NCBI GenBank assembly: GCA_038867615.1
Contig: JAWBYA010000001.1
Location: 128,001-192,000 of the forward strand
Source: Sulfolobales archaeon
GTDB taxonomy: Archaea > Thermoproteota > Thermoprotei_A > Sulfolobales > AG1
Direction of reading: 5' to 3'
Length of the DNA: 64,000 bases
In this document: in pieces, positions 1-64,000 of the stretch
How positions within the stretch are numbered: position 1 is the stretch's first letter
How the letters are laid out: each line of letters starts with the position of its first letter
Notes under the pieces: generated by a model
The model's input: only the letters and a program-made list of their open reading frames with translations
Told to the model about the DNA's origin: nothing
The model's database searches: none
Made by a program: the position numbers and the translations under genes

Positions 1-90
1 CATAGAGATCTAGCTAACATGCTGGCATTAACCATCAGGACAGAACGACGTGTTAAAGAGCTTAGCACAAGTACCTCTTGGGTGTGCTGA

Positions 91-1530
91 TTGGATACAC
101 TAGCTGGGAGTGAGAGGGAGAAGATAGATGTCGAGAGGATCAAGGGGGCTTTCGAAGAGATAGGTCTAGAGACCAGGCGACAGGATATCGATGTGGCTTT
201 ATGGGAGCATGGTGAGTGCTTTGTTGATGATATTAAATGCGTCCCCATACCCCCAACGCCTGGAGGGTTTGTAGAAGGTGTTTTGACAAGCGATATAGGT
301 TCTTGCAGTGATAGGGTTTTAATAGCACCGACGACGAGCTTTCCGGATAATATGTGGAATATATATAATGAGGCTGTTGAGAGGGGTGCGAGGGCTGTTA
401 TATTCTATGACCATTACCCCTCTAGGTATAGGAAGATAGTTGTCTCTGGGGTTTGGAGCTATGGGTTGAGGGTTAGATCTCCGGCACCTATACCGTCTGT
501 CCATATAAGGCTTGAGGATGCTGTCCCCCTGATCAGAAGGGGTATTGGTAAGAAGGTATCGATCAGCGTTGCAACAAGGATCAGGATGTCGAGGGGATCT
601 AACGTGGAGGCTATAATACCGGGCAAGAGCGAGGGATCGATTCTAGTGTCAGCCCACCATGATAGGTGGTTCGACAGCTATAGGGATAACACTGTTGGTG
701 TGGAGACTCTCCTCCAAATAGCCCTGCATAGCAGGAAGCTTAGAACGCCTAGGCATGAGATAAGGCTGGTAAGCTTCACAGCAGAAGAGATCGGGGATCC
801 CGGGATGCCTGCCTGGTACTGGGGATATGGGTCTAGATCCTATGCCGCAAGCATAGATGCTAATAACATACTGATCGGGTTAGTAATAGATACGGCTCAC
901 AAAACCCCCTTAAGGATCTCCTATACATCGCCAGACCACGCATATAAGATCTTTGGAAGACTAGATCTAGATATAGAGCTAGAGGGTTATGGACACCCAT
1001 ATACAGACGCCCCCTCGCTATGGATGCGGGGGATACCTACTATAACAATCCATAACCTCCAGGATCTCTACCCAATATACCATACGGATCTAGATGTTAG
1101 GGAGGGCTATAGAGGCTTTCCATCGATATTGGGGAAAGAGATCCTGGGGATACTGCTAGACCTAGATCCGAAGGGCGTGGGGGCTGAATACCTTCTCAAG
1201 GATCTAAAGGCTAGGATGCCATACGAGCTCTTCAGGAGGATCGAGGAGAGGGCTTCTAACAAACCCTACGAGCTTGCTAGATGCGTGAACATGGTTACAA
1301 TGAGGCCTCTCTTCATAGGCAGTTATAGGGAGCTTTATAAAGACATGCTCACAGATCCTTTCCCCTCATGGTACGCTCTTGCAAGTGCTTCTAAAGGATC
1401 TAGGGAGCAGGTAGTGATCCCTGGTGATGAGAGGATCATATATGGAGGGGGAGGGGCTGAGGAGAGGGGTAAGATACTTAGCGAGGCTATCGCCGAGGTT
1501 GAGGAGATGCTTAGATGTATATCCACATAG
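91..1530 (+). CDS. M28-family metallopeptidase with PA domain
   Basis: 479-aa ORF with SAHHD, DN and FTAEEIG Zn-binding motifs, a YHT..D C-terminal motif and a PA-like 'GARAVIF' segment. Confidence 0.75.
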   Translation: MDTLAGSEREKIDVERIKGAFEEIGLETRRQDIDVALWEHGECFVDDIKCVPIPPTPGGFVEGVLTSDIGSCSDRVLIAPTTSFPDNMWNIYNEAVERGARAVIFYDHYPSRYRKIVVSGVWSYGLRVRSPAPIPSVHIRLEDAVPLIRRGIGKKVSISVATRIRMSRGSNVEAIIPGKSEGSILVSAHHDRWFDSYRDNTVGVETLLQIALHSRKLRTPRHEIRLVSFTAEEIGDPGMPAWYWGYGSRSYAASIDANNILIGLVIDTAHKTPLRISYTSPDHAYKIFGRLDLDIELEGYGHPYTDAPSLWMRGIPTITIHNLQDLYPIYHTDLDVREGYRGFPSILGKEILGILLDLDPKGVGAEYLLKDLKARMPYELFRRIEERASNKPYELARCVNMVTMRPLFIGSYRELYKDMLTDPFPSWYALASASKGSREQVVIPGDERIIYGGGGAEERGKILSEAIAEVEEMLRCIST

Positions 1531-1532
1531 CT

Positions 1533-2939
1533 TTATAGAAGTATAGAGGGCGATCCTGGTGTTGCATACACACATCTGATCCCAGAACCCTGTAGATCAC
1601 GGCTCTTGGGATCTATGCTTAAGATCTTCTTGGAATCAACTATAACGATCCTATCCTTCCCACTAAGCCTAGCGATCATATCGACCCCGAGTCCTTTATA
1701 AGCACTATGATCTGTTACCACTATCACACCATCAGCCCCCCTCAAGGCTTCTTCGAGATTGCTGGTAAGCCTCACGGCCAAGCCTTGTCTCCCGCTCCAG
1801 CTCTTTACATAGGGATCGTGGATCACTATGTCTCTAACACCCCTTCTAGCGAGATGCTCCACCACGCCATATGCTGGTGAGTTCCTATCATCATCAACAT
1901 CACCCTTATAAGCTAGCCCTAGAATCGCGATCCTAGCCTCTCTAGCATCGATCCCGAGGGTTTCGAGCTCCTCAACAAGGATCCTTACCACATAGCCCGG
2001 CTGATCCTCGTTAACCCTCCTAGCCCTAATCATAGCGGAGTTCCAGACCCAGTCCTCGCCAACACTCCAGGCGAGTAGGTATGGCTGATATGGGAGGGAG
2101 ACGCCTCCGACACCGCTTCCAGGGCTATGGATATCTATATAGGGGTTTGTTTTGGAGACCCTTATCACCTCCCATATATCTACTCCAAGCTTTCTCGCGG
2201 CTCTGGCAAGCTCGTTTGCTATGGCTATGTTTGCATCCCTATACACTCCCTCGGCGATCTTCTCGAACTCTGCTGCTGTTGAGCTGCTCATCACTATAAC
2301 ACCCCCATAGATCTCTTTAAACAGGATCTCGAGGATCTTTGGGCTTTTCTGATCAACGCCCCCAATGATCTTTGGATACCTGCTAGAAAGATCCTCGAAA
2401 ACTTTCTCAATACCAACCCTCTGGGGGCTGTATGAGAGCCCGAAGTCTTTCCCACAAACCATGCCCGATAGATCCTCAAGGATCCTCCTAACCCTCGTCG
2501 CAGTAGTCCCTGGAGGCACTGTTGTTTCGAGAACAACAATATCTCCAGCAGATAGCCCCATAGCTATGGTCTCAACAGCCTTATCCACCGCTGTGAATAC
2601 AGGACCCCTGGATCCCCAGTTGAGGGGTACGTTGATCATTTTAACATCGCTCCTCCTAGAAGCCTCAACACCATCATAGCTCAGCTCTAACAAACCCTCT
2701 CTATAACCCTTAGCTATAAAATCCCTAACCATGTTATCAATATGCCTTATAGAGCCTCTCTCTATCTCCCTAAGCCTCTCCCTATTCTCATCATAACCAA
2801 TAACCCTGAAACCCCTCGATATAAGCACGGCTGCCACAGCAGCACCAACATAACCCAGCCCGTATACTGAGAACACCACCCTCCTCTCCCTAGCAAGCCT
2901 AGCCGCTTCCTGAAGATCCGCAAAATAGATCTTCAACAC
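1533..2939 (-). CDS. Nucleotide-sugar dehydrogenase family protein (UDP-ManNAc/UDP-Glc dehydrogenase-like), atypical active site
   Basis: GLGYVG Rossmann motif, ETTVPPGTT, AEFEK, GLAYKGDVDD.RNSP; canonical GGHC motif reads GGVS. Confidence 0.85.
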   Translation of the reverse strand: MLKIYFADLQEAARLARERRVVFSVYGLGYVGAAVAAVLISRGFRVIGYDENRERLREIERGSIRHIDNMVRDFIAKGYREGLLELSYDGVEASRRSDVKMINVPLNWGSRGPVFTAVDKAVETIAMGLSAGDIVVLETTVPPGTTATRVRRILEDLSGMVCGKDFGLSYSPQRVGIEKVFEDLSSRYPKIIGGVDQKSPKILEILFKEIYGGVIVMSSSTAAEFEKIAEGVYRDANIAIANELARAARKLGVDIWEVIRVSKTNPYIDIHSPGSGVGGVSLPYQPYLLAWSVGEDWVWNSAMIRARRVNEDQPGYVVRILVEELETLGIDAREARIAILGLAYKGDVDDDRNSPAYGVVEHLARRGVRDIVIHDPYVKSWSGRQGLAVRLTSNLEEALRGADGVIVVTDHSAYKGLGVDMIARLSGKDRIVIVDSKKILSIDPKSRDLQGSGIRCVYATPGSPSILL

Positions 2940-3160
2940 TAAATCCCCAAACGAGTATAGAACCCGATATTATTATAAACATGTGGGTTTAGTGGAAAGG
3001 ACTAATTCGACATAACTTGATTCGTGCCTTTAGCCATAGGTTGATGGAGCTTCTATAAGATATTGATATTAAGGATCTAGTAGAGGAATTGATATAACAA
3101 GTTATAACTTAAGGTACGCTTATGCATGGGGGACTAGGTTTTTACTCTGATGATCCTTAG

Positions 3161-3652
3161 TTATACATCGCTTAAGCCTATTATGTAGAGATAATATGTT
3201 CCTATCCTGGCTGGTGACGATACCCTCATGGTTTTGACTTCTTTCCACCCGGAGATTTCGAAGTCGAGGCTGATTATCCTTGTACCCTTTTTAAGCTCTG
3301 CCTTGAGTTTGGGTTTCAGGAGATCGTTAACGCTTCTGAGGAGATACATGTAGACAACGGTAGCATCGGATAGATCTACTCTGAATATATCGTCCCTCAC
3401 AAACCTTATCATATGATCCACGCCCTCGGCTTGAGCGTTGGTCATGGCTCTTTTGATGAGCTCTGGGTTTAGCTCGACGCATACCGCTCTAGCCCCCCTT
3501 TTTGCTGCAGCTATCACTATCCTTCCATCTCCACATCCAAGGTCGTATAAAATATCGCCTTTACCCACGTTCGCCAGATCTAGTGCCTGTTCGATGAACT
3601 CTTCCCTTGTAGGGACCCAGGGAACCCTTATACCCTCGTAGTAGCTTACCAA
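3161..3652 (-). CDS. Class I SAM-dependent methyltransferase, aKMT/FAM173-like protein-lysine methyltransferase
   Basis: PWVPT, YDLGCGDGR and VVYMYL motifs; ORF is open to 3715 but TTG at 3652 has a GAGGGG RBS. Confidence 0.75.
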   Translation of the reverse strand: MVSYYEGIRVPWVPTREEFIEQALDLANVGKGDILYDLGCGDGRIVIAAAKRGARAVCVELNPELIKRAMTNAQAEGVDHMIRFVRDDIFRVDLSDATVVYMYLLRSVNDLLKPKLKAELKKGTRIISLDFEISGWKEVKTMRVSSPARIGTYYLYIIGLSDV

Positions 3653-3770
3653 GCTATTCCCCCTCAAGTAGAGAGAATATCTGCGGCTAATAATCTTTAT
3701 CCACATAACTATCAACAGATCTAAGCTCTCCTGGCTTTTATCCTCGCAGCGATATTTTTCCCGGGGTTTT

Positions 3771-4820
3771 ATGGCTAGGAGGATCGAGGTGATAATACCG
3801 AGCAGCCATGCCCTCCACAGGCCTTTCGATCAGCATCCCGAAAGACCCGAGAGGATCGATATGGTACTGAGAGGCCTATCTAGGAGGGGTTTTGAGACGA
3901 TCATCAAGAGACCCACAAGCAGACCAAAGGAGGTTTTATACACAGCCCACGACCCCGAGTACGTTGCCCTGATCGAGAGGCTTTCCAGGAGTAGGAGGTA
4001 TATAGATAGCGATACATATGTTACAGAACATAGCTTCCAAGTCGCGATCGAAGCCGCATCAGGATCTATAGATGCTGCTGAGAACATAGCCTCAGGCTCT
4101 AGGCTAGAGATAACACTCCCAAGACCGCCTGGGCACCATGCTGGAAGATCTGGGAGTGCTTTAGGAGCACCAACCCAGGGGTTCTGTCTGTTTAACAACG
4201 CTGCTCTAGCAGCCCTCAGGCTTATTAACATGGGCTTTGAACCAATAGCTATAGTTGATATAGATATACACCACGGGAACGGTACCCAAGAGATCTTCTG
4301 GGAGGATCCAAGGGTAATACATATAGATCTTCATGACTCCAACATCTACCCAGGTACTGGCTGGTATATAGATATAGGATCTGGCGAAGCCATGGGGACA
4401 AAGATCAACATACCCCTTATAGCCGGGAGCAGGGATCCGGAATATATATACTCATGGCTAGAGCTCGTCGAACCAGCCATAGGCTTCTTCAAACCAAGAG
4501 CACTCATAATATCAGCCGGGTTCGACGCCCACGAGGGAGAGATGATGGGTTATGTGAAGCTAAGCAGCGATCTATACGGATGGCTTGGATCAAGGATCAG
4601 GTATCTCTTAGAAAAAACACCATCAATATCAGGGGTCTTGGTCGTGCTAGAGGGAGGATACGGCTCAGGGCTTTACGAGGGTCTCCCAGAATTCATCCAC
4701 GGCCTCTTAGGAGGCGATGTAAGAGATCTTGAGGCAACCGCTAAGAAGGCTAGGAGAGAGCACATCGATATGATAGGCTCTATTAAAAGGCTGATAAATA
4801 AATACTATAAAATATATTAA
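3771..4820 (+). CDS. Histone deacetylase family protein (Zn-dependent deacetylase/acetylpolyamine amidohydrolase)
   Basis: HPERPER, RPPGHHA, GFCLFNN, DIDIHHGNGTQ, SAGFD, LEGGY. Confidence 0.92.
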   Translation: MARRIEVIIPSSHALHRPFDQHPERPERIDMVLRGLSRRGFETIIKRPTSRPKEVLYTAHDPEYVALIERLSRSRRYIDSDTYVTEHSFQVAIEAASGSIDAAENIASGSRLEITLPRPPGHHAGRSGSALGAPTQGFCLFNNAALAALRLINMGFEPIAIVDIDIHHGNGTQEIFWEDPRVIHIDLHDSNIYPGTGWYIDIGSGEAMGTKINIPLIAGSRDPEYIYSWLELVEPAIGFFKPRALIISAGFDAHEGEMMGYVKLSSDLYGWLGSRIRYLLEKTPSISGVLVVLEGGYGSGLYEGLPEFIHGLLGGDVRDLEATAKKARREHIDMIGSIKRLINKYYKIY

Positions 4821-4858
4821 GGATTTCTCCTTGTAGGATTCGCGCCTAACCAATATAA

Positions 4859-5272
4859 CTGTTTGTCCCTAGATGTTCATTTTGTTTTTCATGACTGCAC
4901 TCAGAGACTTCCACCCCTCCCGCAGGGATCTTGGGGGCTGTTTTTAATATAAATAGGGAGGGTTAATAGGTTTTGGAAATGTTCGTGAATATTGGGGACT
5001 GCATACCTGAAGCCACTTCCCCATCAATACGCAGAAGATATTTATAAGCTTTAAGAGAGATTGCTCTTAGCGTGAGCCCCCACATGCCCCCGGATAGCTC
5101 AGAGCCTGCTCCCATTGCTATTCGGGGGAGCAGGCTAAATGAGAGTCACGTGCTGTTTGGTTTGATGGTCACCCCGACCCCGCAGGGTTAGAGACCCTGC
5201 GGGTAGAGGTAGAAGTCCCTGGATATGATCATGAAAACAGAATGATTGGAATGAACATCTAGGGGCAAATGG
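4859..5272 (+). mobile_element. Non-autonomous IS607/tnpB-derived element, family A copy 1
   Basis: Inverted termini 4859-4880 and 5251-5272 match at 19/22; internal TATA (TTTATAAG ~5041); hairpins 5103-5136 and 5179-5203; homologous to 41302-41660. Confidence 0.65.
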
Positions 5273-5480
5273 CTCTTATCCTTAGTCTCGACTATATTTG
5301 GATAGCCCTTACTAATAGCTCTCTTGCGCTGCTTCGTCTTATTGCTGCTAGGGCTTTAAGATGGGTAATATACCACCTTACCTCCTAGCATATCTGGTAA
5401 TACTGGTTTCTCAATAGCGATCCTTAAAGATCTTGGACTTGATATTTATTACTCCCTTAGTTTTTTTTGAGGGTAAAAGT

Positions 5481-7100
5481 ATGTGGGGCTTAGTTACGGG
5501 TCGTTTAAGGAAGCGCCTTCTGATCCTGACTGTCTTAACTATACTGCTAGCCGGTTCAGGATTAGCCCTATACTATGGCTTGGTAGATGTGTTTAGAGCA
5601 GGCTCTGGGGTTAAGCTCACAATATCACTCTACGATGTTAACGCGGATGATAGGATGCTCTTAGACGCGACATCCATACTCGACAGACCAGAGGTGCTAA
5701 TGTACCTTGAGGTTAACGCCATAACACCTCCGGGTTTCAAATGGGCTGATGATCTTGTGCCCCTACTCAGAGATACCGTGAAAGCTAGGAGGGAGATTTA
5801 TATCCAGTCAGAGGAGTTTCGGGAGATAGCTAGGGGGTGGGTTTCGATATATATGTCTAGGGGTGGGGATCCTGAGCAGACATACTCAGGGCTCGTAGTC
5901 AGATTATTTATATTCAACAACACATCGAGAGAGATTATTTTTGATGCCTACGACTCGGTATCATATAAGCCCTCAGAGGTTGCTAGGGGCAAGGCTGTCG
6001 TGATAGATATAACGTTGCTGAGGGGATCTAAGAAGCCTATTAAGCTAAGTGTTGAACATGGCTATGTAAGCGTCTTCGAGAGCTCAAGGTCTAAGATTGA
6101 AAAGGTGTGGCTAGACGGTTGCCCAGCTTACTTATATCGAAAGCTAGTTGCTGAGATTAAGCCTGAGGATCTAAAATCGAAGCTACCGGCCGAATACTTC
6201 TGGGACTATAATGGGCGCACATACATAAAAACACCAGTACTAATAGCTGAGAACACACACTCATATAGTGGTACTGTTGGGGTATCTATTAGTATAGGCG
6301 TACAGAATGAGAAAGTAGGTGTCTACCCAACATTTACTTCAGGTAAGATACTTGAGCTTATAAAGAAGGGTGAGTGGCCGAGCGTTACACTATGGAAGGG
6401 TAGTGGGTTCACGTGGGGAGGATCAACTTATTATTATGGTTATAACGATCTAGTGAAACCACTTGATAGTCTGTGGATGTGGGTGTGGGCTAGACCGGTC
6501 TATAGGGTGTATGAGGTTTACATTGTCTATTGTGTTACTGAGGAGTATATCGGGGATGATGTTGAGAACGTGATAGGGGATATGATAACCAGTGGTTCGA
6601 CAATTCTGGGAGGCATGAACCGAGGGCTGCCTCATAGTGAGCTTATGAATACGCTCTTCAGCGGTACCAACGAGGCCAGGCTCTCCATACCTGGCACGTT
6701 CCTAGAAGATGGAGACCTAGATCCGGGTGAGTATGTGGAGCTGAGGCAGATCTTCAGATACTTTGACACATGCGGAGACGACTTCGAAATAGGTATCCCA
6801 GCGGGTGCGATAGCAGCCTTGGGCATATGTGCCGCCTTAGGCCTCCAAACCGGGAGTACTGCATGCACTGTGGCTGTAGCATTCGCCTCGACATTCCAGC
6901 TATCCATATCGGCCGAAGGTGCATCTATACACATTAGCGGTAACGTAGTTAACCACGGGGATCACCCATACGTAGACGGCGATTACAACGTGTTCGAGAT
7001 CGTCTATGCGAGGATTAGCAAATATCAGTATAAGAAGGATACTATCTTTGGCACCTGCTACTTCAACGTACCAGCGGGAATACACTTTAGGTTCGATTAG
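5481..7100 (+). CDS. Hypothetical secreted or membrane-anchored protein, Cys-rich C-terminal half
   Basis: Long ORF (open from 5433; ATG 5481 follows GAGGGT); basic N-terminus plus hydrophobic helix; no family recognised. Confidence 0.75.
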   Translation: MWGLVTGRLRKRLLILTVLTILLAGSGLALYYGLVDVFRAGSGVKLTISLYDVNADDRMLLDATSILDRPEVLMYLEVNAITPPGFKWADDLVPLLRDTVKARREIYIQSEEFREIARGWVSIYMSRGGDPEQTYSGLVVRLFIFNNTSREIIFDAYDSVSYKPSEVARGKAVVIDITLLRGSKKPIKLSVEHGYVSVFESSRSKIEKVWLDGCPAYLYRKLVAEIKPEDLKSKLPAEYFWDYNGRTYIKTPVLIAENTHSYSGTVGVSISIGVQNEKVGVYPTFTSGKILELIKKGEWPSVTLWKGSGFTWGGSTYYYGYNDLVKPLDSLWMWVWARPVYRVYEVYIVYCVTEEYIGDDVENVIGDMITSGSTILGGMNRGLPHSELMNTLFSGTNEARLSIPGTFLEDGDLDPGEYVELRQIFRYFDTCGDDFEIGIPAGAIAALGICAALGLQTGSTACTVAVAFASTFQLSISAEGASIHISGNVVNHGDHPYVDGDYNVFEIVYARISKYQYKKDTIFGTCYFNVPAGIHFRFD

Positions 7101-7423
7101 ACAAAGGATTCCCGCCCTATTAGTAGAGATCTATGGTTTATTTTTAACCTAATAATGCGGGGTTAATAGTATTGCCTAGAGGCTTAGAGCGCGCTCCTAT
7201 CATCATCTAGAATCAATATAGAGATCAGATCATTGTTGAAGACCATTTTAATCAAAGATTATAAATATTTCCTACGAATATCGAAAAAGCTCCAGATGAA
7301 TTTATAAACATTTTTAGAACCCAATAGAATAGGTTTCTATCGTTGCCTAAGCTTTATATCAAAGCCGTGATTTCAAAATTCTCCTTTTACCTCTTAGAGG
7401 AGAGTTGTAAAAGCTAATAGCTA

Positions 7424-8494
7424 TCAGAAACTACTAACAAACCCTCTGAGGAGTGATGAATAGTAGCCATACATATGATCTCTGAAGAGTCTCATCTCAT
7501 CTATATACCCAGGATCAATGTTCCTCTCCTTTCCAAGAGCTGCTGACGCGATCCCAAAGACCATAGCTATATATAGGGCTTTCGAGAGATACCCAACACC
7601 TCCCGGAGGATTTATTTCCAGAACCTCGATCTCTGGGTATTTTTCCGAGAGTTTTTTGAAATATCCCCTGAGGGCTAGATCCTCACCTAGATCCTGATCT
7701 ACTATATGTATAACAAGAGAACCCCTACCGCTTCTTAGAGACGCAACCTGGTTATGACCCATCTCAGGCATTTCGAGAGGCTCTGAGGGGATTGCAGCGT
7801 TCTCACTGAGCTCGGTGCGTATTCTATGGATTATTGGGTAGTAGGGGCGTGTCGCGGCTACGGAGATTCTTTTTCCATGGGATAGTGCTTCGTCTATTTT
7901 TGATGCTATCTCTAGACCTAGATCCTCTATAGATCTTCTCTCCCTGTCGAGGAGCTCTCTCGCCTCGGCAAGATCCCTCTCTATATGGAGATTAGCCCCA
8001 ACACATCTAGAGATCTTATCAATACCAACAAGCATTGATGGTAGCTCCACCCTTGGTAGAGATCCTTGGTTGAGCATGAATATTGGTAGGGATTCTCTCT
8101 CAGCTATTTTTAGCATGGGCCCGCCGCTGGTAACAACACCTACTAGTCTCTTCATAGATAGTAGATCCTCTAGGATCTTTATGGTCTCCAGTGTTGTTCC
8201 AGAGTAGCTTACACACACCGCTGGGAGGTTTTTTGAAGAGATCCTCGGATCTAGATTCACAGAACTAATGCTCCATATATGTGGAGGAGAACCCCTTATG
8301 ATCGAGAGGGATTCGAGGATCCTTCCAGGAGCTCCTGAACCACCTATACCTATTATTAAGAGCTCCTCTCTCTTCTCACCACGCTCTTGGCAATTTTTTG
8401 GCGGTATCCCCAAGGACTCGGAGATCTTCTCAGGCCATTCCAGGTAACCCTTATAGAGATGATCTATTGTTATCCTATGTCTCACGAGATTCAC
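7424..8494 (-). CDS. Bifunctional phosphoglucose/phosphomannose isomerase (SIS domain)
   Basis: GIGGSG, SYSGTTLET, TSGG, ENA...PEMGHN. Confidence 0.8.
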   Translation of the reverse strand: MNLVRHRITIDHLYKGYLEWPEKISESLGIPPKNCQERGEKREELLIIGIGGSGAPGRILESLSIIRGSPPHIWSISSVNLDPRISSKNLPAVCVSYSGTTLETIKILEDLLSMKRLVGVVTSGGPMLKIAERESLPIFMLNQGSLPRVELPSMLVGIDKISRCVGANLHIERDLAEARELLDRERRSIEDLGLEIASKIDEALSHGKRISVAATRPYYPIIHRIRTELSENAAIPSEPLEMPEMGHNQVASLRSGRGSLVIHIVDQDLGEDLALRGYFKKLSEKYPEIEVLEINPPGGVGYLSKALYIAMVFGIASAALGKERNIDPGYIDEMRLFRDHMYGYYSSLLRGFVSSF

Positions 8495-8711
8495 CTTCTT
8501 TGGACTTCATGAGGCTATATATATAGGCTGAGATCTTGAGGGCATATAGAGATCCTGAGAGGAGTGTAAAGCCTATAAGGGCTGATAGTAATGAGGATCC
8601 AACCATAGCCCTCTCCATATACCCTAGAGAGTATATTAGAAAGATGATCGCAAAACCAGCCATGACTATTGCTAGAGTGATATATATGAGCCACCTAACA
8701 TTATCCCTCAT
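8475..8711 (-). CDS. Small two-TM membrane protein
   Basis: 78 aa, two hydrophobic helices, overlaps the start of the downstream gene. Confidence 0.65.
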   Translation of the reverse strand: MRDNVRWLIYITLAIVMAGFAIIFLIYSLGYMERAMVGSSLLSALIGFTLLSGSLYALKISAYIYSLMKSKEGESRET

Positions 8712-8799
8712 AGAGCCACCTAAGAAAATATCTCACAGGGGGTATAGATTTGCGTAGTCACCAGCAATTACATTTCATCCATAGAAGATCCTTTGAACA

Positions 8800-9549
8800 A
8801 TGGTGAGGATCTCTATGCCAAGCATAAATGAGATCAAAGCCGAGATACGGCGAAAAATATGGAGAGCAATGGATGAGAAGGGCGTCTCAAGACCCCCTAA
8901 ACCGATCGAGGAGAGGATACCTAACTTCGTGGGAGCAGAAGAGGCTTGTGAAAAGGTATCAAGACTCCCAGAGTTCCTCAGAGCATCTGTGATCAAGATT
9001 AACCCAGACTCTCCTCAAACCCATGCTAGATACCTTGCCCTCTCTATGGGTAAGATCGTTATTATGCCGACCCCCAGGCTTAGGGAGGGTTTTCTACTCC
9101 TAAACCCCCAGAGGATTCCTAGGGATAGGCTTCGTGAAGCCTCCACTATAAGGGGCTCTTTCACATGGGGTTTGAGGGTTGGGCTTAGAAACATACCTAA
9201 GGTCGATCTTGTTATAGTAGGCTCTGTCGCTGTTAACCTAAAAGGGGCTAGGGTTGGTAAGGGGGGAGGGTATGCTGATCTCGAGTACGGTATATTGAGA
9301 GAGCTTAGTGCTGTTGACGAGAACACACCGGTTATAACCACGGTGCACGATATACAGATCCTGGATCAAGAGATCCCTATGGAGGATCACGACCTCCCTG
9401 TAGACATGATAGTAACTCCATCCAGGATCCTGAGGATCGAGAGGGTTTATAAAAAGCCCAAGGGGGTTTACTGGGATAAACTGGATAGCAGGGCGTTTAG
9501 AGAGATCCCTGTGCTCAAGGAGCTCAAAGATCTGGTTGAATCTAGATAG
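8800..9549 (+). CDS. 5-formyltetrahydrofolate cyclo-ligase family protein (COG0212/MTHFSD-like)
   Basis: RIPNFVGAE, NPDSPQ, PTPRL, GARVGKGGGYADLE, TTVHD, HDLPVD. Confidence 0.88.
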   Translation: MVRISMPSINEIKAEIRRKIWRAMDEKGVSRPPKPIEERIPNFVGAEEACEKVSRLPEFLRASVIKINPDSPQTHARYLALSMGKIVIMPTPRLREGFLLLNPQRIPRDRLREASTIRGSFTWGLRVGLRNIPKVDLVIVGSVAVNLKGARVGKGGGYADLEYGILRELSAVDENTPVITTVHDIQILDQEIPMEDHDLPVDMIVTPSRILRIERVYKKPKGVYWDKLDSRAFREIPVLKELKDLVESR

Positions 9550-9770
9550 CCAGTTTATAAGTTTCTCCGACATTTATTCCTAATAATGAGGTAAAAATCA
9601 TAGATCTATAGATCTTCATAACAGTTATGCCCCGAATAGCTGCATAAGAACAATACTCCGAGATTCTCTATCTCGCTAGCCCTACAGGCTAAGAAGCCCT
9701 AGATATAAAGATAAGATCGATAGATATAAGGGGATGCTAGGGTAAACGGTATAATATATTCGAAGAGCCT

Positions 9771-10595
9771 TTATCCTTCCTCCTTCATCCTTTTCTCTAT
9801 ATCTTTTACCGCATCGCTAACCCTCACGTATCTCCCAACCCCTATCTCGGATCCTATGATTGTTATTTGTAGCGGTATGTAGCCGTTGCGTGTTAGGAAC
9901 TCTATATCTCCTAGTATGTCTTCTACAGAGCCTTCTCTAACCACTTCTCCGCCTTTCATCACGACTACTCTATCGGCTATCTCTCCTATTAACTGTAGGT
10001 CGTGTCCTATGAGCACTATAGATCTACCCTCCTCTGTTAGGTTCTTCAGGGCTCTCAGGAGCTGTAGGGATCTCTTATAATCTATCCCTGCGAAAGGCTC
10101 GTCAAGGATCAGGACATCGGGTTCCATAGCTAGGATAGAGGCTATAGCCAGCCTATGCCTCTCACCGAAGCTCAGTATGTGGGGCGATATGTTGAGGGGC
10201 TTATCTAGGTCCACTAGCTTGAGAGCCCTCTTGATCCTCTCCTCCATCTCCTCACGTTTCAAACCAAGCCTCTTGAGACCGGCTGTCATCTCCTCATATA
10301 TGGTTCCGCTAAAGATCTGGGCGTCGGGGCTTTGGAAGACATAGCCAACATGGGCAGCAACCTTTGAGGTGGGGGTTTTTCTAGTGTCCATTCCCAAAAC
10401 CCTCACATAGCCTCTATGGGGTTTTAGGAGCCCGTTCATATGCTTGGCAAGGGTTGTTTTACCAGCACCGCTCTCACCTATTATAGCCACCGCCTCCCCC
10501 CTCGAGATCCTGAGGCTAATTCCTCTCAAAACCCAGTCCTGCTCATTGCTATACCTATACCACACATTGTTAACCTCTATAACAGTCTCTCCCAA
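9771..10595 (-). CDS. ECF transporter ATPase (EcfA/CbiO-like)
   Basis: Walker A GESGAGKT, VFQSPDAQIF, LSFGERHR, LDEP; ORF open to 10652, likely TTG start at 10595. Confidence 0.85.
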   Translation of the reverse strand: MGETVIEVNNVWYRYSNEQDWVLRGISLRISRGEAVAIIGESGAGKTTLAKHMNGLLKPHRGYVRVLGMDTRKTPTSKVAAHVGYVFQSPDAQIFSGTIYEEMTAGLKRLGLKREEMEERIKRALKLVDLDKPLNISPHILSFGERHRLAIASILAMEPDVLILDEPFAGIDYKRSLQLLRALKNLTEEGRSIVLIGHDLQLIGEIADRVVVMKGGEVVREGSVEDILGDIEFLTRNGYIPLQITIIGSEIGVGRYVRVSDAVKDIEKRMKEEG

Positions 10596-10772
10596 GCCGC
10601 GTCCCAGCCCTGCCAACCCGATTATACCTAACCTTACCGGACTAAAGAGCACCTCTCAATGTTTAAAGCTGTCTTTATACCTAGGCGGTCGTCCTGGGGT
10701 CTATTTGCTAGCTTATGGCGGAGCATTATTTTATATACTCCCTCTTTATGTATTATAATGGTTTTTGGAGAA

Positions 10773-11723
10773 ATGGAACCTGCTGTGGAGATAGTGGATC
10801 TCGTGAAGAGGTTTGGAAACACTATAGCTGTTGACAAGCTTAACCTAAGTATATATGAAGGCGAGATCTTCGGCCTCCTAGGCCCAAACGGGTCTGGTAA
10901 GTCAACAACCCTTCTGATAATATCGACAGTCTATAAACCAACCTCAGGCGATGTCTATGTCTATGGGAAAAGCGTTGTTAAGAATAGCGATGAGGTCAGG
11001 AAATACGTTGGAATAGCCTTCCAGGAGCCCAAGGCTCTCTGGGTTGATAAGCCCTACGAGATACTGCTATGGCATGCCATGGTTGTTGGGTATAGCATGA
11101 GCGATGCTAGGAGGGTTGTTAAACAGGTTATGGAGGATCTAGGTGTGTGGGAGTATAGGAACAAGATGTTCTCAGAGCTGAGCGGTGGTAATAAGAAAAA
11201 GGTAGAGCTTGCTAAGGTCTTTATCCAGAAGCCAAGGCTAGCTATATTTGACGAGCCTACTGCACAGCTTGATGTTATCACTAAACACCAGGTCTGGAAC
11301 ATGATAGAGGATCTCAGGAGGAATGGTTCTACAATCATTGTTGCGACAAACGAGATGTCGGAGGCTGAGAGACTGAGCGATAGGATAGGGATCATGTATA
11401 AGGGTAGGCTGAGGGCTCTTGGAACGCCTGAGGAGCTTAAAGACGGAATACCTGGGGGAGATATAATAGAGATCATAGTTGATGGGCCTGTGAGGGAGAG
11501 TTTCGTTGAGACTATAAAGAGCGATATAGATGCTGTTAGGATAGATCTTAAGGATGCTGTGATAAGGATCTATGTTAACAAGGGTGAGGAGAAAATAGCA
11601 AGGGTTGTTGATATGTTCTCGAGGGGAGGGTTGAAGGTTAGGCAGATAAGCCTCAAAGAACCCACGCTAGATGATGTTTTCTTCTACTACACAGGGGCTA
11701 AGCTGGCTGGTGATAATAATTGA
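10773..11723 (+). CDS. ABC exporter ATP-binding subunit (DrrA-like)
   Basis: GPNGSGKST, LSGG, FDEPT, C-terminal EPTLDDVF; ORF open from 10659. Confidence 0.9.
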   Translation: MEPAVEIVDLVKRFGNTIAVDKLNLSIYEGEIFGLLGPNGSGKSTTLLIISTVYKPTSGDVYVYGKSVVKNSDEVRKYVGIAFQEPKALWVDKPYEILLWHAMVVGYSMSDARRVVKQVMEDLGVWEYRNKMFSELSGGNKKKVELAKVFIQKPRLAIFDEPTAQLDVITKHQVWNMIEDLRRNGSTIIVATNEMSEAERLSDRIGIMYKGRLRALGTPEELKDGIPGGDIIEIIVDGPVRESFVETIKSDIDAVRIDLKDAVIRIYVNKGEEKIARVVDMFSRGGLKVRQISLKEPTLDDVFFYYTGAKLAGDNN

Positions 11724-12523
11724 GAGAGGATCTAAGAGCCCTTCTCCTGGTAACCCTATGGGATGTTAGGAAGGTTGCTAGGTATAAAGTATTCCTCCTA
11801 ATGAGGTTCGCCTGGTTTATAGTCCAGGTCTCTGTATTCGCTGTCATGATATCATATCTAGTAACAATAAGATCTCTGGGGACATCGGGTATAGGTTATT
11901 ACGAGTACTATCTCTTCGGCGCATACACAGCACTCCTATTCTCGATCTCCATGTTCAGGGGGTATGAGATCGCTGAGGAGTTTGAGGAGGGTATTATAGA
12001 GTATCAATTATCACTCCCGATCAAGAGGAGAATACTTGCTATTGGGAGGACAATAGGTGGAGGTATTGCCTCGTTCATATACACATTGCCAATGATGCTC
12101 TTCATACTATTACTACTCGGGATCACAAACCCTGTCTTAATAGCGATAGCCATTCTATCGGCACTAGCATTCTCAATAGGTATTGTGGGTTTAGCCATAA
12201 ACATAGTCTTTGGCCTTAAATCAGGCGATAAAACAGACATCCTGTTCGGCGTTGTTGATGCCCTGCTCGTGAGGCTCAGCACGATCTTCTACCCACTCCC
12301 CTTCCTATCGGTCTTTCCACCGTATTTCTATGCTGCTATGTATAACCCGCTCTCAAACATGGCTGATTTTCTGAGAGCCCTCTTCTTCTTCCAAGACCTC
12401 AAGATCTTCATACACGCTCCCCCAGAGAACCTGATATCCTATATAGTAGGGCTTGCAGTAGGCTTGTCAATCCTAGCCATGCTCTTCATAGAGAGGAGGG
12501 TTGAGGGTGGTGGGTGGAAATGA
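11720..12523 (+). CDS. ABC-2 type permease
   Basis: About 6 TM helices, STIFYP and NPLS motifs, coupled to the ATPase. Confidence 0.85.
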   Translation: MREDLRALLLVTLWDVRKVARYKVFLLMRFAWFIVQVSVFAVMISYLVTIRSLGTSGIGYYEYYLFGAYTALLFSISMFRGYEIAEEFEEGIIEYQLSLPIKRRILAIGRTIGGGIASFIYTLPMMLFILLLLGITNPVLIAIAILSALAFSIGIVGLAINIVFGLKSGDKTDILFGVVDALLVRLSTIFYPLPFLSVFPPYFYAAMYNPLSNMADFLRALFFFQDLKIFIHAPPENLISYIVGLAVGLSILAMLFIERRVEGGGWK

Positions 12524-13293
12524 GGTCATATGCTAGGGGTATACAGATAGTGGTTATGAGGGATCTTGATAGGTTCTGGAAGTATAAGTGGTGGCTCGCA
12601 GGCCTGATCACAATGAACCTGACAGATCTCTTTATATTCGCCCTGATATTTAATGGGATAGTTAATAGAGCCTATATAGATAACTACCTATTATTCATAG
12701 CACCAGGTATAACGGCTATAGCAACCTTTGCATCAGCCTTCTCAATAGGGAGGGAAGTGGGAGTAGAGGTTAGGAGAGGCTATACACAATATCTACTAAG
12801 CCTCCCGCTCACAAGGTTTCAGCTATCAATCGGCAGGATCCTTGGGGGCGCTTTGAGGGGGCTTATATACCAGATCCCCTTCATAGCCCTTCTCCTAATA
12901 CTATACTGGAGCATCCCGAGTATAGAGAAGTTCTCGATCATGATCGCTACATCGGTTATGCTCACGATATCGATGTCAAGCCTCTCAATAACGATCTCAA
13001 CAGCTGTTAGGAGCTTCGATCTCCAGGCTACTATGAGGAGTTTCACGTATTTCGTGCTATTCTTCTTCTCAAACGTATTCTACCCAGATGCATTGATAAG
13101 GAAGTACTTCCCAGAGATTCTATATATAATTATATCCAACAACCCTGTCTCCATAGCTACCAGCATATACCGCTGGATCTTTGGTGTAATGCCTGTAGAA
13201 GATCCATTAATACTAGTGATTAAAATGATCATATGGTGCTTGGTGTTCTTCATACTAGGCAGCTTCTTCTATCTAAGAAACCTCATGGCATAG
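12514..13293 (+). CDS. ABC-2 type permease
   Basis: APGI, SNVFYP and NPVS motifs, about 6 TM helices. Confidence 0.85.
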   Translation: MEMRSYARGIQIVVMRDLDRFWKYKWWLAGLITMNLTDLFIFALIFNGIVNRAYIDNYLLFIAPGITAIATFASAFSIGREVGVEVRRGYTQYLLSLPLTRFQLSIGRILGGALRGLIYQIPFIALLLILYWSIPSIEKFSIMIATSVMLTISMSSLSITISTAVRSFDLQATMRSFTYFVLFFFSNVFYPDALIRKYFPEILYIIISNNPVSIATSIYRWIFGVMPVEDPLILVIKMIIWCLVFFILGSFFYLRNLMA

Positions 13294-13323
13294 ATAACCA
13301 TGGCGCATGCTAACTCTATCACG

Positions 13324-13695
13324 CCGTAGCCAGCTGCTTCGAGCTTCATGATGGTTTATAAGGATTGATATTAAACTCGAGGTTCTGCAGTAATGGAACA
13401 TTATATAAGCTCTTATATTTCACTGGGATGACCGCCCAACAATGAGGGTAAAAATAAAGACCCGAGGGGCGGGTTAAAGGCAAAAAGAGATCCAGGATGT
13501 GGAGGTTTCCCCACAGCAATGAACCAGAGAAACTCAATGAAGGGGAGCTGTGGGTTGGGGTCACCCTGAACGGGTGGAAGCCGAGGATATGGGCCCCAAT
13601 GAAAGGAGCCCTGAGGCCTATGAAACCAAGGGCTGAGCGGTTGATATCAAGCAATATCAACCGCTATGAAGCCTGAACCCCTAAGGCTACAAAGG
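13324..13695 (+). mobile_element. Non-autonomous IS607/tnpB-derived element, family B copy 1
   Basis: Close homolog of 35303-35599; begins CCGTAGC; imperfect inverted ends; 12-bp stem 13636-13647/13654-13665; right boundary uncertain by a few nt. Confidence 0.7.
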
Positions 13696-13812
13696 TTAGG
13701 GATATCTAGATTTGTTCCTGGTTTCAGCACTATCGTGAAATACCCTGCCAACTGTATCGATAAGGGATCATGTTTAGGATACCTTTTTATACCCCCTAGG
13801 ATATCTTTTTAA

Positions 13813-15423
<1,611 letters not shown>

Positions 15424-15888
15424 AGCACTTCTACAACGAGGTTTATATAGATAAAATGTTTTGGTCAACTATGTAGCTCTCTATTACTACCCAGCACTAA
15501 AGCTAGATCTATCAAAGCTTAGCAATAATATTCGCTATACAGGTTCTCGGCAGCGGGGTCGGGTTTTACATTGATCTTTTGTACATCTTATCTCTTCTTT
15601 CCAATTCTATAGTAGATCGACCTAGCAGGCTTGTTGATGTCTGTTGAGCCTAGCGGTACGCGGCTCTCATCTACTGAGAGATCATCGCTTTGATGGCTTG
15701 GAGCATTGCCCATATTGCCCTCTAGGGTCGATATGAAGATCAGATCATCACGAAGGCAACCATATTAAAAGTTTAAATCTTTTTAACCAACATCAATACG
15801 AAAGCAGCCCAGTATATGGGTTTTTAACATATCCGTGTTATGTTTCTTCTTATAAGCCTCCTCAAAAATATATGCTTGAGGAGCTCTT

Positions 15889-17295
15889 TTGACAAGCTTC
15901 CTTGAAAAAATCCTCTCCCCAGCCTACTCGCCAGATCTGGATGAGCTCTACCTACTACCCGGGAAAGCGGATCTAGAGCCAAGCCAGATCGATATTTCAA
16001 CATATTTTACGAAAAACATAAGGCTGAAGATCCCTTTGGTATCCTCGCCAATGGATACTGTTAGTGAGTGGAGGTTAGCAGTATCTATAGCGCTAATGGG
16101 TGGTGTGGGGGTTATTCATAGAAATATGTCTGTGGAGGAGCAGGTGAGGAACCTTGAGATGGTTAAAAGCTTTCCCCCAATACCGCTAGAGGATCTATAT
16201 CTCCTTGAGAGGGAACCGTGTGGAAGGGCTATCGATGCTATGAGGAAAAAGGGTGTTAGGAACATGCCTGTAATAGATCCCACAGGATCTTTTAGGGGAT
16301 ACGTGAGGTACAGCGATCTTCTAGAATCCTGTAGAGATGGATCGACACCGATCAATAGATTCATAACCCCAGGCGTCTCATTCGACCTACCCCTAGCCAG
16401 AGAGGCTGTTAAATACATAGCCAGGGGCGAGGGCGATGTGATCGCTATAACCAACGGGGGGATCTATGTTGGTAGTGTAAGTGTGCATGGGGCTATGGAG
16501 GCTATAGATCCTGTTCTCGATGATGATGGGAGACTCTTGGTAGCAGCAGCCATAAACCCGATCGATATTGAGAGGGCCAGAAGGCTTGATAGGCTTGCCG
16601 ATGCAATAGTATCTGATGTTGCCCACTACCATAACAGCGAGATCCTGAGGGCCAGCTCAAAGCTCGTTAAAGAGATATCGACAGACTTTGTGGCAGGCAA
16701 TATAGGGACTGCAGAGGCTGCGCTAGACGCTGTAACACATATCGACAGGATAGATGGTTTTAGGGTTGGGGTGGGAGGCGGATCTATATGTACAACACCC
16801 AATGTAGCCGGGGCTTATGCACCAACCATCTGGAGCGTTGCCAGCGTGAGAGATGCTCTTGAGGCGCAGGGCCTCAGAATCCCCTTGATAGCCGACGGGG
16901 GTCTTAGAAGCGCCTCTGATATAGTTAAGGCTCTTGCCGTGGGTGCTAGCACAGCTATGGCGGGCTATATCTTCGCCGGTACAGACGAGGCTCCTTCGGA
17001 GCTTATAGAGGTGGGGGGAGAGCTTTATAAGCAGTATAGGGGTATGGCTAGTATTACATCTATGATGAGGAGGTTCTCTATGGATAGGTATGCTAAGATC
17101 GTTAAAAACATACCAGAAGGTGTAGGAGGCCTAGTACCTTACAAGGGATCTGCTAGATCTGTTATTAGGGAGGTTGTTGAAGGTATAAGGATAGCTATGG
17201 GTTATGCCGGTGCCAGGAATATAGAGGATCTATGGGCTAAGGCTAGATTCATCAAGGCTAGTAAGAAGAAAACCCTAGGGGGTCGCGATGGCTGA
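15889..17295 (+). CDS. guaB: IMP dehydrogenase with CBS domains
   Basis: SSPMDTV, IHRNM, GGGSICTT catalytic Cys, ADGG, YRGMAS; adjacent to guaA. Confidence 0.92.
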   Translation: MTSFLEKILSPAYSPDLDELYLLPGKADLEPSQIDISTYFTKNIRLKIPLVSSPMDTVSEWRLAVSIALMGGVGVIHRNMSVEEQVRNLEMVKSFPPIPLEDLYLLEREPCGRAIDAMRKKGVRNMPVIDPTGSFRGYVRYSDLLESCRDGSTPINRFITPGVSFDLPLAREAVKYIARGEGDVIAITNGGIYVGSVSVHGAMEAIDPVLDDDGRLLVAAAINPIDIERARRLDRLADAIVSDVAHYHNSEILRASSKLVKEISTDFVAGNIGTAEAALDAVTHIDRIDGFRVGVGGGSICTTPNVAGAYAPTIWSVASVRDALEAQGLRIPLIADGGLRSASDIVKALAVGASTAMAGYIFAGTDEAPSELIEVGGELYKQYRGMASITSMMRRFSMDRYAKIVKNIPEGVGGLVPYKGSARSVIREVVEGIRIAMGYAGARNIEDLWAKARFIKASKKKTLGGRDG

Positions 17296-18838
17296 GGGGA
17301 ATAGGGATTACGATTCAGTCATCATAGTAGATTTCGGAGGGCAGTATACGCATCTGATAGCCAGGAGGATCAGGGAGCTCGGTGTTTATAGCGAGATAAT
17401 CCCGGCCAGGGATCTCTCCAGAGAGGTTTTCGAGAGGATCTCGCCCAAGGCAGTTGTTCTCTCGGGAAGCCCTGCAAGTGTTCTTGAGCACGAGCCCCCC
17501 ATGCCTCCCAAATGGATCCTCGATATAGATATACCTATACTCGGGATCTGCTATGGGCACCAAGCCCTGGCTAGAATGCTTGGAGGTAGGGTATCGAGGG
17601 GTGTTGGAGAGTATGGGGGAGCTCGTATCAGGATCGTTAGGAGAGACGCTATATTCGAGGGCTTCGGAGAGGTTGAGGAGGTGTGGATGAGCCACTCCGA
17701 CTATGTTGAGAAACCACCTAGGGATGCCGAAATACTCGCAGTATCGGAGGATACTGGGTATATAGCTTCTTTCAGGATCTCTGGGAAACCTATCTATGGT
17801 GTTCAGTTCCACCCCGAGGTTAGCCATACTGTGAAGGGGAGAGTGCTTCTCGACAACTTTCTAAGACTAGCTGGTGCTAGGAGGGAGTGGAGGCCTAGCG
17901 GTACGGTCGATAGAATCGTTAACGAGATCTCTAGAAGCATAGGTTCTGGAGAAAAGGTTCTCTGTGCCGTGAGTGGTGGGATAGATTCGACAGTAACAGC
18001 CTTATTAGTCAAAAGGGCTGTGGGGGATAGGCTGGTAACAGTATTTGTGGATCACGGGCTCTTGAGGGAGGGAGAGGCTCAGGAGGTTCTTGAAAGGCTT
18101 AGAAAACTGGGCCTCAACCCAGTCTTCATAGATGCTTCTAAGATGTTCTTAGAAGCCCTCAGGGGTGTGAGGGATCCTGAGGAGAAGAGGAGGATAATTG
18201 GAAAGCTCTTTGCAGATATATTTAAAGAGATCGTTGATAGAGATCCTGATATAAAGTGGCTTGCACAAGGGACTACTTACCCAGATGTTATTGAGAGCGG
18301 CTCTTCTCCCCACGCGGCTAGGATAAAGACACACCATAATGTAGGGGGTCTCCCAAGGGATCTTGGTTTAAAGGTGATCGAGCCTCTGAGAAGCTTTTAT
18401 AAAGATGAGGTGAGGGAGCTGGCAAGGGTTTTAGGGGTTCCTGAGGAGGTGATCAAGAGGCATCCTTTCCCAGGACCAGGGCTTGCTGTTAGGATTGTTG
18501 GTGAGGTTAGTGAGGAGAAGCTGAGGATCTTGAGGAGGGCTACTAAGATCGTTGAGGAGGAGTTAAAGACAGCAGGGATCTATGATAGTCTCTGGCAAGC
18601 ATTCCCAGTGCTCTTAGAGAGCAGCTGGGTTGGTGTTAAGGGTGATGCTAGGAGGGAGGGTTATATAATTATAATAAGGGCTGTTGAGAGCGAGGATGGC
18701 ATGACCGCTGAGTGGGCTAGGATCTCTCACGAGATCCTAGATAGGATCTCGAAGAGGATAACCCGGGAGCTGCCTGAGGTAACCATGGTTGCCTACGCTA
18801 TAACGCCCAAACCGCCCTCGACTATAGAGCCTCAGTAA
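17288..18838 (+). CDS. guaA: GMP synthase (glutamine-hydrolysing)
   Basis: DFGGQY, GICYG, QFHPE, SGGIDS, IKTHHN, HPFPGPG, KPPSTIE. Confidence 0.98.
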   Translation: MAEGNRDYDSVIIVDFGGQYTHLIARRIRELGVYSEIIPARDLSREVFERISPKAVVLSGSPASVLEHEPPMPPKWILDIDIPILGICYGHQALARMLGGRVSRGVGEYGGARIRIVRRDAIFEGFGEVEEVWMSHSDYVEKPPRDAEILAVSEDTGYIASFRISGKPIYGVQFHPEVSHTVKGRVLLDNFLRLAGARREWRPSGTVDRIVNEISRSIGSGEKVLCAVSGGIDSTVTALLVKRAVGDRLVTVFVDHGLLREGEAQEVLERLRKLGLNPVFIDASKMFLEALRGVRDPEEKRRIIGKLFADIFKEIVDRDPDIKWLAQGTTYPDVIESGSSPHAARIKTHHNVGGLPRDLGLKVIEPLRSFYKDEVRELARVLGVPEEVIKRHPFPGPGLAVRIVGEVSEEKLRILRRATKIVEEELKTAGIYDSLWQAFPVLLESSWVGVKGDARREGYIIIIRAVESEDGMTAEWARISHEILDRISKRITRELPEVTMVAYAITPKPPSTIEPQ

Positions 18839-18857
18839 TGTTCTATACCTACGGGTT

Positions 18858-19838
18858 CTATTGCTTGTTCCATGCCTCGATATATTCTTTCAAAGACCCT
18901 GGTGGTTTGATCGATAGGGCTGCTGCTCCATATATTCCCACGTCGTCTCCAAACTCTGTGAAACGGATCATGGGTTTTCTAACGGTTATATATCTATCCA
19001 GATATCTATCCAAACCCTTGGCGAAAGCCTCTTTATTGTTAAGCGCTACAGAGCCCCCCATGATCAGGATCTCCGGGTCGTAGGCGTTTATAGTTGAGGC
19101 GATCCCGGCGGAGTTAACGAGCATGAGGTATTCGTCCACGTATTTTATAGCTATGGGATCTCCTCTAGCATATTGTTCAAAGATCTCCCTGGTCTCGAAA
19201 GATCCTTCCAAAAGCCTCTGACATAGGGGGGATCTAAGCGATCCACATAACCCCTCTCTAGAGACGTATTGGGAGAAGCTTCTAGGAATATTAATGCCAG
19301 AAGCTATCCCCTCCCAGTGCCCATAACCGCCACAGCCACATCTAATGCTAGATGAGTAGTCAACCACCAGGTGCCCTATCTCATGGGCATTCCCATCCTT
19401 ACCTATGAGGAGGTTCCCATCAACTATAACCCCACCCCCTATGCCGGTGCTTATCGTCACATAGAGGATATTCCTATAACCCCTAGCCAGGCCGAGGATA
19501 TGCTCGCCCCATGCTGCTGCAACGGCATCGTTTGCTAAGACAACCCTTAACCCGAGCTCTCTCAAGGGGTCAACGATCCTGAAGCTCTTGATCGGGGCGT
19601 TGGGGGCTCTGGGAACAGATCCTGTTGAGAGGTCTAGAGGTCCTATCGACCCCACACCAACGCCGGCTATGCGGGAGAGGTCACCACCGCTTAGATCGAT
19701 GATAAGGCTTTTCAAATGCTCCTCAAAACCGGATCTGGGAAAGGGACTCTTAATCTTTTTGAGGAGCTCGCCCTCATGGCTGAAAAGCCCAGCTCTTATA
19801 AACGTAGCCCCTACATCTATCCCTATGTGGAGGCTCAT
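18858..19838 (-). CDS. ROK-family sugar kinase (glucokinase)
   Basis: GIDVGAT, NDA, STGIGGG, HEIGH, CGCG..GHWE; likely start at ATG 19838. Confidence 0.9.
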   Translation of the reverse strand: MSLHIGIDVGATFIRAGLFSHEGELLKKIKSPFPRSGFEEHLKSLIIDLSGGDLSRIAGVGVGSIGPLDLSTGSVPRAPNAPIKSFRIVDPLRELGLRVVLANDAVAAAWGEHILGLARGYRNILYVTISTGIGGGVIVDGNLLIGKDGNAHEIGHLVVDYSSSIRCGCGGYGHWEGIASGINIPRSFSQYVSREGLCGSLRSPLCQRLLEGSFETREIFEQYARGDPIAIKYVDEYLMLVNSAGIASTINAYDPEILIMGGSVALNNKEAFAKGLDRYLDRYITVRKPMIRFTEFGDDVGIYGAAALSIKPPGSLKEYIEAWNKQ

Positions 19839-20021
19839 GGGAGCAACCAAGCATGATTCCTGTGGGAGCAATATATTGTTTAAAAGAAACAGCAATGGTT
19901 CTAAAACAACGATTATCACTATTTGCTACATTGAGCATAGTTGTGGAAAATTTTATTTAGTATGGATATAAATGAGAACGCCTATAAGATTTCTAGCATA
20001 TATTAATCTAGGTGAGTATGT

Positions 20022-20285
20022 ATGAGCGCTAGTGAAAAGAGGGTTAAGGAGTTGCCATATAGAGTGGAGAAAGTGATCGATGCTAGGGGTATGATGTGCC
20101 CTGGGCCGGTGTTAATGCTCAGCTCAGCCATATCACAGCTCCCCTCCGGTGCTGTGGTTATGGTGCTGGCTAGGGATCCCGCTTTTGAGGAGGATCTCAG
20201 ATCATGGGCTGTCTATACAGGCAACAAGATCATAGAGATCAAGAGGGATGGCGAGAATATTATCGCATATGTGAGGAAGAGGTGA
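20022..20285 (+). CDS. tusA: TusA/SirA-family sulfur carrier
   Basis: DARGMMCPGP motif, 87 aa. Confidence 0.88.
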   Translation: MSASEKRVKELPYRVEKVIDARGMMCPGPVLMLSSAISQLPSGAVVMVLARDPAFEEDLRSWAVYTGNKIIEIKRDGENIIAYVRKR

Positions 20286-20289
20286 TCCC

Positions 20290-20700
20290 ATGTTCCAGGA
20301 GGCAGCGGATCTAGCGATCATAGTTAGATCCGATAAACCTGAGAGCGTCTACCCAGCATTCATACTAGCAACAACAGCCGCAGCGATGGGTATGAAGGTT
20401 GAGATGTTCTTCACATTCTGGGGGCTTAAAGCCATTACCAAGGGGGGTGCTGATGATATAGAGAGAAACTTCTATGAGGAGCTGAGATCCAGGGGTTTTG
20501 AGCCCAAAGGCCTCCCAAGGCTGAAGGATCTCATAGCCATGGCTCAGGGATCGGGGAGTGTTAAGATCTATGCTTGCTCAACAACTATAGAGGCTATGGG
20601 GATCTCGAGGGAAGCAATACTGGAAGGATGCCCGATAGTTGGGGCAGCAACATTTCTTGCAAAACATGGTAAGGCTGGGTCTAAGGTTCTTATTTTTTAG
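20290..20700 (+). CDS. DsrE/DsrF-like family protein
   Basis: FFTFWG, YAC, VGAATFL; next to tusA. Confidence 0.85.
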   Translation: MFQEAADLAIIVRSDKPESVYPAFILATTAAAMGMKVEMFFTFWGLKAITKGGADDIERNFYEELRSRGFEPKGLPRLKDLIAMAQGSGSVKIYACSTTIEAMGISREAILEGCPIVGAATFLAKHGKAGSKVLIF

Positions 20701-20711
20701 AAAAGCAGCTT

Positions 20712-22115
20712 CTAGCCTGCTTTGATCTCTTTAGATATGCTTGCCACTTCCTCCTCAAAGATCTCTAACCCGGCCTCTAGATGTTTCTTGCTTATCACAA
20801 GAGGTGCCATGAATCTCATCACATTGCCATAATGGCCGCATGTGTGCATTAGCAATCCTCTCTGGAATAGCCTTTTCCTGAGATCTTGTGCGATCTTCTC
20901 GCCAGGCTCTTTTGTCCTCTTACTCTTGACAAGCTCGACACCTATCATGAACCCTATCCCTCTAACATCGCCTACGATTTCGTATCTCTCCATCATCTCT
21001 CTAAATCTATTTATAGTATGGTCTCCAAGGTTGCTTGCCCTCTCAAGCAGGTTTCTCGACCTTATATAGTCTATAACAGCGCTTCCCGCAGCAAGACCAA
21101 GCGGGTTCGCCCTATAGGTTCCTAGGTGGAACATCTCTTCAAGCTTTTCATCGAGATCCTCTCTATAGGCTACAAAGGATATCGGTATCCCCCCACCGAT
21201 GGCTTTAGAGATTGTCATTATATCTGGGGTTATCCCGAAATGCTCTACAGCCCACCATCTGCCTGTTCTCCCAACGCCCGACTGGATCTCGTCTGCTATG
21301 AGCAGAACCCCGTGTTTATCAGCGATCTCTCTCAATCCCTTCAGGAAATCCCTAGGTGGTACTATATAGCCGCCCTCACCCTCTATAGGTTCGAAAACTA
21401 TTGCACCTACATCGCCAACACCGCTGTAGGGGTCGCTTAGGAGATGCTCTATATAGCTCAGAACCATGTAGCCACACTCCTCAGGATCTTTAGCAGGCAT
21501 GGGACACCTATATGGATATGGGTAGGGGATCCTGACCACATTGACCAGAGGCATGCTTGAGAGCCTCTGGAGGCCTCTCTTAGCCGTCGCCATAACCGCC
21601 CCCTGGTGAACCCCGTGGTATGCCCCCTCGAAAGCCATGATCACTGGCTTCTTAGAAGCCCACCTAGCTATAGCTATAGCTGCCTCCACAGCGCTAGCTC
21701 CAGTAACTGAGGTGATCACCCTAGCCTTGCCCCTAAGACCTGGGGGTAGTATTGAGTGTAGGTTCTTGAGAAACCTAATCCTAGCCTCGCTGGGGATCTC
21801 ACTAATCCAGTGGACATATCTATCTATCTGCTCCTTAATAGCGCTGACGACATGGGGATTGTTATGACCAACATTGAGTACCGCTATACCAGCTACCCAA
21901 TCAACATAGTAGTTACCATCAACATCCCTTATAGTGGCGCCCCTTGCAGAGTCTATCGCGAACTCGAAAACCTTGGGATATATAAGCGTCCTAGTCTCAA
22001 GAGATCTTTGCTCCCTCAAGATCTCAAGGGATTTAGGGCCTGGAGGTCTCACAATAATTTTCGGTGCTTCCGAGTAACTCAGCGAATCAAACTCCTCCTC
22101 CAAGCGGAACACCAT
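20712..22115 (-). CDS. Class III PLP aminotransferase (4-aminobutyrate aminotransferase-like)
   Basis: FEGAYHG, EPIEGEGG, ADEIQSGVGRTG, SKAIGGG. Confidence 0.9.
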   Translation of the reverse strand: MVFRLEEEFDSLSYSEAPKIIVRPPGPKSLEILREQRSLETRTLIYPKVFEFAIDSARGATIRDVDGNYYVDWVAGIAVLNVGHNNPHVVSAIKEQIDRYVHWISEIPSEARIRFLKNLHSILPPGLRGKARVITSVTGASAVEAAIAIARWASKKPVIMAFEGAYHGVHQGAVMATAKRGLQRLSSMPLVNVVRIPYPYPYRCPMPAKDPEECGYMVLSYIEHLLSDPYSGVGDVGAIVFEPIEGEGGYIVPPRDFLKGLREIADKHGVLLIADEIQSGVGRTGRWWAVEHFGITPDIMTISKAIGGGIPISFVAYREDLDEKLEEMFHLGTYRANPLGLAAGSAVIDYIRSRNLLERASNLGDHTINRFREMMERYEIVGDVRGIGFMIGVELVKSKRTKEPGEKIAQDLRKRLFQRGLLMHTCGHYGNVMRFMAPLVISKKHLEAGLEIFEEEVASISKEIKAG

Positions 22116-22281
22116 GTAAAATACTGTTTAGAATAATATATCTTGGAGGTTCTGTTCGAGAACCTGGAGAACAACATACTAGACCACGGGATGTAATTAA
22201 GCTAATGCGCCTCTATGGTAGATGATCAAACAATATATTATCTATTTTCTTCTTTTTCTTATTCTTTTTCTTTTCCATCTC

Positions 22282-22440
22282 TTATTGATGCTGGTATGTG
22301 TAGCTTCCAAGCCTCGAATCTATCCTGTTTTCTATTATTGTGAATCTCCTTCCGAGTCAATATATCATATACCCAAGAGTAGCTAGAATCGGTATCAAAG
22401 CACCAAGAATACTTATTAATAGCATGGTCTCTTTGGGCAT
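22282..22440 (-). pseudogene. Degraded remnant of a membrane-anchored coiled-coil family gene
   Basis: Translates MPKETMLLISILGALIPILATLGYMIY*LGRRFTIIENRIDSR; in-frame TGA at 22357-22359 where TGG would give YWLGRRF; TATA-like element upstream. Confidence 0.45.
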
Positions 22441-22553
22441 AGTCTCATTATTAGGGTTGATGAGTCTCTTATATATAATGACTATGTAGTCCCTCGTGCT
22501 CTACATCTTTTCAAATGGGTTTATCGAGATCGATACATAGGAGAGATCTGATC

Positions 22554-23558
22554 TTAAACAAATTTTATTCTCAATTCCGGTTTTGAATCGCTTATCCCCA
22601 GGATCTTTTTCACTTCTTCCGCCATGCTTCTAGCCAGTGGTGGTGGTACTGCCTCTCCCACCTGGTTGAACTGGTCGTCTTTTCCCCCCATGAATACGTG
22701 ATCGTCTGGGAAGCCCATGAGTCTTGCCTGCTCCCTTACTGTAAGGATCCTATCTTCGTATGGGTGTATAAACCTTGATGACCCCATAACTGTTGGTGCT
22801 ATGTCGTTTGGATCTAATCTTATGTAGTTTGGAAGCATTCTACCGCCTGCTCCTTCGTAGAGGTATAGCGATCTCCCCTTACGGATCTTTGAGATCTTCC
22901 TCATCTTCCTAGCAGAGATGCTTATATATTCATGGTTGGGGATACTACCATCTCCAGGAGGCGGTAGGTCTGCTAGAGCCTCTTCCACAGTGATCCTCTT
23001 ATCACTCTTAGGCGGGTCTATCTTTATATTGGATATGAAGACCCTTGTCCTTTTACTAGGCGTCCCATGCTCCTCGGCTTTGAGCACGTTGAAATAGATC
23101 TCTGGATAGCCAGATCTTCTGAAAAGATCCTCTATAGCTTCTTTTATGGGGCTATGCATTATTGCTGGGACATTCTCCATTATAAACACCTCTGGCTCTA
23201 GCTCGGATACGATTCTTATGAAGTGGAGTACAAGCTTACCCATGGGGTCTTTGTATAGCCTGTCAAGGGGTTCTTTCATCCTCTCCGGGTTAGCCCCTGT
23301 GAATGGCTCGCACGGAGGGCCTCCTATGATTATCCTCGGCCTCGCACCAAGTATAGATATTATATCACCGGGATCTATCTCCTGGATATCTTCTTGGAGA
23401 GCAACAGCTCCTGGGAAGTTAGCCTTGAAGGATCTTATAGCGTTCCTATCGCTATCAATACCCATGATTATCTCAAAACCAGCATCTGCGAAACCCCTTG
23501 AAAAACCCCCGGCTCCTGAGAATAGGTCAAGAACCCCTGTTATAAAGCCTCTTCTCAT
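22554..23558 (-). CDS. C5 cytosine DNA methyltransferase (orphan)
   Basis: DLFSGAGG, GGPPCEPF, ENVP, R.RVF, LTVREQARLMGFPDD, QVGEAVPP; overlaps the 3' end of tfe. Confidence 0.92.
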   Translation of the reverse strand: MRRGFITGVLDLFSGAGGFSRGFADAGFEIIMGIDSDRNAIRSFKANFPGAVALQEDIQEIDPGDIISILGARPRIIIGGPPCEPFTGANPERMKEPLDRLYKDPMGKLVLHFIRIVSELEPEVFIMENVPAIMHSPIKEAIEDLFRRSGYPEIYFNVLKAEEHGTPSKRTRVFISNIKIDPPKSDKRITVEEALADLPPPGDGSIPNHEYISISARKMRKISKIRKGRSLYLYEGAGGRMLPNYIRLDPNDIAPTVMGSSRFIHPYEDRILTVREQARLMGFPDDHVFMGGKDDQFNQVGEAVPPPLARSMAEEVKKILGISDSKPELRIKFV

Positions 23559-24102
23559 CGGCCTCAACACTCCTTCTAAGCCTCTCCACAAGCTCTTTCA
23601 AGCTCTTCACGGTCATAGCGTTATTAACTGGCTCTAGCTGTGCACCGCATCTGGGGCATTTAAAGTCATTAATCATTGCATCATCGAATGAGAATCGTTC
23701 TTTCTCACTGCTGCAGGAGCTGCATTGGAAGATATATGTCTCCTCATACTTCAACCTCTCCGCGAGCTTGTTAAGAACAGTCTTCTTTCTCGAGATAAGG
23801 ATCTGGGGTAGATATTCTGTGTTAGCCCTCCAGAAGTATATGTAATAACCAGTCTCCCTATCCCTAACCCTCCTCGAGGTCACGAACCCGTGTTCCGAGA
23901 GTTTGTAGAGTATTCTCCTCACCTCGCTAACATGTAATCCAGCGTATATTGCAAGGTCCTCGTCCTGAACCTCTCTACCTATTTTTAAAAGCGTTTCGAA
24001 AACGAGCTTCGAGGTCTCGCCAAAAGTGCTCTTTATTATGCTCATTATGGCCTCCATGCTAGCGCTTCTAGGCTTCTCCCCCATGTTTTTTCCAGACACC
24101 AC
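23527..24102 (-). CDS. tfe: Transcription factor E (alpha)
   Basis: Winged helix EVRRILYKL...YYIYFW plus Zn ribbon CSSC...CPRCG. Confidence 0.92.
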   Translation of the reverse strand: MVSGKNMGEKPRSASMEAIMSIIKSTFGETSKLVFETLLKIGREVQDEDLAIYAGLHVSEVRRILYKLSEHGFVTSRRVRDRETGYYIYFWRANTEYLPQILISRKKTVLNKLAERLKYEETYIFQCSSCSSEKERFSFDDAMINDFKCPRCGAQLEPVNNAMTVKSLKELVERLRRSVEADEKRLYNRGS

Positions 24103-24213
24103 AAAATATGATCCCTAGGAGAATAATATAATTTAACACCAAATAGTTCTCAGGATCGTTATGACCGTATTAATATTTTATTATTAAGATAGAGATAGAT
24201 TGGAGATAAAACC

Positions 24214-25968
24214 ATGTCCTACAGCGAGATTGTCTCGATCGTGGAGGAGATAGTCAGGCTCCCGAGCTATATGGTTATCGGGGTCTCCAGTGGTAAGAAG
24301 CTTATATACGCATCCACACAGGAGGGGTCTATGGATCTATACTCACTCGATCTCGAGACGGGTGAGAGGATCAGGCTAACAAGTGGTGAGAGGATCCTCT
24401 CAGCAGCTGCAGATGAGGACTCGAGGCTATTTGTATATACCCGTGATGTTGCAGCAGGTAAGGAGCTAGCAACAGTTGTTTTCGCAAACCCAGAGACTGG
24501 GGAGAAGATCGAGGTAGAGGGCTTCAAACCAACAAGGATCCTCGGGCTAGCGCTGGATGGAGAGAGGGCGGCTTTTTCAGGGGTAGTCGAGGGCGGTACT
24601 GGCGTGTGGATCGCAAGGCCTGGTGAGAAGGCTGAGATGATCCAGAAGCTCTCCGGAGCCTCCTTCGTATCAAGCATAATGGGGGATCTTGTGGCTGGTG
24701 CTGGCTGGCTTGCCGGGGATGCTAGATCCTCAGAGATCTTCATACTAGATATACCTAGCGGTAAGCTCAACATATATACCCCCAAAAAGGGTTCGAGCAA
24801 CACAGGACCGGTGATCAGTAGGAGTGGGAGACTGCTTTTCGCATCAAACTACGCCGGATCCTACAGGCTATATACCTTAGATCCTAAGGGTATGGTGTTA
24901 GAGCCTTTGAGAACCTCCTACACAGATCATCTGAGGCATAGGGTAGCCGAATATATATACTACGACTGGCTTGATGACGAGAAGACATGGTTCTTGGGGA
25001 AGAGGGATGGTAGGGTTAGGCTTTATGTCGATGGGAGAGAGATCCCGCTACCCCCAGGCTATAGCGGTTCGGCCACATACTATAGAGCTGGTAAGAGGTT
25101 TATTCTCGCGAGATCTTCTCTTACATCGCCACCCAGAATAATTAGCGTCGGTCTTGAGGGCGGTTATAGTGATATAGCTGGTTCGAGACTCTCGCGGAAC
25201 GTTGCTAGAAGGCTTGGGAGGGTTTATTTCACCAGGATAAGGAGCTTCGACGGGTTGGAGATACCTACGTTCGTTATAGAGAGCCGAGTAGCTCCTAGAC
25301 CGGGACCCACAGTGATCTATGTCCACGGCGGTCCGTGGTGGGAGGTGCCAGATATGTGGAGTGGTACGATAGCATCTCTCGTGGCAAGTGGTTACCATGT
25401 TGTAGCGCCTAACTTCAGGGGTTCTACGGGCTATGGTGAGGAGTTCAGGAGACTCGATATAGGTGATCCTGGGGGAGGCGATCTAATGGATGTGGTTTAT
25501 GCAGCTAGATGGGCTAGGGAGAGGGGGCTTGCGAGTAAGGTAGCAATCTATGGCTATAGCTATGGCGGTTTTATGGGTGTCTGGGCCTCTGTTAAAGAGC
25601 CCGATGTCTGGGACGCGGCTGTAGCAGGTGCTTCTGTTCCTGACTGGGAGGAGATGTACGAGCTTGGCGACTATGTATTTAAACAATTCGCTCTACTTCT
25701 CTTCGACGGTAAGAGGGATCTGTGGAAAGAAAGATCCGCTATAAACTATGCTGAAAGGCTAAAGGCACCACTATGCCTTATACATCCCCAGAACGATACC
25801 AGAACGCCTCTAAGGCCCGTGCTTAGATATGCTCAGAGGCTTCTCGAGCTTGGGAAGAGGTTCGAGCTACACGTGATCCCCGATATGGGGCATTATGTGA
25901 TAGATGTTAAGAGTGCGATGGAGATACTCCTACCAGGGATCATGTTCCTTAAGAAAAACCTTGGCTAG
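24214..25968 (+). CDS. S9 acylaminoacyl-peptidase / prolyl oligopeptidase family
   Basis: HGGP, NFRGSTGYG, GYSYGG, QNDTRTP, GH triad; N-terminal beta-propeller. Confidence 0.92.
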   Translation: MSYSEIVSIVEEIVRLPSYMVIGVSSGKKLIYASTQEGSMDLYSLDLETGERIRLTSGERILSAAADEDSRLFVYTRDVAAGKELATVVFANPETGEKIEVEGFKPTRILGLALDGERAAFSGVVEGGTGVWIARPGEKAEMIQKLSGASFVSSIMGDLVAGAGWLAGDARSSEIFILDIPSGKLNIYTPKKGSSNTGPVISRSGRLLFASNYAGSYRLYTLDPKGMVLEPLRTSYTDHLRHRVAEYIYYDWLDDEKTWFLGKRDGRVRLYVDGREIPLPPGYSGSATYYRAGKRFILARSSLTSPPRIISVGLEGGYSDIAGSRLSRNVARRLGRVYFTRIRSFDGLEIPTFVIESRVAPRPGPTVIYVHGGPWWEVPDMWSGTIASLVASGYHVVAPNFRGSTGYGEEFRRLDIGDPGGGDLMDVVYAARWARERGLASKVAIYGYSYGGFMGVWASVKEPDVWDAAVAGASVPDWEEMYELGDYVFKQFALLLFDGKRDLWKERSAINYAERLKAPLCLIHPQNDTRTPLRPVLRYAQRLLELGKRFELHVIPDMGHYVIDVKSAMEILLPGIMFLKKNLG

Positions 25969-25990
25969 TATTGCTAGTTCTTCAGGTTTG

Positions 25991-26518
25991 CTAGTGTTTT
26001 ATGAGGTATAGTATATGGGGGATCTCTGGCAATATTATCTCAAGCCCTGTTTTTACAGCATCAGGAGACCCTGGGAGCACTATTAATAACTTACCTCTAG
26101 ACACGCCAGCTAAAGCCCGTGTGAGCATCGCTGCAGATCCTATTCTCTGGAAGCTCACAAACCTAAAGATCTCGCCGAAACCCTCTATCTCCTTCTCCAC
26201 CAAGGGCCTTATAGCCTCTATAGTCGAGTCCGTCCTCGAGATCCCTGTACCCCCTGTGGTTATGATTACATCTATATCCTCCCTGCCTAGGAGCTCCTCT
26301 ATTGTTTTCCTAATCTCGATAGGGTCGTCCTTGAGCAGCTTTCTACCAACCAGACTATATCCATGGCTAGTCAGCATTGACACTATTATGTCCCCCGACT
26401 CGTCTCTATAGCCCTCACCCCTCACCATAGCCTCATACCTAGACGTGCTTATAGTAATCTCATAAACCCTAGCGCTTCTCGGTCCGAGCTCTCTATGGAT
26501 CTCGTGTGGGTGTTTCAA
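25991..26518 (-). CDS. moaB: Molybdopterin adenylyltransferase MoaB/MogA
   Basis: DESG, TTGGTG..D.T.EA, GFGE.FR, LPGSP. Confidence 0.9.
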   Translation of the reverse strand: MKHPHEIHRELGPRSARVYEITISTSRYEAMVRGEGYRDESGDIIVSMLTSHGYSLVGRKLLKDDPIEIRKTIEELLGREDIDVIITTGGTGISRTDSTIEAIRPLVEKEIEGFGEIFRFVSFQRIGSAAMLTRALAGVSRGKLLIVLPGSPDAVKTGLEIILPEIPHILYLIKH

Positions 26519-26591
26519 ACTCCCACAATACCTTCATCTCATTAGTAGCTAATATCGCCTTATAGCTTGCAGGCTTGTCTAGGAGGGATCC

Positions 26592-27692
26592 ATGGATTTA
26601 AATATACTTAGATGTATATTTGTTCTTGGTGCTATTATGCCCCGCTATATGATTGCTGATATGCATCAAGATATCTCATACGCTATAAAAACAGGTGGTT
26701 TTGATCCGAGGGTTAATAGAGGTCTTGGTGTAACATTCGATCAGGATCTTGAGGGGAGACATGGTGATATACCTAAATACTCTAGAGGAGGGGTTAGACT
26801 GATCTTCGGAGCAATTTTTCCTGGAAACGCTGTTTGGAGCCCGGTGATCCTTGAGAGGCTTGAGAAGCTATATGGCTCTTGGCACGAATCCCTAGTCCCT
26901 GTGCTAGGATCTCTAGGGGATGTTATAGAACATATACATATATATAGGAATCTTGTTAAGAGATACCAAAATAAGCTCAGGCTTGTAGCAAGACCGGGAG
27001 ACCTGGCTAGGGTTGAGAGCGAGGGTATAGGGATCCTGATTAGTCTCGAGGGCTCGGATCCCGTGGGAAGGCCTGAGGATCTCGAGATCCTCCACATGCT
27101 CGGGGTTAGGAGCCTTACCATAACGTGGAACTATGATAACAGGTATGCCTCGTCATGCAGGTCGCAGAAGGATTACGGGTTGACGGAGAATGGCGAGGAT
27201 CTTGTGAGGATAGCTAACGAGCTCGGGATCATACTCGATATATCGCACGCCGGTAAGAAGACGGCTTTGGATGTGTTATCACTATCAAAACTCCCTGTTA
27301 TAGCTAGCCATTCTAACTATAATGCTGTTCACAAGAGTTTGAGAAACGCTGATGACGAGATCCTCGAGGGTATAAAGAGAAGCGGGGGTGTTATTGGATT
27401 CACCCTGATAACCTCAACCATAGGCGGTAAACCATCTATAGATGATCTCGCTAGACACGTGATAGAGGTTTGGAGACGCTATGGATCAGATATACTAGCA
27501 ATAGGGACGGATTATTTCGGTATAGAGAGAACACCTGAGGGGCTTGAAGACGCCTCTAAACTCCCCAAGCTTCTAGAGAGGCTCGCGGAGCTTGGTATGG
27601 GTGATAACGATCTGAGGAAGATGGCTTGGGAGAATGTTGCGAGGGTCATAAGGGCTCATGAGAATAGATGGGGAGATAGATTGCAGGTATAA
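26592..27692 (+). CDS. Membrane dipeptidase (peptidase M19)
   Basis: DMHQD, SLEG, TWNYDN, DISH, SHSN, GTDYFG; true start probably ATG 26637. Confidence 0.88.
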   Translation: MDLNILRCIFVLGAIMPRYMIADMHQDISYAIKTGGFDPRVNRGLGVTFDQDLEGRHGDIPKYSRGGVRLIFGAIFPGNAVWSPVILERLEKLYGSWHESLVPVLGSLGDVIEHIHIYRNLVKRYQNKLRLVARPGDLARVESEGIGILISLEGSDPVGRPEDLEILHMLGVRSLTITWNYDNRYASSCRSQKDYGLTENGEDLVRIANELGIILDISHAGKKTALDVLSLSKLPVIASHSNYNAVHKSLRNADDEILEGIKRSGGVIGFTLITSTIGGKPSIDDLARHVIEVWRRYGSDILAIGTDYFGIERTPEGLEDASKLPKLLERLAELGMGDNDLRKMAWENVARVIRAHENRWGDRLQV

Positions 27693-28345
27693 TGATGATC
27701 AAGAAGGCTGATCCAGGCCTCGAAGGCTTTAGCATTACTAAAAAGAATCTCGAGAGGATTTTGGAGGAAATACCAGGCTTTAGAAAACCCAAGATCTTTC
27801 TTGAGCAATACCCCACACCCTCGTGGCTTGTAGCAGAGATCGTGTTCACAGCAGCTTTGAAAGGAGATCTTGGTAAAAGAGCCTCCGACCTTGGGTGTGG
27901 AACTGGAAGGATAGCAGCAGCTTTAGCTATAATGGGTGTTGATGAGGTGTTATGTATAGATATATCGTGTGAGGATCTCGTAGATGCTAAGAAGAATCTC
28001 TCAAGGCTAGGGATAGGCGATAGGGTTGAGGTCTTATGCTGGGATCTGTTTCAAGGATCTTTGAGAAGCTTTGGTCTAGCAGTCATGAACCCTCCTTTCG
28101 GTGTTCATAGAAGAGGATCCGATCTGGCCTTTCTGAGAGCAGCCATGAGGGCCTCTAATACTATATACTCGATACATAAATATAACGAGGAGTCCTTGAG
28201 ACTTATAAGAAAGATCTCATCTCAGGAGGGTTTTAACACCGAGGTTCTTGGTATACATAACATGGAGATACCAGCCGTGTTTGAGAGTCATAGGAGAAGG
28301 ATCTATAGATTCCCTGTAATGCTCCTCAGACTCTCCAAGGGGTAA
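27692..28345 (+). CDS. METTL5-like N6-adenine RNA methyltransferase
   Basis: LEQYPTP, DLGCGTG, NPPFG, YSIHK. Confidence 0.85.
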   Translation: MMIKKADPGLEGFSITKKNLERILEEIPGFRKPKIFLEQYPTPSWLVAEIVFTAALKGDLGKRASDLGCGTGRIAAALAIMGVDEVLCIDISCEDLVDAKKNLSRLGIGDRVEVLCWDLFQGSLRSFGLAVMNPPFGVHRRGSDLAFLRAAMRASNTIYSIHKYNEESLRLIRKISSQEGFNTEVLGIHNMEIPAVFESHRRRIYRFPVMLLRLSKG

Positions 28346-28639
28346 ATCACGACTCAGAAGATCTTACTCTAACCATGGTTAGAAACAGAATCATGGATCT
28401 TGGCGTGGCGCTATAAAGTTTCTTTCATCAAGATCCGTATTATAGCCTTTACTCATTTGAAGCATTCGGATCCATAGCTCTCCATCGATTGCTGTGGGAA
28501 ACATATATCTTGGCTTATTTTGGATGATGCAGTTTACCAGGATCGGGTTTCTAGAGCTTTAGAAAATCCTAGGGATCATTACTGTTATAGAATCTTCTTT
28601 CTTTTATTCTGCTCAACAGGACTAACTATCGGTGATGTC

Positions 28640-29620
28640 TTGAGAGTCGGCTTCTATGGTTTTGGTGCTATAGGTAGGCTTGCTGTAAGGCTTGCTCTAA
28701 AGAGGGGCTATGAGGTTGTAGGAGTTGTTGATATCGATAAAAACATTCTTGGCAAAGACGTTGGCGATGTACTCGGTGTGGGGAGTATTGGTGTTAAGAT
28801 TACTAGCGACATATCATCCCTCATGGGTGCTGATGTGGCTATACATGCCACAGGATCCTATCTAGATAGGGTTTTTGACCAGATAGCGTCTATTGCCAGG
28901 CTTGGTGTGGATGTTGTATCAACGTGCGAAACCCTCTCCTACCCATATTATAGATACCCAGTGCTTGGTACGAGACTTGACGAGATTGCTAAGAGATATG
29001 GTGTAGCTATTATCGGTGCTGGAATCAACCCTGGCTTTCTCTTCGACACGCTAGTGGTAACGATCGCGGCCTCGCAACCTGCTGTTAAAAAGATAAGGGT
29101 TATTAGATCCCTTGATGCTGCTAAGAGGAGAGAGCCTTTTAGGAAGAAGGTCGGTGTTGGGGAGGATCCTGTGGTTTTCGGAGAGAAGCTCGCTAGGGGC
29201 GAGGTCACGGGGCATGTTGGTTATGCAGAATCTATATACCTAGTAGCACTGGCGGGAGATCTGAATCTCACCAGGGTTGTTGAGGCTCAGAAACCAGTCA
29301 TAGCAGAGGATTCTGTGGAGTCCCACGGTGTTAGGGTTGAGAAGGGGAGGAATAGGGGTGTGATTGGATATGGATCAGGCTATGTTGGTGATGAGGAGAT
29401 CATAAGGGTTGAGTTCCACGCATATGTAGGTGCTCCTGAGTATGAGGAGATCTCTATCGAGGGGGAGGATACGGGTATTGTTTGGAGGAGTAGTGGGACA
29501 CACGGGGATCTGGGGACCGTGTCTGTGGTTTTAAACGTTGCGGAGAGGATCCATACTTTACCTCCTGGGCTTAACCTTATAACAGAGCTCCTCCCATTCA
29601 AGATCAGGTTCCAGAGGTAA
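28640..29620 (+). CDS. 2,4-diaminopentanoate dehydrogenase / DapB-like NAD(P)-dependent amine dehydrogenase family
   Basis: GFGAIG, VVSTCE, GINPGF..D, GHVG..ES, GD.GT; GGTGA RBS before TTG 28640. Confidence 0.8.
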   Translation: MRVGFYGFGAIGRLAVRLALKRGYEVVGVVDIDKNILGKDVGDVLGVGSIGVKITSDISSLMGADVAIHATGSYLDRVFDQIASIARLGVDVVSTCETLSYPYYRYPVLGTRLDEIAKRYGVAIIGAGINPGFLFDTLVVTIAASQPAVKKIRVIRSLDAAKRREPFRKKVGVGEDPVVFGEKLARGEVTGHVGYAESIYLVALAGDLNLTRVVEAQKPVIAEDSVESHGVRVEKGRNRGVIGYGSGYVGDEEIIRVEFHAYVGAPEYEEISIEGEDTGIVWRSSGTHGDLGTVSVVLNVAERIHTLPPGLNLITELLPFKIRFQR

Positions 29621-29625
29621 TTGCT

Positions 29626-31002
29626 ATGAGCACCCCTGTGGATGAGGAGGCTCTTAAGAGGATCTCTGCAGGGCTTGAGAAGATATATGTAGAGAGGACT
29701 AGGAGGAGTAGAGAGCTCTTCGAAAGGGCATACAGGATCCTCCCAGGGGGTGTTACATATACTGTTAGGTTTATGAAGCCCTACCCACCCTATATAGAGA
29801 GGGCTGATGGAACCAGGGTATGGGATATAGATGGTAACGAGTATATCGATTTCTGGATGGGTCATGGAACCCATATCCTCGGACATAGACCCAGACTAGT
29901 TATAGACGCTGTTCTAGAGGCTATGGGGAAGGCTACTCATATAGGGTTTGAGAACCCATATGCTGTAGAATATGCCGAGCTCCTCTCTAGAGTGGTTCCA
30001 GGGCTTGAGATGGTTAGGTTCGCTAACAGCGGGACAGAGGCTAATATGTATGTATTAAGACTTGCTAGAGCATATACCAAGAGGAAATATGTGATCAAGA
30101 TCGAAGGTGGATGGCACGGCGGGTTCGACCCGCTCCATGTAGCAGTAACACCTCCCTTCACAGGCCCTGAATCAGCCGGGCTCCTAGAAGAGATCACTAG
30201 ACAGACTATAGCTGTTCCCTTCAACGATCTCGACGCTGTGGAGCAGGCTTTGAAGAAGCACGAGGTAGCGGCCATAATAGTTGAGCCTGTCCTCGGTGCT
30301 GGTGGGTGTATAGAGCCTCTTGAGGGTTATCTGAAGGGTTTGAGGGATCTCTCGCATAGATACGAATCTCTATTGATCTTCGATGAGGTTATAACAGGAT
30401 TCAGACTAGCCCCGGGAGGCGCTCAAGAGTATTTCGGGGTAAGGGCAGATCTCGTGGTGCTTGGAAAAATAGTTGGTGGAGGCTTTGCTGGGGCAGGCGC
30501 TTTTGGCGGCAGGGCTGAGATCATGGAGCTCCTAGATCATATAAAATACAAAGATCCGAGATCCAGATCCTTCCATGGCGGGACATTCGTCGGCAACCCA
30601 ATAAACATGGCCGCTGGCCGTGCTATGGTTAGGCATCTCTCGCAAAACAGATCTCTATATGAGAGGGCTAACAACATGTGGAGTAGTTTTAGAAGAAAGG
30701 TGGATAGAGTGTGCGAGGAGCATGGCAATATATGCTGGACAACAGGTGCGGGAACAATGGTCGGGATCCACTTCACAAGGGCAAGGCCGAGAAATAGTAG
30801 GGATGTTTATGAGCTTAGATGGAGCAAGACGGGGGAGATGGAGTACCTGTTCCACCTATACTCAAGGATCAATGGTATCCTATACGTTGGTGAAAAGCTA
30901 GCCCACCTGCTACCCTCGCTCATCCATAGCGAGGAAGAGATCGGGAAGCTCTCATCACTATTAGAAGAGCTTCTAGCTAGAGTTGCTAGAGGATCTGGCT
31001 AG
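29626..31002 (+). CDS. Glutamate-1-semialdehyde 2,1-aminomutase-like class III aminotransferase
   Basis: PGGV, NSGTEA, GGWHG, FDEVITGFR, GKIVGGG, GTFVGNP. Confidence 0.85.
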   Translation: MSTPVDEEALKRISAGLEKIYVERTRRSRELFERAYRILPGGVTYTVRFMKPYPPYIERADGTRVWDIDGNEYIDFWMGHGTHILGHRPRLVIDAVLEAMGKATHIGFENPYAVEYAELLSRVVPGLEMVRFANSGTEANMYVLRLARAYTKRKYVIKIEGGWHGGFDPLHVAVTPPFTGPESAGLLEEITRQTIAVPFNDLDAVEQALKKHEVAAIIVEPVLGAGGCIEPLEGYLKGLRDLSHRYESLLIFDEVITGFRLAPGGAQEYFGVRADLVVLGKIVGGGFAGAGAFGGRAEIMELLDHIKYKDPRSRSFHGGTFVGNPINMAAGRAMVRHLSQNRSLYERANNMWSSFRRKVDRVCEEHGNICWTTGAGTMVGIHFTRARPRNSRDVYELRWSKTGEMEYLFHLYSRINGILYVGEKLAHLLPSLIHSEEEIGKLSSLLEELLARVARGSG

Positions 31003-31078
31003 AAGGCTATACGATAACAAAGCAGTGATTACTTGTTTCTACAGATTCGGTGAAAACCGCTGTCTATGATTCTTATTG

Positions 31079-31939
31079 TTATGGGGGCTTGCTAGGGGGT
31101 ATAGCTAGGATCCTATTCAGGGCGGCGGATACGTATCTCTCGTCCTTCTCGATCATTATGAAACTCCTTCCAAGTCTTTTTGCAACGACCCCTGTGGTTC
31201 CAACCCCGGCCATCGGGTCTAGGATAAGATCTCCTGGTTTTGTTGAGATCGTGATTATCCTCTCCATGAGCTCTTCAGGCTTCTGTGTTGGGTGTAACCT
31301 TCTACCCTTCTCATCCTTAAGCCTCTCAGTCCCTGAGCATATGGGTATTCTCCACACGTTATATGCGAGCTTCTTACCCCAATCTTTATAGCAATAATTC
31401 CTCGCAGCCTCCTTGTTAAACGTGTATTTCTTCGAATCCCTATCCCTCACAGCCCATATGAGTGTCTCTGTAGCGTTTGTGAATCTTACTCCAAGCCAGT
31501 TGGGCATGGGGTTTACCTTAAACCAAATAACGTCGTTCAATATCCAGAAACCAAGATCCTGCATAATCCTTCCTATTCTGAAGATATTATGGTAAGTCCC
31601 GATAGCCCAGATGGTGGCGTTGGGCTTCATAACACGCCTAACCTCTGTTAGACACGAGGCTATGAATCTATCGTACTCCTCAAAGCTTGGGAAGATATCC
31701 CAATACTCCTCAGGGCTCTCAACCAACGTTCTAACACCCCACCTAACAAGCCTCTTACCCCTAGGCAGCTGCAGGAAATAGGGAGGGTCGAAGAAAACCA
31801 TATCAACAACGCTAGAGGGGAGTCTCTTCAGAACATCAACACAGTCGCCATGAATAATGCTGTCAAGCACCTCTCCAAGCTCTACACGATCACCAAGCTC
31901 GCTGGATTTTACAAGCCTCACAGAACCGTTCAGAAGCAA
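31079..31939 (-). CDS. Orphan beta-class N6-adenine DNA methyltransferase (CcrM/M.HinfI-like)
   Basis: DPPYFLQL, GTYHNIFR.G, WILNDVIW.K.NPMPN, HPTQKPE, LDPMAGVGTT; no restriction enzyme adjacent. Confidence 0.9.
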   Translation of the reverse strand: MLLNGSVRLVKSSELGDRVELGEVLDSIIHGDCVDVLKRLPSSVVDMVFFDPPYFLQLPRGKRLVRWGVRTLVESPEEYWDIFPSFEEYDRFIASCLTEVRRVMKPNATIWAIGTYHNIFRIGRIMQDLGFWILNDVIWFKVNPMPNWLGVRFTNATETLIWAVRDRDSKKYTFNKEAARNYCYKDWGKKLAYNVWRIPICSGTERLKDEKGRRLHPTQKPEELMERIITISTKPGDLILDPMAGVGTTGVVAKRLGRSFIMIEKDERYVSAALNRILAIPPSKPP

Positions 31940-32282
31940 AACCCCAATAATAATGATACAGGATTGGCTATTTATCGAACCTCCACGTCTTATAAAAGAT
32001 CAAGAGCCTTAAAGCTTGAAAAGTATTACCCATAGATCTTGGACCAAGAGCTAGGAAGCTAAATACTCCATGGTCTGAACTGTATCACTGTAATATTGAT
32101 ATTATAGTTTTAGAGGCCATTGCCGAGTGATAGTGCCTGCTCCTAGAAAAATATACTCTAGGCTTAGAGATCCTCTGAACAATAGTATTGCAAAAATCGT
32201 TTACGAGTAAGAGCATGTCTTGCAGTTCCGAAAATATGATTCCCAATCACGACAATACAATCGTCACTAAACATTGTCTTAA

Positions 32283-33395
32283 TTATAAGATCCCCTTAGC
32301 GATAGTTTTTCTCCTCGCTGTTTCATATGCTTCCCTATCTATTCTTCTCTCGATCATCCATTCTCTTAGGGGTCCTGTTATTACTACTGGTTTTTCTCTC
32401 AGCTCGTCTATGCTTCTAGACCCTGTGAGGAAGATCGCTGCTTTTATTCCATGTATAAGGCTTTTCAGGTAGAGTTTTAATTTTCCCGAGTAGTAGGCTT
32501 CGAGGGCTGGTTTTGCTATCCCAACCAGATCCGCTCCGAGGGCTAGGGTTTTTGCAGCATCTAGTGATGTTCTTACACCGCCGCTCCCTATTAATGTGGC
32601 GTCTGGTGCGGCGTATCTAGCCTCTATGATTGAGGCTGCTGTTGGTATCCCCCATAGTGATAGGTCCTCTGCTATGGCTGCCTTGAGCTCCTCACCCTTC
32701 CTAATAGCCCTGTATTTCTCCACTAGAACCCAGTTGGTGCCTCCGTAGCCCGATACATCGAAGATCTTTATACCTATTCTTCTAAGCTCATCCACAGCCT
32801 CCATTGATAATCCGCAGCCTGTCTCTTTAATGATCACTGGTTTATCTATTGCTGAGGCTATATGTTCTATCCTCTCCACAACTTTTCTAAACGTCGGCTC
32901 ACCCTCGGGCTGGATTACCTCCTGTGCTGCGTTGAGATGTATAGCTATGGCGTCAGCGTCTATCATCTCTATAGCTCTCCTAACCTCGCCAACACCGTAG
33001 CCCTTCACTAGCTGTGGAGCACCGAGATTGGCTATGATAACAGCGTTTGGAGCGACTCTCCTGGCTATTGAGAAAGACTCAACCCTGGAAGGATCCTCTA
33101 GAGCTGCTCTCTGAGAACCTACGCCCATAGCTATGCCAAGCTCCTCTGCAGCCTCTGCTATAGCCTTGTTAACATGGGCAACATCAGCATGACCCCCAGT
33201 CATGCCAGTGATCACTATAGGCGCTTTTAGCTTCTTGCCTAGGAAAGAGACCTCGATCCTCACCTCATCGAAATCTATTTCGGGAACGGCTCTGTGGATC
33301 AGGTGGACATGCTCAAACCACGTAGATCCAGGGCCCTCAACGCTTTCAGTAAGAACGATATCTATATGCTCGAGCTTTCTAGAGGGTGTGCTCAA
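32283..33395 (-). CDS. fni: Type 2 isopentenyl-diphosphate isomerase
   Basis: RKLEHI, MTGG, GSQR, HLNAAQE..QPEG, KETG.G, GGTNW. Confidence 0.96.
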   Translation of the reverse strand: MSTPSRKLEHIDIVLTESVEGPGSTWFEHVHLIHRAVPEIDFDEVRIEVSFLGKKLKAPIVITGMTGGHADVAHVNKAIAEAAEELGIAMGVGSQRAALEDPSRVESFSIARRVAPNAVIIANLGAPQLVKGYGVGEVRRAIEMIDADAIAIHLNAAQEVIQPEGEPTFRKVVERIEHIASAIDKPVIIKETGCGLSMEAVDELRRIGIKIFDVSGYGGTNWVLVEKYRAIRKGEELKAAIAEDLSLWGIPTAASIIEARYAAPDATLIGSGGVRTSLDAAKTLALGADLVGIAKPALEAYYSGKLKLYLKSLIHGIKAAIFLTGSRSIDELREKPVVITGPLREWMIERRIDREAYETARRKTIAKGIL

Positions 33396-34177
33396 TAGAT
33401 TACCACCGTCCCAACATCCTCGTATCCCTTCAAAGCTCTATATATATTTCCCTTCTTTCTACCATTGAATATCAAGGCCCTCACACCCCTCCTCAGAGGC
33501 TCCAAACCCTCCAGGATCTTCTTCCTCATACCCCCGGTGACATCGTATTTAGAGGAGCTATCATCTAGAGACACTATATCGCTTGAAATCCTGAGCTCTT
33601 TGAGAAGCCTAGCCCCCGGTTTCGAGGGATCCATATCAAAAACACCATCCACATTGGTTGCGAAGAGGACTCTTTTGCACCCAAGCTCTAGAGAGAGTCT
33701 CCATGCTATCGTGTCACCGGATAGTATGCTATAACGAGTCTTCCCAGAAACTATGGCGTCCCCGTATAATACCGGGATCAGCTCCCTCTCTAGCATCATT
33801 ACAATCGGTTCGAGGTGATAGCCCAACGAGCCGTCGGATCTCTCATAGAATATAGAGTGGGTTGAGATAGAGACAGCGGGGAGCCCTCTACCCCTAAGCC
33901 TCATAACAAGCTCTCTGTTGAGCTCGCCCATCCACCAAGTCACATCAGAGAATCCCTCTTCATCGATTTCTCCTCTAGAGCTGATGAGGTTCCTAACCAC
34001 ATAGTGCCCATAGCTCCCCCCGCCATGGATTAGGATTATCTTTCTGAGACCCTCTCTATAAGCCTCACCGAGTTCTTGGGCTATAGCTTCTATCGATTCT
34101 CTATCTATTGTTAACGGTCTCTCTTTATCGGTGATCACGGAGCCCCCTATCTTTAGGATCAATGGTTCTCGTTGCAA
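33392..34177 (-). CDS. Isopentenyl phosphate kinase
   Basis: KIGGSVITDK, HGGGSYGH, LSGD, DVTGGM; coupled to fni. Confidence 0.92.
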   Translation of the reverse strand: MQREPLILKIGGSVITDKERPLTIDRESIEAIAQELGEAYREGLRKIILIHGGGSYGHYVVRNLISSRGEIDEEGFSDVTWWMGELNRELVMRLRGRGLPAVSISTHSIFYERSDGSLGYHLEPIVMMLERELIPVLYGDAIVSGKTRYSILSGDTIAWRLSLELGCKRVLFATNVDGVFDMDPSKPGARLLKELRISSDIVSLDDSSSKYDVTGGMRKKILEGLEPLRRGVRALIFNGRKKGNIYRALKGYEDVGTVVIY

Positions 34178-34238
34178 AACCCATCCTAGGAATTTAAGTT
34201 CCGAAGATAATTATTAATTGCGACGAGAGAGGATGAGG

Positions 34239-34622
34239 ATGAGCGCCGAGAAGATCCACGTTAGGTTCTCAACACCACCCGATGTTGCGGAGAAAGTATA
34301 CCAGCTGGTGAGCACAGCAGCTAAAACAGGTAAGATTAAGAAGGGGACTAACGAGACCACAAAGGCTGTTGAGAGAAACCAGGCAAAGCTAGTGGTTATA
34401 GCAGAGGATGTCCAGCCTCCTGAGGTTGTGCTCCACCTACCATTCCTATGCGATGAGAAGAAAGTACCCTATATCTATGTGCCAAGCAAGAAGAGGCTTG
34501 GAGAAGCTGCTGGGATAGCTGTTGCAGCTGCAAGCGTGGCTATACTAGATCCTGGTGAGGCTAAGCAGCTCTACGAAGAGATAGCCAGGGCAGCCAATGA
34601 GCTTAAAACCAAGGGCAAATAG
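34239..34622 (+). CDS. rpl7ae: 50S ribosomal protein L7Ae
   Basis: [35 protein letters not shown]. Confidence 0.97.
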
Positions 34623-34660
34623 TCCTAATATATCTACAAATATCTGCCACAACTCATTAA

Positions 34661-35140
34661 CTATTTTTTCCTCTTCTCCCCGGGTTTTCCACCGGTCTTG
34701 CTACCTACCTGCTGCCTCTTGATCGAGACTCCTTTTGCAAAGATAGCGTACCCGACTGAGAGCCCTATAAGGATCCCTGTGATAACACCGCCCGAAATCC
34801 AGCTCGCGATCTCCGTACTACTAGGAGGCCTCGTTACCGGAGGGAGGGTTATATATGATACTACTGTCACAGTGGTTATGTTGCTTATAACCTCCTCTAC
34901 TAGGGGTTCTGTGGCCTCGGTAGTAGTATCGGTAACGTTGGTTGTTATAGCTGTCGCGTTATTTGCTGTATCATTAGATGCTACACTTGTATTCTGATCC
35001 CCAGCTTGTTGGGCATTGATAGTGAGTGGGGCATTGACATACCAAACCGGGCTTGGTAATAGGGAGAGTACTGCTATAATAAAAACGACTAGTACTACGC
35101 CGAAAGATCTAGTGTTCCTCACCACGATTCCCCATCCCAT
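34661..35140 (-). CDS. Small Thr/Asn-rich cell-surface protein with C-terminal TM anchor
   Basis: N-terminal hydrophobic signal, several N-X-S/T sequons, C-terminal TM helix and Lys-rich tail. Confidence 0.65.
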   Translation of the reverse strand: MGWGIVVRNTRSFGVVLVVFIIAVLSLLPSPVWYVNAPLTINAQQAGDQNTSVASNDTANNATAITTNVTDTTTEATEPLVEEVISNITTVTVVSYITLPPVTRPPSSTEIASWISGGVITGILIGLSVGYAIFAKGVSIKRQQVGSKTGGKPGEKRKK

Positions 35141-35302
35141 GAGTAAATTTCTTATATGCTTTTAAGCGGTTTCAGTAGTTCCAGGGCGGTTGAAATGATA
35201 GGCATTGTTTTACTATACCGATCGATAAGCTGTGAAGAAGACCCAATCTGCAGCTTTTAGTACTCTCCATGCATCAAAGCCTAGAAACCTTTTAGAACAA
35301 TG

Positions 35303-35599
35303 CCGTAGCTAACTGTTTCAGATTTCATGATGGTTTATAGGGGTTGATATTAAACTCGAGGTTCTGCAGTAATGGAACATAGTATAAGCTCTATGTAGTT
35401 TACAGTAGATCCGGGATGTGGGGGTTTCCCCACAGCAATGAGCCAGAGCAAAGCTATGAAGGGGAGCTGTGGATCGGGGTCACCTCGAACGGGTGGAGGC
35501 CGAGGATATGGGCCCCAATGATAGGGGCCCTGAGGCCTATGAAGCCATGGGAAGAGCGGTTGGTATAAAAATCAACTGCTATGAAGCCCGAACCCCTGG
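35303..35599 (+). mobile_element. Non-autonomous IS607/tnpB-derived element, family B copy 2
   Basis: Homologous to 13324-13695 at the left end and over ~190 nt of the right end; internal spacer is shorter. Confidence 0.7.
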
Positions 35600-36207
35600 A
35601 GTGATAACCTATACCCACCGATATTAAGTTTTATTGTAGGAGGTGTGGTTGTAGTATCAATGATAGCTAGGAGATCGTCGAAAGGATTGATCCTAATGGA
35701 GATCCAGCGGTTAACAATAACCCCGCTGGGTTGGGAGACCCCGTACGAGATGTAGAGAACACCCTCCCTAGCTCTGACCGTGGAGTAGAGGTCCGGGCCT
35801 TCCAGATCCTCGGGCTCTGGATCCTCTGAGAAGAGAAGGGTTAACACGCCTTCTCGCCTAAACAGCATACTGCTCCATGGTTTCTCACCCCTCTCTAGGC
35901 AGTAGATCTCTATACAGTCATGGACAGCGGATCTTCTGCATATGTTGTAGCCGTGTTTCCTCATATTCACGTATACAGCTACATCATCGTAGGATGATGG
36001 GATTACCAACGAGTAGCCGCATTTATCGTAAACCTCTTTGAGCATGTTCTCATATAGTAGGAAGATCTTTGAGAGGGGCCCGACTATGAAGAGGATATCA
36101 GATCTGCAGTTCGTCTCGCTAATAGTCCTCAGGGCCTTCTCACCCCTAGCGATCATGATTCTCACTCCTTGTTTCCTGCATCTGCAACCTCTATGTTCGC
36201 TCTCCAT
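35572..36207 (-). CDS. Hypothetical protein
   Basis: 211-aa ORF coupled to the upstream DUF447-like gene; last codons lie inside the family B element. Confidence 0.55.
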   Translation of the reverse strand: MESEHRGCRCRKQGVRIMIARGEKALRTISETNCRSDILFIVGPLSKIFLLYENMLKEVYDKCGYSLVIPSSYDDVAVYVNMRKHGYNICRRSAVHDCIEIYCLERGEKPWSSMLFRREGVLTLLFSEDPEPEDLEGPDLYSTVRAREGVLYISYGVSQPSGVIVNRWISIRINPFDDLLAIIDTTTTPPTIKLNIGGYRLSLQGFGLHSS

Positions 36208-36805
36208 AGCACGGATCCCTCGATATGTTTAGGATAGCTTTTCTAAGCTCCTCCCTCGACGATAATCTCCGGCTGTTCTCAACAAAATACCTATGTTCTA
36301 AGCAATACTTCTCGATAATATTGGAGGGGCCTCTGACTATGAGTGGTATTCTTGTGTCTAGGATCACAGCCTCTAGGAGGAGATTCTCAGACCTGCATAT
36401 CCTCGCAACAAGCCCGGGTTCTTTCGGCTCGACTCTATGGTAGGAGAGCACGTTAATAATATAGTCGTCGAAATCCACATCGTATCTATATATATTTACA
36501 TGGATCTCGGCTATAACGCCGCAAAATCCCCATAATTCTCTATCATGATCGCTTACCACGTGTCCCTCGTATAGGAGTTTATAGAATATCATTGGATCTC
36601 TACATATATAGATCACACCGTTATTCCTACTCTCAAGAAACCTCCCTATAGAGGAGCCTCTATAAACCCTTATAATGAGCTTCCAATCCTCTCTTCTAAG
36701 CCCTAGAGGTGAGCAGTAGCTATAACCACTATTCCCGAGCCTGAGACAGAGTATTGCCTCCACAACTCTGCAGCCCTGCCAGAAGAGATCGCTGTTAAGA
36801 ACCAA
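36191..36805 (-). CDS. DUF447-like protein
   Basis: SPLG, RVYRGS, DP..F and R...LLLEA.I..TR pattern. Confidence 0.55.
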   Translation of the reverse strand: MVLNSDLFWQGCRVVEAILCLRLGNSGYSYCSPLGLRREDWKLIIRVYRGSSIGRFLESRNNGVIYICRDPMIFYKLLYEGHVVSDHDRELWGFCGVIAEIHVNIYRYDVDFDDYIINVLSYHRVEPKEPGLVARICRSENLLLEAVILDTRIPLIVRGPSNIIEKYCLEHRYFVENSRRLSSREELRKAILNISRDPCYGERT

Positions 36806-36867
36806 GGGGCCTCAAGATCTACTAGGAGTGGTGATATTTTAGCACATGGCAATATATTCTTAGGAGT

Positions 36868-37881
36868 ATGTTTTTGGAAGACACATATGTGGAGATGTTC
36901 TCGAGGCAGATCCTTGTTGAGGGTATAGGGATAAGAGGGCAGAGGATACTGAGGGGGTCTAGGGTTGCTGTAGTTGGTGCTGGAGCCATAGGATCCAGCG
37001 TGGCTGAGCTTCTAGCCAGGGTTGGCGTGGGTTTCATAAGGATTATTGATAGAGATATAGTTGATCTATCTAATATTGCTAGATGCCACCTGCTAGACTA
37101 TAGCGATTATGTGGAGAAAAAGCCCAAATCACTAGCGGTTGCTGAGAAGCTCTCCAAGATCAATCCCCACATATCTCTAGACCCAGTGATCGATAATATA
37201 GATTCTAGGAACGTTGTTAAATACCTAGGGGATGTAGATCTAGTGATAGACGGTCTAGATAACATGGAATCCAAGCAGCTTTTAAATGAGGCAGCAGTGA
37301 TGCTGGGAAAACCCTATATCTATGTGGGCATCGAGGGTACATACGGCATGGTGATCCCAGTGATCCCCCGCACTACAGCATGCCTTAGATGTGTGGTGAG
37401 AGATATTATGGAGAGTGATAGAGGCTGCGGAGTTATTGGAACACATATCGTTGCTGTATCAATGGTATCCTCGCTAGCAGTATCTATAGCCATCAAGATC
37501 CTTTTGGGAAGACCTGTGGAGAGCAATATATATTATATAGACTCCTCTAAACCCGAGATCTCTGCTTTAAAGGCTATGAAGAGCCCTACATGCCCGGTAT
37601 GCTCGCTAGGAAAATTCGAACTAGTATCGCTCTCACCTGTTACCACAGGATTGCGGGAGATCTGTGGGACTCCTGGGGCTTATATTGCGGAACCCTCGAT
37701 CACAGAGGCGATAGATCCTAGTGAGTGGCATTACGAGGATCTGGGTTATGTGAAGCTATATAAAAACGACAAGAACTCAATAGAGATCTACGTGTTCAAG
37801 AACCACGCTATAGTGCTTAACAGAGGCGGTAAGGATCTTAAAGAAATATTTAAGACGAACATCGCAGGCAGAGGCGTTTGA
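36868..37881 (+). CDS. ThiF/MoeB/E1-like adenylyltransferase
   Basis: FSRQI, GAGAIG, DRDIVDLSNI.R, DGLDN, CLRC, CPVC. Confidence 0.9.
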   Translation: MFLEDTYVEMFSRQILVEGIGIRGQRILRGSRVAVVGAGAIGSSVAELLARVGVGFIRIIDRDIVDLSNIARCHLLDYSDYVEKKPKSLAVAEKLSKINPHISLDPVIDNIDSRNVVKYLGDVDLVIDGLDNMESKQLLNEAAVMLGKPYIYVGIEGTYGMVIPVIPRTTACLRCVVRDIMESDRGCGVIGTHIVAVSMVSSLAVSIAIKILLGRPVESNIYYIDSSKPEISALKAMKSPTCPVCSLGKFELVSLSPVTTGLREICGTPGAYIAEPSITEAIDPSEWHYEDLGYVKLYKNDKNSIEIYVFKNHAIVLNRGGKDLKEIFKTNIAGRGV

Positions 37882-38134
37882 AAAAGAATAGCTAGTATCT
37901 ACCGCTTGTTGCTAGAGATAATAAGTATCGGAGAGCATTAACTCGGTATGCCGTCTAGGCATGGTGATCCCGCTATTACTGATGGTTCGTGTGTGAGCTT
38001 AGCGGTGTCTCTTATCACTATCCAGGGTTGGTATTGAAAGTGACTTGTAACAAAAATATCAAAGCTTATAAACCCTTCTTGATGTGTATCAAAAAGAAAT
38101 AACCCCATTGGTCTAATATCTAGGGGTATAGTAA

Positions 38135-38935
38135 ATGAATATAGCGGTTTTGGTAAAGCTATCTGTAGACACTTCATATATAAGGCTTGATCAGAGCAAC
38201 AGGGTGCTTTTCAGCGAAATACCTCTTAAGGTGAGCGATATAGATAGAAATGCTGTTGAGGAGGCATTGAGGATCAAGCAACAGGGTCTTGCCAATAAGA
38301 TTAGCTCTTTCTCGGTGCTAACGTGGGGGTCTAGTGATAAGAGGGTTGGCGAGGCTCAGAATTTGTTGAGAGAGGTTCTGGCTATGGGTGTTGATGAGTC
38401 GTATCTCTACGTAGATCCAGGGTTTGTGTATAGCCACCTCTACACAGCAAAGATTCTTGCAAGGATGATCAGAAAAGCCGGTGACTATGGCTTGATCCTA
38501 GCGGGCGAGGCAAGCATAGATGGCTATTCATCCCAGGTTCCCTGCAGAGTTGCTGAAGAGCTCGGTATCGCGTGTGTATCATATGCTAGAAGGATCGAGG
38601 TTAAGGAGGGTAGAGTGATCGTTGAGAGAGATCTTGAGGATTTCGTAGAAGTAGTGGGGGTAAAGCTCCCAGCGGTGGTTTCTGTGACGAGGGAGATAAA
38701 CACACCGAGACTCCCAACACTGCTCCAGATAAGGGCTGCGATGAGGAAGCCTGTGAACATTATAAAGGCGAGCGATATAGGGTTAGATCCTATGAAGAAG
38801 ATCCATGAGTTTGTTGCTGAGGGAGTGAAGATCCAGAGGAAGGGCGTTATCATAGAGGGTAAGACTGTTGATGAAAAGATAGAGAAGCTGTTAGAAGCAC
38901 TTGCGAAAGAGGGTATCACACTCTATAGGGGGTGA
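38135..38935 (+). CDS. etfB: Electron transfer flavoprotein beta subunit
   Basis: D.NAVEEALRIK, AMGVD, GEASIDG, INTPRLP. Confidence 0.92.
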   Translation: MNIAVLVKLSVDTSYIRLDQSNRVLFSEIPLKVSDIDRNAVEEALRIKQQGLANKISSFSVLTWGSSDKRVGEAQNLLREVLAMGVDESYLYVDPGFVYSHLYTAKILARMIRKAGDYGLILAGEASIDGYSSQVPCRVAEELGIACVSYARRIEVKEGRVIVERDLEDFVEVVGVKLPAVVSVTREINTPRLPTLLQIRAAMRKPVNIIKASDIGLDPMKKIHEFVAEGVKIQRKGVIIEGKTVDEKIEKLLEALAKEGITLYRG

Positions 38936-39867
38936 GGGTGTTGAAGATCCTCTTGGCTGGGAGAATAGCGGAGGTTGCAGAGCTAACAGGGTTTATAGCA
39001 CCGATTTCTAGTACTGCTGATATAAATGCACTGATCTTTGGAAAGCCTGGCGAGGATGAGATCCGCTCGCTAAGCGTCTCTAAAGCAATTGTAGCCGAGA
39101 ACGCTGATCCTAGCTATGCAGACGACGTGGTAGAGGCTCTCAAAACAGTTCTTGGCAAGGAGGTCTATGACTATATAGTGCTTATAGCCACAAGGATCAA
39201 TAAAGAAGCAGGAGCTAGAGTGGCGCAAACCGTAGGGGCGCCTGCTATAACAGAAGCTATAGGAGTGAGGCTAGAGGATGGAAGCCCTGTCTTTATAAGG
39301 AGCGTAATGGCTGGCAAGGCTGTTTCAAAAGAAACGTTATCGAGTCCTGCAGTGATCATGGTGGCGCCTGGGAGGAATAAGCCAGCCGATACTGGGAAGA
39401 GAGTGGGCGAGATCCAGAGGATCAGCATCTCTGGCAAGAGGTCTGTGGAGGTTATCGAGAGAAAGGGTAAAGAGAGAAAAGGGGTAAGGGTTGAGGACGC
39501 TGAGATCATAGTATCTGTTGGGAGGGGTTTTAAATCGAAAGAGGATCTATCTATGGCTTTCAAGCTAGCGGAGCTTATAGGAGCACAGGTTGGGTGTTCC
39601 AGACCAATAGCGGCTGATCTTAAGTGGCTCTCGGAGGAGCACTGGATAGGGTTATCGGGTAAGAAGGTCAGGCCAAAGCTATATATGGCGATAGGTATAT
39701 CGGGGCAGCCGCAGCATCTTGCGGGGATAATGGACTCCAAGATCATTGTGGCTGTTAATAAAGATCCTGGGGCGCCTATATTTAAATACTCCGACTACGG
39801 TGTAGTAGAGGATCTATATGTATTTATACCAAAGCTGATGGAGAAGCTCTCCACGCAACAAAAGTGA
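38932..39867 (+). CDS. etfA: Electron transfer flavoprotein alpha subunit
   Basis: VSVGRG, GCSRP, IGLSG, GISGQPQHLAG, AVNKD..APIF. Confidence 0.93.
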   Translation: MRVLKILLAGRIAEVAELTGFIAPISSTADINALIFGKPGEDEIRSLSVSKAIVAENADPSYADDVVEALKTVLGKEVYDYIVLIATRINKEAGARVAQTVGAPAITEAIGVRLEDGSPVFIRSVMAGKAVSKETLSSPAVIMVAPGRNKPADTGKRVGEIQRISISGKRSVEVIERKGKERKGVRVEDAEIIVSVGRGFKSKEDLSMAFKLAELIGAQVGCSRPIAADLKWLSEEHWIGLSGKKVRPKLYMAIGISGQPQHLAGIMDSKIIVAVNKDPGAPIFKYSDYGVVEDLYVFIPKLMEKLSTQQK

Positions 39868-39905
39868 GTTATTTCTAGATATTTTTTCTATAGCGCGTTT
39901 TTGTT

Positions 39906-40352
39906 CTACATAGTTATTGATGGCGGTGGTGTTCTCCTCTCTCTCCCAACATCCTCAGAGGCTCCTGACCTAGCCATTGTGAGCATTGTCAGAGGATTCA
40001 CTTTACCCTCTCTAAGCATCTTATCAGCATACTCCCTGAACATCGATGTGTGCTTTATATCAAGCTCCAAGAGTGCTTGTAGCATGTTGAACGTAGCATT
40101 CCATACCTCCAGCAGGCTCTGCTTATCCAGGTTGGCTAGTATTAATGGGTCTTGTAGCCATTGATCAAAGGCTTTTATAGTTCTACTCATATGCTGGAAA
40201 GCCGCCCTTGTGGCTAGGATGAGCTCAAGTCTATCGAGCGCGTCTCCTTTCCTCTTTATCTCCTGATCAATGCTCTTGAACAGCTCCGCTGTTCTCTTCT
40301 GCATGTTTACCCATTCGTCTAGGTTGCTTAGGAAGTACTGAGCCATACGCAT
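39906..40352 (-). CDS. Conserved crenarchaeal protein (DUF2153-like)
   Basis: WV..QK, DRLELILATR.AFQHM.RT.KAFDQWLQDP, LELDI.HTS. Confidence 0.75.
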   Translation of the reverse strand: MRMAQYFLSNLDEWVNMQKRTAELFKSIDQEIKRKGDALDRLELILATRAAFQHMSRTIKAFDQWLQDPLILANLDKQSLLEVWNATFNMLQALLELDIKHTSMFREYADKMLREGKVNPLTMLTMARSGASEDVGRERRTPPPSITM

Positions 40353-40526
40353 CTCCTCCCTCTAGTGAGAATTATCTTAGAAAAGTTATAAGCCATAATG
40401 ATACAATGGATCGTTACTGGATCATTGATACTACACTTGTGAAACAAAAGACCAACGGCGAAACAGATAGTTATAAAATCATCAGCCATTTAGTCTTGTT
40501 ATGTTGTTTATTAGGGGATCCACTCT

Positions 40527-40964
40527 CTATTCAACTATAATATCGGCTATCATTGCGTAGTGCCCTATTCCGCACAGCTCTGCACATACAACAGTGTATT
40601 TACCAGGCTTGTCAACCTTAACCCAGAGGGTGTTTATATAGCCGGGTATGGCGTCTATTTTTAAGCCTAGCTCGGGAACAAAGAATGCATGGGCAACATC
40701 TCTGCTGGTTATATCAAGCCTATAGAGCTTACCCTTCTCCAGATAGAGTGTTGATGACGAGCTTCCATTGGGGTATATGAATCTCCATCCGAATTGGTAG
40801 CTCTCAACCTTTATTACGGTATATGGCTCGCTAACCTGGGTACTCGGTGCCCAGAGTACTTGAAGTCCTTCTATGGATATGATTGCGAGGTATGCTAGTA
40901 TGAGTGATGTGGCCACTATTGTTGCTATCTCGAGAACCTTGAAGATCTTGCTATGCTCGGTCAT
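40527..40964 (-). CDS. Heme-copper oxidase subunit II, CuA domain plus one TM helix
   Basis: QFGW, DVAHAF, DAIPG, CAELCGIGHYAM CuA motif; ATG 40964 follows a GGAGG RBS. Confidence 0.9.
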   Translation of the reverse strand: MTEHSKIFKVLEIATIVATSLILAYLAIISIEGLQVLWAPSTQVSEPYTVIKVESYQFGWRFIYPNGSSSSTLYLEKGKLYRLDITSRDVAHAFFVPELGLKIDAIPGYINTLWVKVDKPGKYTVVCAELCGIGHYAMIADIIVE

Positions 40965-40965
40965 G

Positions 40966-41229
40966 CTAGAGCTCAGCCTCCTCACCCCTAGCCCTAAACC
41001 TTATTACGAAAAATATAAGTGTTCCGGCGAATATGCTGAAGACGGTCATAGCTAGTAGGAATGTTATCTGGTGGGCTGCATTGATGATCCTGGTTTGAGG
41101 TGAGAGATCAGGATCTCTAAACAGCCCCCAAGATCCTATATACATGCTTACTACGAATACAAACAAGATAGTCATAACCCATGCTAGGTAGTCCTTCGCG
41201 CTAAGGATCTTTCGCTGTTCCTGCAACAA
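40966..41229 (-). CDS. Membrane protein resembling the N-terminal part of oxidase subunit II
   Basis: 87 aa, two hydrophobic helices ending FVIRFRAR; stop lies 1 nt before the CuA gene ATG. Confidence 0.6.
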   Translation of the reverse strand: MLQEQRKILSAKDYLAWVMTILFVFVVSMYIGSWGLFRDPDLSPQTRIINAAHQITFLLAMTVFSIFAGTLIFFVIRFRARGEEAEL

Positions 41230-41301
41230 AACCCCTGGTATGATAAGTTCTCCAAAAATATAAAACTATATAATAGGATCGGTAGGGAGGCTCTGGATAC
41301 A

Positions 41302-41660
41302 CCGTCTTCTTTATCATGTTTCCGGGATCCCGTTAGCTCAGGCTCTCCTTCGCTCTTTGGGCTAGCTTTTTGATATATATGGGGTTGATAGGTTTGGGGA
41401 ATATTAGTGAGTACCCATCGATGTCTAGGGGTATTTATTGAGCTTTAGTTTTGAGGCGGATTGTTCTAGGTGTGGGTTTCTCCATACACGCCCTGGGTGG
41501 TGATTGGGGCTTGTTCCAAGCCGCCAGGTGATGATCTCTTAAACCTAGATGGAATCAACTACCTACTCCGTAGGGGCAGAGACACTGTGCCGGTAAAGTG
41601 GAAGTCCCTGGATAAAATCATGAATAAAAACAATCGGAATGAACATCCAGGGATAAACGG
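41302..41660 (+). mobile_element. Non-autonomous IS607/tnpB-derived element, family A copy 2 (degenerate)
   Basis: Right end GAAGTCCCTGGAT...ATGAACATCCAGGGATAAACGG and the central promoter region align to 4859-5272; left boundary uncertain. Confidence 0.55.
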
Positions 41661-41870
41661 GTAATTATGGGGTTTGCTTTTTTATAAAAATAGGTGTCTC
41701 TTTACTGTGGTATTTGCAAGGGGCGGTCTCCTTTCGAGATTTAGGCATCTCTCGAAGAACTTCTCTTAGTCAATGCCTCTAGCTTTATACATTAGTATAG
41801 ATTTTTATAGAGAGATATATTGAAATATTTAAGTTTCTGTGAGGCTGTTATAATAAAGGTGGGTGTACCA

Positions 41871-44255
41871 ATGCATAGTGAGCACCATGGTGCAGAGGCG
41901 CATCACGAGCATGAGGAGCCTTTCTATAGGAGTATAAGGGGTATTTTGACCACAACGAATCATGCCAACATAGGGGTTATGTATATTGCTGTTGCGCTAA
42001 TAAACCTGCTCCTTGCCGGTATCTCGGCATTCTTTATAAGGATGCAGCTAGCGGGAGTAGGTGTTGTGGATCCTGGGAGGTATTTGGCGGTAGTAACGTT
42101 GCATGGGACGCTTATGATCTTCTTTGTAGTGATGCCCTTCTTTGCTGGGATAGGTAACTATCTTATCCCCAAGATGGTTGGTGCGCCTGATCTCTACTGG
42201 CCTAAGATAAATGCTCTAGGGTTCTGGATGTTCGCGTCGAGCTCTATACTGATATGGCTAACCCTTCTGGATGCAGGGAACCTCCAGATAGGCTGGACAG
42301 GCTATGCCCCGCTATCTGTGAGGCTTCCAGGATTTTCAGTGGATCTCTGGGCCCTCAGCCTCTTCCTCGCGGGGATCTCGTCTATACTTGGTGCTGTTAA
42401 CTTCTTCCTAACTGTTATGAGGCTTAGAAACCCAAGCCTAAAGATCTCGAGACTCCCGCTCTTCGTATGGTCATTCCTGGGCGCACAGCTAATAATACTC
42501 TACGCGCTACCTCCCTTCGGTATGGTGCTAGCGATGATCTTTCTCGAGAGGAATCTCGGACTCCCATTCTTCGATCCTAAGTATGGTGGTGATGCGATTC
42601 TCTACCAACACATATTCTGGTTCATGGGGCATCCAGAGGTATATGTTCTAGTCCTCCCAGCTATGGGGCTTGTTTCAGAGATCCTGCCGAGGATGGCTAG
42701 GAGACCGATATATGGTTATAAGGCAATAGCTGTGTCATCTATAATGATCGTGACAATGAGTTTCTTCGTATGGGCTCACCACATGTTCACAACGGGGCTG
42801 GGTTTACTGGTCCTAACACCATTCATGATAGCAACAATGGCTGTAGCCATACCGTCGGGGATCAAGGTCTTTAACTGGATAGCAACCCTCTATAACTCGA
42901 GGATATGGCTTAGGACACCCATGCTCTACGTACTCGGCTTCCTAGCGTTCTTCATAATAGGGGGTATAACAGGTGTGTTCTTCCCCGTGATCCCGGTCAA
43001 TATACCATACCAGGATACATACTTTGTTCTAGGTCACTTCCACTATGTGGTCAATGCTATATTCATGGCAATAGCAGCGGCTCTATTCTACTACTTCCCA
43101 CACATGACGGGTAAGATGTATAGCGAGACTCTGGGTAGGCTGAGCGCTATTCTATACACAATAGGTGGTGCTATAACCTATACAGCAATGCTCTCCCTAG
43201 GCTATCTAGGAATGCCTAGAAGATACTACCAACCCCCACCGATCCCTGGGATGGAGTTCTACCATCAGCTAGCCACCGCAGGCTCGATTATACTCGCAAT
43301 AGGTACTCTTCTAATATACGTAGCCATTATTCATGGTCTTATATGGGGTAGGCCTGTTAAGAATAGAAACGATCCATGGGCGGCTGCCAAAATAGGCCAG
43401 CCAGACTTCCACCCAGCTGCACATACAGACGGCTCCGGGCTGCTCCACTACAGCCCCCACCCATGGATGTCTATCACAGGGATAGCGTCAGCATTACCTC
43501 TGGTGGGTGTTATGTTCATTATAAAGTGGGGCGACTGGATCGTAGGGTCGCTAATGCTTGCCATATTCATAGGTATAGTTCTTGCGTGGGCTTATTCAGA
43601 GTATTTTGCAAGGCCTAGAAGTGCTAATGGAGCCCTAGCAGGGCTTCTAGATCTTAGGCCCTGGAGCTCGAGGCTGGGGGCATTGGGACATGATCCAATG
43701 CTTGCAGTGGCTCTAATCATATTCTCTGAGGTATTCCTCTTCGGGACATTGATAGCTTCTTACTTCTACTACTGGTTTAGAAACCCATCATGGCCTCCCC
43801 CCGGGACGCCTCATCTAGATACCTTGGTGCCCATCATAAACACGGTGATCCTGCTGAGCAGCGGTGCAGTGATGCATCTTGGATATAGTTACTTCAAGAG
43901 GGGAGATATTGAGAGCTTTAGAAGCCTCGCCGTGGTAACGATAATCCTGGGGTCTGTATTCCTCGCTGGACAGGTAGTAGAGTATGTGAGATCAGGGATG
44001 TCCCCATGGCTTAACCCATTCGCAGCAACGTTCTATAGCCTTACAAGCACCCACGGACTCCACGTGATCATGGGCTTGATAGCCATATCCCTCCTAATAG
44101 TGAGATCCTATAACGGTACGCTTCCAACCAACGAGAGAGGGAATTCGGTGGTAGAGGCTGTAACCGTATATTGGCACTTCGTAGACCTGATATGGATTGT
44201 GCTTGTAACCATACTCTACCTACTCCCATTCGGACTACCAGTACTTGGAGCATAG
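41871..44255 (+). CDS. Heme-copper oxidase, subunit I + subunit III fusion (A1-type)
   Basis: HGTLM, GWTGYAPL, WFMGHPEVY, WAHHM, HFHY, PRRY; C-terminal subunit III motifs SEVFLF, HGLHV, YWHFVD. Confidence 0.93.
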   Translation: MHSEHHGAEAHHEHEEPFYRSIRGILTTTNHANIGVMYIAVALINLLLAGISAFFIRMQLAGVGVVDPGRYLAVVTLHGTLMIFFVVMPFFAGIGNYLIPKMVGAPDLYWPKINALGFWMFASSSILIWLTLLDAGNLQIGWTGYAPLSVRLPGFSVDLWALSLFLAGISSILGAVNFFLTVMRLRNPSLKISRLPLFVWSFLGAQLIILYALPPFGMVLAMIFLERNLGLPFFDPKYGGDAILYQHIFWFMGHPEVYVLVLPAMGLVSEILPRMARRPIYGYKAIAVSSIMIVTMSFFVWAHHMFTTGLGLLVLTPFMIATMAVAIPSGIKVFNWIATLYNSRIWLRTPMLYVLGFLAFFIIGGITGVFFPVIPVNIPYQDTYFVLGHFHYVVNAIFMAIAAALFYYFPHMTGKMYSETLGRLSAILYTIGGAITYTAMLSLGYLGMPRRYYQPPPIPGMEFYHQLATAGSIILAIGTLLIYVAIIHGLIWGRPVKNRNDPWAAAKIGQPDFHPAAHTDGSGLLHYSPHPWMSITGIASALPLVGVMFIIKWGDWIVGSLMLAIFIGIVLAWAYSEYFARPRSANGALAGLLDLRPWSSRLGALGHDPMLAVALIIFSEVFLFGTLIASYFYYWFRNPSWPPPGTPHLDTLVPIINTVILLSSGAVMHLGYSYFKRGDIESFRSLAVVTIILGSVFLAGQVVEYVRSGMSPWLNPFAATFYSLTSTHGLHVIMGLIAISLLIVRSYNGTLPTNERGNSVVEAVTVYWHFVDLIWIVLVTILYLLPFGLPVLGA

Positions 44256-44299
44256 TTTTAGCATTATGCGGTGTTTTTATCCTACTGAGCATAGCTATT

Positions 44300-46291
44300 T
44301 TGGTGCCTGGTATTTCTGGGAAGAGGATAATATTCCACGAGCTATTAACACCTGAGGAGGCTCTTGAGAGGATATATAGATATGTTGGCCTAGAGCCCCT
44401 AGGCGTTGAGGAGGTGTCGATAGATGAGAGTTATGGTAGGGTTCTTGCTGAGGATATATATTCAGCTATAGATGTCCCGCCGTTTGACAGATCCACCATG
44501 GATGGGTATGCAGTGAGATCCGAGGATCTATTTGGCGTTAATGAAACAAACCCTGCGAGATTGAGGGTTGTGGGGAGAATAGATCCTGGAGAGCCTCCAT
44601 CACGAGCTATAGGGCCTGGAGAGGCTATCGAGATCTCAACGGGAGCACCAATACCACCTGGAGCCGATGCTGTCCTCATGGTGGAATATACTAAAAGAGC
44701 TGGCGACTGGGTTGAAGCATACAGATCGGTAACCCCTGGAGAGAATATAATGTCAGCTGGAGCTGACATATCTCTAGGCGAGCTCTCTCTCAGAAAATGC
44801 ACCATGATAGGTGCTAGAGAGGTAGGGGTTCTTGCAGCCATGGGGATCTCGAGGGTTAAGGTCTATAAGAAGCCCAGGGTAGCTGTGATCTCCACGGGCT
44901 ACGAGCTAGCTCCTCCAGGGGTTCCGCTAAGGCTGGGAGAGATCTATGATGTTAACTCCTACACTATAAGCCATGCATTAAGAGAAATAGGGGCTGAGCC
45001 TGTGAGGCTCGGCATAGTGAGAGACGATCCCGAGGAGATCGCTGCGATGGTGTTAAGTGGTCTCGCCCATCATGATATGGTGATCCTTTCTGGAGGTACA
45101 TCGGCCGGGCTATCTGATATAACATATAGGGTTCTCTCCGAGATCGGGCCCCCTGGGATCATAGTCCACGGGCTTAAGGTTAAGCCGGGGAAGCCTACTG
45201 TTATAGCTATTTCTAGGGAGGGTAAGCTCGTTATAGGGCTTCCTGGGTATCCGAGTTCCGCCCTCATGATCTTTGATCTTATAGTGAGGCCTCTGCTATG
45301 TAGAATGCTCTGCATCTCGATCGAGAAACCTAGTGTGAGGGCCAGGCTTGCTATGAGGGTTGAGGGGGCTAGGGGTAGGAGGCATCTTCTCCCTGTAGGT
45401 CTTATCGATACGGGAAGCTATATTGCTGCATACCCGCTTCCATCGGAATCTGGCGCTATAACCACGCTGGCATATGCCGATGGATATATAGTGATCCCCG
45501 AGAACATGGAGTTCGCTGTAGAGGGTGAGGAGTTCGATGTCCACCTCTTCTCCCACAGATATAGACCCGCGGATCTCTATATAGTTGGGAGCCACGATCT
45601 AGGCCTCGATAGACTGATCCCAATGCTAGGCGGAGTAAGGGTTAAGGCTATAAATGCCGGCTCTATAGGCGGTGTGATCGCTGTATCTAAGGGGGAAGCC
45701 GATATAGCCGGAATCCATATTATAGATGAGAATACAGCCGAGTATAACATACCATTCCTAGAGAGATACGGCGTGAGGAACGCTATCCTCTTCAGGGGCT
45801 ATATGAGGGAGCAGGGTCTAATAGTTCCTAAGGGAAACCCGCACGGCGTTAGGGGTGTTGAGGATATAATAGATAAGGGTCTCAGGATGGTTAACAGGCC
45901 GAGGAATACTGGGACACGTGTCCTCCTAGACCTAGTGCTCAAGAGAATAGCAGCTAGCAGGGGTGTTGGTTTTGACAAGCTGGTCTCGTCTATAAAGGGT
46001 TATTATTATGAGGTGAGAACCCACACAGCTGTTGCTGCTGCAGTAGCCCAGGGTAGGGCTGATGTGGGTGTAGGGATCAGGGCTGCTGCTGAGATGTATG
46101 GGTTGGATTTTATAGGGCTGGGTTGGGAGAACTACGACTTCCTTGTATCGTCTAAGAGGCTTGAGAAAAAAGCGGTCAGGATATTCCTTGATACGCTTAG
46201 GAGTGATGGGTTTAAAAAACAGGTCTCATCGATCCCTGGCTATATGGTTCCAAAAGATCTAGGCGAGGCTGTGTGGAGCTCTCTGGGATAG
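44300..46291 (+). CDS. moeA: Molybdopterin molybdotransferase MoeA fused to a PBP (molybdate/tungstate-binding) domain
   Basis: PPFDRSTMDGYA, STG.E, SGGTS, KPGKP, LPGYP; C-terminal GSHD and AG.H; start near 44300. Confidence 0.9.
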   Translation: MVPGISGKRIIFHELLTPEEALERIYRYVGLEPLGVEEVSIDESYGRVLAEDIYSAIDVPPFDRSTMDGYAVRSEDLFGVNETNPARLRVVGRIDPGEPPSRAIGPGEAIEISTGAPIPPGADAVLMVEYTKRAGDWVEAYRSVTPGENIMSAGADISLGELSLRKCTMIGAREVGVLAAMGISRVKVYKKPRVAVISTGYELAPPGVPLRLGEIYDVNSYTISHALREIGAEPVRLGIVRDDPEEIAAMVLSGLAHHDMVILSGGTSAGLSDITYRVLSEIGPPGIIVHGLKVKPGKPTVIAISREGKLVIGLPGYPSSALMIFDLIVRPLLCRMLCISIEKPSVRARLAMRVEGARGRRHLLPVGLIDTGSYIAAYPLPSESGAITTLAYADGYIVIPENMEFAVEGEEFDVHLFSHRYRPADLYIVGSHDLGLDRLIPMLGGVRVKAINAGSIGGVIAVSKGEADIAGIHIIDENTAEYNIPFLERYGVRNAILFRGYMREQGLIVPKGNPHGVRGVEDIIDKGLRMVNRPRNTGTRVLLDLVLKRIAASRGVGFDKLVSSIKGYYYEVRTHTAVAAAVAQGRADVGVGIRAAAEMYGLDFIGLGWENYDFLVSSKRLEKKAVRIFLDTLRSDGFKKQVSSIPGYMVPKDLGEAVWSSLG

Positions 46292-47037
46292 CCTCGTATT
46301 CTCTTAACATGTGTTAGCGGGATAAGACCCCTGATCTTCTCACCCCTCCTGAGGTTAACAACAAGAGTGACTCCCAGGATTATCGCTGCCGCTACTCCGC
46401 TGTATAGAGGCCCCCTCATTGATACTGCTATGGGTATGCCGGGCCTTGCTAGGGCCACCACCATGTCTGAGGAAGCCCTCCCGGTTGTTATTGCGACAGA
46501 TCTATCTAGGTTGAGGGTGTGCTTGATCCCGGCTCCTATTATTTTTAATATCGATGAATGCCTGCTGCTATCGTGGGCTATGATAGCCTTCCCCGATTCT
46601 AGGTCGTATAGCCCGCTTGTATGAGACGCTATCCCCATGGTAACCGAGGTTGTCTTAGCATTGAAGTCTGAGAATATCTCTACCAGGTTTTTCCAATCTA
46701 TGGTGAAGTTCGAGGATACATAGACTCCTTGCTTCACTAGTATTGAGCAATCCTCTATATAGATCTTATTCACCTCAACATCTTTGGCAAGCCTGACATA
46801 GATCCTTTTTCTCTTCAGATCTATATCTATATCCTCTATATCGTCAATAGATCCTATTAATCCGTCCCTCACAAGACTCCCTATAACTGTATACTCGATG
46901 CCGGAGGGCATTGTAAATAGCGTTGTGTATTGTTTATCGTTAACATATACGTCGAACCTCTCATCTACTGCTATTGGTATCTCCATATAGCTATCAACAC
47001 TAGCCTCGATCTCTATGTAGTGGAACAAAAAGATCAC
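46240..47037 (-). CDS. fdhD: Formate dehydrogenase accessory sulfurtransferase (divergent)
   Basis: D..RH...K.IG and TTGR.SSDMV; last gene of the fdh operon. Confidence 0.75.
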   Translation of the reverse strand: MIFLFHYIEIEASVDSYMEIPIAVDERFDVYVNDKQYTTLFTMPSGIEYTVIGSLVRDGLIGSIDDIEDIDIDLKRKRIYVRLAKDVEVNKIYIEDCSILVKQGVYVSSNFTIDWKNLVEIFSDFNAKTTSVTMGIASHTSGLYDLESGKAIIAHDSSRHSSILKIIGAGIKHTLNLDRSVAITTGRASSDMVVALARPGIPIAVSMRGPLYSGVAAAIILGVTLVVNLRRGEKIRGLIPLTHVKRIRGYPRELHTASPRSFGTI

Positions 47038-47060
47038 CTGGAATGAGGGGGTTTTAAAAA

Positions 47061-47813
47061 TTACTCTCCCGGTATCTCTTTTCTACCCAGGATCTTTCTT
47101 ATATATAGGGGCATGTGCTTCTCAGCCCACTCTATAGGAATCATCCCGTTGGTGAACATAGCCTTGAGCAGAGGTATATTGGTTGGGTGTATAACGGCAA
47201 ATATATGGGCTAGTGTGAATAGCACGCTCAGGTAGAAGCCTATGTCGTGGATTAGAAGCATTATTCTATGCTGGTCAGGGGTTAGGTTTAGATATATTAT
47301 TGCTGCACCGCTACCCCCCACCATGATGAAGGCTATCACAAGCACTATTGTTAAGTAGGAGACGAGCACGTTATGTCTATCTAGGTTCTCCTCTATATCC
47401 TCTGGCAATGGCTTGCCGAAGGCGTAGTGGTTAGTGAGGGCCACAGCCTCTCTGATCTGCTGTTTTATAGGTTTTCTAAGGGGGTCGAAGACCCTTATCT
47501 TCCTAGCAGCCACCAGGTAGACCCCATATGTTATTAATAGGGCTCCCCATAGAGGGCCTATAAACCTATGTATTGCCCTAGCAACCTGGGCTCCAACCGT
47601 TATCGCCCCGGTATCCTGGCTAAGGCCTAGGAGGGGTGCTAGTGGAGCACCTATTGGGTATATTATCCATGCGAATGTCTCTATAGATAGCAATACTATC
47701 CCTGTCAGGACTAGGAGTGTGAAGAACACGAGGTTTAGTGTGTGGGATATTCTAGCACCCATGCTCAGTATCTCTATCTCATCCTTCTTCTCCTTCTCTT
47801 CCAATGGAACCAC
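47061..47813 (-). CDS. Formate dehydrogenase gamma subunit (cytochrome b)
   Basis: Four TM helices with His ligands (ISH, IHR, IHD, AHI); M.TNG.I..EWAEKH. Confidence 0.85.
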   Translation of the reverse strand: MVPLEEKEKKDEIEILSMGARISHTLNLVFFTLLVLTGIVLLSIETFAWIIYPIGAPLAPLLGLSQDTGAITVGAQVARAIHRFIGPLWGALLITYGVYLVAARKIRVFDPLRKPIKQQIREAVALTNHYAFGKPLPEDIEENLDRHNVLVSYLTIVLVIAFIMVGGSGAAIIYLNLTPDQHRIMLLIHDIGFYLSVLFTLAHIFAVIHPTNIPLLKAMFTNGMIPIEWAEKHMPLYIRKILGRKEIPGE

Positions 47814-48701
47814 CTACTCGCCCCCAGACCCCTTGTCCTGCTTCTTCTCCTTCGTCTTTTTAGATCCTGTCTTTTTCATCCTATCCCTACGCCATGCTGC
47901 AACGCCTAGCGCGAACACAGCAGCCGCTATGATCCCTACCCCTGGTATGCTTATTGATTTCAGAGACTCTCTAAGGGATTCTGCGTTCACTACAGCTTTT
48001 TCTGGGAATTGCTTCTTGAAGGCCTGGGATGCCTTGTCGCTCGATAGAGCGAAGACCCATCTAACCCTGCCTCCAACATAGCTATCAACATCAAGTCCAT
48101 AGACCTCTTTACCCTTAGCCTTCATATCGTTGGCAAGCTTAACAACGTTATCCATAGATGTGAAGGTGAAAACATTAGCAGGGCATACCTCAACACATGC
48201 TGGAGCCTTGCCATTCTGAACCCTGTCTACACAGAAGGTGCATTTATAGTACTTACCATCAGAACCCCTCTTGGGGACATCGTAGGGGCATGCGTCTGCA
48301 CAATACCCGCAGCCAATACACTCACTAGCCTCGATAACAACAGCCCCCTCCGGGCTCACCTTTATAGCCCCTACGGGGCACGCCCTGGCACACGGTGCTG
48401 TCGCGCAGTGGAGACAGTTATATGGTATTGGAACCATCTCTACGGCATCGCTTATCTTCACTGTAGCTCCTTCAAAGCTCAGGATCTTCTCCCTTGTTAT
48501 TTCGTGGAACATAACGACCTTCCAGGCATTTGCCATAAGCGTTGGTGGGTTAGTGAACGTGGGGCTGAAGCTCGTCTTAGGAGGTGCTCTCCCATTCCAC
48601 TCCTGACAAGCGACCTGGCATGCTCTGCAGCCTATGCAGTTATCCACGTTAACCAGAACCGCTATACCGCTATCCTTGCTTGGGAAATCCATCTTAACCA
48701 T
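47814..48701 (-). CDS. Formate dehydrogenase beta (4Fe-4S) subunit
   Basis: CIGCRACQVAC, CLHC..APCARACP, CIGCGYC..ACP, KCTFC...PACV.VCP; C-terminal TM helix. Confidence 0.92.
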   Translation of the reverse strand: MVKMDFPSKDSGIAVLVNVDNCIGCRACQVACQEWNGRAPPKTSFSPTFTNPPTLMANAWKVVMFHEITREKILSFEGATVKISDAVEMVPIPYNCLHCATAPCARACPVGAIKVSPEGAVVIEASECIGCGYCADACPYDVPKRGSDGKYYKCTFCVDRVQNGKAPACVEVCPANVFTFTSMDNVVKLANDMKAKGKEVYGLDVDSYVGGRVRWVFALSSDKASQAFKKQFPEKAVVNAESLRESLKSISIPGVGIIAAAVFALGVAAWRRDRMKKTGSKKTKEKKQDKGSGGE

Positions 48702-48707
48702 GGATCA

Positions 48708-51700
48708 TCACCCCACCCTCCTGACAAAACCTATCCAAGCCTTAGACTCCTGGATCGTTGTAACCACATCACCAACATCAGGGTTGAGGAAGTTGCTCTG
48801 CGGACCCGTAGTCCTTCCCTGGAAGCTGAACGACCATATCAGGTTAACAACAGGGAGATCTTTGTTATTAACCCTTAGATAAGCCTCGCCCCTGGTAACA
48901 TAAGCCCTAAGCCTCACAGTACCTCTAGCAGTGACTATCTCAACATATTCTCCAGGCCTTATCCCCAGCTTTGATGCGAGCTTCTCTGGGATGTAGGCGA
49001 AGGGCTCTGGTACTAGTTGTGATAGCAATGGTACGTTTCTAGTCATAGCCCCGCTGTGGAACATCTCTGTAAGCCTGTTAGTCGTGATCACCACAAGCTC
49101 TCCACTCTCTCCCTTAAGCTCGCTTGGAATGAGAGCCAGCCCAACCGGTTTTCCAGCCACGATGCTCGGCTGATCCTTAAGAACCTTGACATTGTGCGGG
49201 TTAAGCCAGGCGAGTGTTGGGTATTTTATAGCAAGCTCGGGGTCTGGCGATTCAGCAGGTTCTGTGTGTATTGGGTACTGGAAGTTATAGCCAGGATACC
49301 AACCCTTCATCTCATCGATCACCTTTAAAGTGGCCTCTTTCAAGCTCCCAGTCTGCTGGTAGTAAGCCTGGAGCTTCTGTCTGAACTCCTCGTATTTAGG
49401 CTTATATTTAGCCCAACCATCTCCTGGGAAGAACGGTCTCTTTACGAGAGCCTTCATACTAGCGGTCTGCTCATCCCAGTATAGGGTATCGTTAGCCCAG
49501 AGGTATCGCATCCCTGTAAGGGATGCGAACTCACTGTATGAAACAACCCTTACACTCCCTGCATCCTGGATTGCGAAGCTTTTATCAGGGAATTCGAGAG
49601 TACCTGTTCTTATAAACTTCATTATGTCCGCACCTCCCCATAGATCTGAGATGCCGCTAAGCCTCCTCTTAAAGGCCCTTGGCTCCCAGAAGTTATGTCC
49701 TGGTATGAATGCAGGTCTATACTCACCGGTATACTCATCTATCCACTCACCAGTCTCTCCAGTAGCAACCCATTCTTTGCCAGCTGCTGTGAACCTATAG
49801 CTGGTTCCCAGGACCGCTACTAACGAGTCGTAGTTATAGAGATACCTCACATTCTGAGGCCATGACCATCCCCAGTTCTTATATACTTCAAAGGCTTTGC
49901 TAAAGAGTCCATCGATTTCGCCTTCCTTCCTTAAAGTCGAGATTCTCCTCATAGTTGTAAACTCATCCTTAACAGGGTTATAGATCCCATCGTAGATCAT
50001 GACTGAGTAGTTTATCTCCTTAGTAATGATCCTCGGATTAGCCTCAGCCTCTATAGGGCCTATCGGTGTAGCGTTCCCAACACCTCCAGTACAGTCCCAT
50101 GAGGCGCTTGGATCGAGACTCCTCTCGTAGAGGTCAATAACCCTGCTCCCAGCCTTAAGCTTTACCCTCTCAACCCTCTTACCATAAGCCTGGCTTGGAA
50201 TAACTATCACGCCAGCTCTCTCGAGATATCTATACAGCTTCGGAATAATCCAGTACTCCGGACGTGAGAGACCCTTAGGCTCAAGCGCCTTGAAGCTCCA
50301 CTGAATAACCCTATTACCATCTGTCCTAGTACCCTCTTTCTCGGCGAAAGCAGCAGCCGGGAGGAGCACGTCTGCGAACCATGCGGTCTCTGTTTCGAAT
50401 ATATCGCTGACTACCAAGAGATCTAGTGATGCAAGGGCAGCCCAGATGATCTTAGCGTTGGGGTTGGTTACAGCAGGGTTCTCGCCAAATATAAATGCAG
50501 CCCTTATCTCCTTATCAAGAACCCTTCTGGGGAACACTACCTCTGTGCTTCCAGTTCCAAAGTGGAAGTCACATATAACAACACCGTTAACAGGATCATC
50601 CTCGGGATCTGTTCCACAGAACATACCCCAGAGTAGCTCAAACCTCCTCCACCCATAGAACTTGAATACCTGAAGCACCTTGTTAAGATCGGCTGATCCT
50701 TTCTTAGCACTCGCCTGGAGGGCTGGGAACGATTTTAAGGCCCACTCAGGAACCTCCCAGCTCCAAGCATCAGGCATCCCCTGGAGTTTCCAGTCTTGGT
50801 AGAGCCTAACCTCTGCAACATTCACCGGGTGCCCGTGATACCCAGGCAAAGCCTCTATACCAGAGCCTTGGACATCGTTAGCCCCTTGGACGTTGCTGTG
50901 TCCTCTGAATGGGTGTGTTCCTCCTCCTGGGAAGCCTACGTTTCCTAGTAGTAGTTGGACTATAGCCGCTGATCTAATAATATTTATTGTTGCGTTTGTA
51001 TGTTGTGTGAAGCCCATAGCCCACTGTATGATCCCGTGCTTCCTATGGTTTGTAGCAACACCACTCCTCTCAACAAAGATCCTAGCAACACTCCTCAAAA
51101 GATCAACAGGAACGCCAGAGATCCTCGAAACCTCCTCAGCATTATACTGCGAGACCAGATCTTTTAGCTCATTAAGATCATCTTGATTAATATTCCATCT
51201 ATTCATGAGCCTCTTGAACTCATCAAGCTGATCTATAGGCGGGTTCCTCTCGAAGAACGCATAGTAGAGGATATAGAGCAGGATCGCGGCATCGCTGCCA
51301 GACCTGAATGGAACCCATATATCAGAGACCATCGCGGTCCTAGATAGCCTAGGATCGAATGTTATGAATACAGTCCCCCTCTCCCTCTTACCCTTCCAGA
51401 AGTACCAGAACGATAGGGGATGATTCTCCGCAGGGCTTGAGAAGAAGAGAACAACATCCGCCGAGGCCACATCCTCTATACTTGCTGTCTCAGCACCCCA
51501 GCCGTAGGTTACGGCCAGGGAGGTTACGGTCGAGCTGTGGCATTTCCTAAACTGCGAATCCATATTAGCAGTGCCAAGAAATACCGCTAGCTTCTTACTT
51601 AGAAACGCCTCCTCGTTGAGGAGTATCGAGGATCCTATAACCTGTACAGGAACCTGGGATCCCAGGTAGTAGTAACCATCCTTCTGCTTTGGTGCTCCTG

Positions 51701-52247
51701 TGCTAGCCCTCCATTCGCTAAGGATTCTTGAGAGCTTCTCAGCTATATATCTGAACGCCTCATCCCATGATACAACCCTCCATCTAGGTGGGTATTTCTT
51801 TACTATGGCTACAAGCTCATCCCAATTCTTAGCACTAAGGATCTCCTCAACAGGCGGTTTCGGCCCCGTCCTGATCATTGGGTAGAGAACCCTGAGATCG
51901 TTCTCAACAAGCTGGAACGCTGCTTCTCCCTTGGGGCATAAAGCCCCCCAGTTTATGTAGGAGTCAGGCGAGCCGGCTGTCCAGATAACCTTATCGCCTA
52001 CTGTGTAGAAGTCAATGCTACAACCCATGGAGCAGTATGGGCATATGACTGGGGTCACCTTAGCCTTTATAACATCGGTCTTACCACCGATTTCGCCGAG
52101 AACCCATCTTGTTTTCCATGACTTATACGGGACGGGCGACTCGGCCTCTGCTAAAGCTGCTGCTGAGAGGGCGAGGGCTGTGGAGGCTATTGATGCTAGT
52201 TTTAAGAAGGCTCTTCTAGATCTATCAACTCCCGAGCCATTGCTCAC
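48708..52247 (-). CDS. Formate dehydrogenase alpha subunit (Mo/W-bisPGD, Cys-type, Tat-exported)
   Basis: Tat signal SRRAFLK, CPYCSMGC...LCPKG, QFRKCHSSTV (Cys at the Sec position), RGHSNVQG; GTG 52247 follows GGTGA; ORF open to 52388. Confidence 0.92.
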   Translation of the reverse strand: MSNGSGVDRSRRAFLKLASIASTALALSAAALAEAESPVPYKSWKTRWVLGEIGGKTDVIKAKVTPVICPYCSMGCSIDFYTVGDKVIWTAGSPDSYINWGALCPKGEAAFQLVENDLRVLYPMIRTGPKPPVEEILSAKNWDELVAIVKKYPPRWRVVSWDEAFRYIAEKLSRILSEWRASTGAPKQKDGYYYLGSQVPVQVIGSSILLNEEAFLSKKLAVFLGTANMDSQFRKCHSSTVTSLAVTYGWGAETASIEDVASADVVLFFSSPAENHPLSFWYFWKGKRERGTVFITFDPRLSRTAMVSDIWVPFRSGSDAAILLYILYYAFFERNPPIDQLDEFKRLMNRWNINQDDLNELKDLVSQYNAEEVSRISGVPVDLLRSVARIFVERSGVATNHRKHGIIQWAMGFTQHTNATINIIRSAAIVQLLLGNVGFPGGGTHPFRGHSNVQGANDVQGSGIEALPGYHGHPVNVAEVRLYQDWKLQGMPDAWSWEVPEWALKSFPALQASAKKGSADLNKVLQVFKFYGWRRFELLWGMFCGTDPEDDPVNGVVICDFHFGTGSTEVVFPRRVLDKEIRAAFIFGENPAVTNPNAKIIWAALASLDLLVVSDIFETETAWFADVLLPAAAFAEKEGTRTDGNRVIQWSFKALEPKGLSRPEYWIIPKLYRYLERAGVIVIPSQAYGKRVERVKLKAGSRVIDLYERSLDPSASWDCTGGVGNATPIGPIEAEANPRIITKEINYSVMIYDGIYNPVKDEFTTMRRISTLRKEGEIDGLFSKAFEVYKNWGWSWPQNVRYLYNYDSLVAVLGTSYRFTAAGKEWVATGETGEWIDEYTGEYRPAFIPGHNFWEPRAFKRRLSGISDLWGGADIMKFIRTGTLEFPDKSFAIQDAGSVRVVSYSEFASLTGMRYLWANDTLYWDEQTASMKALVKRPFFPGDGWAKYKPKYEEFRQKLQAYYQQTGSLKEATLKVIDEMKGWYPGYNFQYPIHTEPAESPDPELAIKYPTLAWLNPHNVKVLKDQPSIVAGKPVGLALIPSELKGESGELVVITTNRLTEMFHSGAMTRNVPLLSQLVPEPFAYIPEKLASKLGIRPGEYVEIVTARGTVRLRAYVTRGEAYLRVNNKDLPVVNLIWSFSFQGRTTGPQSNFLNPDVGDVVTTIQESKAWIGFVRRVG

Positions 52248-52251
52248 CCTA

Positions 52252-52497
52252 TCACCCCGGCGGGCATGAGGAGCAATCCTCCTTAGCCTTATCATCTTGT
52301 GAGAGAATGATCGCTGCTGGCTTTCCCTTCTCCCTCTTACCCATGAGCTTCTTAAGTGTGAGGCATGTGTAATCCTCTGTCTCTTCATGTATGCTTGTAA
52401 GCCCGTCGATGAATTCTGGGAGTAAGGAGTATTCGTTCATTAGATGCTTCTTAAGCTCTTCAACTCTTTTCTCATAACTATCACTCATTTTGGTCAC
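52252..52497 (-). CDS. Small hypothetical protein heading the fdh operon
   Basis: 81 aa, stop 4 nt before the fdh alpha start, TATA upstream, C-terminal CSSC. Confidence 0.6.
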   Translation of the reverse strand: MTKMSDSYEKRVEELKKHLMNEYSLLPEFIDGLTSIHEETEDYTCLTLKKLMGKREKGKPAAIILSQDDKAKEDCSSCPPG

Positions 52498-52596
52498 CCT
52501 GTGTTATCCTTTTTTATTACCTACAGGGGTTTATAAATTTATATGCTCTATTATAAATGTGTATCTATTCTATGCGTTTTAATACACTATTTTAAC

Positions 52597-53472
52597 CTAG
52601 ATGTTAATGTCTCTGTATATCATATCAAGCAGTGCCTCTGCTATATATTTCTCAAATATATTGCTTGAGTCTTGAAGAGCATATGCGGCCAGCATGTAAG
52701 CACCCTTACTTAGATAGATCTTGAGCTCTTCATAGGGATCCCCTGTCTCTATAGTCCACCACAGACTCCCCCTAAGCCTCTCTCTAGGGATCCCTGATAG
52801 ATCCTTCACATCGAAGTCCCGAATAATCTCGATGTCACCATTAATAGGTCCCTCCGGGTAAGAGGCTGCTTTACCAATATCGCTCCTCCTATTTATATTA
52901 ATAATAACCATTGGATCGTAGCCGTGTTTCTTTATATCTATAAGCTGCACCTTTGGAGCCCCTCTATGGAGATCCGCGATCCTCGCCCTCCCAAGACCCC
53001 TCAGCCTCTCAAGAACAGCTATAGCGCTATCCCTCACAACAGCAATAACAGCTGTCTCAACAAGACCGTTTGGGAGTACTGGTGACACTACGTCGAAACC
53101 CCCTGTCCGTCTGATCATATGTCTGAGAAGATCTGCAGAGATATACGGCATATCAACTGGGACAGCTACAGCTATATCGCTTTGACAAGCATATAGAGCC
53201 GAGAGCAGCCCGGAGAGAGGGCCCACGAGGCCTTCTGTATCCTTCACAAAGACAGCATCCCCGACAACATCTCTATAAACCCTAGCCCTATCAAGAGAGC
53301 CTGATGCTATTATCACGTGGTTCGAGATCTTCCTCAACTCCCTATAGATCCTTAGGATCATGGGGATCCCGTCTATGGGGAAGAGAGCCTTATCAACCCA
53401 CGCCTCCCCAGGGCTCTGGAATCTCCTAGACATACCGCCACTCAGGATTATCCCGCAGACCATATAGCCCAC
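52597..53472 (-). CDS. mobA: Molybdenum cofactor guanylyltransferase
   Basis: ILSGGMSRRF, DKAL, GPLSG, VDMP, NIN. Confidence 0.88.
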   Translation of the reverse strand: MGYMVCGIILSGGMSRRFQSPGEAWVDKALFPIDGIPMILRIYRELRKISNHVIIASGSLDRARVYRDVVGDAVFVKDTEGLVGPLSGLLSALYACQSDIAVAVPVDMPYISADLLRHMIRRTGGFDVVSPVLPNGLVETAVIAVVRDSAIAVLERLRGLGRARIADLHRGAPKVQLIDIKKHGYDPMVIININRRSDIGKAASYPEGPINGDIEIIRDFDVKDLSGIPRERLRGSLWWTIETGDPYEELKIYLSKGAYMLAAYALQDSSNIFEKYIAEALLDMIYRDINI

Positions 53473-53550
53473 GATAAATGCTCCTCCCAGGTGATAAGCA
53501 TTGGGCTTGAAAGCTCAATAAGCCTCTATGCTATACATATCTGAAAGGGG

Positions 53551-54819
53551 ATCTCTATTAAGGGCTTTAAGCAGCTCGCACAACTCGACGAGGCTATAAA
53601 GGGCGCCCTTAGTAGTATAAGCCATAAGCCAGGGATCATCGAGGTAGGATTATCCGAAGCCCTGGGGAAACACCTAGCCGAGGATATAGTAGCAGAGATC
53701 GATGTTCCCCCCTTCGATAGAGCTGTTGTTGACGGATATGCTGTGAGAAGTAGGGATACGTTTGGAGCCTCTCCGAGAAACCCAGCTATCCTCAGGCTGA
53801 AGGGTATTGTGAGCATCGGCTCAAGGGTTGGTGAGCACGAGGTGTTTGAGGGAGAAGCCTTCGAGATCCAGACGGGGGCTCCTCTACCGAGGGGGGCTGA
53901 TGCCATTGTGATGTATGAGAATACAAGGAGGGTTGGTGATCAGTATGTCGAGATCTATGCACCAGTCCCCCCTATGGGGAACGTTTCTAGAAGGGGTGAG
54001 GATGTAAAGGCTGGTGATAAGATCTTTTCAAGGGGGCGTAGGCTCCAGCCATGGGATCTTGGTGTGATAGCCTCTCTAGGGATATCGAGGGTAAAGATCT
54101 ACAGGCTTGTCGTGTCAATAATATGCACTGGCAACGAGCTTATCGAGGTTGAGGATTTCGATAGGAGGGGCTATGAAGAGAGAGGGACTATTGTGAACAG
54201 CACGAGGCATGCTATAGAGGGGCTTGTGAGGAGCATGGGCTTCGAGGCAGTATATATGGGGGTTGTTAGGGATAATGAGGAGGAGATATACACATCGATC
54301 CTCAAGGCGCTTGAGAAAAGCGACGCGGTTATAACAACAGGAGGAATCTCAGTCGGCTCTTCCGATAACACTATAAAGGCTGTTATGAGGCTTGAACCGG
54401 AATATATGGTGCACGGCATAGCTATAAGGCCTGGGAGACCCACAAGCATAGCTGTGGTGAGGGGCAAGCCGATCATAATGCTAAGCGGCTTCCCAGTAGC
54501 AGCCATAACCGGGTTCGAGGCTCTAGCCAGGCCTATTCTACTAAACATGGTGGGGGCCGAGGATGAGCCGAGACCTGTGGTGAGAGGGATCCTTACCAGG
54601 AGGGTCTCTACCCCCATTAACACCAGATCCTTCGTCAGAGTGAGGATCTATAGGGGTGGTGATGGGAAGATATATATAGAGCCTCTAGCGCTCACGGGAA
54701 GCGGTATTCTGAGCACTCTCGTGAGGGGTAATGGGATACTGGTTGTTCCAGAGAATAGGGAGGGTTATGACGAGGGTGAAGAGGTTGAGGCGATACTGCT
54801 TAGAGGTATAGAGGAATAA
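53551..54819 (+). CDS. moeA: Molybdopterin molybdotransferase MoeA (start codon problematic)
   Basis: Frame open from 53545, encoding KGFKQL...LAEDI..DVPPFDRAVVDGYAVR upstream of the first canonical start at 53743; TGGIS, RPGRP, LSGFP. Confidence 0.88.
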   Translation: MSIKGFKQLAQLDEAIKGALSSISHKPGIIEVGLSEALGKHLAEDIVAEIDVPPFDRAVVDGYAVRSRDTFGASPRNPAILRLKGIVSIGSRVGEHEVFEGEAFEIQTGAPLPRGADAIVMYENTRRVGDQYVEIYAPVPPMGNVSRRGEDVKAGDKIFSRGRRLQPWDLGVIASLGISRVKIYRLVVSIICTGNELIEVEDFDRRGYEERGTIVNSTRHAIEGLVRSMGFEAVYMGVVRDNEEEIYTSILKALEKSDAVITTGGISVGSSDNTIKAVMRLEPEYMVHGIAIRPGRPTSIAVVRGKPIIMLSGFPVAAITGFEALARPILLNMVGAEDEPRPVVRGILTRRVSTPINTRSFVRVRIYRGGDGKIYIEPLALTGSGILSTLVRGNGILVVPENREGYDEGEEVEAILLRGIEE

Positions 54820-54832
54820 GAGGATCTCTATT

Positions 54833-56752
54833 CTACTCAGCCTTGATCGATGAGAGCTTTCTCCTCACAATCTCGGAGACGATCTTACCATCAACCCTGC
54901 CCCTCAGGATCTCCATAACCCTTCCCATCACATAGCCATAAGCCTTATCACCCCTCTTAGCCACTTCTTGTCTGTTCTTCTCTATAAAGTCCTCCACGAT
55001 CCTCTCAACCTCTTCGCTAGATAGCTTCCTAATACCTAGATCCTCTATAGCTTTGGAGGGCCTCACCCTCTTCTCACACACATACCTAATAATATCGGGG
55101 ATAGCTTCCTTGGAGAACATGTCTTTGGATAGGAGTTCAAAGATCTCTCCGAGGGTTTCTTCTGAGAGGGAATCTGTATCGACACCCTCAGCCCTTAGGG
55201 ATTTTAATGTGTTGATAAGTGTGGAGGCTATTAGGGAGGGCTGGACATTACCCCTATATTTTGAGACAAGCTCTTCATATAGGGGTAGGTATCTCGATCT
55301 TATAACCTGCTCGGCGAGCTCCCTACTAAGCCCGTGATCCTCTATGAATCTCTTCATCTTGGCCTCAAGAGGTTCTGGGACATATTTATCAGCCTCTCTT
55401 AAGAGCTCATCCGTGATCCTTAGTGGAGGTATGTCTGTCTCTGGATACATCCTCGCAGACCCTGGCTGTGGCCTCATATAATGCGTAGTCCCATCCTCAT
55501 TAGCAGCCCTGGTCTCTCTGGGGACGCCTTCGAAGGCCATTTTGATCCTCTCTATAACCATCTTGAAGGCTTTTAGAACCTTCTCCTTCTGATCAGCTAT
55601 AATTATGAAGGCGTCTTTCTCCATATCGAGGCTGAGGGATCCGTAGATCTTCTTGAGGAGAGCCTCATCGATACCGTATCCAGGGAGCTCGTCGCTGTGT
55701 ATTAAACCCCTAACCCCTCCCCACTGTCTGGCATAGTCGGCTAGCTCTGTGCCAAACCTCCTCCCAGGCCCTAGATCCCAGCCTAAGAGGCCCTTAAACC
55801 CTCTGAGTGGTAGGAGCATGGCAACGCCTCCTCTCTCTATAACGGATCTTAAGAGTTTGCTCCCACTTTCTCTAAGCATGCTGCTTACATCTACCAACAT
55901 CTCCTCAGAGATCCCGTTCTTATCGAGACCTCTTCTCATGATCTCGCTTCTCAGCTGGAGGAGTCTGTACTGCCTATAGGCTTCATACTCAACCACTTTT
56001 GATATTAGTTCGAGCCTCTGGACGCCTTTGATCTCTATTTTAGAGCCACCCTTTATAGAGATATTTAGATCCTGTCTAATCGTTCCAAGCCCTCTCTTAA
56101 CCTTGCCAGTGAGCCTCAGGATCATACCGATCTTGTAGGCAACCCTCTCAGCCTGCTCAGGGCTATGTATGTCAGGACCTGTCGAGATCTCTATCAAGGG
56201 GATTCCGAGTCTGTCGAGGCAGTAGATAACAGTACCATCTTCTTCCCCAAGCTTTCTAGCAGAGTCCTCCTCGAGCGTTACACTCTGGATCCTGACAACC
56301 CCTTCCTCATCATCAATATACCCCCCGAGGGCTATGACAGCTGTTCTCTGGAAACCACTGGTATTGGAGCCATCGACAACTATTTTTCTCATCACATGGA
56401 TCTCGTCTACGTGTGATGCGTGGAGGGCTTTGGCTATTGCTAGGGCTATGATCACGGCCTCCCTATTGATCGGGTGGGGAGGTTCTTCGTCAAGCTCGAC
56501 AAGGCATGTCACCTCGGGGGGAGCGAGGTATTTGAATAGCCTTCCCCTCTGGTACTCGAATAGAGCCGCGGGATCTATCTCTCCAAGCTCGCTCCTACTA
56601 GCCCTAAGCCTCCTAATAATAACAGGAGATCCTTCAGGGTTATCTACAATCCTTGCTGGGCAGTTGCAGAAAAGCTTGGTTTCTGTATCAAGCTGCTGGT
56701 GTATCTCGAGACCCACTATTAAGCCGAGCTCCTTATAGTCAAGCCTATACAT
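54833..56752 (-). CDS. gatE: Glu-tRNA(Gln) amidotransferase subunit E
   Basis: GLEIHQQL, DEEPPH, MRK.VVDGSNTSGFQRT, RRFGTE, RMYPETD. Confidence 0.97.
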   Translation of the reverse strand: MYRLDYKELGLIVGLEIHQQLDTETKLFCNCPARIVDNPEGSPVIIRRLRASRSELGEIDPAALFEYQRGRLFKYLAPPEVTCLVELDEEPPHPINREAVIIALAIAKALHASHVDEIHVMRKIVVDGSNTSGFQRTAVIALGGYIDDEEGVVRIQSVTLEEDSARKLGEEDGTVIYCLDRLGIPLIEISTGPDIHSPEQAERVAYKIGMILRLTGKVKRGLGTIRQDLNISIKGGSKIEIKGVQRLELISKVVEYEAYRQYRLLQLRSEIMRRGLDKNGISEEMLVDVSSMLRESGSKLLRSVIERGGVAMLLPLRGFKGLLGWDLGPGRRFGTELADYARQWGGVRGLIHSDELPGYGIDEALLKKIYGSLSLDMEKDAFIIIADQKEKVLKAFKMVIERIKMAFEGVPRETRAANEDGTTHYMRPQPGSARMYPETDIPPLRITDELLREADKYVPEPLEAKMKRFIEDHGLSRELAEQVIRSRYLPLYEELVSKYRGNVQPSLIASTLINTLKSLRAEGVDTDSLSEETLGEIFELLSKDMFSKEAIPDIIRYVCEKRVRPSKAIEDLGIRKLSSEEVERIVEDFIEKNRQEVAKRGDKAYGYVMGRVMEILRGRVDGKIVSEIVRRKLSSIKAE

Positions 56753-56829
56753 AATCCTCCTCCCAATCTATCTCTCTACTAGTGCTTATTTACTAGACCA
56801 TAGCTATGTATCCAGGCTAATCATAGCTA

Positions 56830-57621
56830 TTAGGCTCTCCCCAATGTTAAGTATAGCTTTGAGAGCATCTCCGCTCGATCGCTTCTTCTAACAAGACCAG
56901 TGCCTATTAGGCAGGCGTCGGCGCCCGACTCTCTAGCCATCCATATATCATCTAGATCCTTCATACCGCTCTCGGCAACTATTAATAGGTCTGGATATTC
57001 CTTCTTAGCGTATTTAATGATTCCCAGCATGTTATTCACACTCACCTCCAATGTCTCTAGATCCCTTGAATTCACACCAACAATCCTTGGTGATAGTGTT
57101 CTCATAACAGTGTCTAGGGTATCTATGCTGCCCACCTCGACCAGGGGTTCTAAACCTAGTGATTCTGAATAGGTATAAAGATCTCTGAGCTCTACGGGAT
57201 CGAGCGCCTCGGCTATTAGAAGCGCTGAGGAGGCACCGGCATTCTTGTAAATATCGATCTGATCTTTATAGAACACGAAACCCTTAGCAAGGATAGGACC
57301 GCTCCACCCAAGACGCCTCAGCATGCCGATATATTCTGGAGATCCTGAGAACCACTCCCTCTCAACTATGACCGAGAAGCCGGCTACATAGCTCTGGAGC
57401 TGGTAGTAGTAATCCCTTATATCGATGCCTAGATCTATTATGCCTGTTGGCGATGCCCTCTTATACTCAGCTATAATAGCTATCCCCCTCTCCCTCCTCC
57501 ACCTAGCCACCTCGCTAGAGAGGCTGGCTGTATAGGCTTTGATTGGCTCGTCATCATTAGCTGCTAGGGAGAAGATCCCTATTCTTCTCCACCTATCCCT
57601 CACATCACTCAGAAAACCCAT
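56830..57621 (-). CDS. trpC: Indole-3-glycerol-phosphate synthase
   Basis: IAEYKRASP, LVEV, GVNSRDL, AESG. Confidence 0.9.
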   Translation of the reverse strand: MGFLSDVRDRWRRIGIFSLAANDDEPIKAYTASLSSEVARWRRERGIAIIAEYKRASPTGIIDLGIDIRDYYYQLQSYVAGFSVIVEREWFSGSPEYIGMLRRLGWSGPILAKGFVFYKDQIDIYKNAGASSALLIAEALDPVELRDLYTYSESLGLEPLVEVGSIDTLDTVMRTLSPRIVGVNSRDLETLEVSVNNMLGIIKYAKKEYPDLLIVAESGMKDLDDIWMARESGADACLIGTGLVRRSDRAEMLSKLYLTLGRA

Positions 57622-57627
57622 AATACT

Positions 57628-58209
57628 CTACCTCCTAGCTATGTCGAGGAAAGCACCAAGGATCTTTCTACCCACCTGTGTCCCAACGCTCTCAGGATGG
57701 AACTGAACTCCGAAGAGTGGGTATGTGGTGTGATGGATCCCCATGATCTCGTTATCATCGAGGCTTATAGAATCGATAACAAGGGTTGGGGGAGGGTTGT
57801 CGATAACATAGCTATGATACCTCATGGCTTCGAAAACCTCTGGCAGATCTCTGTAGAGCTGTCCTCCGAAATGCCTGATCCTGCTTGTCTTTCCATGATA
57901 GATCTTCCTTGCCTTCCTGATCGTCGCGCCCATCGCGAGGCCTATGATCTGGTGTCCCAGACATACACCCAGTATTGGTTTCTCTTTATAGAATTTCTCG
58001 ACAACGATCCTGCTATACCCGATATCCTCAGCCTTCCTAGGATCTCCGGGGCCTGGTGATATTATTATTGCCTCGGGATCTAGTTTTAAGATCTTCTCTG
58101 GGTCTGCTTGATCATTCCTGAGTATATGTATCTCCTTGCTAGAGATACTCCTTATGATCTGGTAGATGTTATATACAAAGCTATCATAGTTATCTATTAT
58201 GATGATCAT
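57628..58209 (-). CDS. trpG: Anthranilate synthase component II
   Basis: IDNYDSF, SPGPG, GVCLGHQ, RYHS, QFHPES. Confidence 0.95.
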   Translation of the reverse strand: MIIIIDNYDSFVYNIYQIIRSISSKEIHILRNDQADPEKILKLDPEAIIISPGPGDPRKAEDIGYSRIVVEKFYKEKPILGVCLGHQIIGLAMGATIRKARKIYHGKTSRIRHFGGQLYRDLPEVFEAMRYHSYVIDNPPPTLVIDSISLDDNEIMGIHHTTYPLFGVQFHPESVGTQVGRKILGAFLDIARR

Positions 58210-59519
58210 CGATCTCCCCCTAGGAGCCTCTCTATTATCGACATCTTATTCTCTGTCTCAATATACTCATCACGGGGCTTAGAATCTATAACGATCCCCG
58301 CTCCTGCTTGGAGCCTTAAGCGTTCCCTGTGGAAAACAGCAGTCCTGATCGTTATTGCGAAGTTCATATAGAGATCCTCTATATAGCCGATAGCACCAGC
58401 ATAGATCCCCCTGGGTGTTCCCTCGAAAGCAGATATCAACCACATAGCCCTATGCTTAGGAGCACCGGTTACTGTTCCAGCTGGGAAGAGGGATCTGAAC
58501 GCCTCGAAGGATTCATCAAAGCTTCTCAGAGACCCCCTAACCCTGCTCACGAGATGGATAACGTTGGGGAGGATCTGGGGGAACATGAGTCTCGAGACTT
58601 TTACAGATCCTGGGATACAGATCCTTCCGAGATCGTTTCTAGCAAGATCAACAAGCATCATATGCTCAGCCCTCTCCTTAGCGTTTGACAAGAGCCTCAT
58701 ATAGATCTCTCTATCCATACCCCTAACCCTCCTCCTAGTACCGGCTACTGGGAACGTATCCACTGTATTGCCTCTAGCCACTATAAGGGGCTCCGGGCTT
58801 GCACCAACAACCCAGAGATCCCCGGATCTGATGACATATAGATAGGGATTCCCCTCAACATTCGCCGAGAGTTTCTTATAGAGGTGGAGAGGATCCCCAG
58901 AATACCTATAGATCTTATACCTAGAGAGCACTATCTGGAACACCTCGCCATCGTGTATCCTTTCCTTAGCCCTCTCAACAAGATCCATGAATGCTCTCTC
59001 ATCATGAGAGACCAGCTCTAACTCCGCCTCGAGAGCCCTGCTTTTATTCCCATATATTTTCGAATAACTCGATCCCCAGGGAGAGGCTAGCTCCGCATAG
59101 CCACTGCATAGATCTATAGAGACATAGGTCTCCGGGACCATGAATAGCGCGAGGGGATAGCGGTCATCAATATTAATCGAGCCTAGGCTTTTCTCGACAT
59201 ATACTAATGACTCGTAGGATACGAGGCCGAGGATCGGTATGCCTCTCCTAACCCTCCTCACATACCTGCTAATAGCAGCGAGATCTGCAAATGGATCTCC
59301 CGTGATAGCTATCTCTCCAGACCCTCTCCCCTCAATAATAGCCCCGGTTCTCCTAAGCTCATACAAGATCCTGGGTTTCAGCACTGCTATAAGCCTCCCA
59401 CACCCCCTCTCGTAAGCTCCAGAGTAGTAGAATACACCGAAGCTATCCCCGCCCAAGAGACCCTCGATCTTCTGGGCGCTCTCGGCAAGACTATATCTAG
59501 GTATTACACCCAAACCCAT
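58206..59519 (-). CDS. trpE: Anthranilate synthase component I
   Basis: GEVFQIVLS, ASPE, KERAEH.MLVDLARND, PAGTVTGAPK. Confidence 0.94.
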   Translation of the reverse strand: MGLGVIPRYSLAESAQKIEGLLGGDSFGVFYYSGAYERGCGRLIAVLKPRILYELRRTGAIIEGRGSGEIAITGDPFADLAAISRYVRRVRRGIPILGLVSYESLVYVEKSLGSINIDDRYPLALFMVPETYVSIDLCSGYAELASPWGSSYSKIYGNKSRALEAELELVSHDERAFMDLVERAKERIHDGEVFQIVLSRYKIYRYSGDPLHLYKKLSANVEGNPYLYVIRSGDLWVVGASPEPLIVARGNTVDTFPVAGTRRRVRGMDREIYMRLLSNAKERAEHMMLVDLARNDLGRICIPGSVKVSRLMFPQILPNVIHLVSRVRGSLRSFDESFEAFRSLFPAGTVTGAPKHRAMWLISAFEGTPRGIYAGAIGYIEDLYMNFAITIRTAVFHRERLRLQAGAGIVIDSKPRDEYIETENKMSIIERLLGGDR

Positions 59520-59521
59520 GG

Positions 59522-60169
59522 CTATATAACCCCCGCAGCTTCTATGAGCTTTCTAACAAGCATGGGATCCTTCTTTCCGAAAGAGGTCTCAACACCGCTG
59601 CTCACATCTATCACATCAGGCCTCACAGGCTTGAGGTTAGAGATATTGTTGGGCGTTATGCCGCCAGCTACGCCGCAGGGTCTATAGGATCTACATGCTG
59701 CTGTGTAAACACTTATTGGGAGCTTTAGCCCCGAGGCTTCGGCAGGTGCAGTGTCTTTTGGAGCATCGAATAATACATACTCAATAGCGTTGCTAAAGAT
59801 CGTGAGGTGTTTTGTGGTGCTCTCCATATCGGGGTTGGTATTATTCTTAATAATGATTACTGGTATTACTCTGTAACCCATTGTCGACAGGATCTCTATA
59901 TCCTTAGGGCTATAACTATAGTGGAGCTGGAGGGTCTCGATGGGATCGAGCCTCTCTATATATTTATCCAGGACATCTCTACCGGTGATCACGGCAACGA
60001 CTCTGGATTTCGATAGCGTTCTGCTTGCATCTATAATCATATCAATCCCCACAGCCCTTCTAGAACCCTCGAGGATCATCCCGACATATCGGGCTCCAGC
60101 AGCCTCTACTGCTATAGCATCCTCTATGGACATGACACCGCAGATCTTAACCGCTGCCAAGGCCAGCAA
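59522..60169 (-). CDS. trpF: Phosphoribosylanthranilate isomerase
   Basis: VKICG, LQLH, AGGI.P.N, DVSSGVE. Confidence 0.9.
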   Translation of the reverse strand: MLALAAVKICGVMSIEDAIAVEAAGARYVGMILEGSRRAVGIDMIIDASRTLSKSRVVAVITGRDVLDKYIERLDPIETLQLHYSYSPKDIEILSTMGYRVIPVIIIKNNTNPDMESTTKHLTIFSNAIEYVLFDAPKDTAPAEASGLKLPISVYTAACRSYRPCGVAGGITPNNISNLKPVRPDVIDVSSGVETSFGKKDPMLVRKLIEAAGVI

Positions 60170-61166
60170 GCCTCCTAGCAGTAGCTACGATCCTGCCGAG
60201 CTTCCTCCACGCCGAACCACTAACTATTTCTCTATAGGCTTTCTCATACCCCTCCTCTATGGAGCCGGCTTCGCCAGCAACGTAGAGGGCTAGTCCAGCG
60301 TTGATCGCTATGAAGGATGTTAAGCCCTTATCCTCGCCCCTCAGGCCCCGCACCCCCTTTTCAATGATCTCCTCCCTGGTTTGTCCAGATATGTGGTTGA
60401 TCGGGATCTCCTCTAAGCCAAGGGTCTTTGGAGATATTGTTATCTCCTCCACAGATCCCCTCTTGATAATAGCAATGCTAGGCCCGCTTGGTGAGAGCTC
60501 ATCCATACCTGGATGGCCTGTTATAACAGCGAATCTGCGTAGATCTATCTCCTCCACAGCTCTATAGATCAGTTTAACCATGTTTGGGCTGGGTACACCT
60601 ATAACCTGGATCTTTGGGTTGGCTGGGTTGGCTAGAGGCGCTGCTAGGTTGAATATTGTTCTTATCCCAAGCCTCTTCCTTACAGGTGCTACCGCCTTCA
60701 AAGCTTGGTGATACTTAGGTGCGTAGAGATAGGCATACCCCTCAAGCCTGAGAAGCTCTTCAGCAACATCTGCTCCATGCTCTATCGGGTATCCGAGAGC
60801 CTCCATAAAGTCGGCCGATCCAACGAGGCTGGAGAAGCCTCTGTTACCGTGCTTTGCAACGGGAACCCCTATGGATGCCACTACTATTGATGCTAGCGTT
60901 GATGCATTGATAGTGTTTAGACCATCGCCCCCGGTTCCAACAATATCCATGGCATCCCCAACCCTTACTTTTACAGCATTGTCTCTCAGTGCTCTCACAA
61001 AACCCCTGATCTCCTGGGGCTCCTCGCCCTTCACCCTCAGCCCCATAAGTATTGCTGAGATCTCTATCGGATCCACAGCTCCTCTGAGCATATCTACGCA
61101 TAGATTGTAGGCCTCATCCTCTCTGAGCCCTTGTCTCTCAGCTATTCTAGCTATATAGCTAGCCAT
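60147..61166 (-). CDS. trpD: Anthranilate phosphoribosyltransferase
   Basis: GTGGDG, KHGNR, GSAD, RT.FN. Confidence 0.95.
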   Translation of the reverse strand: MASYIARIAERQGLREDEAYNLCVDMLRGAVDPIEISAILMGLRVKGEEPQEIRGFVRALRDNAVKVRVGDAMDIVGTGGDGLNTINASTLASIVVASIGVPVAKHGNRGFSSLVGSADFMEALGYPIEHGADVAEELLRLEGYAYLYAPKYHQALKAVAPVRKRLGIRTIFNLAAPLANPANPKIQVIGVPSPNMVKLIYRAVEEIDLRRFAVITGHPGMDELSPSGPSIAIIKRGSVEEITISPKTLGLEEIPINHISGQTREEIIEKGVRGLRGEDKGLTSFIAINAGLALYVAGEAGSIEEGYEKAYREIVSGSAWRKLGRIVATARRLAGLGSG

Positions 61167-61168
61167 AT

Positions 61169-62428
61169 CTACACCCCGTAGAAGTCCTGGTCATAGAGTC
61201 CATGTCCACTCAGGTTCACTAGAATCGTTATCTCCCTATCACCAGCCTTCTTAGCCTCCTCTATAGCGGCTGCTATTGCGTGGGCACTCTCGGGTGCCGG
61301 TAATATCCCTTCGGATCTGTAGAATAGTAGTCCAGCCTCCCTAGCCTGGTCGGGTGTATAGGCTCTGGGTTCTACAAACCCCTCCATAATCAGTATTGAG
61401 AGGCTTGGAGCGACGCCATGGTATCTCAGCCCTGCTGCCCTTATAGATGGGGGGATGAAGTTCCTGCCAAGCGTGAGCATCTTTATCATTGGGAGGGCTC
61501 CGCCTGTGTCGGGGTGTTCATACATATAGGCTCCTTTGGTCATCTTTGGAACCAGGCTGCTCTCTGCACCAACTATTCTGGGGGGCTTCTCTCCCCTCCT
61601 AATAGCCTCGCCGTAGAATGGGTAGGAGATCCCGGCTAGGTTTGACCCGCCGCCTACACAGCCTATTATTACGGAGGGCTCTTCACCCTCTCTCCTCATC
61701 TGCTCCATAGCCTCAAGGCCTATCACGCTCTGGTGGATCAATACGTATTCCATAACACTCCCAGGGATATACCTCTTAGACCAAGGATCCTTGAGGACTG
61801 TCTCAACAGCCTCGCTGATCGCTATACCAAGACTGCCTGGATGGTTTGGGTCTTGTTTTAGGAAACCCCTGCCAGTCTCTGTTAGATCCGAGGGGCTTGG
61901 ATAAACCTCAGCCCCGTTCTCCATCATGAGCTTTACTCTCTTACTCTTAGACAGATAGCTAGATCTGGTCATAAAGATCTGTGACTTCAGTCCCAGCATA
62001 TTTGAGGCTATAGATACAGCCAGTCCCCACTGCCCCGCACCAGTCTCGGTAACTACAACGCCATAGCCTTCTTTATATGTGTAGTATGCCTGGGCGACAG
62101 CGGTGTTGAGTTTATGGCTCCCGCTTGGTAGGGAGCCTTCGTATTTATAATAGATCTTTGCCCGTGTGTTGAGGAGCTTCTCAAGCCCTCTAGCCCTTAG
62201 GAGTGGTGTTGGTCTCCCTATCTCTCTATATATGTTTCTAACATCTGCTGGGATCTCTATATATCGTTCGAAGGAGAACTCCTGGTCTATTAGGTGGTGT
62301 GGGAGGATCTCTTTAAGCCTGTCTACGAGCGATGACTCAGAGTCTAGAGGATCTATAGGGGGTGGGACTGGTCTTGGTAGGTCTGGTGCTATGTTATACC
62401 AATACCTCGGGATCAGATCCTCGCCCAT
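61169..62428 (-). CDS. trpB: Tryptophan synthase beta chain, TrpB2 type
   Basis: WYNI..DLP, GSHKLNTA, TETGAGQWG, GGGSN, APESAHA, NLSGHG. Confidence 0.95.
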   Translation of the reverse strand: MGEDLIPRYWYNIAPDLPRPVPPPIDPLDSESSLVDRLKEILPHHLIDQEFSFERYIEIPADVRNIYREIGRPTPLLRARGLEKLLNTRAKIYYKYEGSLPSGSHKLNTAVAQAYYTYKEGYGVVVTETGAGQWGLAVSIASNMLGLKSQIFMTRSSYLSKSKRVKLMMENGAEVYPSPSDLTETGRGFLKQDPNHPGSLGIAISEAVETVLKDPWSKRYIPGSVMEYVLIHQSVIGLEAMEQMRREGEEPSVIIGCVGGGSNLAGISYPFYGEAIRRGEKPPRIVGAESSLVPKMTKGAYMYEHPDTGGALPMIKMLTLGRNFIPPSIRAAGLRYHGVAPSLSILIMEGFVEPRAYTPDQAREAGLLFYRSEGILPAPESAHAIAAAIEEAKKAGDREITILVNLSGHGLYDQDFYGV

Positions 62429-62434
62429 CGCTCC

Positions 62435-63178
62435 TCAACCCCTTATCGCGTTCGAGAGGCTTCTAACGAAATCCACAGCATTGCTGGGATCTCTACCAAG
62501 TCTCCTGATCACCTCGCTCCCCACCACAGCTATATCAGCACCCCCTCTGAGTATCGCTATAAGCCTGTCGGCGCTGTTTATGCCGAAGCCAACTGCTAGT
62601 GGGGCTCTGCCTTTTATTAGCTCCCTAGCTATCGATATGTTTCTCAGAACCTGTATTGGAAGGCTAGTCCCTGTTGATGCCTGGAGTCCGAGATAGATCA
62701 TGTATGGCTCTAGCTCTGAGATCTTCTCTACAAGCTTGTAGGGGGTTTTTGATGATATAAAGAAGCACGGCTCGAGACCATAATCTCTCGAAGCCTTTGT
62801 ATATAGATCAAGCTTCTCTGGGTACTCTATCAGGAGGTCTGGTGTTAGGAGACATTTGAAACCGAGATCCGCTATAGATCCTAGGATCTTGCTGAGATCC
62901 GCGCCTATCTCTGAATAGTACGCTAGGGCTACTAGATCGCATTTAAGCTTTGACAGTTCCGAGTAGCTCTTTATATGCTGGGGCAGAACACCTTTTCCAA
63001 GGATCTCCCTATGGGCTTTCCGTATAACGGGGCCATCGTATATGGGGCTGCGTGTCGGTATTCCTATTTCTAGCATATCTATAAGGTTGCTGATCAAGCC
63101 GATATATTCGAGGAACGTTTTGGGTTCAGGATATCCTAGGGGTATGTATATACCTAACCTCTTACCATTTAGATCCAT
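62435..63178 (-). CDS. trpA: Tryptophan synthase alpha chain
   Basis: GYP, EIGIP...YDGPVI, PDL, VGFGI, VVGS. Confidence 0.92.
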   Translation of the reverse strand: MDLNGKRLGIYIPLGYPEPKTFLEYIGLISNLIDMLEIGIPTRSPIYDGPVIRKAHREILGKGVLPQHIKSYSELSKLKCDLVALAYYSEIGADLSKILGSIADLGFKCLLTPDLLIEYPEKLDLYTKASRDYGLEPCFFISSKTPYKLVEKISELEPYMIYLGLQASTGTSLPIQVLRNISIARELIKGRAPLAVGFGINSADRLIAILRGGADIAVVGSEVIRRLGRDPSNAVDFVRSLSNAIRG

Positions 63179-63320
63179 TGGCGCATCTCAAAACCCTCGG
63201 AGGTAACTTTATTAAGAATGCTTATAAGTTTATCACTGCTTATGATTAGAGCGTGTTACGCAGAGATCTCTGTTCCAAGCATCTATATATGCTTCGAATG
63301 ATAATGGATCGTGTGGGAGT

Positions 63321-64000
63321 ATGAGGGCGGTTTTTCTAACCGGACTCGGCGGTTATGAGGTGCTTGTGGAGAAAGAGACCGATGTCCCCAAGATCTCTGG
63401 CAATGAGGTGCTGATAAGGGTTAGGGGTTGTGGTGTTTGTTATAGAGATACTCTTGTCAGGAGGGGTTTTATGAGGGCAAGGATCCCAGTGATACTTGGT
63501 CACGAGGTTTCTGGAGAGATCGTCGAGGTTGGGGATAGTGTTGAGGGTTTCTCTAAGGGTGATCTTGTTGCGTCTCTCATTTACTCATACGATCCTCGTG
63601 ATAAGAGCTGTGCCGGTGGGAGAGAGAATATATGTAGATCCAGGATCTCGATTGGCGAGGATAGGGATGGGTGCTACGCCGAATATATAGCTCTACCATA
63701 CTGGGTTCTTGAGAATATAGGAAGCCCGGGTAACGCGCCGCCAGAGAGTTATAGCATAGCGGCATGTGTTGTCGGAACAGCTGTGAGGGCGGTTAAAACC
63801 ATAGGCAGGATCTCGCAGGGAGAGAGCGTCCTGGTAACAGGTGCAGGGGGAGGGGTGGGGATACACGCGATCCAGGTTGCCAAGGCCCTCGGAGCCAGGG
63901 TTATAGCTGCTACGAGGAGTCCTGAGAAGGCCGAGGTTATTAGAAAGGCCGGGGCTGATGATCTCATAATATATAGAGAGGGGTTCTCTGAGGAGGTTAG
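63321..64000 (+). CDS. Zn-dependent medium-chain dehydrogenase/reductase (acryloyl-CoA reductase-like), truncated by the window end
   Basis: Own translation from ATG 63321: MRAVFLTG...GVCYRD...ILGHE.SG...GAGGGVG; absent from the ORF track because it runs off the end. Confidence 0.85.
   Translation, partial: MRAVFLTGLGGYEVLVEKETDVPKISGNEVLIRVRGCGVCYRDTLVRRGFMRARIPVILGHEVSGEIVEVGDSVEGFSKGDLVASLIYSYDPRDKSCAGGRENICRSRISIGEDRDGCYAEYIALPYWVLENIGSPGNAPPESYSIAACVVGTAVRAVKTIGRISQGESVLVTGAGGGVGIHAIQVAKALGARVIAATRSPEKAEVIRKAGADDLIIYREGFSEEV

Follow-up and report, generated by a model that had tools for sequence, protein, structure and literature searches.

The tetramer GATC is over-abundant throughout this genome, and its excess is a family-wide trait of one archaeal family. 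Short palindromes in prokaryotes are mostly neutral or avoided. The explanation we favor, with a probability of roughly 0.55, is that a weak and uniform pressure at the DNA level keeps GATC about 2.7-fold over-abundant, with a purine before it and a pyrimidine after it mildly preferred. This pressure would have arisen in the ancestor of the family and would still be acting. A full-text literature search, judged by titles and abstracts, found no published description of a GATC excess in Crenarchaeota.

The window, which is the whole 64,000-nt stretch of DNA analyzed, is GATC-rich from position 1 to 64000. It holds 767 GATC sites (12.0 per kb; 39 to 79 per 5 kb), 411 RGATCY sites, and 414 CTAG sites, and the GATC sites occur in coding and non-coding DNA and in genes on both strands. 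When 100 dinucleotide-preserving shuffles of the window were used as a null, the mean number of RGATCY sites was 156.3 (sd 11.4, maximum 180) and none of the shuffles reached 411. Hand counts given for three patches in a preliminary description of this DNA were all exact on recount. The densest of these, at positions 781–1260 within a peptidase M28 ORF (91–1530, forward strand), contains 13 GATC, 10 RGATCY, and 8 CTAG sites. The patch at 17341–17820, within a GMP synthase ORF (17288–18838, forward strand), contains 7 GATC and 5 RGATCY sites, as does the patch at 62761–63006.

The abundance that was proposed from the window is borne out across the genome (2.22 Mb, GC 46%, 28 contigs, 94% complete). 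There are 23,526 GATC sites, or one per 94 bp, and GATC ranks first of 256 tetramers with an observed/expected ratio (O/E) of 2.74 at zero order. A second-order Markov model likewise puts it first (O/E 1.50). When synonymous codons were shuffled within each gene, so that the protein and the codon usage of that gene were both preserved, 20,072 GATC sites were observed against 12,178 expected (O/E 1.65, z 123, rank 1 of 256), and RGATCY was enriched 2.09-fold. The excess therefore persists under the Markov and amino-acid-preserving nulls that had been suggested as checks. The dicodon-aware null proposed in the preliminary description as a refutation cannot serve that purpose as stated: a dicodon-preserving null would retain GATC by construction, since any tetramer fits within a dicodon.

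The sites had been described as falling in different codon phases and on genes of both strands, and the shuffle confirms an excess in all three phases (O/E 1.17, 1.84, and 2.12). In DNA outside the ORF calls, GATC is again the top tetramer (O/E 2.60 at zero order, 1.65 under Markov-2), and gaps of up to 300 bp between ORFs give values of 2.65 and 1.70; the ORF calls are crude ones made in this analysis, and such “non-coding” DNA may include some small genes. Because GATC survives an amino-acid-preserving null, in every phase and in non-coding DNA too, the pressure is on DNA and not on protein or codon usage. Its effect on codon choice was correctly noticed for isoleucine, where a preceding G-ending codon goes with an ATC share of 52.7%, versus 17.5%–21.5% after codons ending in A, C, or T, while ATA is used for 55% of isoleucines overall. 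Likewise, G-ending codons are chosen 2–3 times more often before ATC. A preference of aspartate for GAT was considered as a GATC-specific effect and rejected, since GAT is preferred equally before A. Conversion of AATT to GATC was also rejected. No tetramer is rarer than AATT in this genome (0.25), but AATT is just as scarce (0.20–0.40) in three families that have no excess of GATC, and thus its rarity is unrelated to GATC.

The enriched unit is the GATC tetramer, to which the purine and pyrimidine flanks add a modest and independent half-site preference. The preliminary description had treated RGATCY as the iterated unit, but the hexamer is not cooperative: RGATCY accounts for 51% of GATC sites, which is what the purine frequencies of the two half-sites give when multiplied (0.50). 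The top GATC-containing octamers occur at 10–18 times the zero-order expectation and at 0.9–1.4 under a fifth-order Markov model, and the best palindromic octamer with GATC, AGGATCCT, has a ratio of 0.88. No consensus longer than 4–6 bp around GATC was found in this octamer test. Spacing between sites is geometric (CV 1.04; median 63 versus 65 expected), with 9,273 spacings in multiples of 3 versus 6,687 and 6,493 in the other two classes. The density stays flat at 10–11 sites per kb through the starts and ends of genes, and of the 918 genes with a length of 900 nt or more, 900 exceed 3.9 GATC per kb.

CTAG had likewise been called abundant and often interlocked with GATC. Its abundance is real at zero order (O/E 1.54 for the whole genome) but vanishes under Markov-2 (0.94). 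The interlock does not hold up, as CTAGATC and GATCTAG (22 and 18 occurrences in the window) are at chance level (O/E 0.85–1.02). GANTC is unremarkable, with an O/E of 0.97–1.17 under Markov-3.

Related genomes were surveyed widely with AGATCT, one of the four RGATCY hexamers, and with TCTAGA as the control word. Each of the 11 family genomes that are at least 80% complete carries AGATCT at 1.56–2.97 per kb, and the highest value in 263 other genomes of the class is 0.97 per kb. In a sample of the phylum, the two family genomes included rank at the top of 401. The AGATCT excess is absent in 43 genomes of a family presumed to be Sulfolobaceae (0.2–0.6 per kb, mostly 0.8–1.8 times the count of the control word). 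For GATC itself, sampled O/E values are 2.2–3.0 in two genera of the family spanning GC 37%–46%; three other families give 1.10, 0.54, and 0.39. Proteins shared between the genera of the family are only about 52% identical. It is unusual for a palindrome to be over-used more than any other tetramer, and still more unusual for this to be kept up across a family this diverged.

GATC is also conserved between close relatives. In an alignment of 365 kb with relative G003 (93.5% identity), none of the 256 tetramers is better conserved than GATC, which stands at 90.1% versus a mean of 75.4%. Phase-matched ranks are 7/228, 20/240, and 2/227, and the non-coding rank is 4/132. In a three-way alignment of 228 kb with G002 as the outgroup, in which changes on two terminal branches were polarized by parsimony, GATC is lost at a lower rate than any other of 241 words (0.054 versus a mean of 0.112). 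The pressure on GATC is thus currently acting.

At matched synonymous sites, polarized losses of GATC are 2.3–4.6 times slower. The change of ATC to ATT after G occurred at 48 of 2250 sites versus 36 of 724 matched sites (0.43×, p 1.5e-4), that of ATC to ATA after G at 19 of 2250 versus 16 of 724 (0.38×, p 0.005), and the loss of a four-fold G before ATC at 14 of 592 versus 636 of 5820 (0.22×, p 3.5e-14). In another comparison, transversion losses are reduced to 0.44× toward GATA/TATC and 0.36× toward GAGC/GCTC. Gains are altered far less: ATT to ATC changes that make GATC are raised 1.65-fold (27/248 versus 42/636, p 0.037), and the other polarized gain ratios are 1.03× and 1.43× (not significant). 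For unpolarized transitions in non-coding DNA, gains are 1.32× and 0.90×, and losses are 0.31× and 0.22×. Slowing loss threefold is alone enough to yield a 2.7-fold excess.

The preliminary description had spoken of a process that creates these sites. Parsimony counts 262 losses versus 152 gains, so creation is not what dominates; the main effect is slower loss, with gains slightly raised. Such counts are biased toward net loss, and other abundant words have a similar gain/loss ratio of about 0.6, which suggests that the net loss is a polarization artifact or a general AT-ward drift. Four-fold divergence near GATC is 0.128 at distance 1 and 0.15–0.20 at distances 2–25, with 0.164 overall. The idea of GATC as a repair entry site that lowers mutation nearby was rejected, as there is no decay past the adjacent base and TATA and CTAG dip likewise at distance 1. 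At near-saturated divergence, where co-occurrence of GATC was scored within identical amino-acid pairs, the odds ratio is 2.07 in one comparison (rank 53/137; median of other words 1.87) and 1.28 in another (rank 70/99; median 1.46). In these two comparisons, individual GATC sites are retained no better than other words.

Two orphan methyltransferase genes are located in the window. The gene at 31079–31939 (reverse strand), which is surrounded by metabolic genes, codes for a CcrM-like beta-class N6-adenine DNA methyltransferase with a DPPY motif (PF01555, 191.7 bits). It matches the CcrM structure PDB 6pbd (E 1.7e-83) and scores 339.8 bits with the NCBIfam CcrM model, under the 830-bit cut-off of that model; by homology, its target is likely GANTC. 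The gene at 22554–23591 (reverse strand) codes for a C5-cytosine DNA methyltransferase and is the sole PF00145 match in the genome. We infer that it belongs to the pan-crenarchaeal CCWGG group described in PMC10609329. Orphan methyltransferase genes of the m6A and m4C types are present in the genome.

The distribution of methyltransferases was surveyed in 41 genomes, 14 from the family and 27 others. A permuted PF01555 enzyme (gene at C7:49101–50096 of genome G000), for which NCBIfam and PDB searches yield no specificity, is found in 14/14 family genomes and also in 8/27 others that lack the GATC excess. The CcrM-like enzyme is found in 9/14 family genomes, and two SPPY methyltransferase paralogs are found only in genomes G000, G002, and G003 and in some genomes outside the family. 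A link between the trait and any single methyltransferase by phyletic pattern was rejected, as none tracks the GATC excess in these genomes. Searches for enzymes that act on GATC elsewhere gave no match in the 94%-complete genome to Dam (PF02086), MutH (PF02976), or MutS_V (PF00488), with positive E. coli controls, nor to Vsr (PF03852) or the DpnII and MutH/Sau3AI families. Searches for the BglII and BamHI families were empty here, but they were empty in the controls too and so carry no information. NucS/EndoMS is present in this genome, in which the MutS family has no match.

The substitution data show that the pressure mainly retards the loss of GATC sites already present, at all four positions and in transitions as much as in transversions, with the gain of new sites slightly raised. 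Single sites turn over and only their density is held. In the explanation that we favor, this would reflect a fixation bias of about 1.5–2 scaled units per site, which could come from weak selection that favors a large number of GATC sites or from repair or gene conversion biased toward GATC. Such a bias requires a family-specific protein that reads GATC, and the most likely setting would be a putative orphan DNA-modification system together with its reader. Against this explanation, no GATC-reading protein was found and no methyltransferase tracks the trait. We suggest only tentatively a more specific form, in which an unrecognized GATC-reading system, comprising a non-Dam orphan modification enzyme and a reader, nickase, or repair factor, marks or processes “self” DNA in this family of hyperthermophile-related archaea and so imposes a HIP-like drive on the genome. 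If true, archaea would have their first case of a methylation-linked word drive, and GATC-based DNA transactions would have arisen independently in a lineage that has no MutS, MutL, or MutH.

A rather unlikely account is that mutation bias alone is responsible. GATC would be modified (e.g., as N6-methyl-A and/or N4-methyl-C on both strands) or better repaired, and so would suffer less conversion by heat damage; the excess would be a neutral equilibrium of functionless sites. The main effect is indeed slower loss (0.22–0.43×), with gains near 1 in both polarized and non-coding comparisons, and threefold slower loss predicts the 2.7-fold excess. The turnover of single sites, the orphan m6A-type and m4C-type genes, and the SMRT signal reported at AGATCC and GGATCY in S. 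acidocaldarius (PMC5809426) are also in its favor. Since gains are only weakly raised, a pure model of protection from mutation fits nearly as well as the favored one. However, transversions are cut as much as transitions, which base methylation is not expected to block; there is no zone of low divergence past the adjacent base, which argues against GATC as an entry point for better repair; and no methyltransferase can be assigned to GATC from its sequence. It is very improbable that the excess is merely a relic of a past process that enriched GATC in the family ancestor and is now unmaintained and decaying. The surplus of parsimony losses on the two terminal branches is what such decay would give, but a GATC site is lost less often than any of the other words compared, not at an average rate, and the ratio of gains to losses is shared with other abundant words. 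Moreover, the excess is equal in genera whose shared proteins have diverged so far that synonymous saturation would have erased it without a continuing force.

It is extremely unlikely that the excess merely follows from the usage of amino acids, codons, or codon pairs, which would place the cause at the level of translation. The largest class of sites is nnG|ATC (10,792 of 20,072 coding sites) and spacings favor multiples of 3, as this account would have it, but the synonymous-shuffle ratio, the presence of excess in all three phases, the equally strong non-coding excess (short gaps included), and its persistence in relatives from GC 37% to 46% all speak against it. Very unlikely also is a true HIP1-type element, that is, discrete functional sites selected for chromosome structure or gene transfer and accompanied by cognate orphan methyltransferases. 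GATC is an over-represented palindrome, lies at the core of HIP1, and is strongly conserved against the 93% relative; conservation of HIP1 has likewise been read as selection (PMC5861425), and HIP abundance reportedly tracks orphan methyltransferases (PMC4390886). The short consensus, the modest size of the excess, the geometric spacing, the background-level retention of positions at deep divergence, and the absence of a Dam family gene are at odds with such an element.

What is claimed in practice is modest: not a new element, but a genome signature for which there is evidence of active maintenance. The signature is simple enough to be used for binning genomes of the family, in which recently acquired DNA would appear as low-GATC islands. 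It also points to a lineage-specific GATC-reading protein where the known GATC enzymes are absent.

Among known systems, VSP repair in E. coli (Dcm/Vsr) is a DNA-level word bias that acts on T:G mismatches only. It resembles the present case in that one short palindrome-like word is raised and its one-step neighbors are lowered. A VSP-like drive was rejected here, given that Vsr has no match and transversion losses are also reduced 2–3 fold. The Dam-GATC systems of gamma-proteobacteria (Dam, MutH, SeqA) and the Dam-like orphans of several archaeal groups use the same tetramer, which is read there by orphan methylation, but this genome gave no match to the Dam, MutH, or MutS families. A restriction–modification target does not fit, as GATC is in excess rather than avoided. 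Over 200 genomes, the GATC ratio has a mean of 0.86 and a variance of 0.16 (PMC3077040, Table 1), so that 2.74 lies far beyond the usual range.

Sulfolobus acidocaldarius, probably of the same order, has m6A calls in the same RGATCY flank class, at AGATCC and GGATCY, with partial levels of 24%–61% in the data reported in PMC5809426. In contrast to the family studied here, the presumed Sulfolobaceae genomes have no AGATCT excess, and the signal has no enzyme assigned to it. According to PMC10609329, a methyltransferase once predicted for RGATCY in fact modifies CCWGG.

The preliminary description had asked whether this is an archaeal analog of cyanobacterial HIP1, and the analogy holds loosely. 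HIP1 (GCGATCGC) and the alternate cyanobacterial HIPs are also GATC-core palindromes that are lineage-specific, in excess genome-wide in coding and non-coding DNA, and conserved in related genomes. HIP1 itself is a GC-rich octamer with Dam-like and CGATCG orphan methyltransferases, a 10–90 kb periodicity, and a hyper-abundance of 15–300× (PMC5861425). Here, a tetramer is enriched 2.7-fold (1.5–1.65-fold under stricter nulls), and even RGATCY reaches only 2.09× in the synonymous shuffle; no palindromic consensus of ~8 bp is seen (AGGATCCT at 0.88), no Dam homolog was found in the 94%-complete genome, which does carry other orphan methyltransferases, and spacing is geometric. Site conservation is HIP-like at 93% identity (rank 1/256) and is lost near saturation (53/137 and 70/99). 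The two systems also share a debate over the source of the pressure, which for HIP1 has been attributed to selection on the basis of its conservation (PMC5861425) or to a methylation-dependent mismatch-repair drive linked to orphan methyltransferases (PMC4390886). The archaeal family provides a second, independent system in which selection and repair drive can be compared.

The window, positions 128001–192000 of contig C1, contains 767 GATC, 411 RGATCY and 414 CTAG sequences. Shuffled versions that preserve dinucleotide frequencies carry 156.3 ± 11.4 RGATCY sites (maximum 180) and none of 100 reaches 411, which confirms the RGATCY excess claimed in the preliminary description; its three local hand counts also proved exact on recounting. 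In the whole assembly of this Sulfolobales archaeon (2.22 Mb in 28 contigs, 94% complete, 46% GC), GATC occurs 23,526 times, or once per 94 bp. It has the highest observed/expected ratio (O/E) of all 256 tetramers at zero order (2.74), and the ratio is 1.50 under a second-order Markov model (Markov-2). At zero order, the top four hexamers by O/E each include GATC: AGGATC (6.55), AGATCC (6.15), AGATCT (5.89) and GAGATC (5.54).

The phylogenetic range of the trait was surveyed by counting AGATCT, one of the RGATCY hexamers, with TCTAGA as the control word and per-kb values calculated from rounded genome sizes. Among 274 genomes of the class that are at least 80% complete, AGATCT occurs at 1.56–2.97 per kb in all 11 members of the window's family, which belong to two genera; none of the other 263 exceeds 0.97. 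A third family genus, represented by two less complete genomes, shows 1.10 and 1.25 per kb and is only weakly above the control word (ratios 1.15 and 1.21). Of 401 genomes sampled evenly across the phylum, the two family members rank first, followed by a genus of another family (g205, represented by G566 and G594) at 1.1–1.24 per kb and a ratio to the control of ∼3.5. This genus could represent a weaker occurrence of the phenomenon that arose independently. In sampled stretches, GATC O/E is 2.2–3.0 in the two main family genera (GC 37–46%), 1.7–2.4 in the third, where samples are tiny, and 1.10, 0.54 and 0.39 in three other families. GATC is strongly avoided in G026, a genome from another family of the order, with an O/E of 0.39 and the last rank among the 256 tetramers under Markov-2. 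A GATC restriction system would be expected to leave this pattern, which is the reverse of that in the window's family.

An origin at the codon level was examined with 1,906 crudely called ORFs (minimum length 100 aa) that together span 85% of the genome. When synonymous codons are shuffled within each gene, preserving the protein and per-gene codon usage, GATC still ranks first of 256, with 20,072 sites against 12,178 expected (O/E 1.65, z 123; runner-up GGCT, 1.40). As the preliminary description had noted, sites fall in different codon phases, and all three show an excess (1.17, 1.84 and 2.12). GATC is also the top tetramer outside the ORF calls (2.60 at zero order, 1.65 under Markov-2, given the crude calls), and gaps of up to 300 bp between calls give 2.65 and 1.70. 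The suspected preference of isoleucine for ATC after a G-ending codon is borne out, at 52.7% compared with 17.5%–21.5% after A, C or T, and codons of four-fold amino acids end in G two to three times more commonly before ATC than before ATA or ATT. A codon-level artefact is thus contradicted by the shuffle and the noncoding DNA, and together with codon choice these results show that the pressure acts on DNA itself and not on protein sequence or codon usage. The proposed dicodon-aware null is unable to test the excess because it keeps every tetramer by construction. In the same coding DNA, 75% of Asp codons are GAT, and Phe and Asn favor the C-ending codon (TTC 64%, AAC 60%); since GAT is equally preferred before A and before C, GATC does not explain the Asp preference.

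The enriched unit is short. Octamers holding GATC reach 10–18-fold at zero order and 0.9–1.4 under a fifth-order Markov model, which reveals no long palindrome around GATC in this genome. The base before GATC is a purine in 70% of half-sites compared with 61% for other GA dinucleotides, and RGATCY makes up 51% of sites, as expected from multiplying the half-site frequencies. In the synonymous shuffle, enrichment is 2.09-fold for RGATCY and 1.30–1.38-fold for YGATCR, RGATCR and YGATCY. The flanks therefore contribute a real but modest, independent preference. Seven of the 20 top hexamers contain GATC, and some without it, such as AGCCCT (2.61) and GGCTTG (2.39), are equally enriched. The latter belong to a second overused word family around GGCT/AGCC, which includes TAGCCC (2.25) and GGGCTT (2.06); as tetramers, GGCT ranks second and AGCC (1.30) eighth. 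The reported abundance of CTAG holds at zero order (1.54) but not under Markov-2 (0.94), and CTAG is equally high in other families. Its supposed interlocking with GATC is at chance level (CTAGATC and GATCTAG, 0.85–1.02). GGCC is scarce (Markov-2, 0.58) and GGACC/GGTCC is the lowest pentamer (Markov-3, 0.64), which suggests restriction pressure on these words.

GATC sites are diffuse. Their spacing is geometric (CV 1.04; median 63, compared with 65 expected) with a weak 3-bp periodicity that comes from coding. Density is flat at 10–11 per kb over ORF starts, ends and flanks, the sole dip being 7.4 per kb immediately upstream of starts. Nearly all genes of at least 900 nt (900 of 918) exceed 3.9 GATC per kb, the most that a zero-order model can predict. 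When counted in 5-kb stretches, sites are overdispersed (variance 134, mean 53), and two islands, C1:460000–485000 (GC 33%–50%) and C10:20000–30000, have only 14–30. Both are likely to be recent acquisitions that have yet to adopt the host signature, in the latter case because it contains a gene for a 1,089-aa type IIG-like methyltransferase/nuclease.

How the excess is maintained was examined by alignment with the relative G003 (365 kb, 93.5% identity). GATC is the best conserved of 256 tetramers (90.1% conserved; tetramer mean 75.4%, sd 7.3) and is equally numerous in both genomes (4,020 and 4,036 sites). It ranks 7 of 228, 20 of 240 and 2 of 227 in the three codon phases and 4 of 132 in noncoding DNA. 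Per-site loss is 0.31–0.49 of the same-change average in five of six neighbor classes, transitions and transversions alike; the inner A/T transversion is the exception (1.0). Changes were polarized with a second relative, G002, as outgroup (89% identity; three-way alignment of 228 kb), and no word among the 241 is lost more slowly than GATC (rate 0.054; mean 0.112). At context-matched synonymous sites, ATC changes to ATT at 48/2250 sites after G and 36/724 after non-G (0.43-fold, p = 1.5e-4), ATC to ATA at 19/2250 and 16/724 (0.38-fold, p = 0.005), and a four-fold G is lost at 14/592 sites before ATC and 636/5820 before other codons (0.22-fold, p = 3.5e-14). The corresponding gains are ATT to ATC, 27/248 and 42/636 (1.65-fold, p = 0.037); ATA to ATC, 5/1072 and 16/3518 (1.03-fold, p = 1); and four-fold non-G to G before ATC and other codons, 9/308 and 551/26930 (1.43-fold, p = 0.31). 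Slower loss is the main effect, and a threefold reduction is sufficient for a 2.7-fold excess.

At greater distances, individual sites are not retained. Codon alignments were made for 167 gene pairs with G001 and G005 (63%–67% amino acid identity) and 224 pairs with G010 and G006 (52%–55%), all more distant relatives. Four-fold sites are near saturation, with the same base at 0.369 (0.283 expected) in the closer set and 0.335 (0.282) in the farther. In neither set is GATC co-occurrence within identical amino acid pairs stronger than that of other words: In the main phase, the closer comparison gives GATC an odds ratio of 2.07 (rank 53 of 137; median 1.87), and the farther one gives 1.28 (rank 70 of 99; median 1.46). 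Single sites turn over, and density alone is held.

The GATC excess is family-wide, uniform and DNA-level, and persists chiefly because GATC is lost more slowly at each of its four positions. A weak per-site fixation bias probably accounts for it, arising either because density is selected or because repair or conversion is biased, and such a bias would be imposed by a family-specific GATC-reading activity. The idea that these sites are being created does not fit the parsimony tally of 152 gains and 262 losses. Because other abundant words have similar ratios (∼0.6) and parsimony overcounts losses from a favored state, this tally is read as steady state or slight erosion. A decaying relic is contradicted by GATC having the lowest loss rate among words. 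Four-fold divergence is 0.128 at distance 1 from GATC, a dip also seen at TATA and CTAG, and 0.15–0.20 at distances 2–25 (overall 0.164). Thus, it does not fall with proximity beyond the adjacent base, which rules out GATC as a local repair entry point. A serious rival is purely mutational, with GATC protected so that it is lost more slowly without any fixation bias. This model remains serious because gains are barely raised; against it, transversion losses are reduced equally, and there is no protected neighborhood around GATC. For the fixation bias, a modification-linked system is the most likely, though unproven, setting.

Family searches of the assembly gave no match for Dam (PF02086), DpnII, MutH/Sau3AI, Vsr or MutS_V; searches for BglII and BamHI likewise found nothing, but are uninformative since their controls lacked matches too. 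NucS/EndoMS is present. The window encodes a CcrM-like DPPY methyltransferase (31079–31939, minus strand; PDB 6pbd match, E = 1.7e-83), an orphan since its gene is flanked by metabolic genes, for an aminotransferase and an FMN-dehydrogenase. It is 51%–56% identical to alphaproteobacterial homologs, is found in nine of 14 family genomes, and looks like an old interdomain transfer that was since kept. Unlike CcrM, it has no C-terminal domain (286 aa, compared with 366 in the solved CcrM chain), and GANTC, its likely target by homology, is unremarkable in the genome. The sole C5-cytosine methyltransferase gene (window 22554–23591, minus strand) also lies among metabolic genes. Its product probably corresponds to the CCWGG enzyme that PMC10609329 describes as pan-crenarchaeal, and CCWGG is unremarkable (Markov-3, 1.03). 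Two SPPY (m4C-type) paralogs (C1:437474–438370 and C2:362447–363310) occur, among 41 genomes, only in the closest three and some outsiders. A circularly permuted PF01555 enzyme (C7:49101–50096) is in all 14 family genomes and eight of 27 others, and four larger methyltransferases are also present. No methyltransferase tracks the trait across the 41 genomes. Elsewhere in the window, an 811-aa cytochrome oxidase subunit I and III fusion ORF with COX1 and COX3 domains (41820–44255, plus strand), whose end is overlapped by another ORF, points to an aerobic lifestyle. Among named genomes, the nearest relatives of one window gene lie in two MAGs labeled Sulfolobales archaeon.

A literature search, judged by titles and abstracts, found no published report of a GATC excess in Crenarchaeota. 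Table 1 of PMC3077040 gives a mean GATC ratio of 0.86 (variance 0.16) over 200 genomes. SMRT sequencing of S. acidocaldarius gave m6A calls at AGATCC and GGATCY that were partial (PMC5809426). According to passages of PMC10609329, CCWGG is the word modified by the enzyme formerly predicted for RGATCY, and Dam-like enzymes for GATC are retained in other archaeal groups, with Crenarchaeota not listed. The proposed analogy to cyanobacterial HIP1 is contradicted in the strict sense by the short unit, the geometric spacing and the turnover of sites. HIP1 is an octamer at 15–300-fold whose conservation has been interpreted as selection (PMC5861425), and HIP abundance is described as following orphan methyltransferases, with a methyl-dependent mismatch-repair drive proposed (PMC4390886).

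Follow-up and report, generated by a model that had tools for sequence, protein, structure and literature searches.

Gene-less derivatives of an archaeal IS607-type tnpB element with a conserved omegaRNA-like scaffold and two TATA-like boxes

Two short repeats in a 64,000-nucleotide stretch of a Sulfolobales genome (the window, hereafter) belong to a single repeat family, of which the 2.2-Mb genome of this archaeon contains 44 or more right ends. We are highly confident of what these copies are, namely gene-less internal-deletion derivatives of an IS607-type transposon. The explanation as a whole, in which each derivative retains a promoter and a guide-RNA scaffold that is usable in trans, is the one we favor with moderate confidence; that the elements are expressed and used is a more tentative proposal, possible but somewhat doubtful. 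An earlier note, made from the letters of the window, had read the copies as a stand-alone omegaRNA scaffold behind a retained promoter. The core of that reading largely stands, through the descent from a tnpB gene, the covariation of the scaffold and the shared TATA motif, whereas its extension to TldR proteins is not supported.

A Repeat Family with Defined Ends

The two copies in the window (copyA, 13324-13681, and copyB, 35303-35596) align with a mean column identity of 80%, and blastn matches copyB to copyA over positions 1-90 at 87.8% and over positions 165-359 at 86.2%, so that the common left and right ends reported before are both present. A genome-wide search returned 53 matches and a more sensitive blastn 103 HSPs, given which the resemblance of the two copies is far above chance. 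Near-full-length copies number 17-18, each of about 350 nt and 78-89% identical, and several deletion variants occur in addition. The boundaries were taken from 18 aligned copies with their flanks, which differ from copy to copy and show no relation: The element starts with CCGTAGCC (13324, with a G before it) and ends with GAACCCC (13681). Per-column conservation changes abruptly at the edges of copyA, being 0.47 before and 0.92 after the boundary at 13324 and dropping from 0.86 to 0.38 beyond 13681. The ends proposed before, 13695 for copyA and 35599 for copyB, are thereby moved to 13681 and 35596, the extra 14 nt of copyA being unique flank and the would-be guide. The parts of the element outside the scaffold are as follows, T1 being the tnpB locus described below.

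13321..13323, + strand: left flank of copyA (ACG), target/TAM-like position, from the junction base bias
13324..13681, + strand: copyA, 358-nt non-autonomous element (CC...CC), from the conservation jumps in the 18-copy alignment
35303..35596, + strand: copyB, 294 nt, of the "dC" subfamily, without the 5' hairpin module, from alignment and blastn
13324..13378, + strand: left end including TATA-1 (TTTATAA, 13355-13361), homologous to the left ends of tnpA_S-tnpB elements
13401..13408, + strand: TATA-2 (TTATATAA), homologue of the TATA box ahead of the T1 tnpB, from conservation and the T1 match
35380-35387, + strand: TATA-2 variant of copyB (TAGTATAA), from the alignment
13432..13472, + strand: 5' hairpin module (CCGCCC...GGGT/ACCC...GGGCGG), from the zinc-ribbon coding part of tnpB, 78% match to T1
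13497..13676, + strand: relic of the TnpB C-terminal tail frame, 59 codons

Between their ends the copies had been described as carrying different short spacers. The spacers do differ in length, but they are not random: That of copyA is a 74-nt stretch (13414-13487) that forms a conserved family module with a hairpin, as seen in an alignment of 28 tnpB-less copies, and the subfamily of copyB (dC) has lost it. As had been claimed, no nuclease or transposase is encoded inside, the two open reading frames (59 aa on the + strand, 104 aa on the - strand) having no Pfam match. Of 29 copies, 28 are intergenic, with unbiased orientation relative to the neighboring genes. CopyA itself lies 31 nt past one + strand ORF (12514-13293) and 144 nt ahead of another (13825-15423), and all three point the same way. 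Transcription from the promoters of copyA could extend into the gene that follows, or transcription from upstream could pass through the element.

Descent from a tnpB-Bearing Element

A search of the genome with the Pfam TnpB zinc-ribbon profile gave five tnpB loci. One of these, T1 (C1:11376-12743, 456 aa), lies outside the window, and the right 190 nt of the mini-element are 90% identical to C1:12511-12701, which covers ~70 codons at the end of T1 plus the adjoining downstream DNA. The T1 protein matches the Pfam TnpB domain with an E-value of 8e-14 and scores 63.9 bits against NCBIfam guided_TnpB, below the cut-off of 100 bits. It is the single intact copy in the genome; T2 is a second copy with two frameshifts, and T5 is a relative with 38% identity. 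The small ORF at 13497-13676, whose resemblance to the C-terminal tails of archaeal TnpB had been pointed out before, reads as given and is 77% identical to T1 residues 373-442, so that the resemblance was correctly noted.

The similarity to T1 extends beyond the right end. The first ~49 nt of the mini-element are 76% identical to the left end of T1, 29 nt of its TATA region align with the corresponding region ahead of the T1 start codon (76%, E 0.048, a promoter homology that is weak when taken alone), and positions 13431-13473 match DNA internal to the T1 tnpB (78%) that encodes the first CxxC of the zinc ribbon. These matches to the left end, the TATA region and tnpB-internal DNA identify the mini-element as an internal-deletion derivative, in agreement with the origin proposed in the earlier note; its suggested search of the ends for a tnpB-bearing parent leads to T1, and its supposition of a cognate TnpB encoded elsewhere is borne out by the one intact T1. 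We collected 77 distinct right ends from seven genomes of the family. Eight of them, in five genomes, end a T1-like tnpB with at least 300 aa matched, 59 are without tnpB, and 10 follow a partial tnpB, nine of these owing to the short flank examined.

The T1 protein keeps both CxxC pairs and three candidate acidic residues: D206 and E286, each present in all 12 orthologues, and D362, present in 11 of the 12. These presumably belong to the RuvC motifs, judging by the usual motif patterns. Their spacing was compared with that reported for SisTnpB1 (10.1101/2023.03.06.531077).

Transposon Type and Mobility of the Family

A serine-recombinase tnpA directly upstream of tnpB is found in the T1 lineage and not in this genome, where T1 and the mini-elements are without tnpA. 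In eight of nine distant T1 orthologues, tnpB is preceded by an ORF with an overlap of ~22 nt (two of the eight are truncated, and one locus is without such an ORF). Two upstream ORFs were scanned, and these encode an HTH_17/MerR domain followed by a Resolvase domain; judged from these predicted domains, the tnpA-tnpB arrangement of the distant orthologues is the IS607 layout. The alignable sequence of seven distant full elements begins with G|CC, and CC stands at both the left and the right junction of the element. At the site of copyA the genome G004 has an empty allele (ACG-CT-TAAG, against ACG[CC..CC]TAAG here), without target duplication, and the orthologous site is occupied in G001. For copyB the empty site is found in G001, where 6 nt separate the flanks, with an exact right junction and again no target duplication. 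These insertion differences show that the family has been mobile since the divergence of the sister species. Both comparisons thus give no duplication and the same dinucleotide at both junctions, as in IS607 elements, the dinucleotide being CC and not the published GG. The upstream serine-recombinase tnpA, the CC junctions and the lack of duplication together indicate a parent of IS607 type, not of IS200/IS605 type; an IS605-like reading with a ..GCC adjacent motif may still be entertained beside it.

The left flank is biased in base composition across 24 junctions (G at -1 in 22; A in 13 and C in 6 at -2; A in 15 at -3), and this left-flank motif suggests a G/C-rich adjacent motif; the right flank shows no bias. 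In place of the CC of the occupied alleles, the two empty ones (L106 of G004, compared with window 13323-13325, and L111 of G001) read CT or TT. At the left junction of copyB, four of six bases differ (AATGCC at window 35299-35304 vs. GCTGTT in the empty allele). These changes could be ordinary divergence, or the alleles could be ones that escape re-insertion or cleavage. The copies do not have the terminal inverted repeats and direct repeats of classical MITEs: There is no target duplication, and the inverted similarity between the ends is imperfect and subterminal (positions 359-407 of copyA against 185-138 of T1, 71%).

Searches of this assembly (94% complete) turned up neither a Y1 transposase nor an IS607-type serine-recombinase tnpA. 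A Y1 transposase occurs in three of 14 genomes of the family, one of them as a 30-position fragment, and the intact Y1 locus of G003 shows no match to a T1-like TnpB or to the mini-element. In IS607-type TnpA the helix-turn-helix comes first, followed by the catalytic domain. The only serine recombinase of the assembly (C23:6589-7206 of this genome, G000) is of resolvase type with its helix-turn-helix at the C-terminus, hence not of IS607 type, and was rejected as the mobilizer; it lies among small unknown ORFs on a 7.4-kb contig, possibly a plasmid or viral fragment. The IS607-type TnpA of the sister genomes was rejected too: It goes with another TnpB type (T3/T4), whose elements have no DNA match to the mini-element and a right end in GG, and their TnpA is therefore an unlikely mobilizer. 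The recombinase that moved the copies would presumably be a serine recombinase of the parent type. The T3/T4 type is represented in this genome at C1:751-2175(-) and C2:203111-204277(-), with right ends ..ATCCAGGGACAAACGG. In G001 and G004 tnpB genes of this type follow an IS607-type tnpA, and the T3/T4 IS607 elements end in ..ACGG; a remnant of a right end of this type lies just upstream of T1 (C1:11000-11060).

A Conserved Scaffold Supported by Covariation

The right part of the element folds into the following conserved structure, given for copyA unless stated otherwise.

13492..13681, + strand: core omegaRNA-like scaffold, made of the tnpB 3' end and the right end (90% identity to T1, pair counts)
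13502-13508/13675-13681, + strand: helix 1 of the core
13510-13517/13547-13554, + strand: helix 2 of the core
13562-13566/13572-13576, + strand: helix 3 of the core
13579-13582/13615-13618, + strand: helix 4 of the core
13591-13597/13605-13611, + strand: helix 5 of the core
13630-13632/13672-13674, + strand: helix 6 of the core
13636-13647/13654-13665, + strand: helix 7 of the core
35411-35596, + strand: core scaffold of copyB, from the alignment

RNAalifold recovered two helices only from the alignment of the 77 right ends, because of indels in the last hairpin, and its result was replaced by a model of seven helices and 44 pairs built from single-sequence folds. In the 77 sequences from seven genomes, 90.6% of cells are paired under this model, compared with 27-53% when the partners are slid; cells with a double change number 178, compared with at most 43, and the covariation score is 0.196, compared with at most 0.07. 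None of 500 shuffles attains the observed score. As the sequences are related and are also those from which the model was derived, which favors it over the slid controls, the count was repeated on an independent set restricted to tnpB-linked copies (17, drawn from 12 genomes), including nine orthologues from four other families with proteins 60-71% identical to T1. Here 94.0% of cells are paired (26-56% with slid partners), with 42 double-change cells (at most 7) and a covariation score of 0.192 (at most 0.068). Helix 1 is a long-range pairing of the 3'-terminal GAACCCC with GGGGUUY near the 5' edge, and shows a UA-to-CG swap in the 17-copy set. G-U pairs are common and assign the structure to the + strand. 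Of the 43 scored pairs, 40 are formed in copyA, 42 in copyB and likewise 42 in the median mini-element of G000, and the core of copyA folds with a minimum free energy of -72 kcal/mol (z = -2.97). The four stems named in the earlier note are all present, as helices 7, 3, 2, and 5, and the conserved + strand structure that it described is upheld by the covariation in both sets.

In T1 the final ~70 codons lie within the scaffold, which stops at the right end, and the same is seen at eight tnpB-linked loci in five genomes and in nine distant orthologues; its location at and beyond the 3' end of tnpB up to the right end, and its conserved structure, supported by pair counts with shuffle and slide controls, are features of an omegaRNA. 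No Rfam family reaches its gathering score anywhere in the window, and a permissive scan of 13300-13720 (E up to 10) gave chance-level matches with a best E-value of 3.8. In the 5' hairpin module, 96.7% of cells pair among 28 tnpB-less copies, all variation being G-U wobbles without double-sided changes, and 500 of 500 shuffles attain the observed paired share; varying solely by wobbles, this hairpin is without independent covariation support. A subfamily with one common deletion junction (dA), which is without helices 2-5, is present at 6-7 loci, and these helices are therefore dispensable for movement. In another type of deletion the lost segment is bounded by a 10-nt near-repeat, and this type may have arisen repeatedly. 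With the central scaffold dispensable for movement, its conservation elsewhere needs another reason.

Selection on individual copies was assessed in 44 mini-elements of three genomes, four tnpB-linked rows having been dropped. Private substitutions are not depleted in stems: The 86 paired columns have 43 and the 99 unpaired columns 42 (P = 0.45). Of the 43 in paired columns, 29 break a pair, which is about the rate expected for neutral change. The copies decay neutrally, with a structure that derives from source elements and is not upheld in each copy by itself, and the lack of detectable selection on the individual copies speaks for selfish-element biology and not for a host function; a host-domesticated role is not supported. 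The reading frame of the TnpB tail has fared differently along the family: It is broken before codon 35 in five of 19 mini-elements of G000 and open for at least 50 codons in 14 of 19, and in copies of the G002 type a loop insertion shifts the frame, with the downstream helices persisting. The ATG at 13497 is conserved. A reading of the 59-codon ORF as a small protein was rejected on these breaks and shifts and on its lack of a Pfam match.

Promoter Motifs, Guides, and Reads

The left end had been described as finishing in a single TATA box, whereas it contains two TATA-like boxes. It aligns with T1 and with seven full elements of other families, and in those seven the TTTATAA box lies ~30 nt ahead of the tnpA_S start. 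The block at 13404-13413, with a conservation of 0.98, is the highest of the left half, and the TATA-2 octamer recurs in T1 and in the two orthologues closest to it, at position -38 relative to the start of tnpB (ATG). The proposal that internal deletion placed the tnpB promoter directly on the scaffold thus agrees with the left end and TATA motif shared with T1, the promoter homology by itself being the weak 29-nt match given above. The genome encodes TBP (in a control search, TBP matches archaea only). Archaeal transcription starts ~26 nt past the center of the TATA box. The predicted starts would then be ~13431 in copyA, one base before the 5' hairpin, and ~35411 in copyB, the first base of the core scaffold; that the predicted start meets the 5' edge of the structured part in copyA and copyB alike is suggestive.

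Past the right end, each copy is followed by its own unique sequence, the predicted guide.

13682..13701, + strand: unique 3' flank, predicted guide of copyA (44 right junctions compared)
35597..35616, + strand: unique 3' flank, predicted guide of copyB (44 right junctions compared)

The 3' flanks are unrelated across all 44 right junctions, as expected from the claim of a different guide per copy, and such a variable 3' guide together with a conserved motif 5' of the left end is the pattern of an omegaRNA. A search of the host genome for targets, which the earlier note had recommended, gave no off-site matches beyond controls: With at most one mismatch, nine of 44 16-nt flanks have an off-site match, compared with 3-9 of 44 for control 16-mers 30-300 nt downstream, and none of the nine matches is preceded by the GCC motif. 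Retargeted guides were accordingly rejected by the matched control. TldR systems combine a nuclease-dead TnpB with guides that match host regulatory targets; here T1 keeps its candidate acidic triad and the off-site matches are not above control, so the suggestion of TldR or retargeting is not supported.

Among indexed RNA runs, none is listed as containing the locus. Read mapping over 3.5 kb, with three metatranscriptomes from hot springs and one contig set, yielded 0, 0, 16, and 0 reads, too few for starts, ends, or strand. About three partial reads fall on the element (13404-13637) and carry the family-consensus G at 13503, and therefore probably come from another copy. The first mate of the element reads lies on the + strand, and that of most reads on the + strand gene 13825-15423 on the - strand. 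If the ~3 partial reads are real, the RNA of the element could be antisense to the scaffold.

Comparison with Known Elements

Palindrome-associated transposable elements (PATEs) are gene-less derivatives of IS200/IS605/IS1341-type elements in haloarchaea (Dyall-Smith et al. 2011, PMC3119063), some of which keep C-terminal tnpB coding remnants and which are attributed to repeat-mediated core deletion (PMC3119063). They are stated to "often encode omegaRNAs" that are acted on in trans by TnpB from elsewhere (Meers et al. 2023 preprint, PMC10055086). As described there, PATEs resemble the present elements in being too short for a protein, in sharing their ends with tnpB elements, in being multicopy and in lacking a target duplication; likewise, the core deletion lies partly between short repeats, a 3' coding remnant of tnpB is kept, and the use of an omegaRNA in trans would be applicable. 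The family differs from the PATEs of those accounts in its IS607-type parent with a serine recombinase in place of a Y1/IS605-type one, and in having no left-end palindrome, CC junctions, two archaeal TATA boxes, and a thermophilic archaeal host. A palindrome (helix 7) is present near the right end only, and no robust left-end hairpin was seen in the 18-copy alignment.

TnpB homing by an IS607-type element has been shown for a clostridial one, the Clostridium botulinum IStron (Zedaveinyte et al. 2023 preprint, 10.1101/2023.11.20.567912), in a study that also used an experimental mini element without both genes. According to that text, the IStron shares with our family a serine recombinase with an N-terminal helix-turn-helix directly upstream of tnpB (here in the distant orthologues), the lack of target duplication, the same dinucleotide at both junctions, a guide from the 3' flank, and a short motif before the left junction (TGGG in the IStron, ..AAG-CC here). 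Unlike the IStron described there, the present family is archaeal, has no intron and has a CC core on the tnpB strand instead of GG, and its copies in this genome have lost tnpA_S and mostly tnpB as well.

Sense-overlapping transcripts (sotRNAs) were reported at the 3' end of archaeal IS1341-type tnpB genes (Gomes-Filho et al. 2015, PMC4615843). They share with our scaffold a non-coding RNA region in and past the tnpB 3' end in archaea, and differ in being attached to tnpB and expressed, whereas the RNA here is predicted and tnpB-less. ISC1733 is of IS607 type. SMN1, a 320-bp non-autonomous element of Sulfolobus islandicus, is said to rely on the transposase of ISC1733 (PMC3718332). It resembles the present elements in belonging to the same archaeal order, in its similar size, in being gene-less, and in using a transposase in trans.

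The concept of gene-less omegaRNA carriers is thus already published with the PATEs, and the advance here is therefore incremental; what is added is the IS607-type parentage, the CC junctions with the ..AAG motif, and a scaffold model that is valid across the order. In the literature searched, of which coverage was partial, no description of an archaeal IS607-derived mini-element with an omegaRNA scaffold was found, which is not proof of novelty. The covariation-supported scaffold model describes an IS607-type archaeal TnpB clade without an Rfam family.

Proposed Explanation and Alternatives

In the explanation that we favor, the full parent is an IS607-type transposon with a serine-recombinase tnpA followed by tnpB, and the copies are its internal-deletion derivatives. 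They have kept the left end with the TATA box of tnpA, another TATA box that is homologous to the one ahead of the tnpA-less tnpB copy T1, in copyA alone a leftover hairpin of the zinc-ribbon coding region, and the last ~190 nt, which in the parent encode the C-terminal tail of TnpB and, as RNA, the omegaRNA scaffold. Transcription from TATA-2 would start ~26 nt downstream, in both variants immediately ahead of the structured part, and the transcript would take in the scaffold and continue into the unique 3' flank, a guide specific to the insertion site. Having a scaffold, its own 3' flank and a promoter, each copy could therefore make an omegaRNA for T1 in trans, and the single intact T1 TnpB could load such RNAs. 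It would then cut the element-free allele (the ..AAG-CC motif plus flank), which would favor re-copying of the element, these cutting and re-copying steps being those of the published TnpB homing model.

The inheritance of dead parts is the likeliest rival of this proposal: The copies would be inert fossils or DNA-level passengers, their RNA structure and TATA boxes parental leftovers, and no guide RNA would be made or used. We regard this as unlikely, although far from negligible. It fits the private mutations, which strike stems as often as loops and in 29 of 43 cases break pairs, the ~3 partial metatranscriptome reads that probably stem from another copy, the 78-90% identity among copies, by which most are old, and a genome with one intact cognate tnpB left and no matching transposase in the assembly. 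Yet the median mini-element of G000 has kept all but one of the 43 pairs, conservation in the left half peaks at the TATA-2 block, the insertion differences between sister species show activity after the split, and neutral decay of old copies is compatible with their use while young. That the helices are instead DNA signals for the transposase, as recombinase sites or hairpins, and not RNA, is an improbable account. The right end must hold recombination signals, there is the imperfect inverted similarity between the ends (71%), and helix 7 is 16 nt from the right terminus; against this, the dA subfamily spread to 6-7 loci without helices 2-5, many pairs vary through G-U, which is C-A on the opposite strand, and helix 1 pairs over ~170 nt. 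In the published IS607 excision assay, moreover, 40 bp of the left end and 60 bp of the right suffice, and IS607 ends are stated there to be free of palindromes (10.1101/2023.11.20.567912).

It is scarcely credible that the copies provide retargeted guides for a nuclease-dead, TldR-like TnpB, or that the 59-codon ORF is a small-protein gene. Many guides with few nucleases would suit the former, and the conserved ATG at 13497 with at least 50 codons open in 14 of 19 mini-elements of G000 the latter, but the off-site matches (9 of 44 vs. 3-9 of 44, none of the nine after GCC) and the acidic triad of T1 speak against retargeting, and the ORF is broken early in five of 19 mini-elements of G000, shifted in G002-type copies whose helices persist, and without a Pfam match; 28 of 29 copies are intergenic, without orientation bias. 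Returning to the derivatives with a usable scaffold, a stronger version would have the ~40 scaffold-bearing mini-elements act as a promoter-driven, dispersed guide library for the single T1 TnpB, maintained by homing after loss of the serine recombinase, with an ..AAG-CC motif and a CC core unlike those of characterized IS607 elements; this we consider speculative and rather unlikely as a whole. If the proposed mechanism of guides used in trans holds, the family would be a natural case of many guides and one nuclease, with ~40 promoter-equipped omegaRNA genes for one thermophilic TnpB, and such sharing would occur in a lineage whose transposase is absent from the assembly. It would also bear on the persistence and movement of tnpB-only and gene-less relatives without a linked transposase, a puzzle raised for haloarchaea (PMC3119063).

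Distribution within the Order

The T1-type clade is present in 55 of 201 sampled genomes of the order. At loci L133-L141, from four other families, the T1-type TnpB is 60-71% identical and mostly single-copy, and the scaffold sequence is near-identical. Horizontal spread of the T1-type element within the order is suggested by these sequence comparisons. Many of the copies in G002 and G003 (e.g., L048, L055, L060, and L067) are tnpB-linked and lie at the ends of contigs. In these two genomes it is apparently the full-length element that proliferates, whereas G000, G001, and G004 contain mostly mini-elements.
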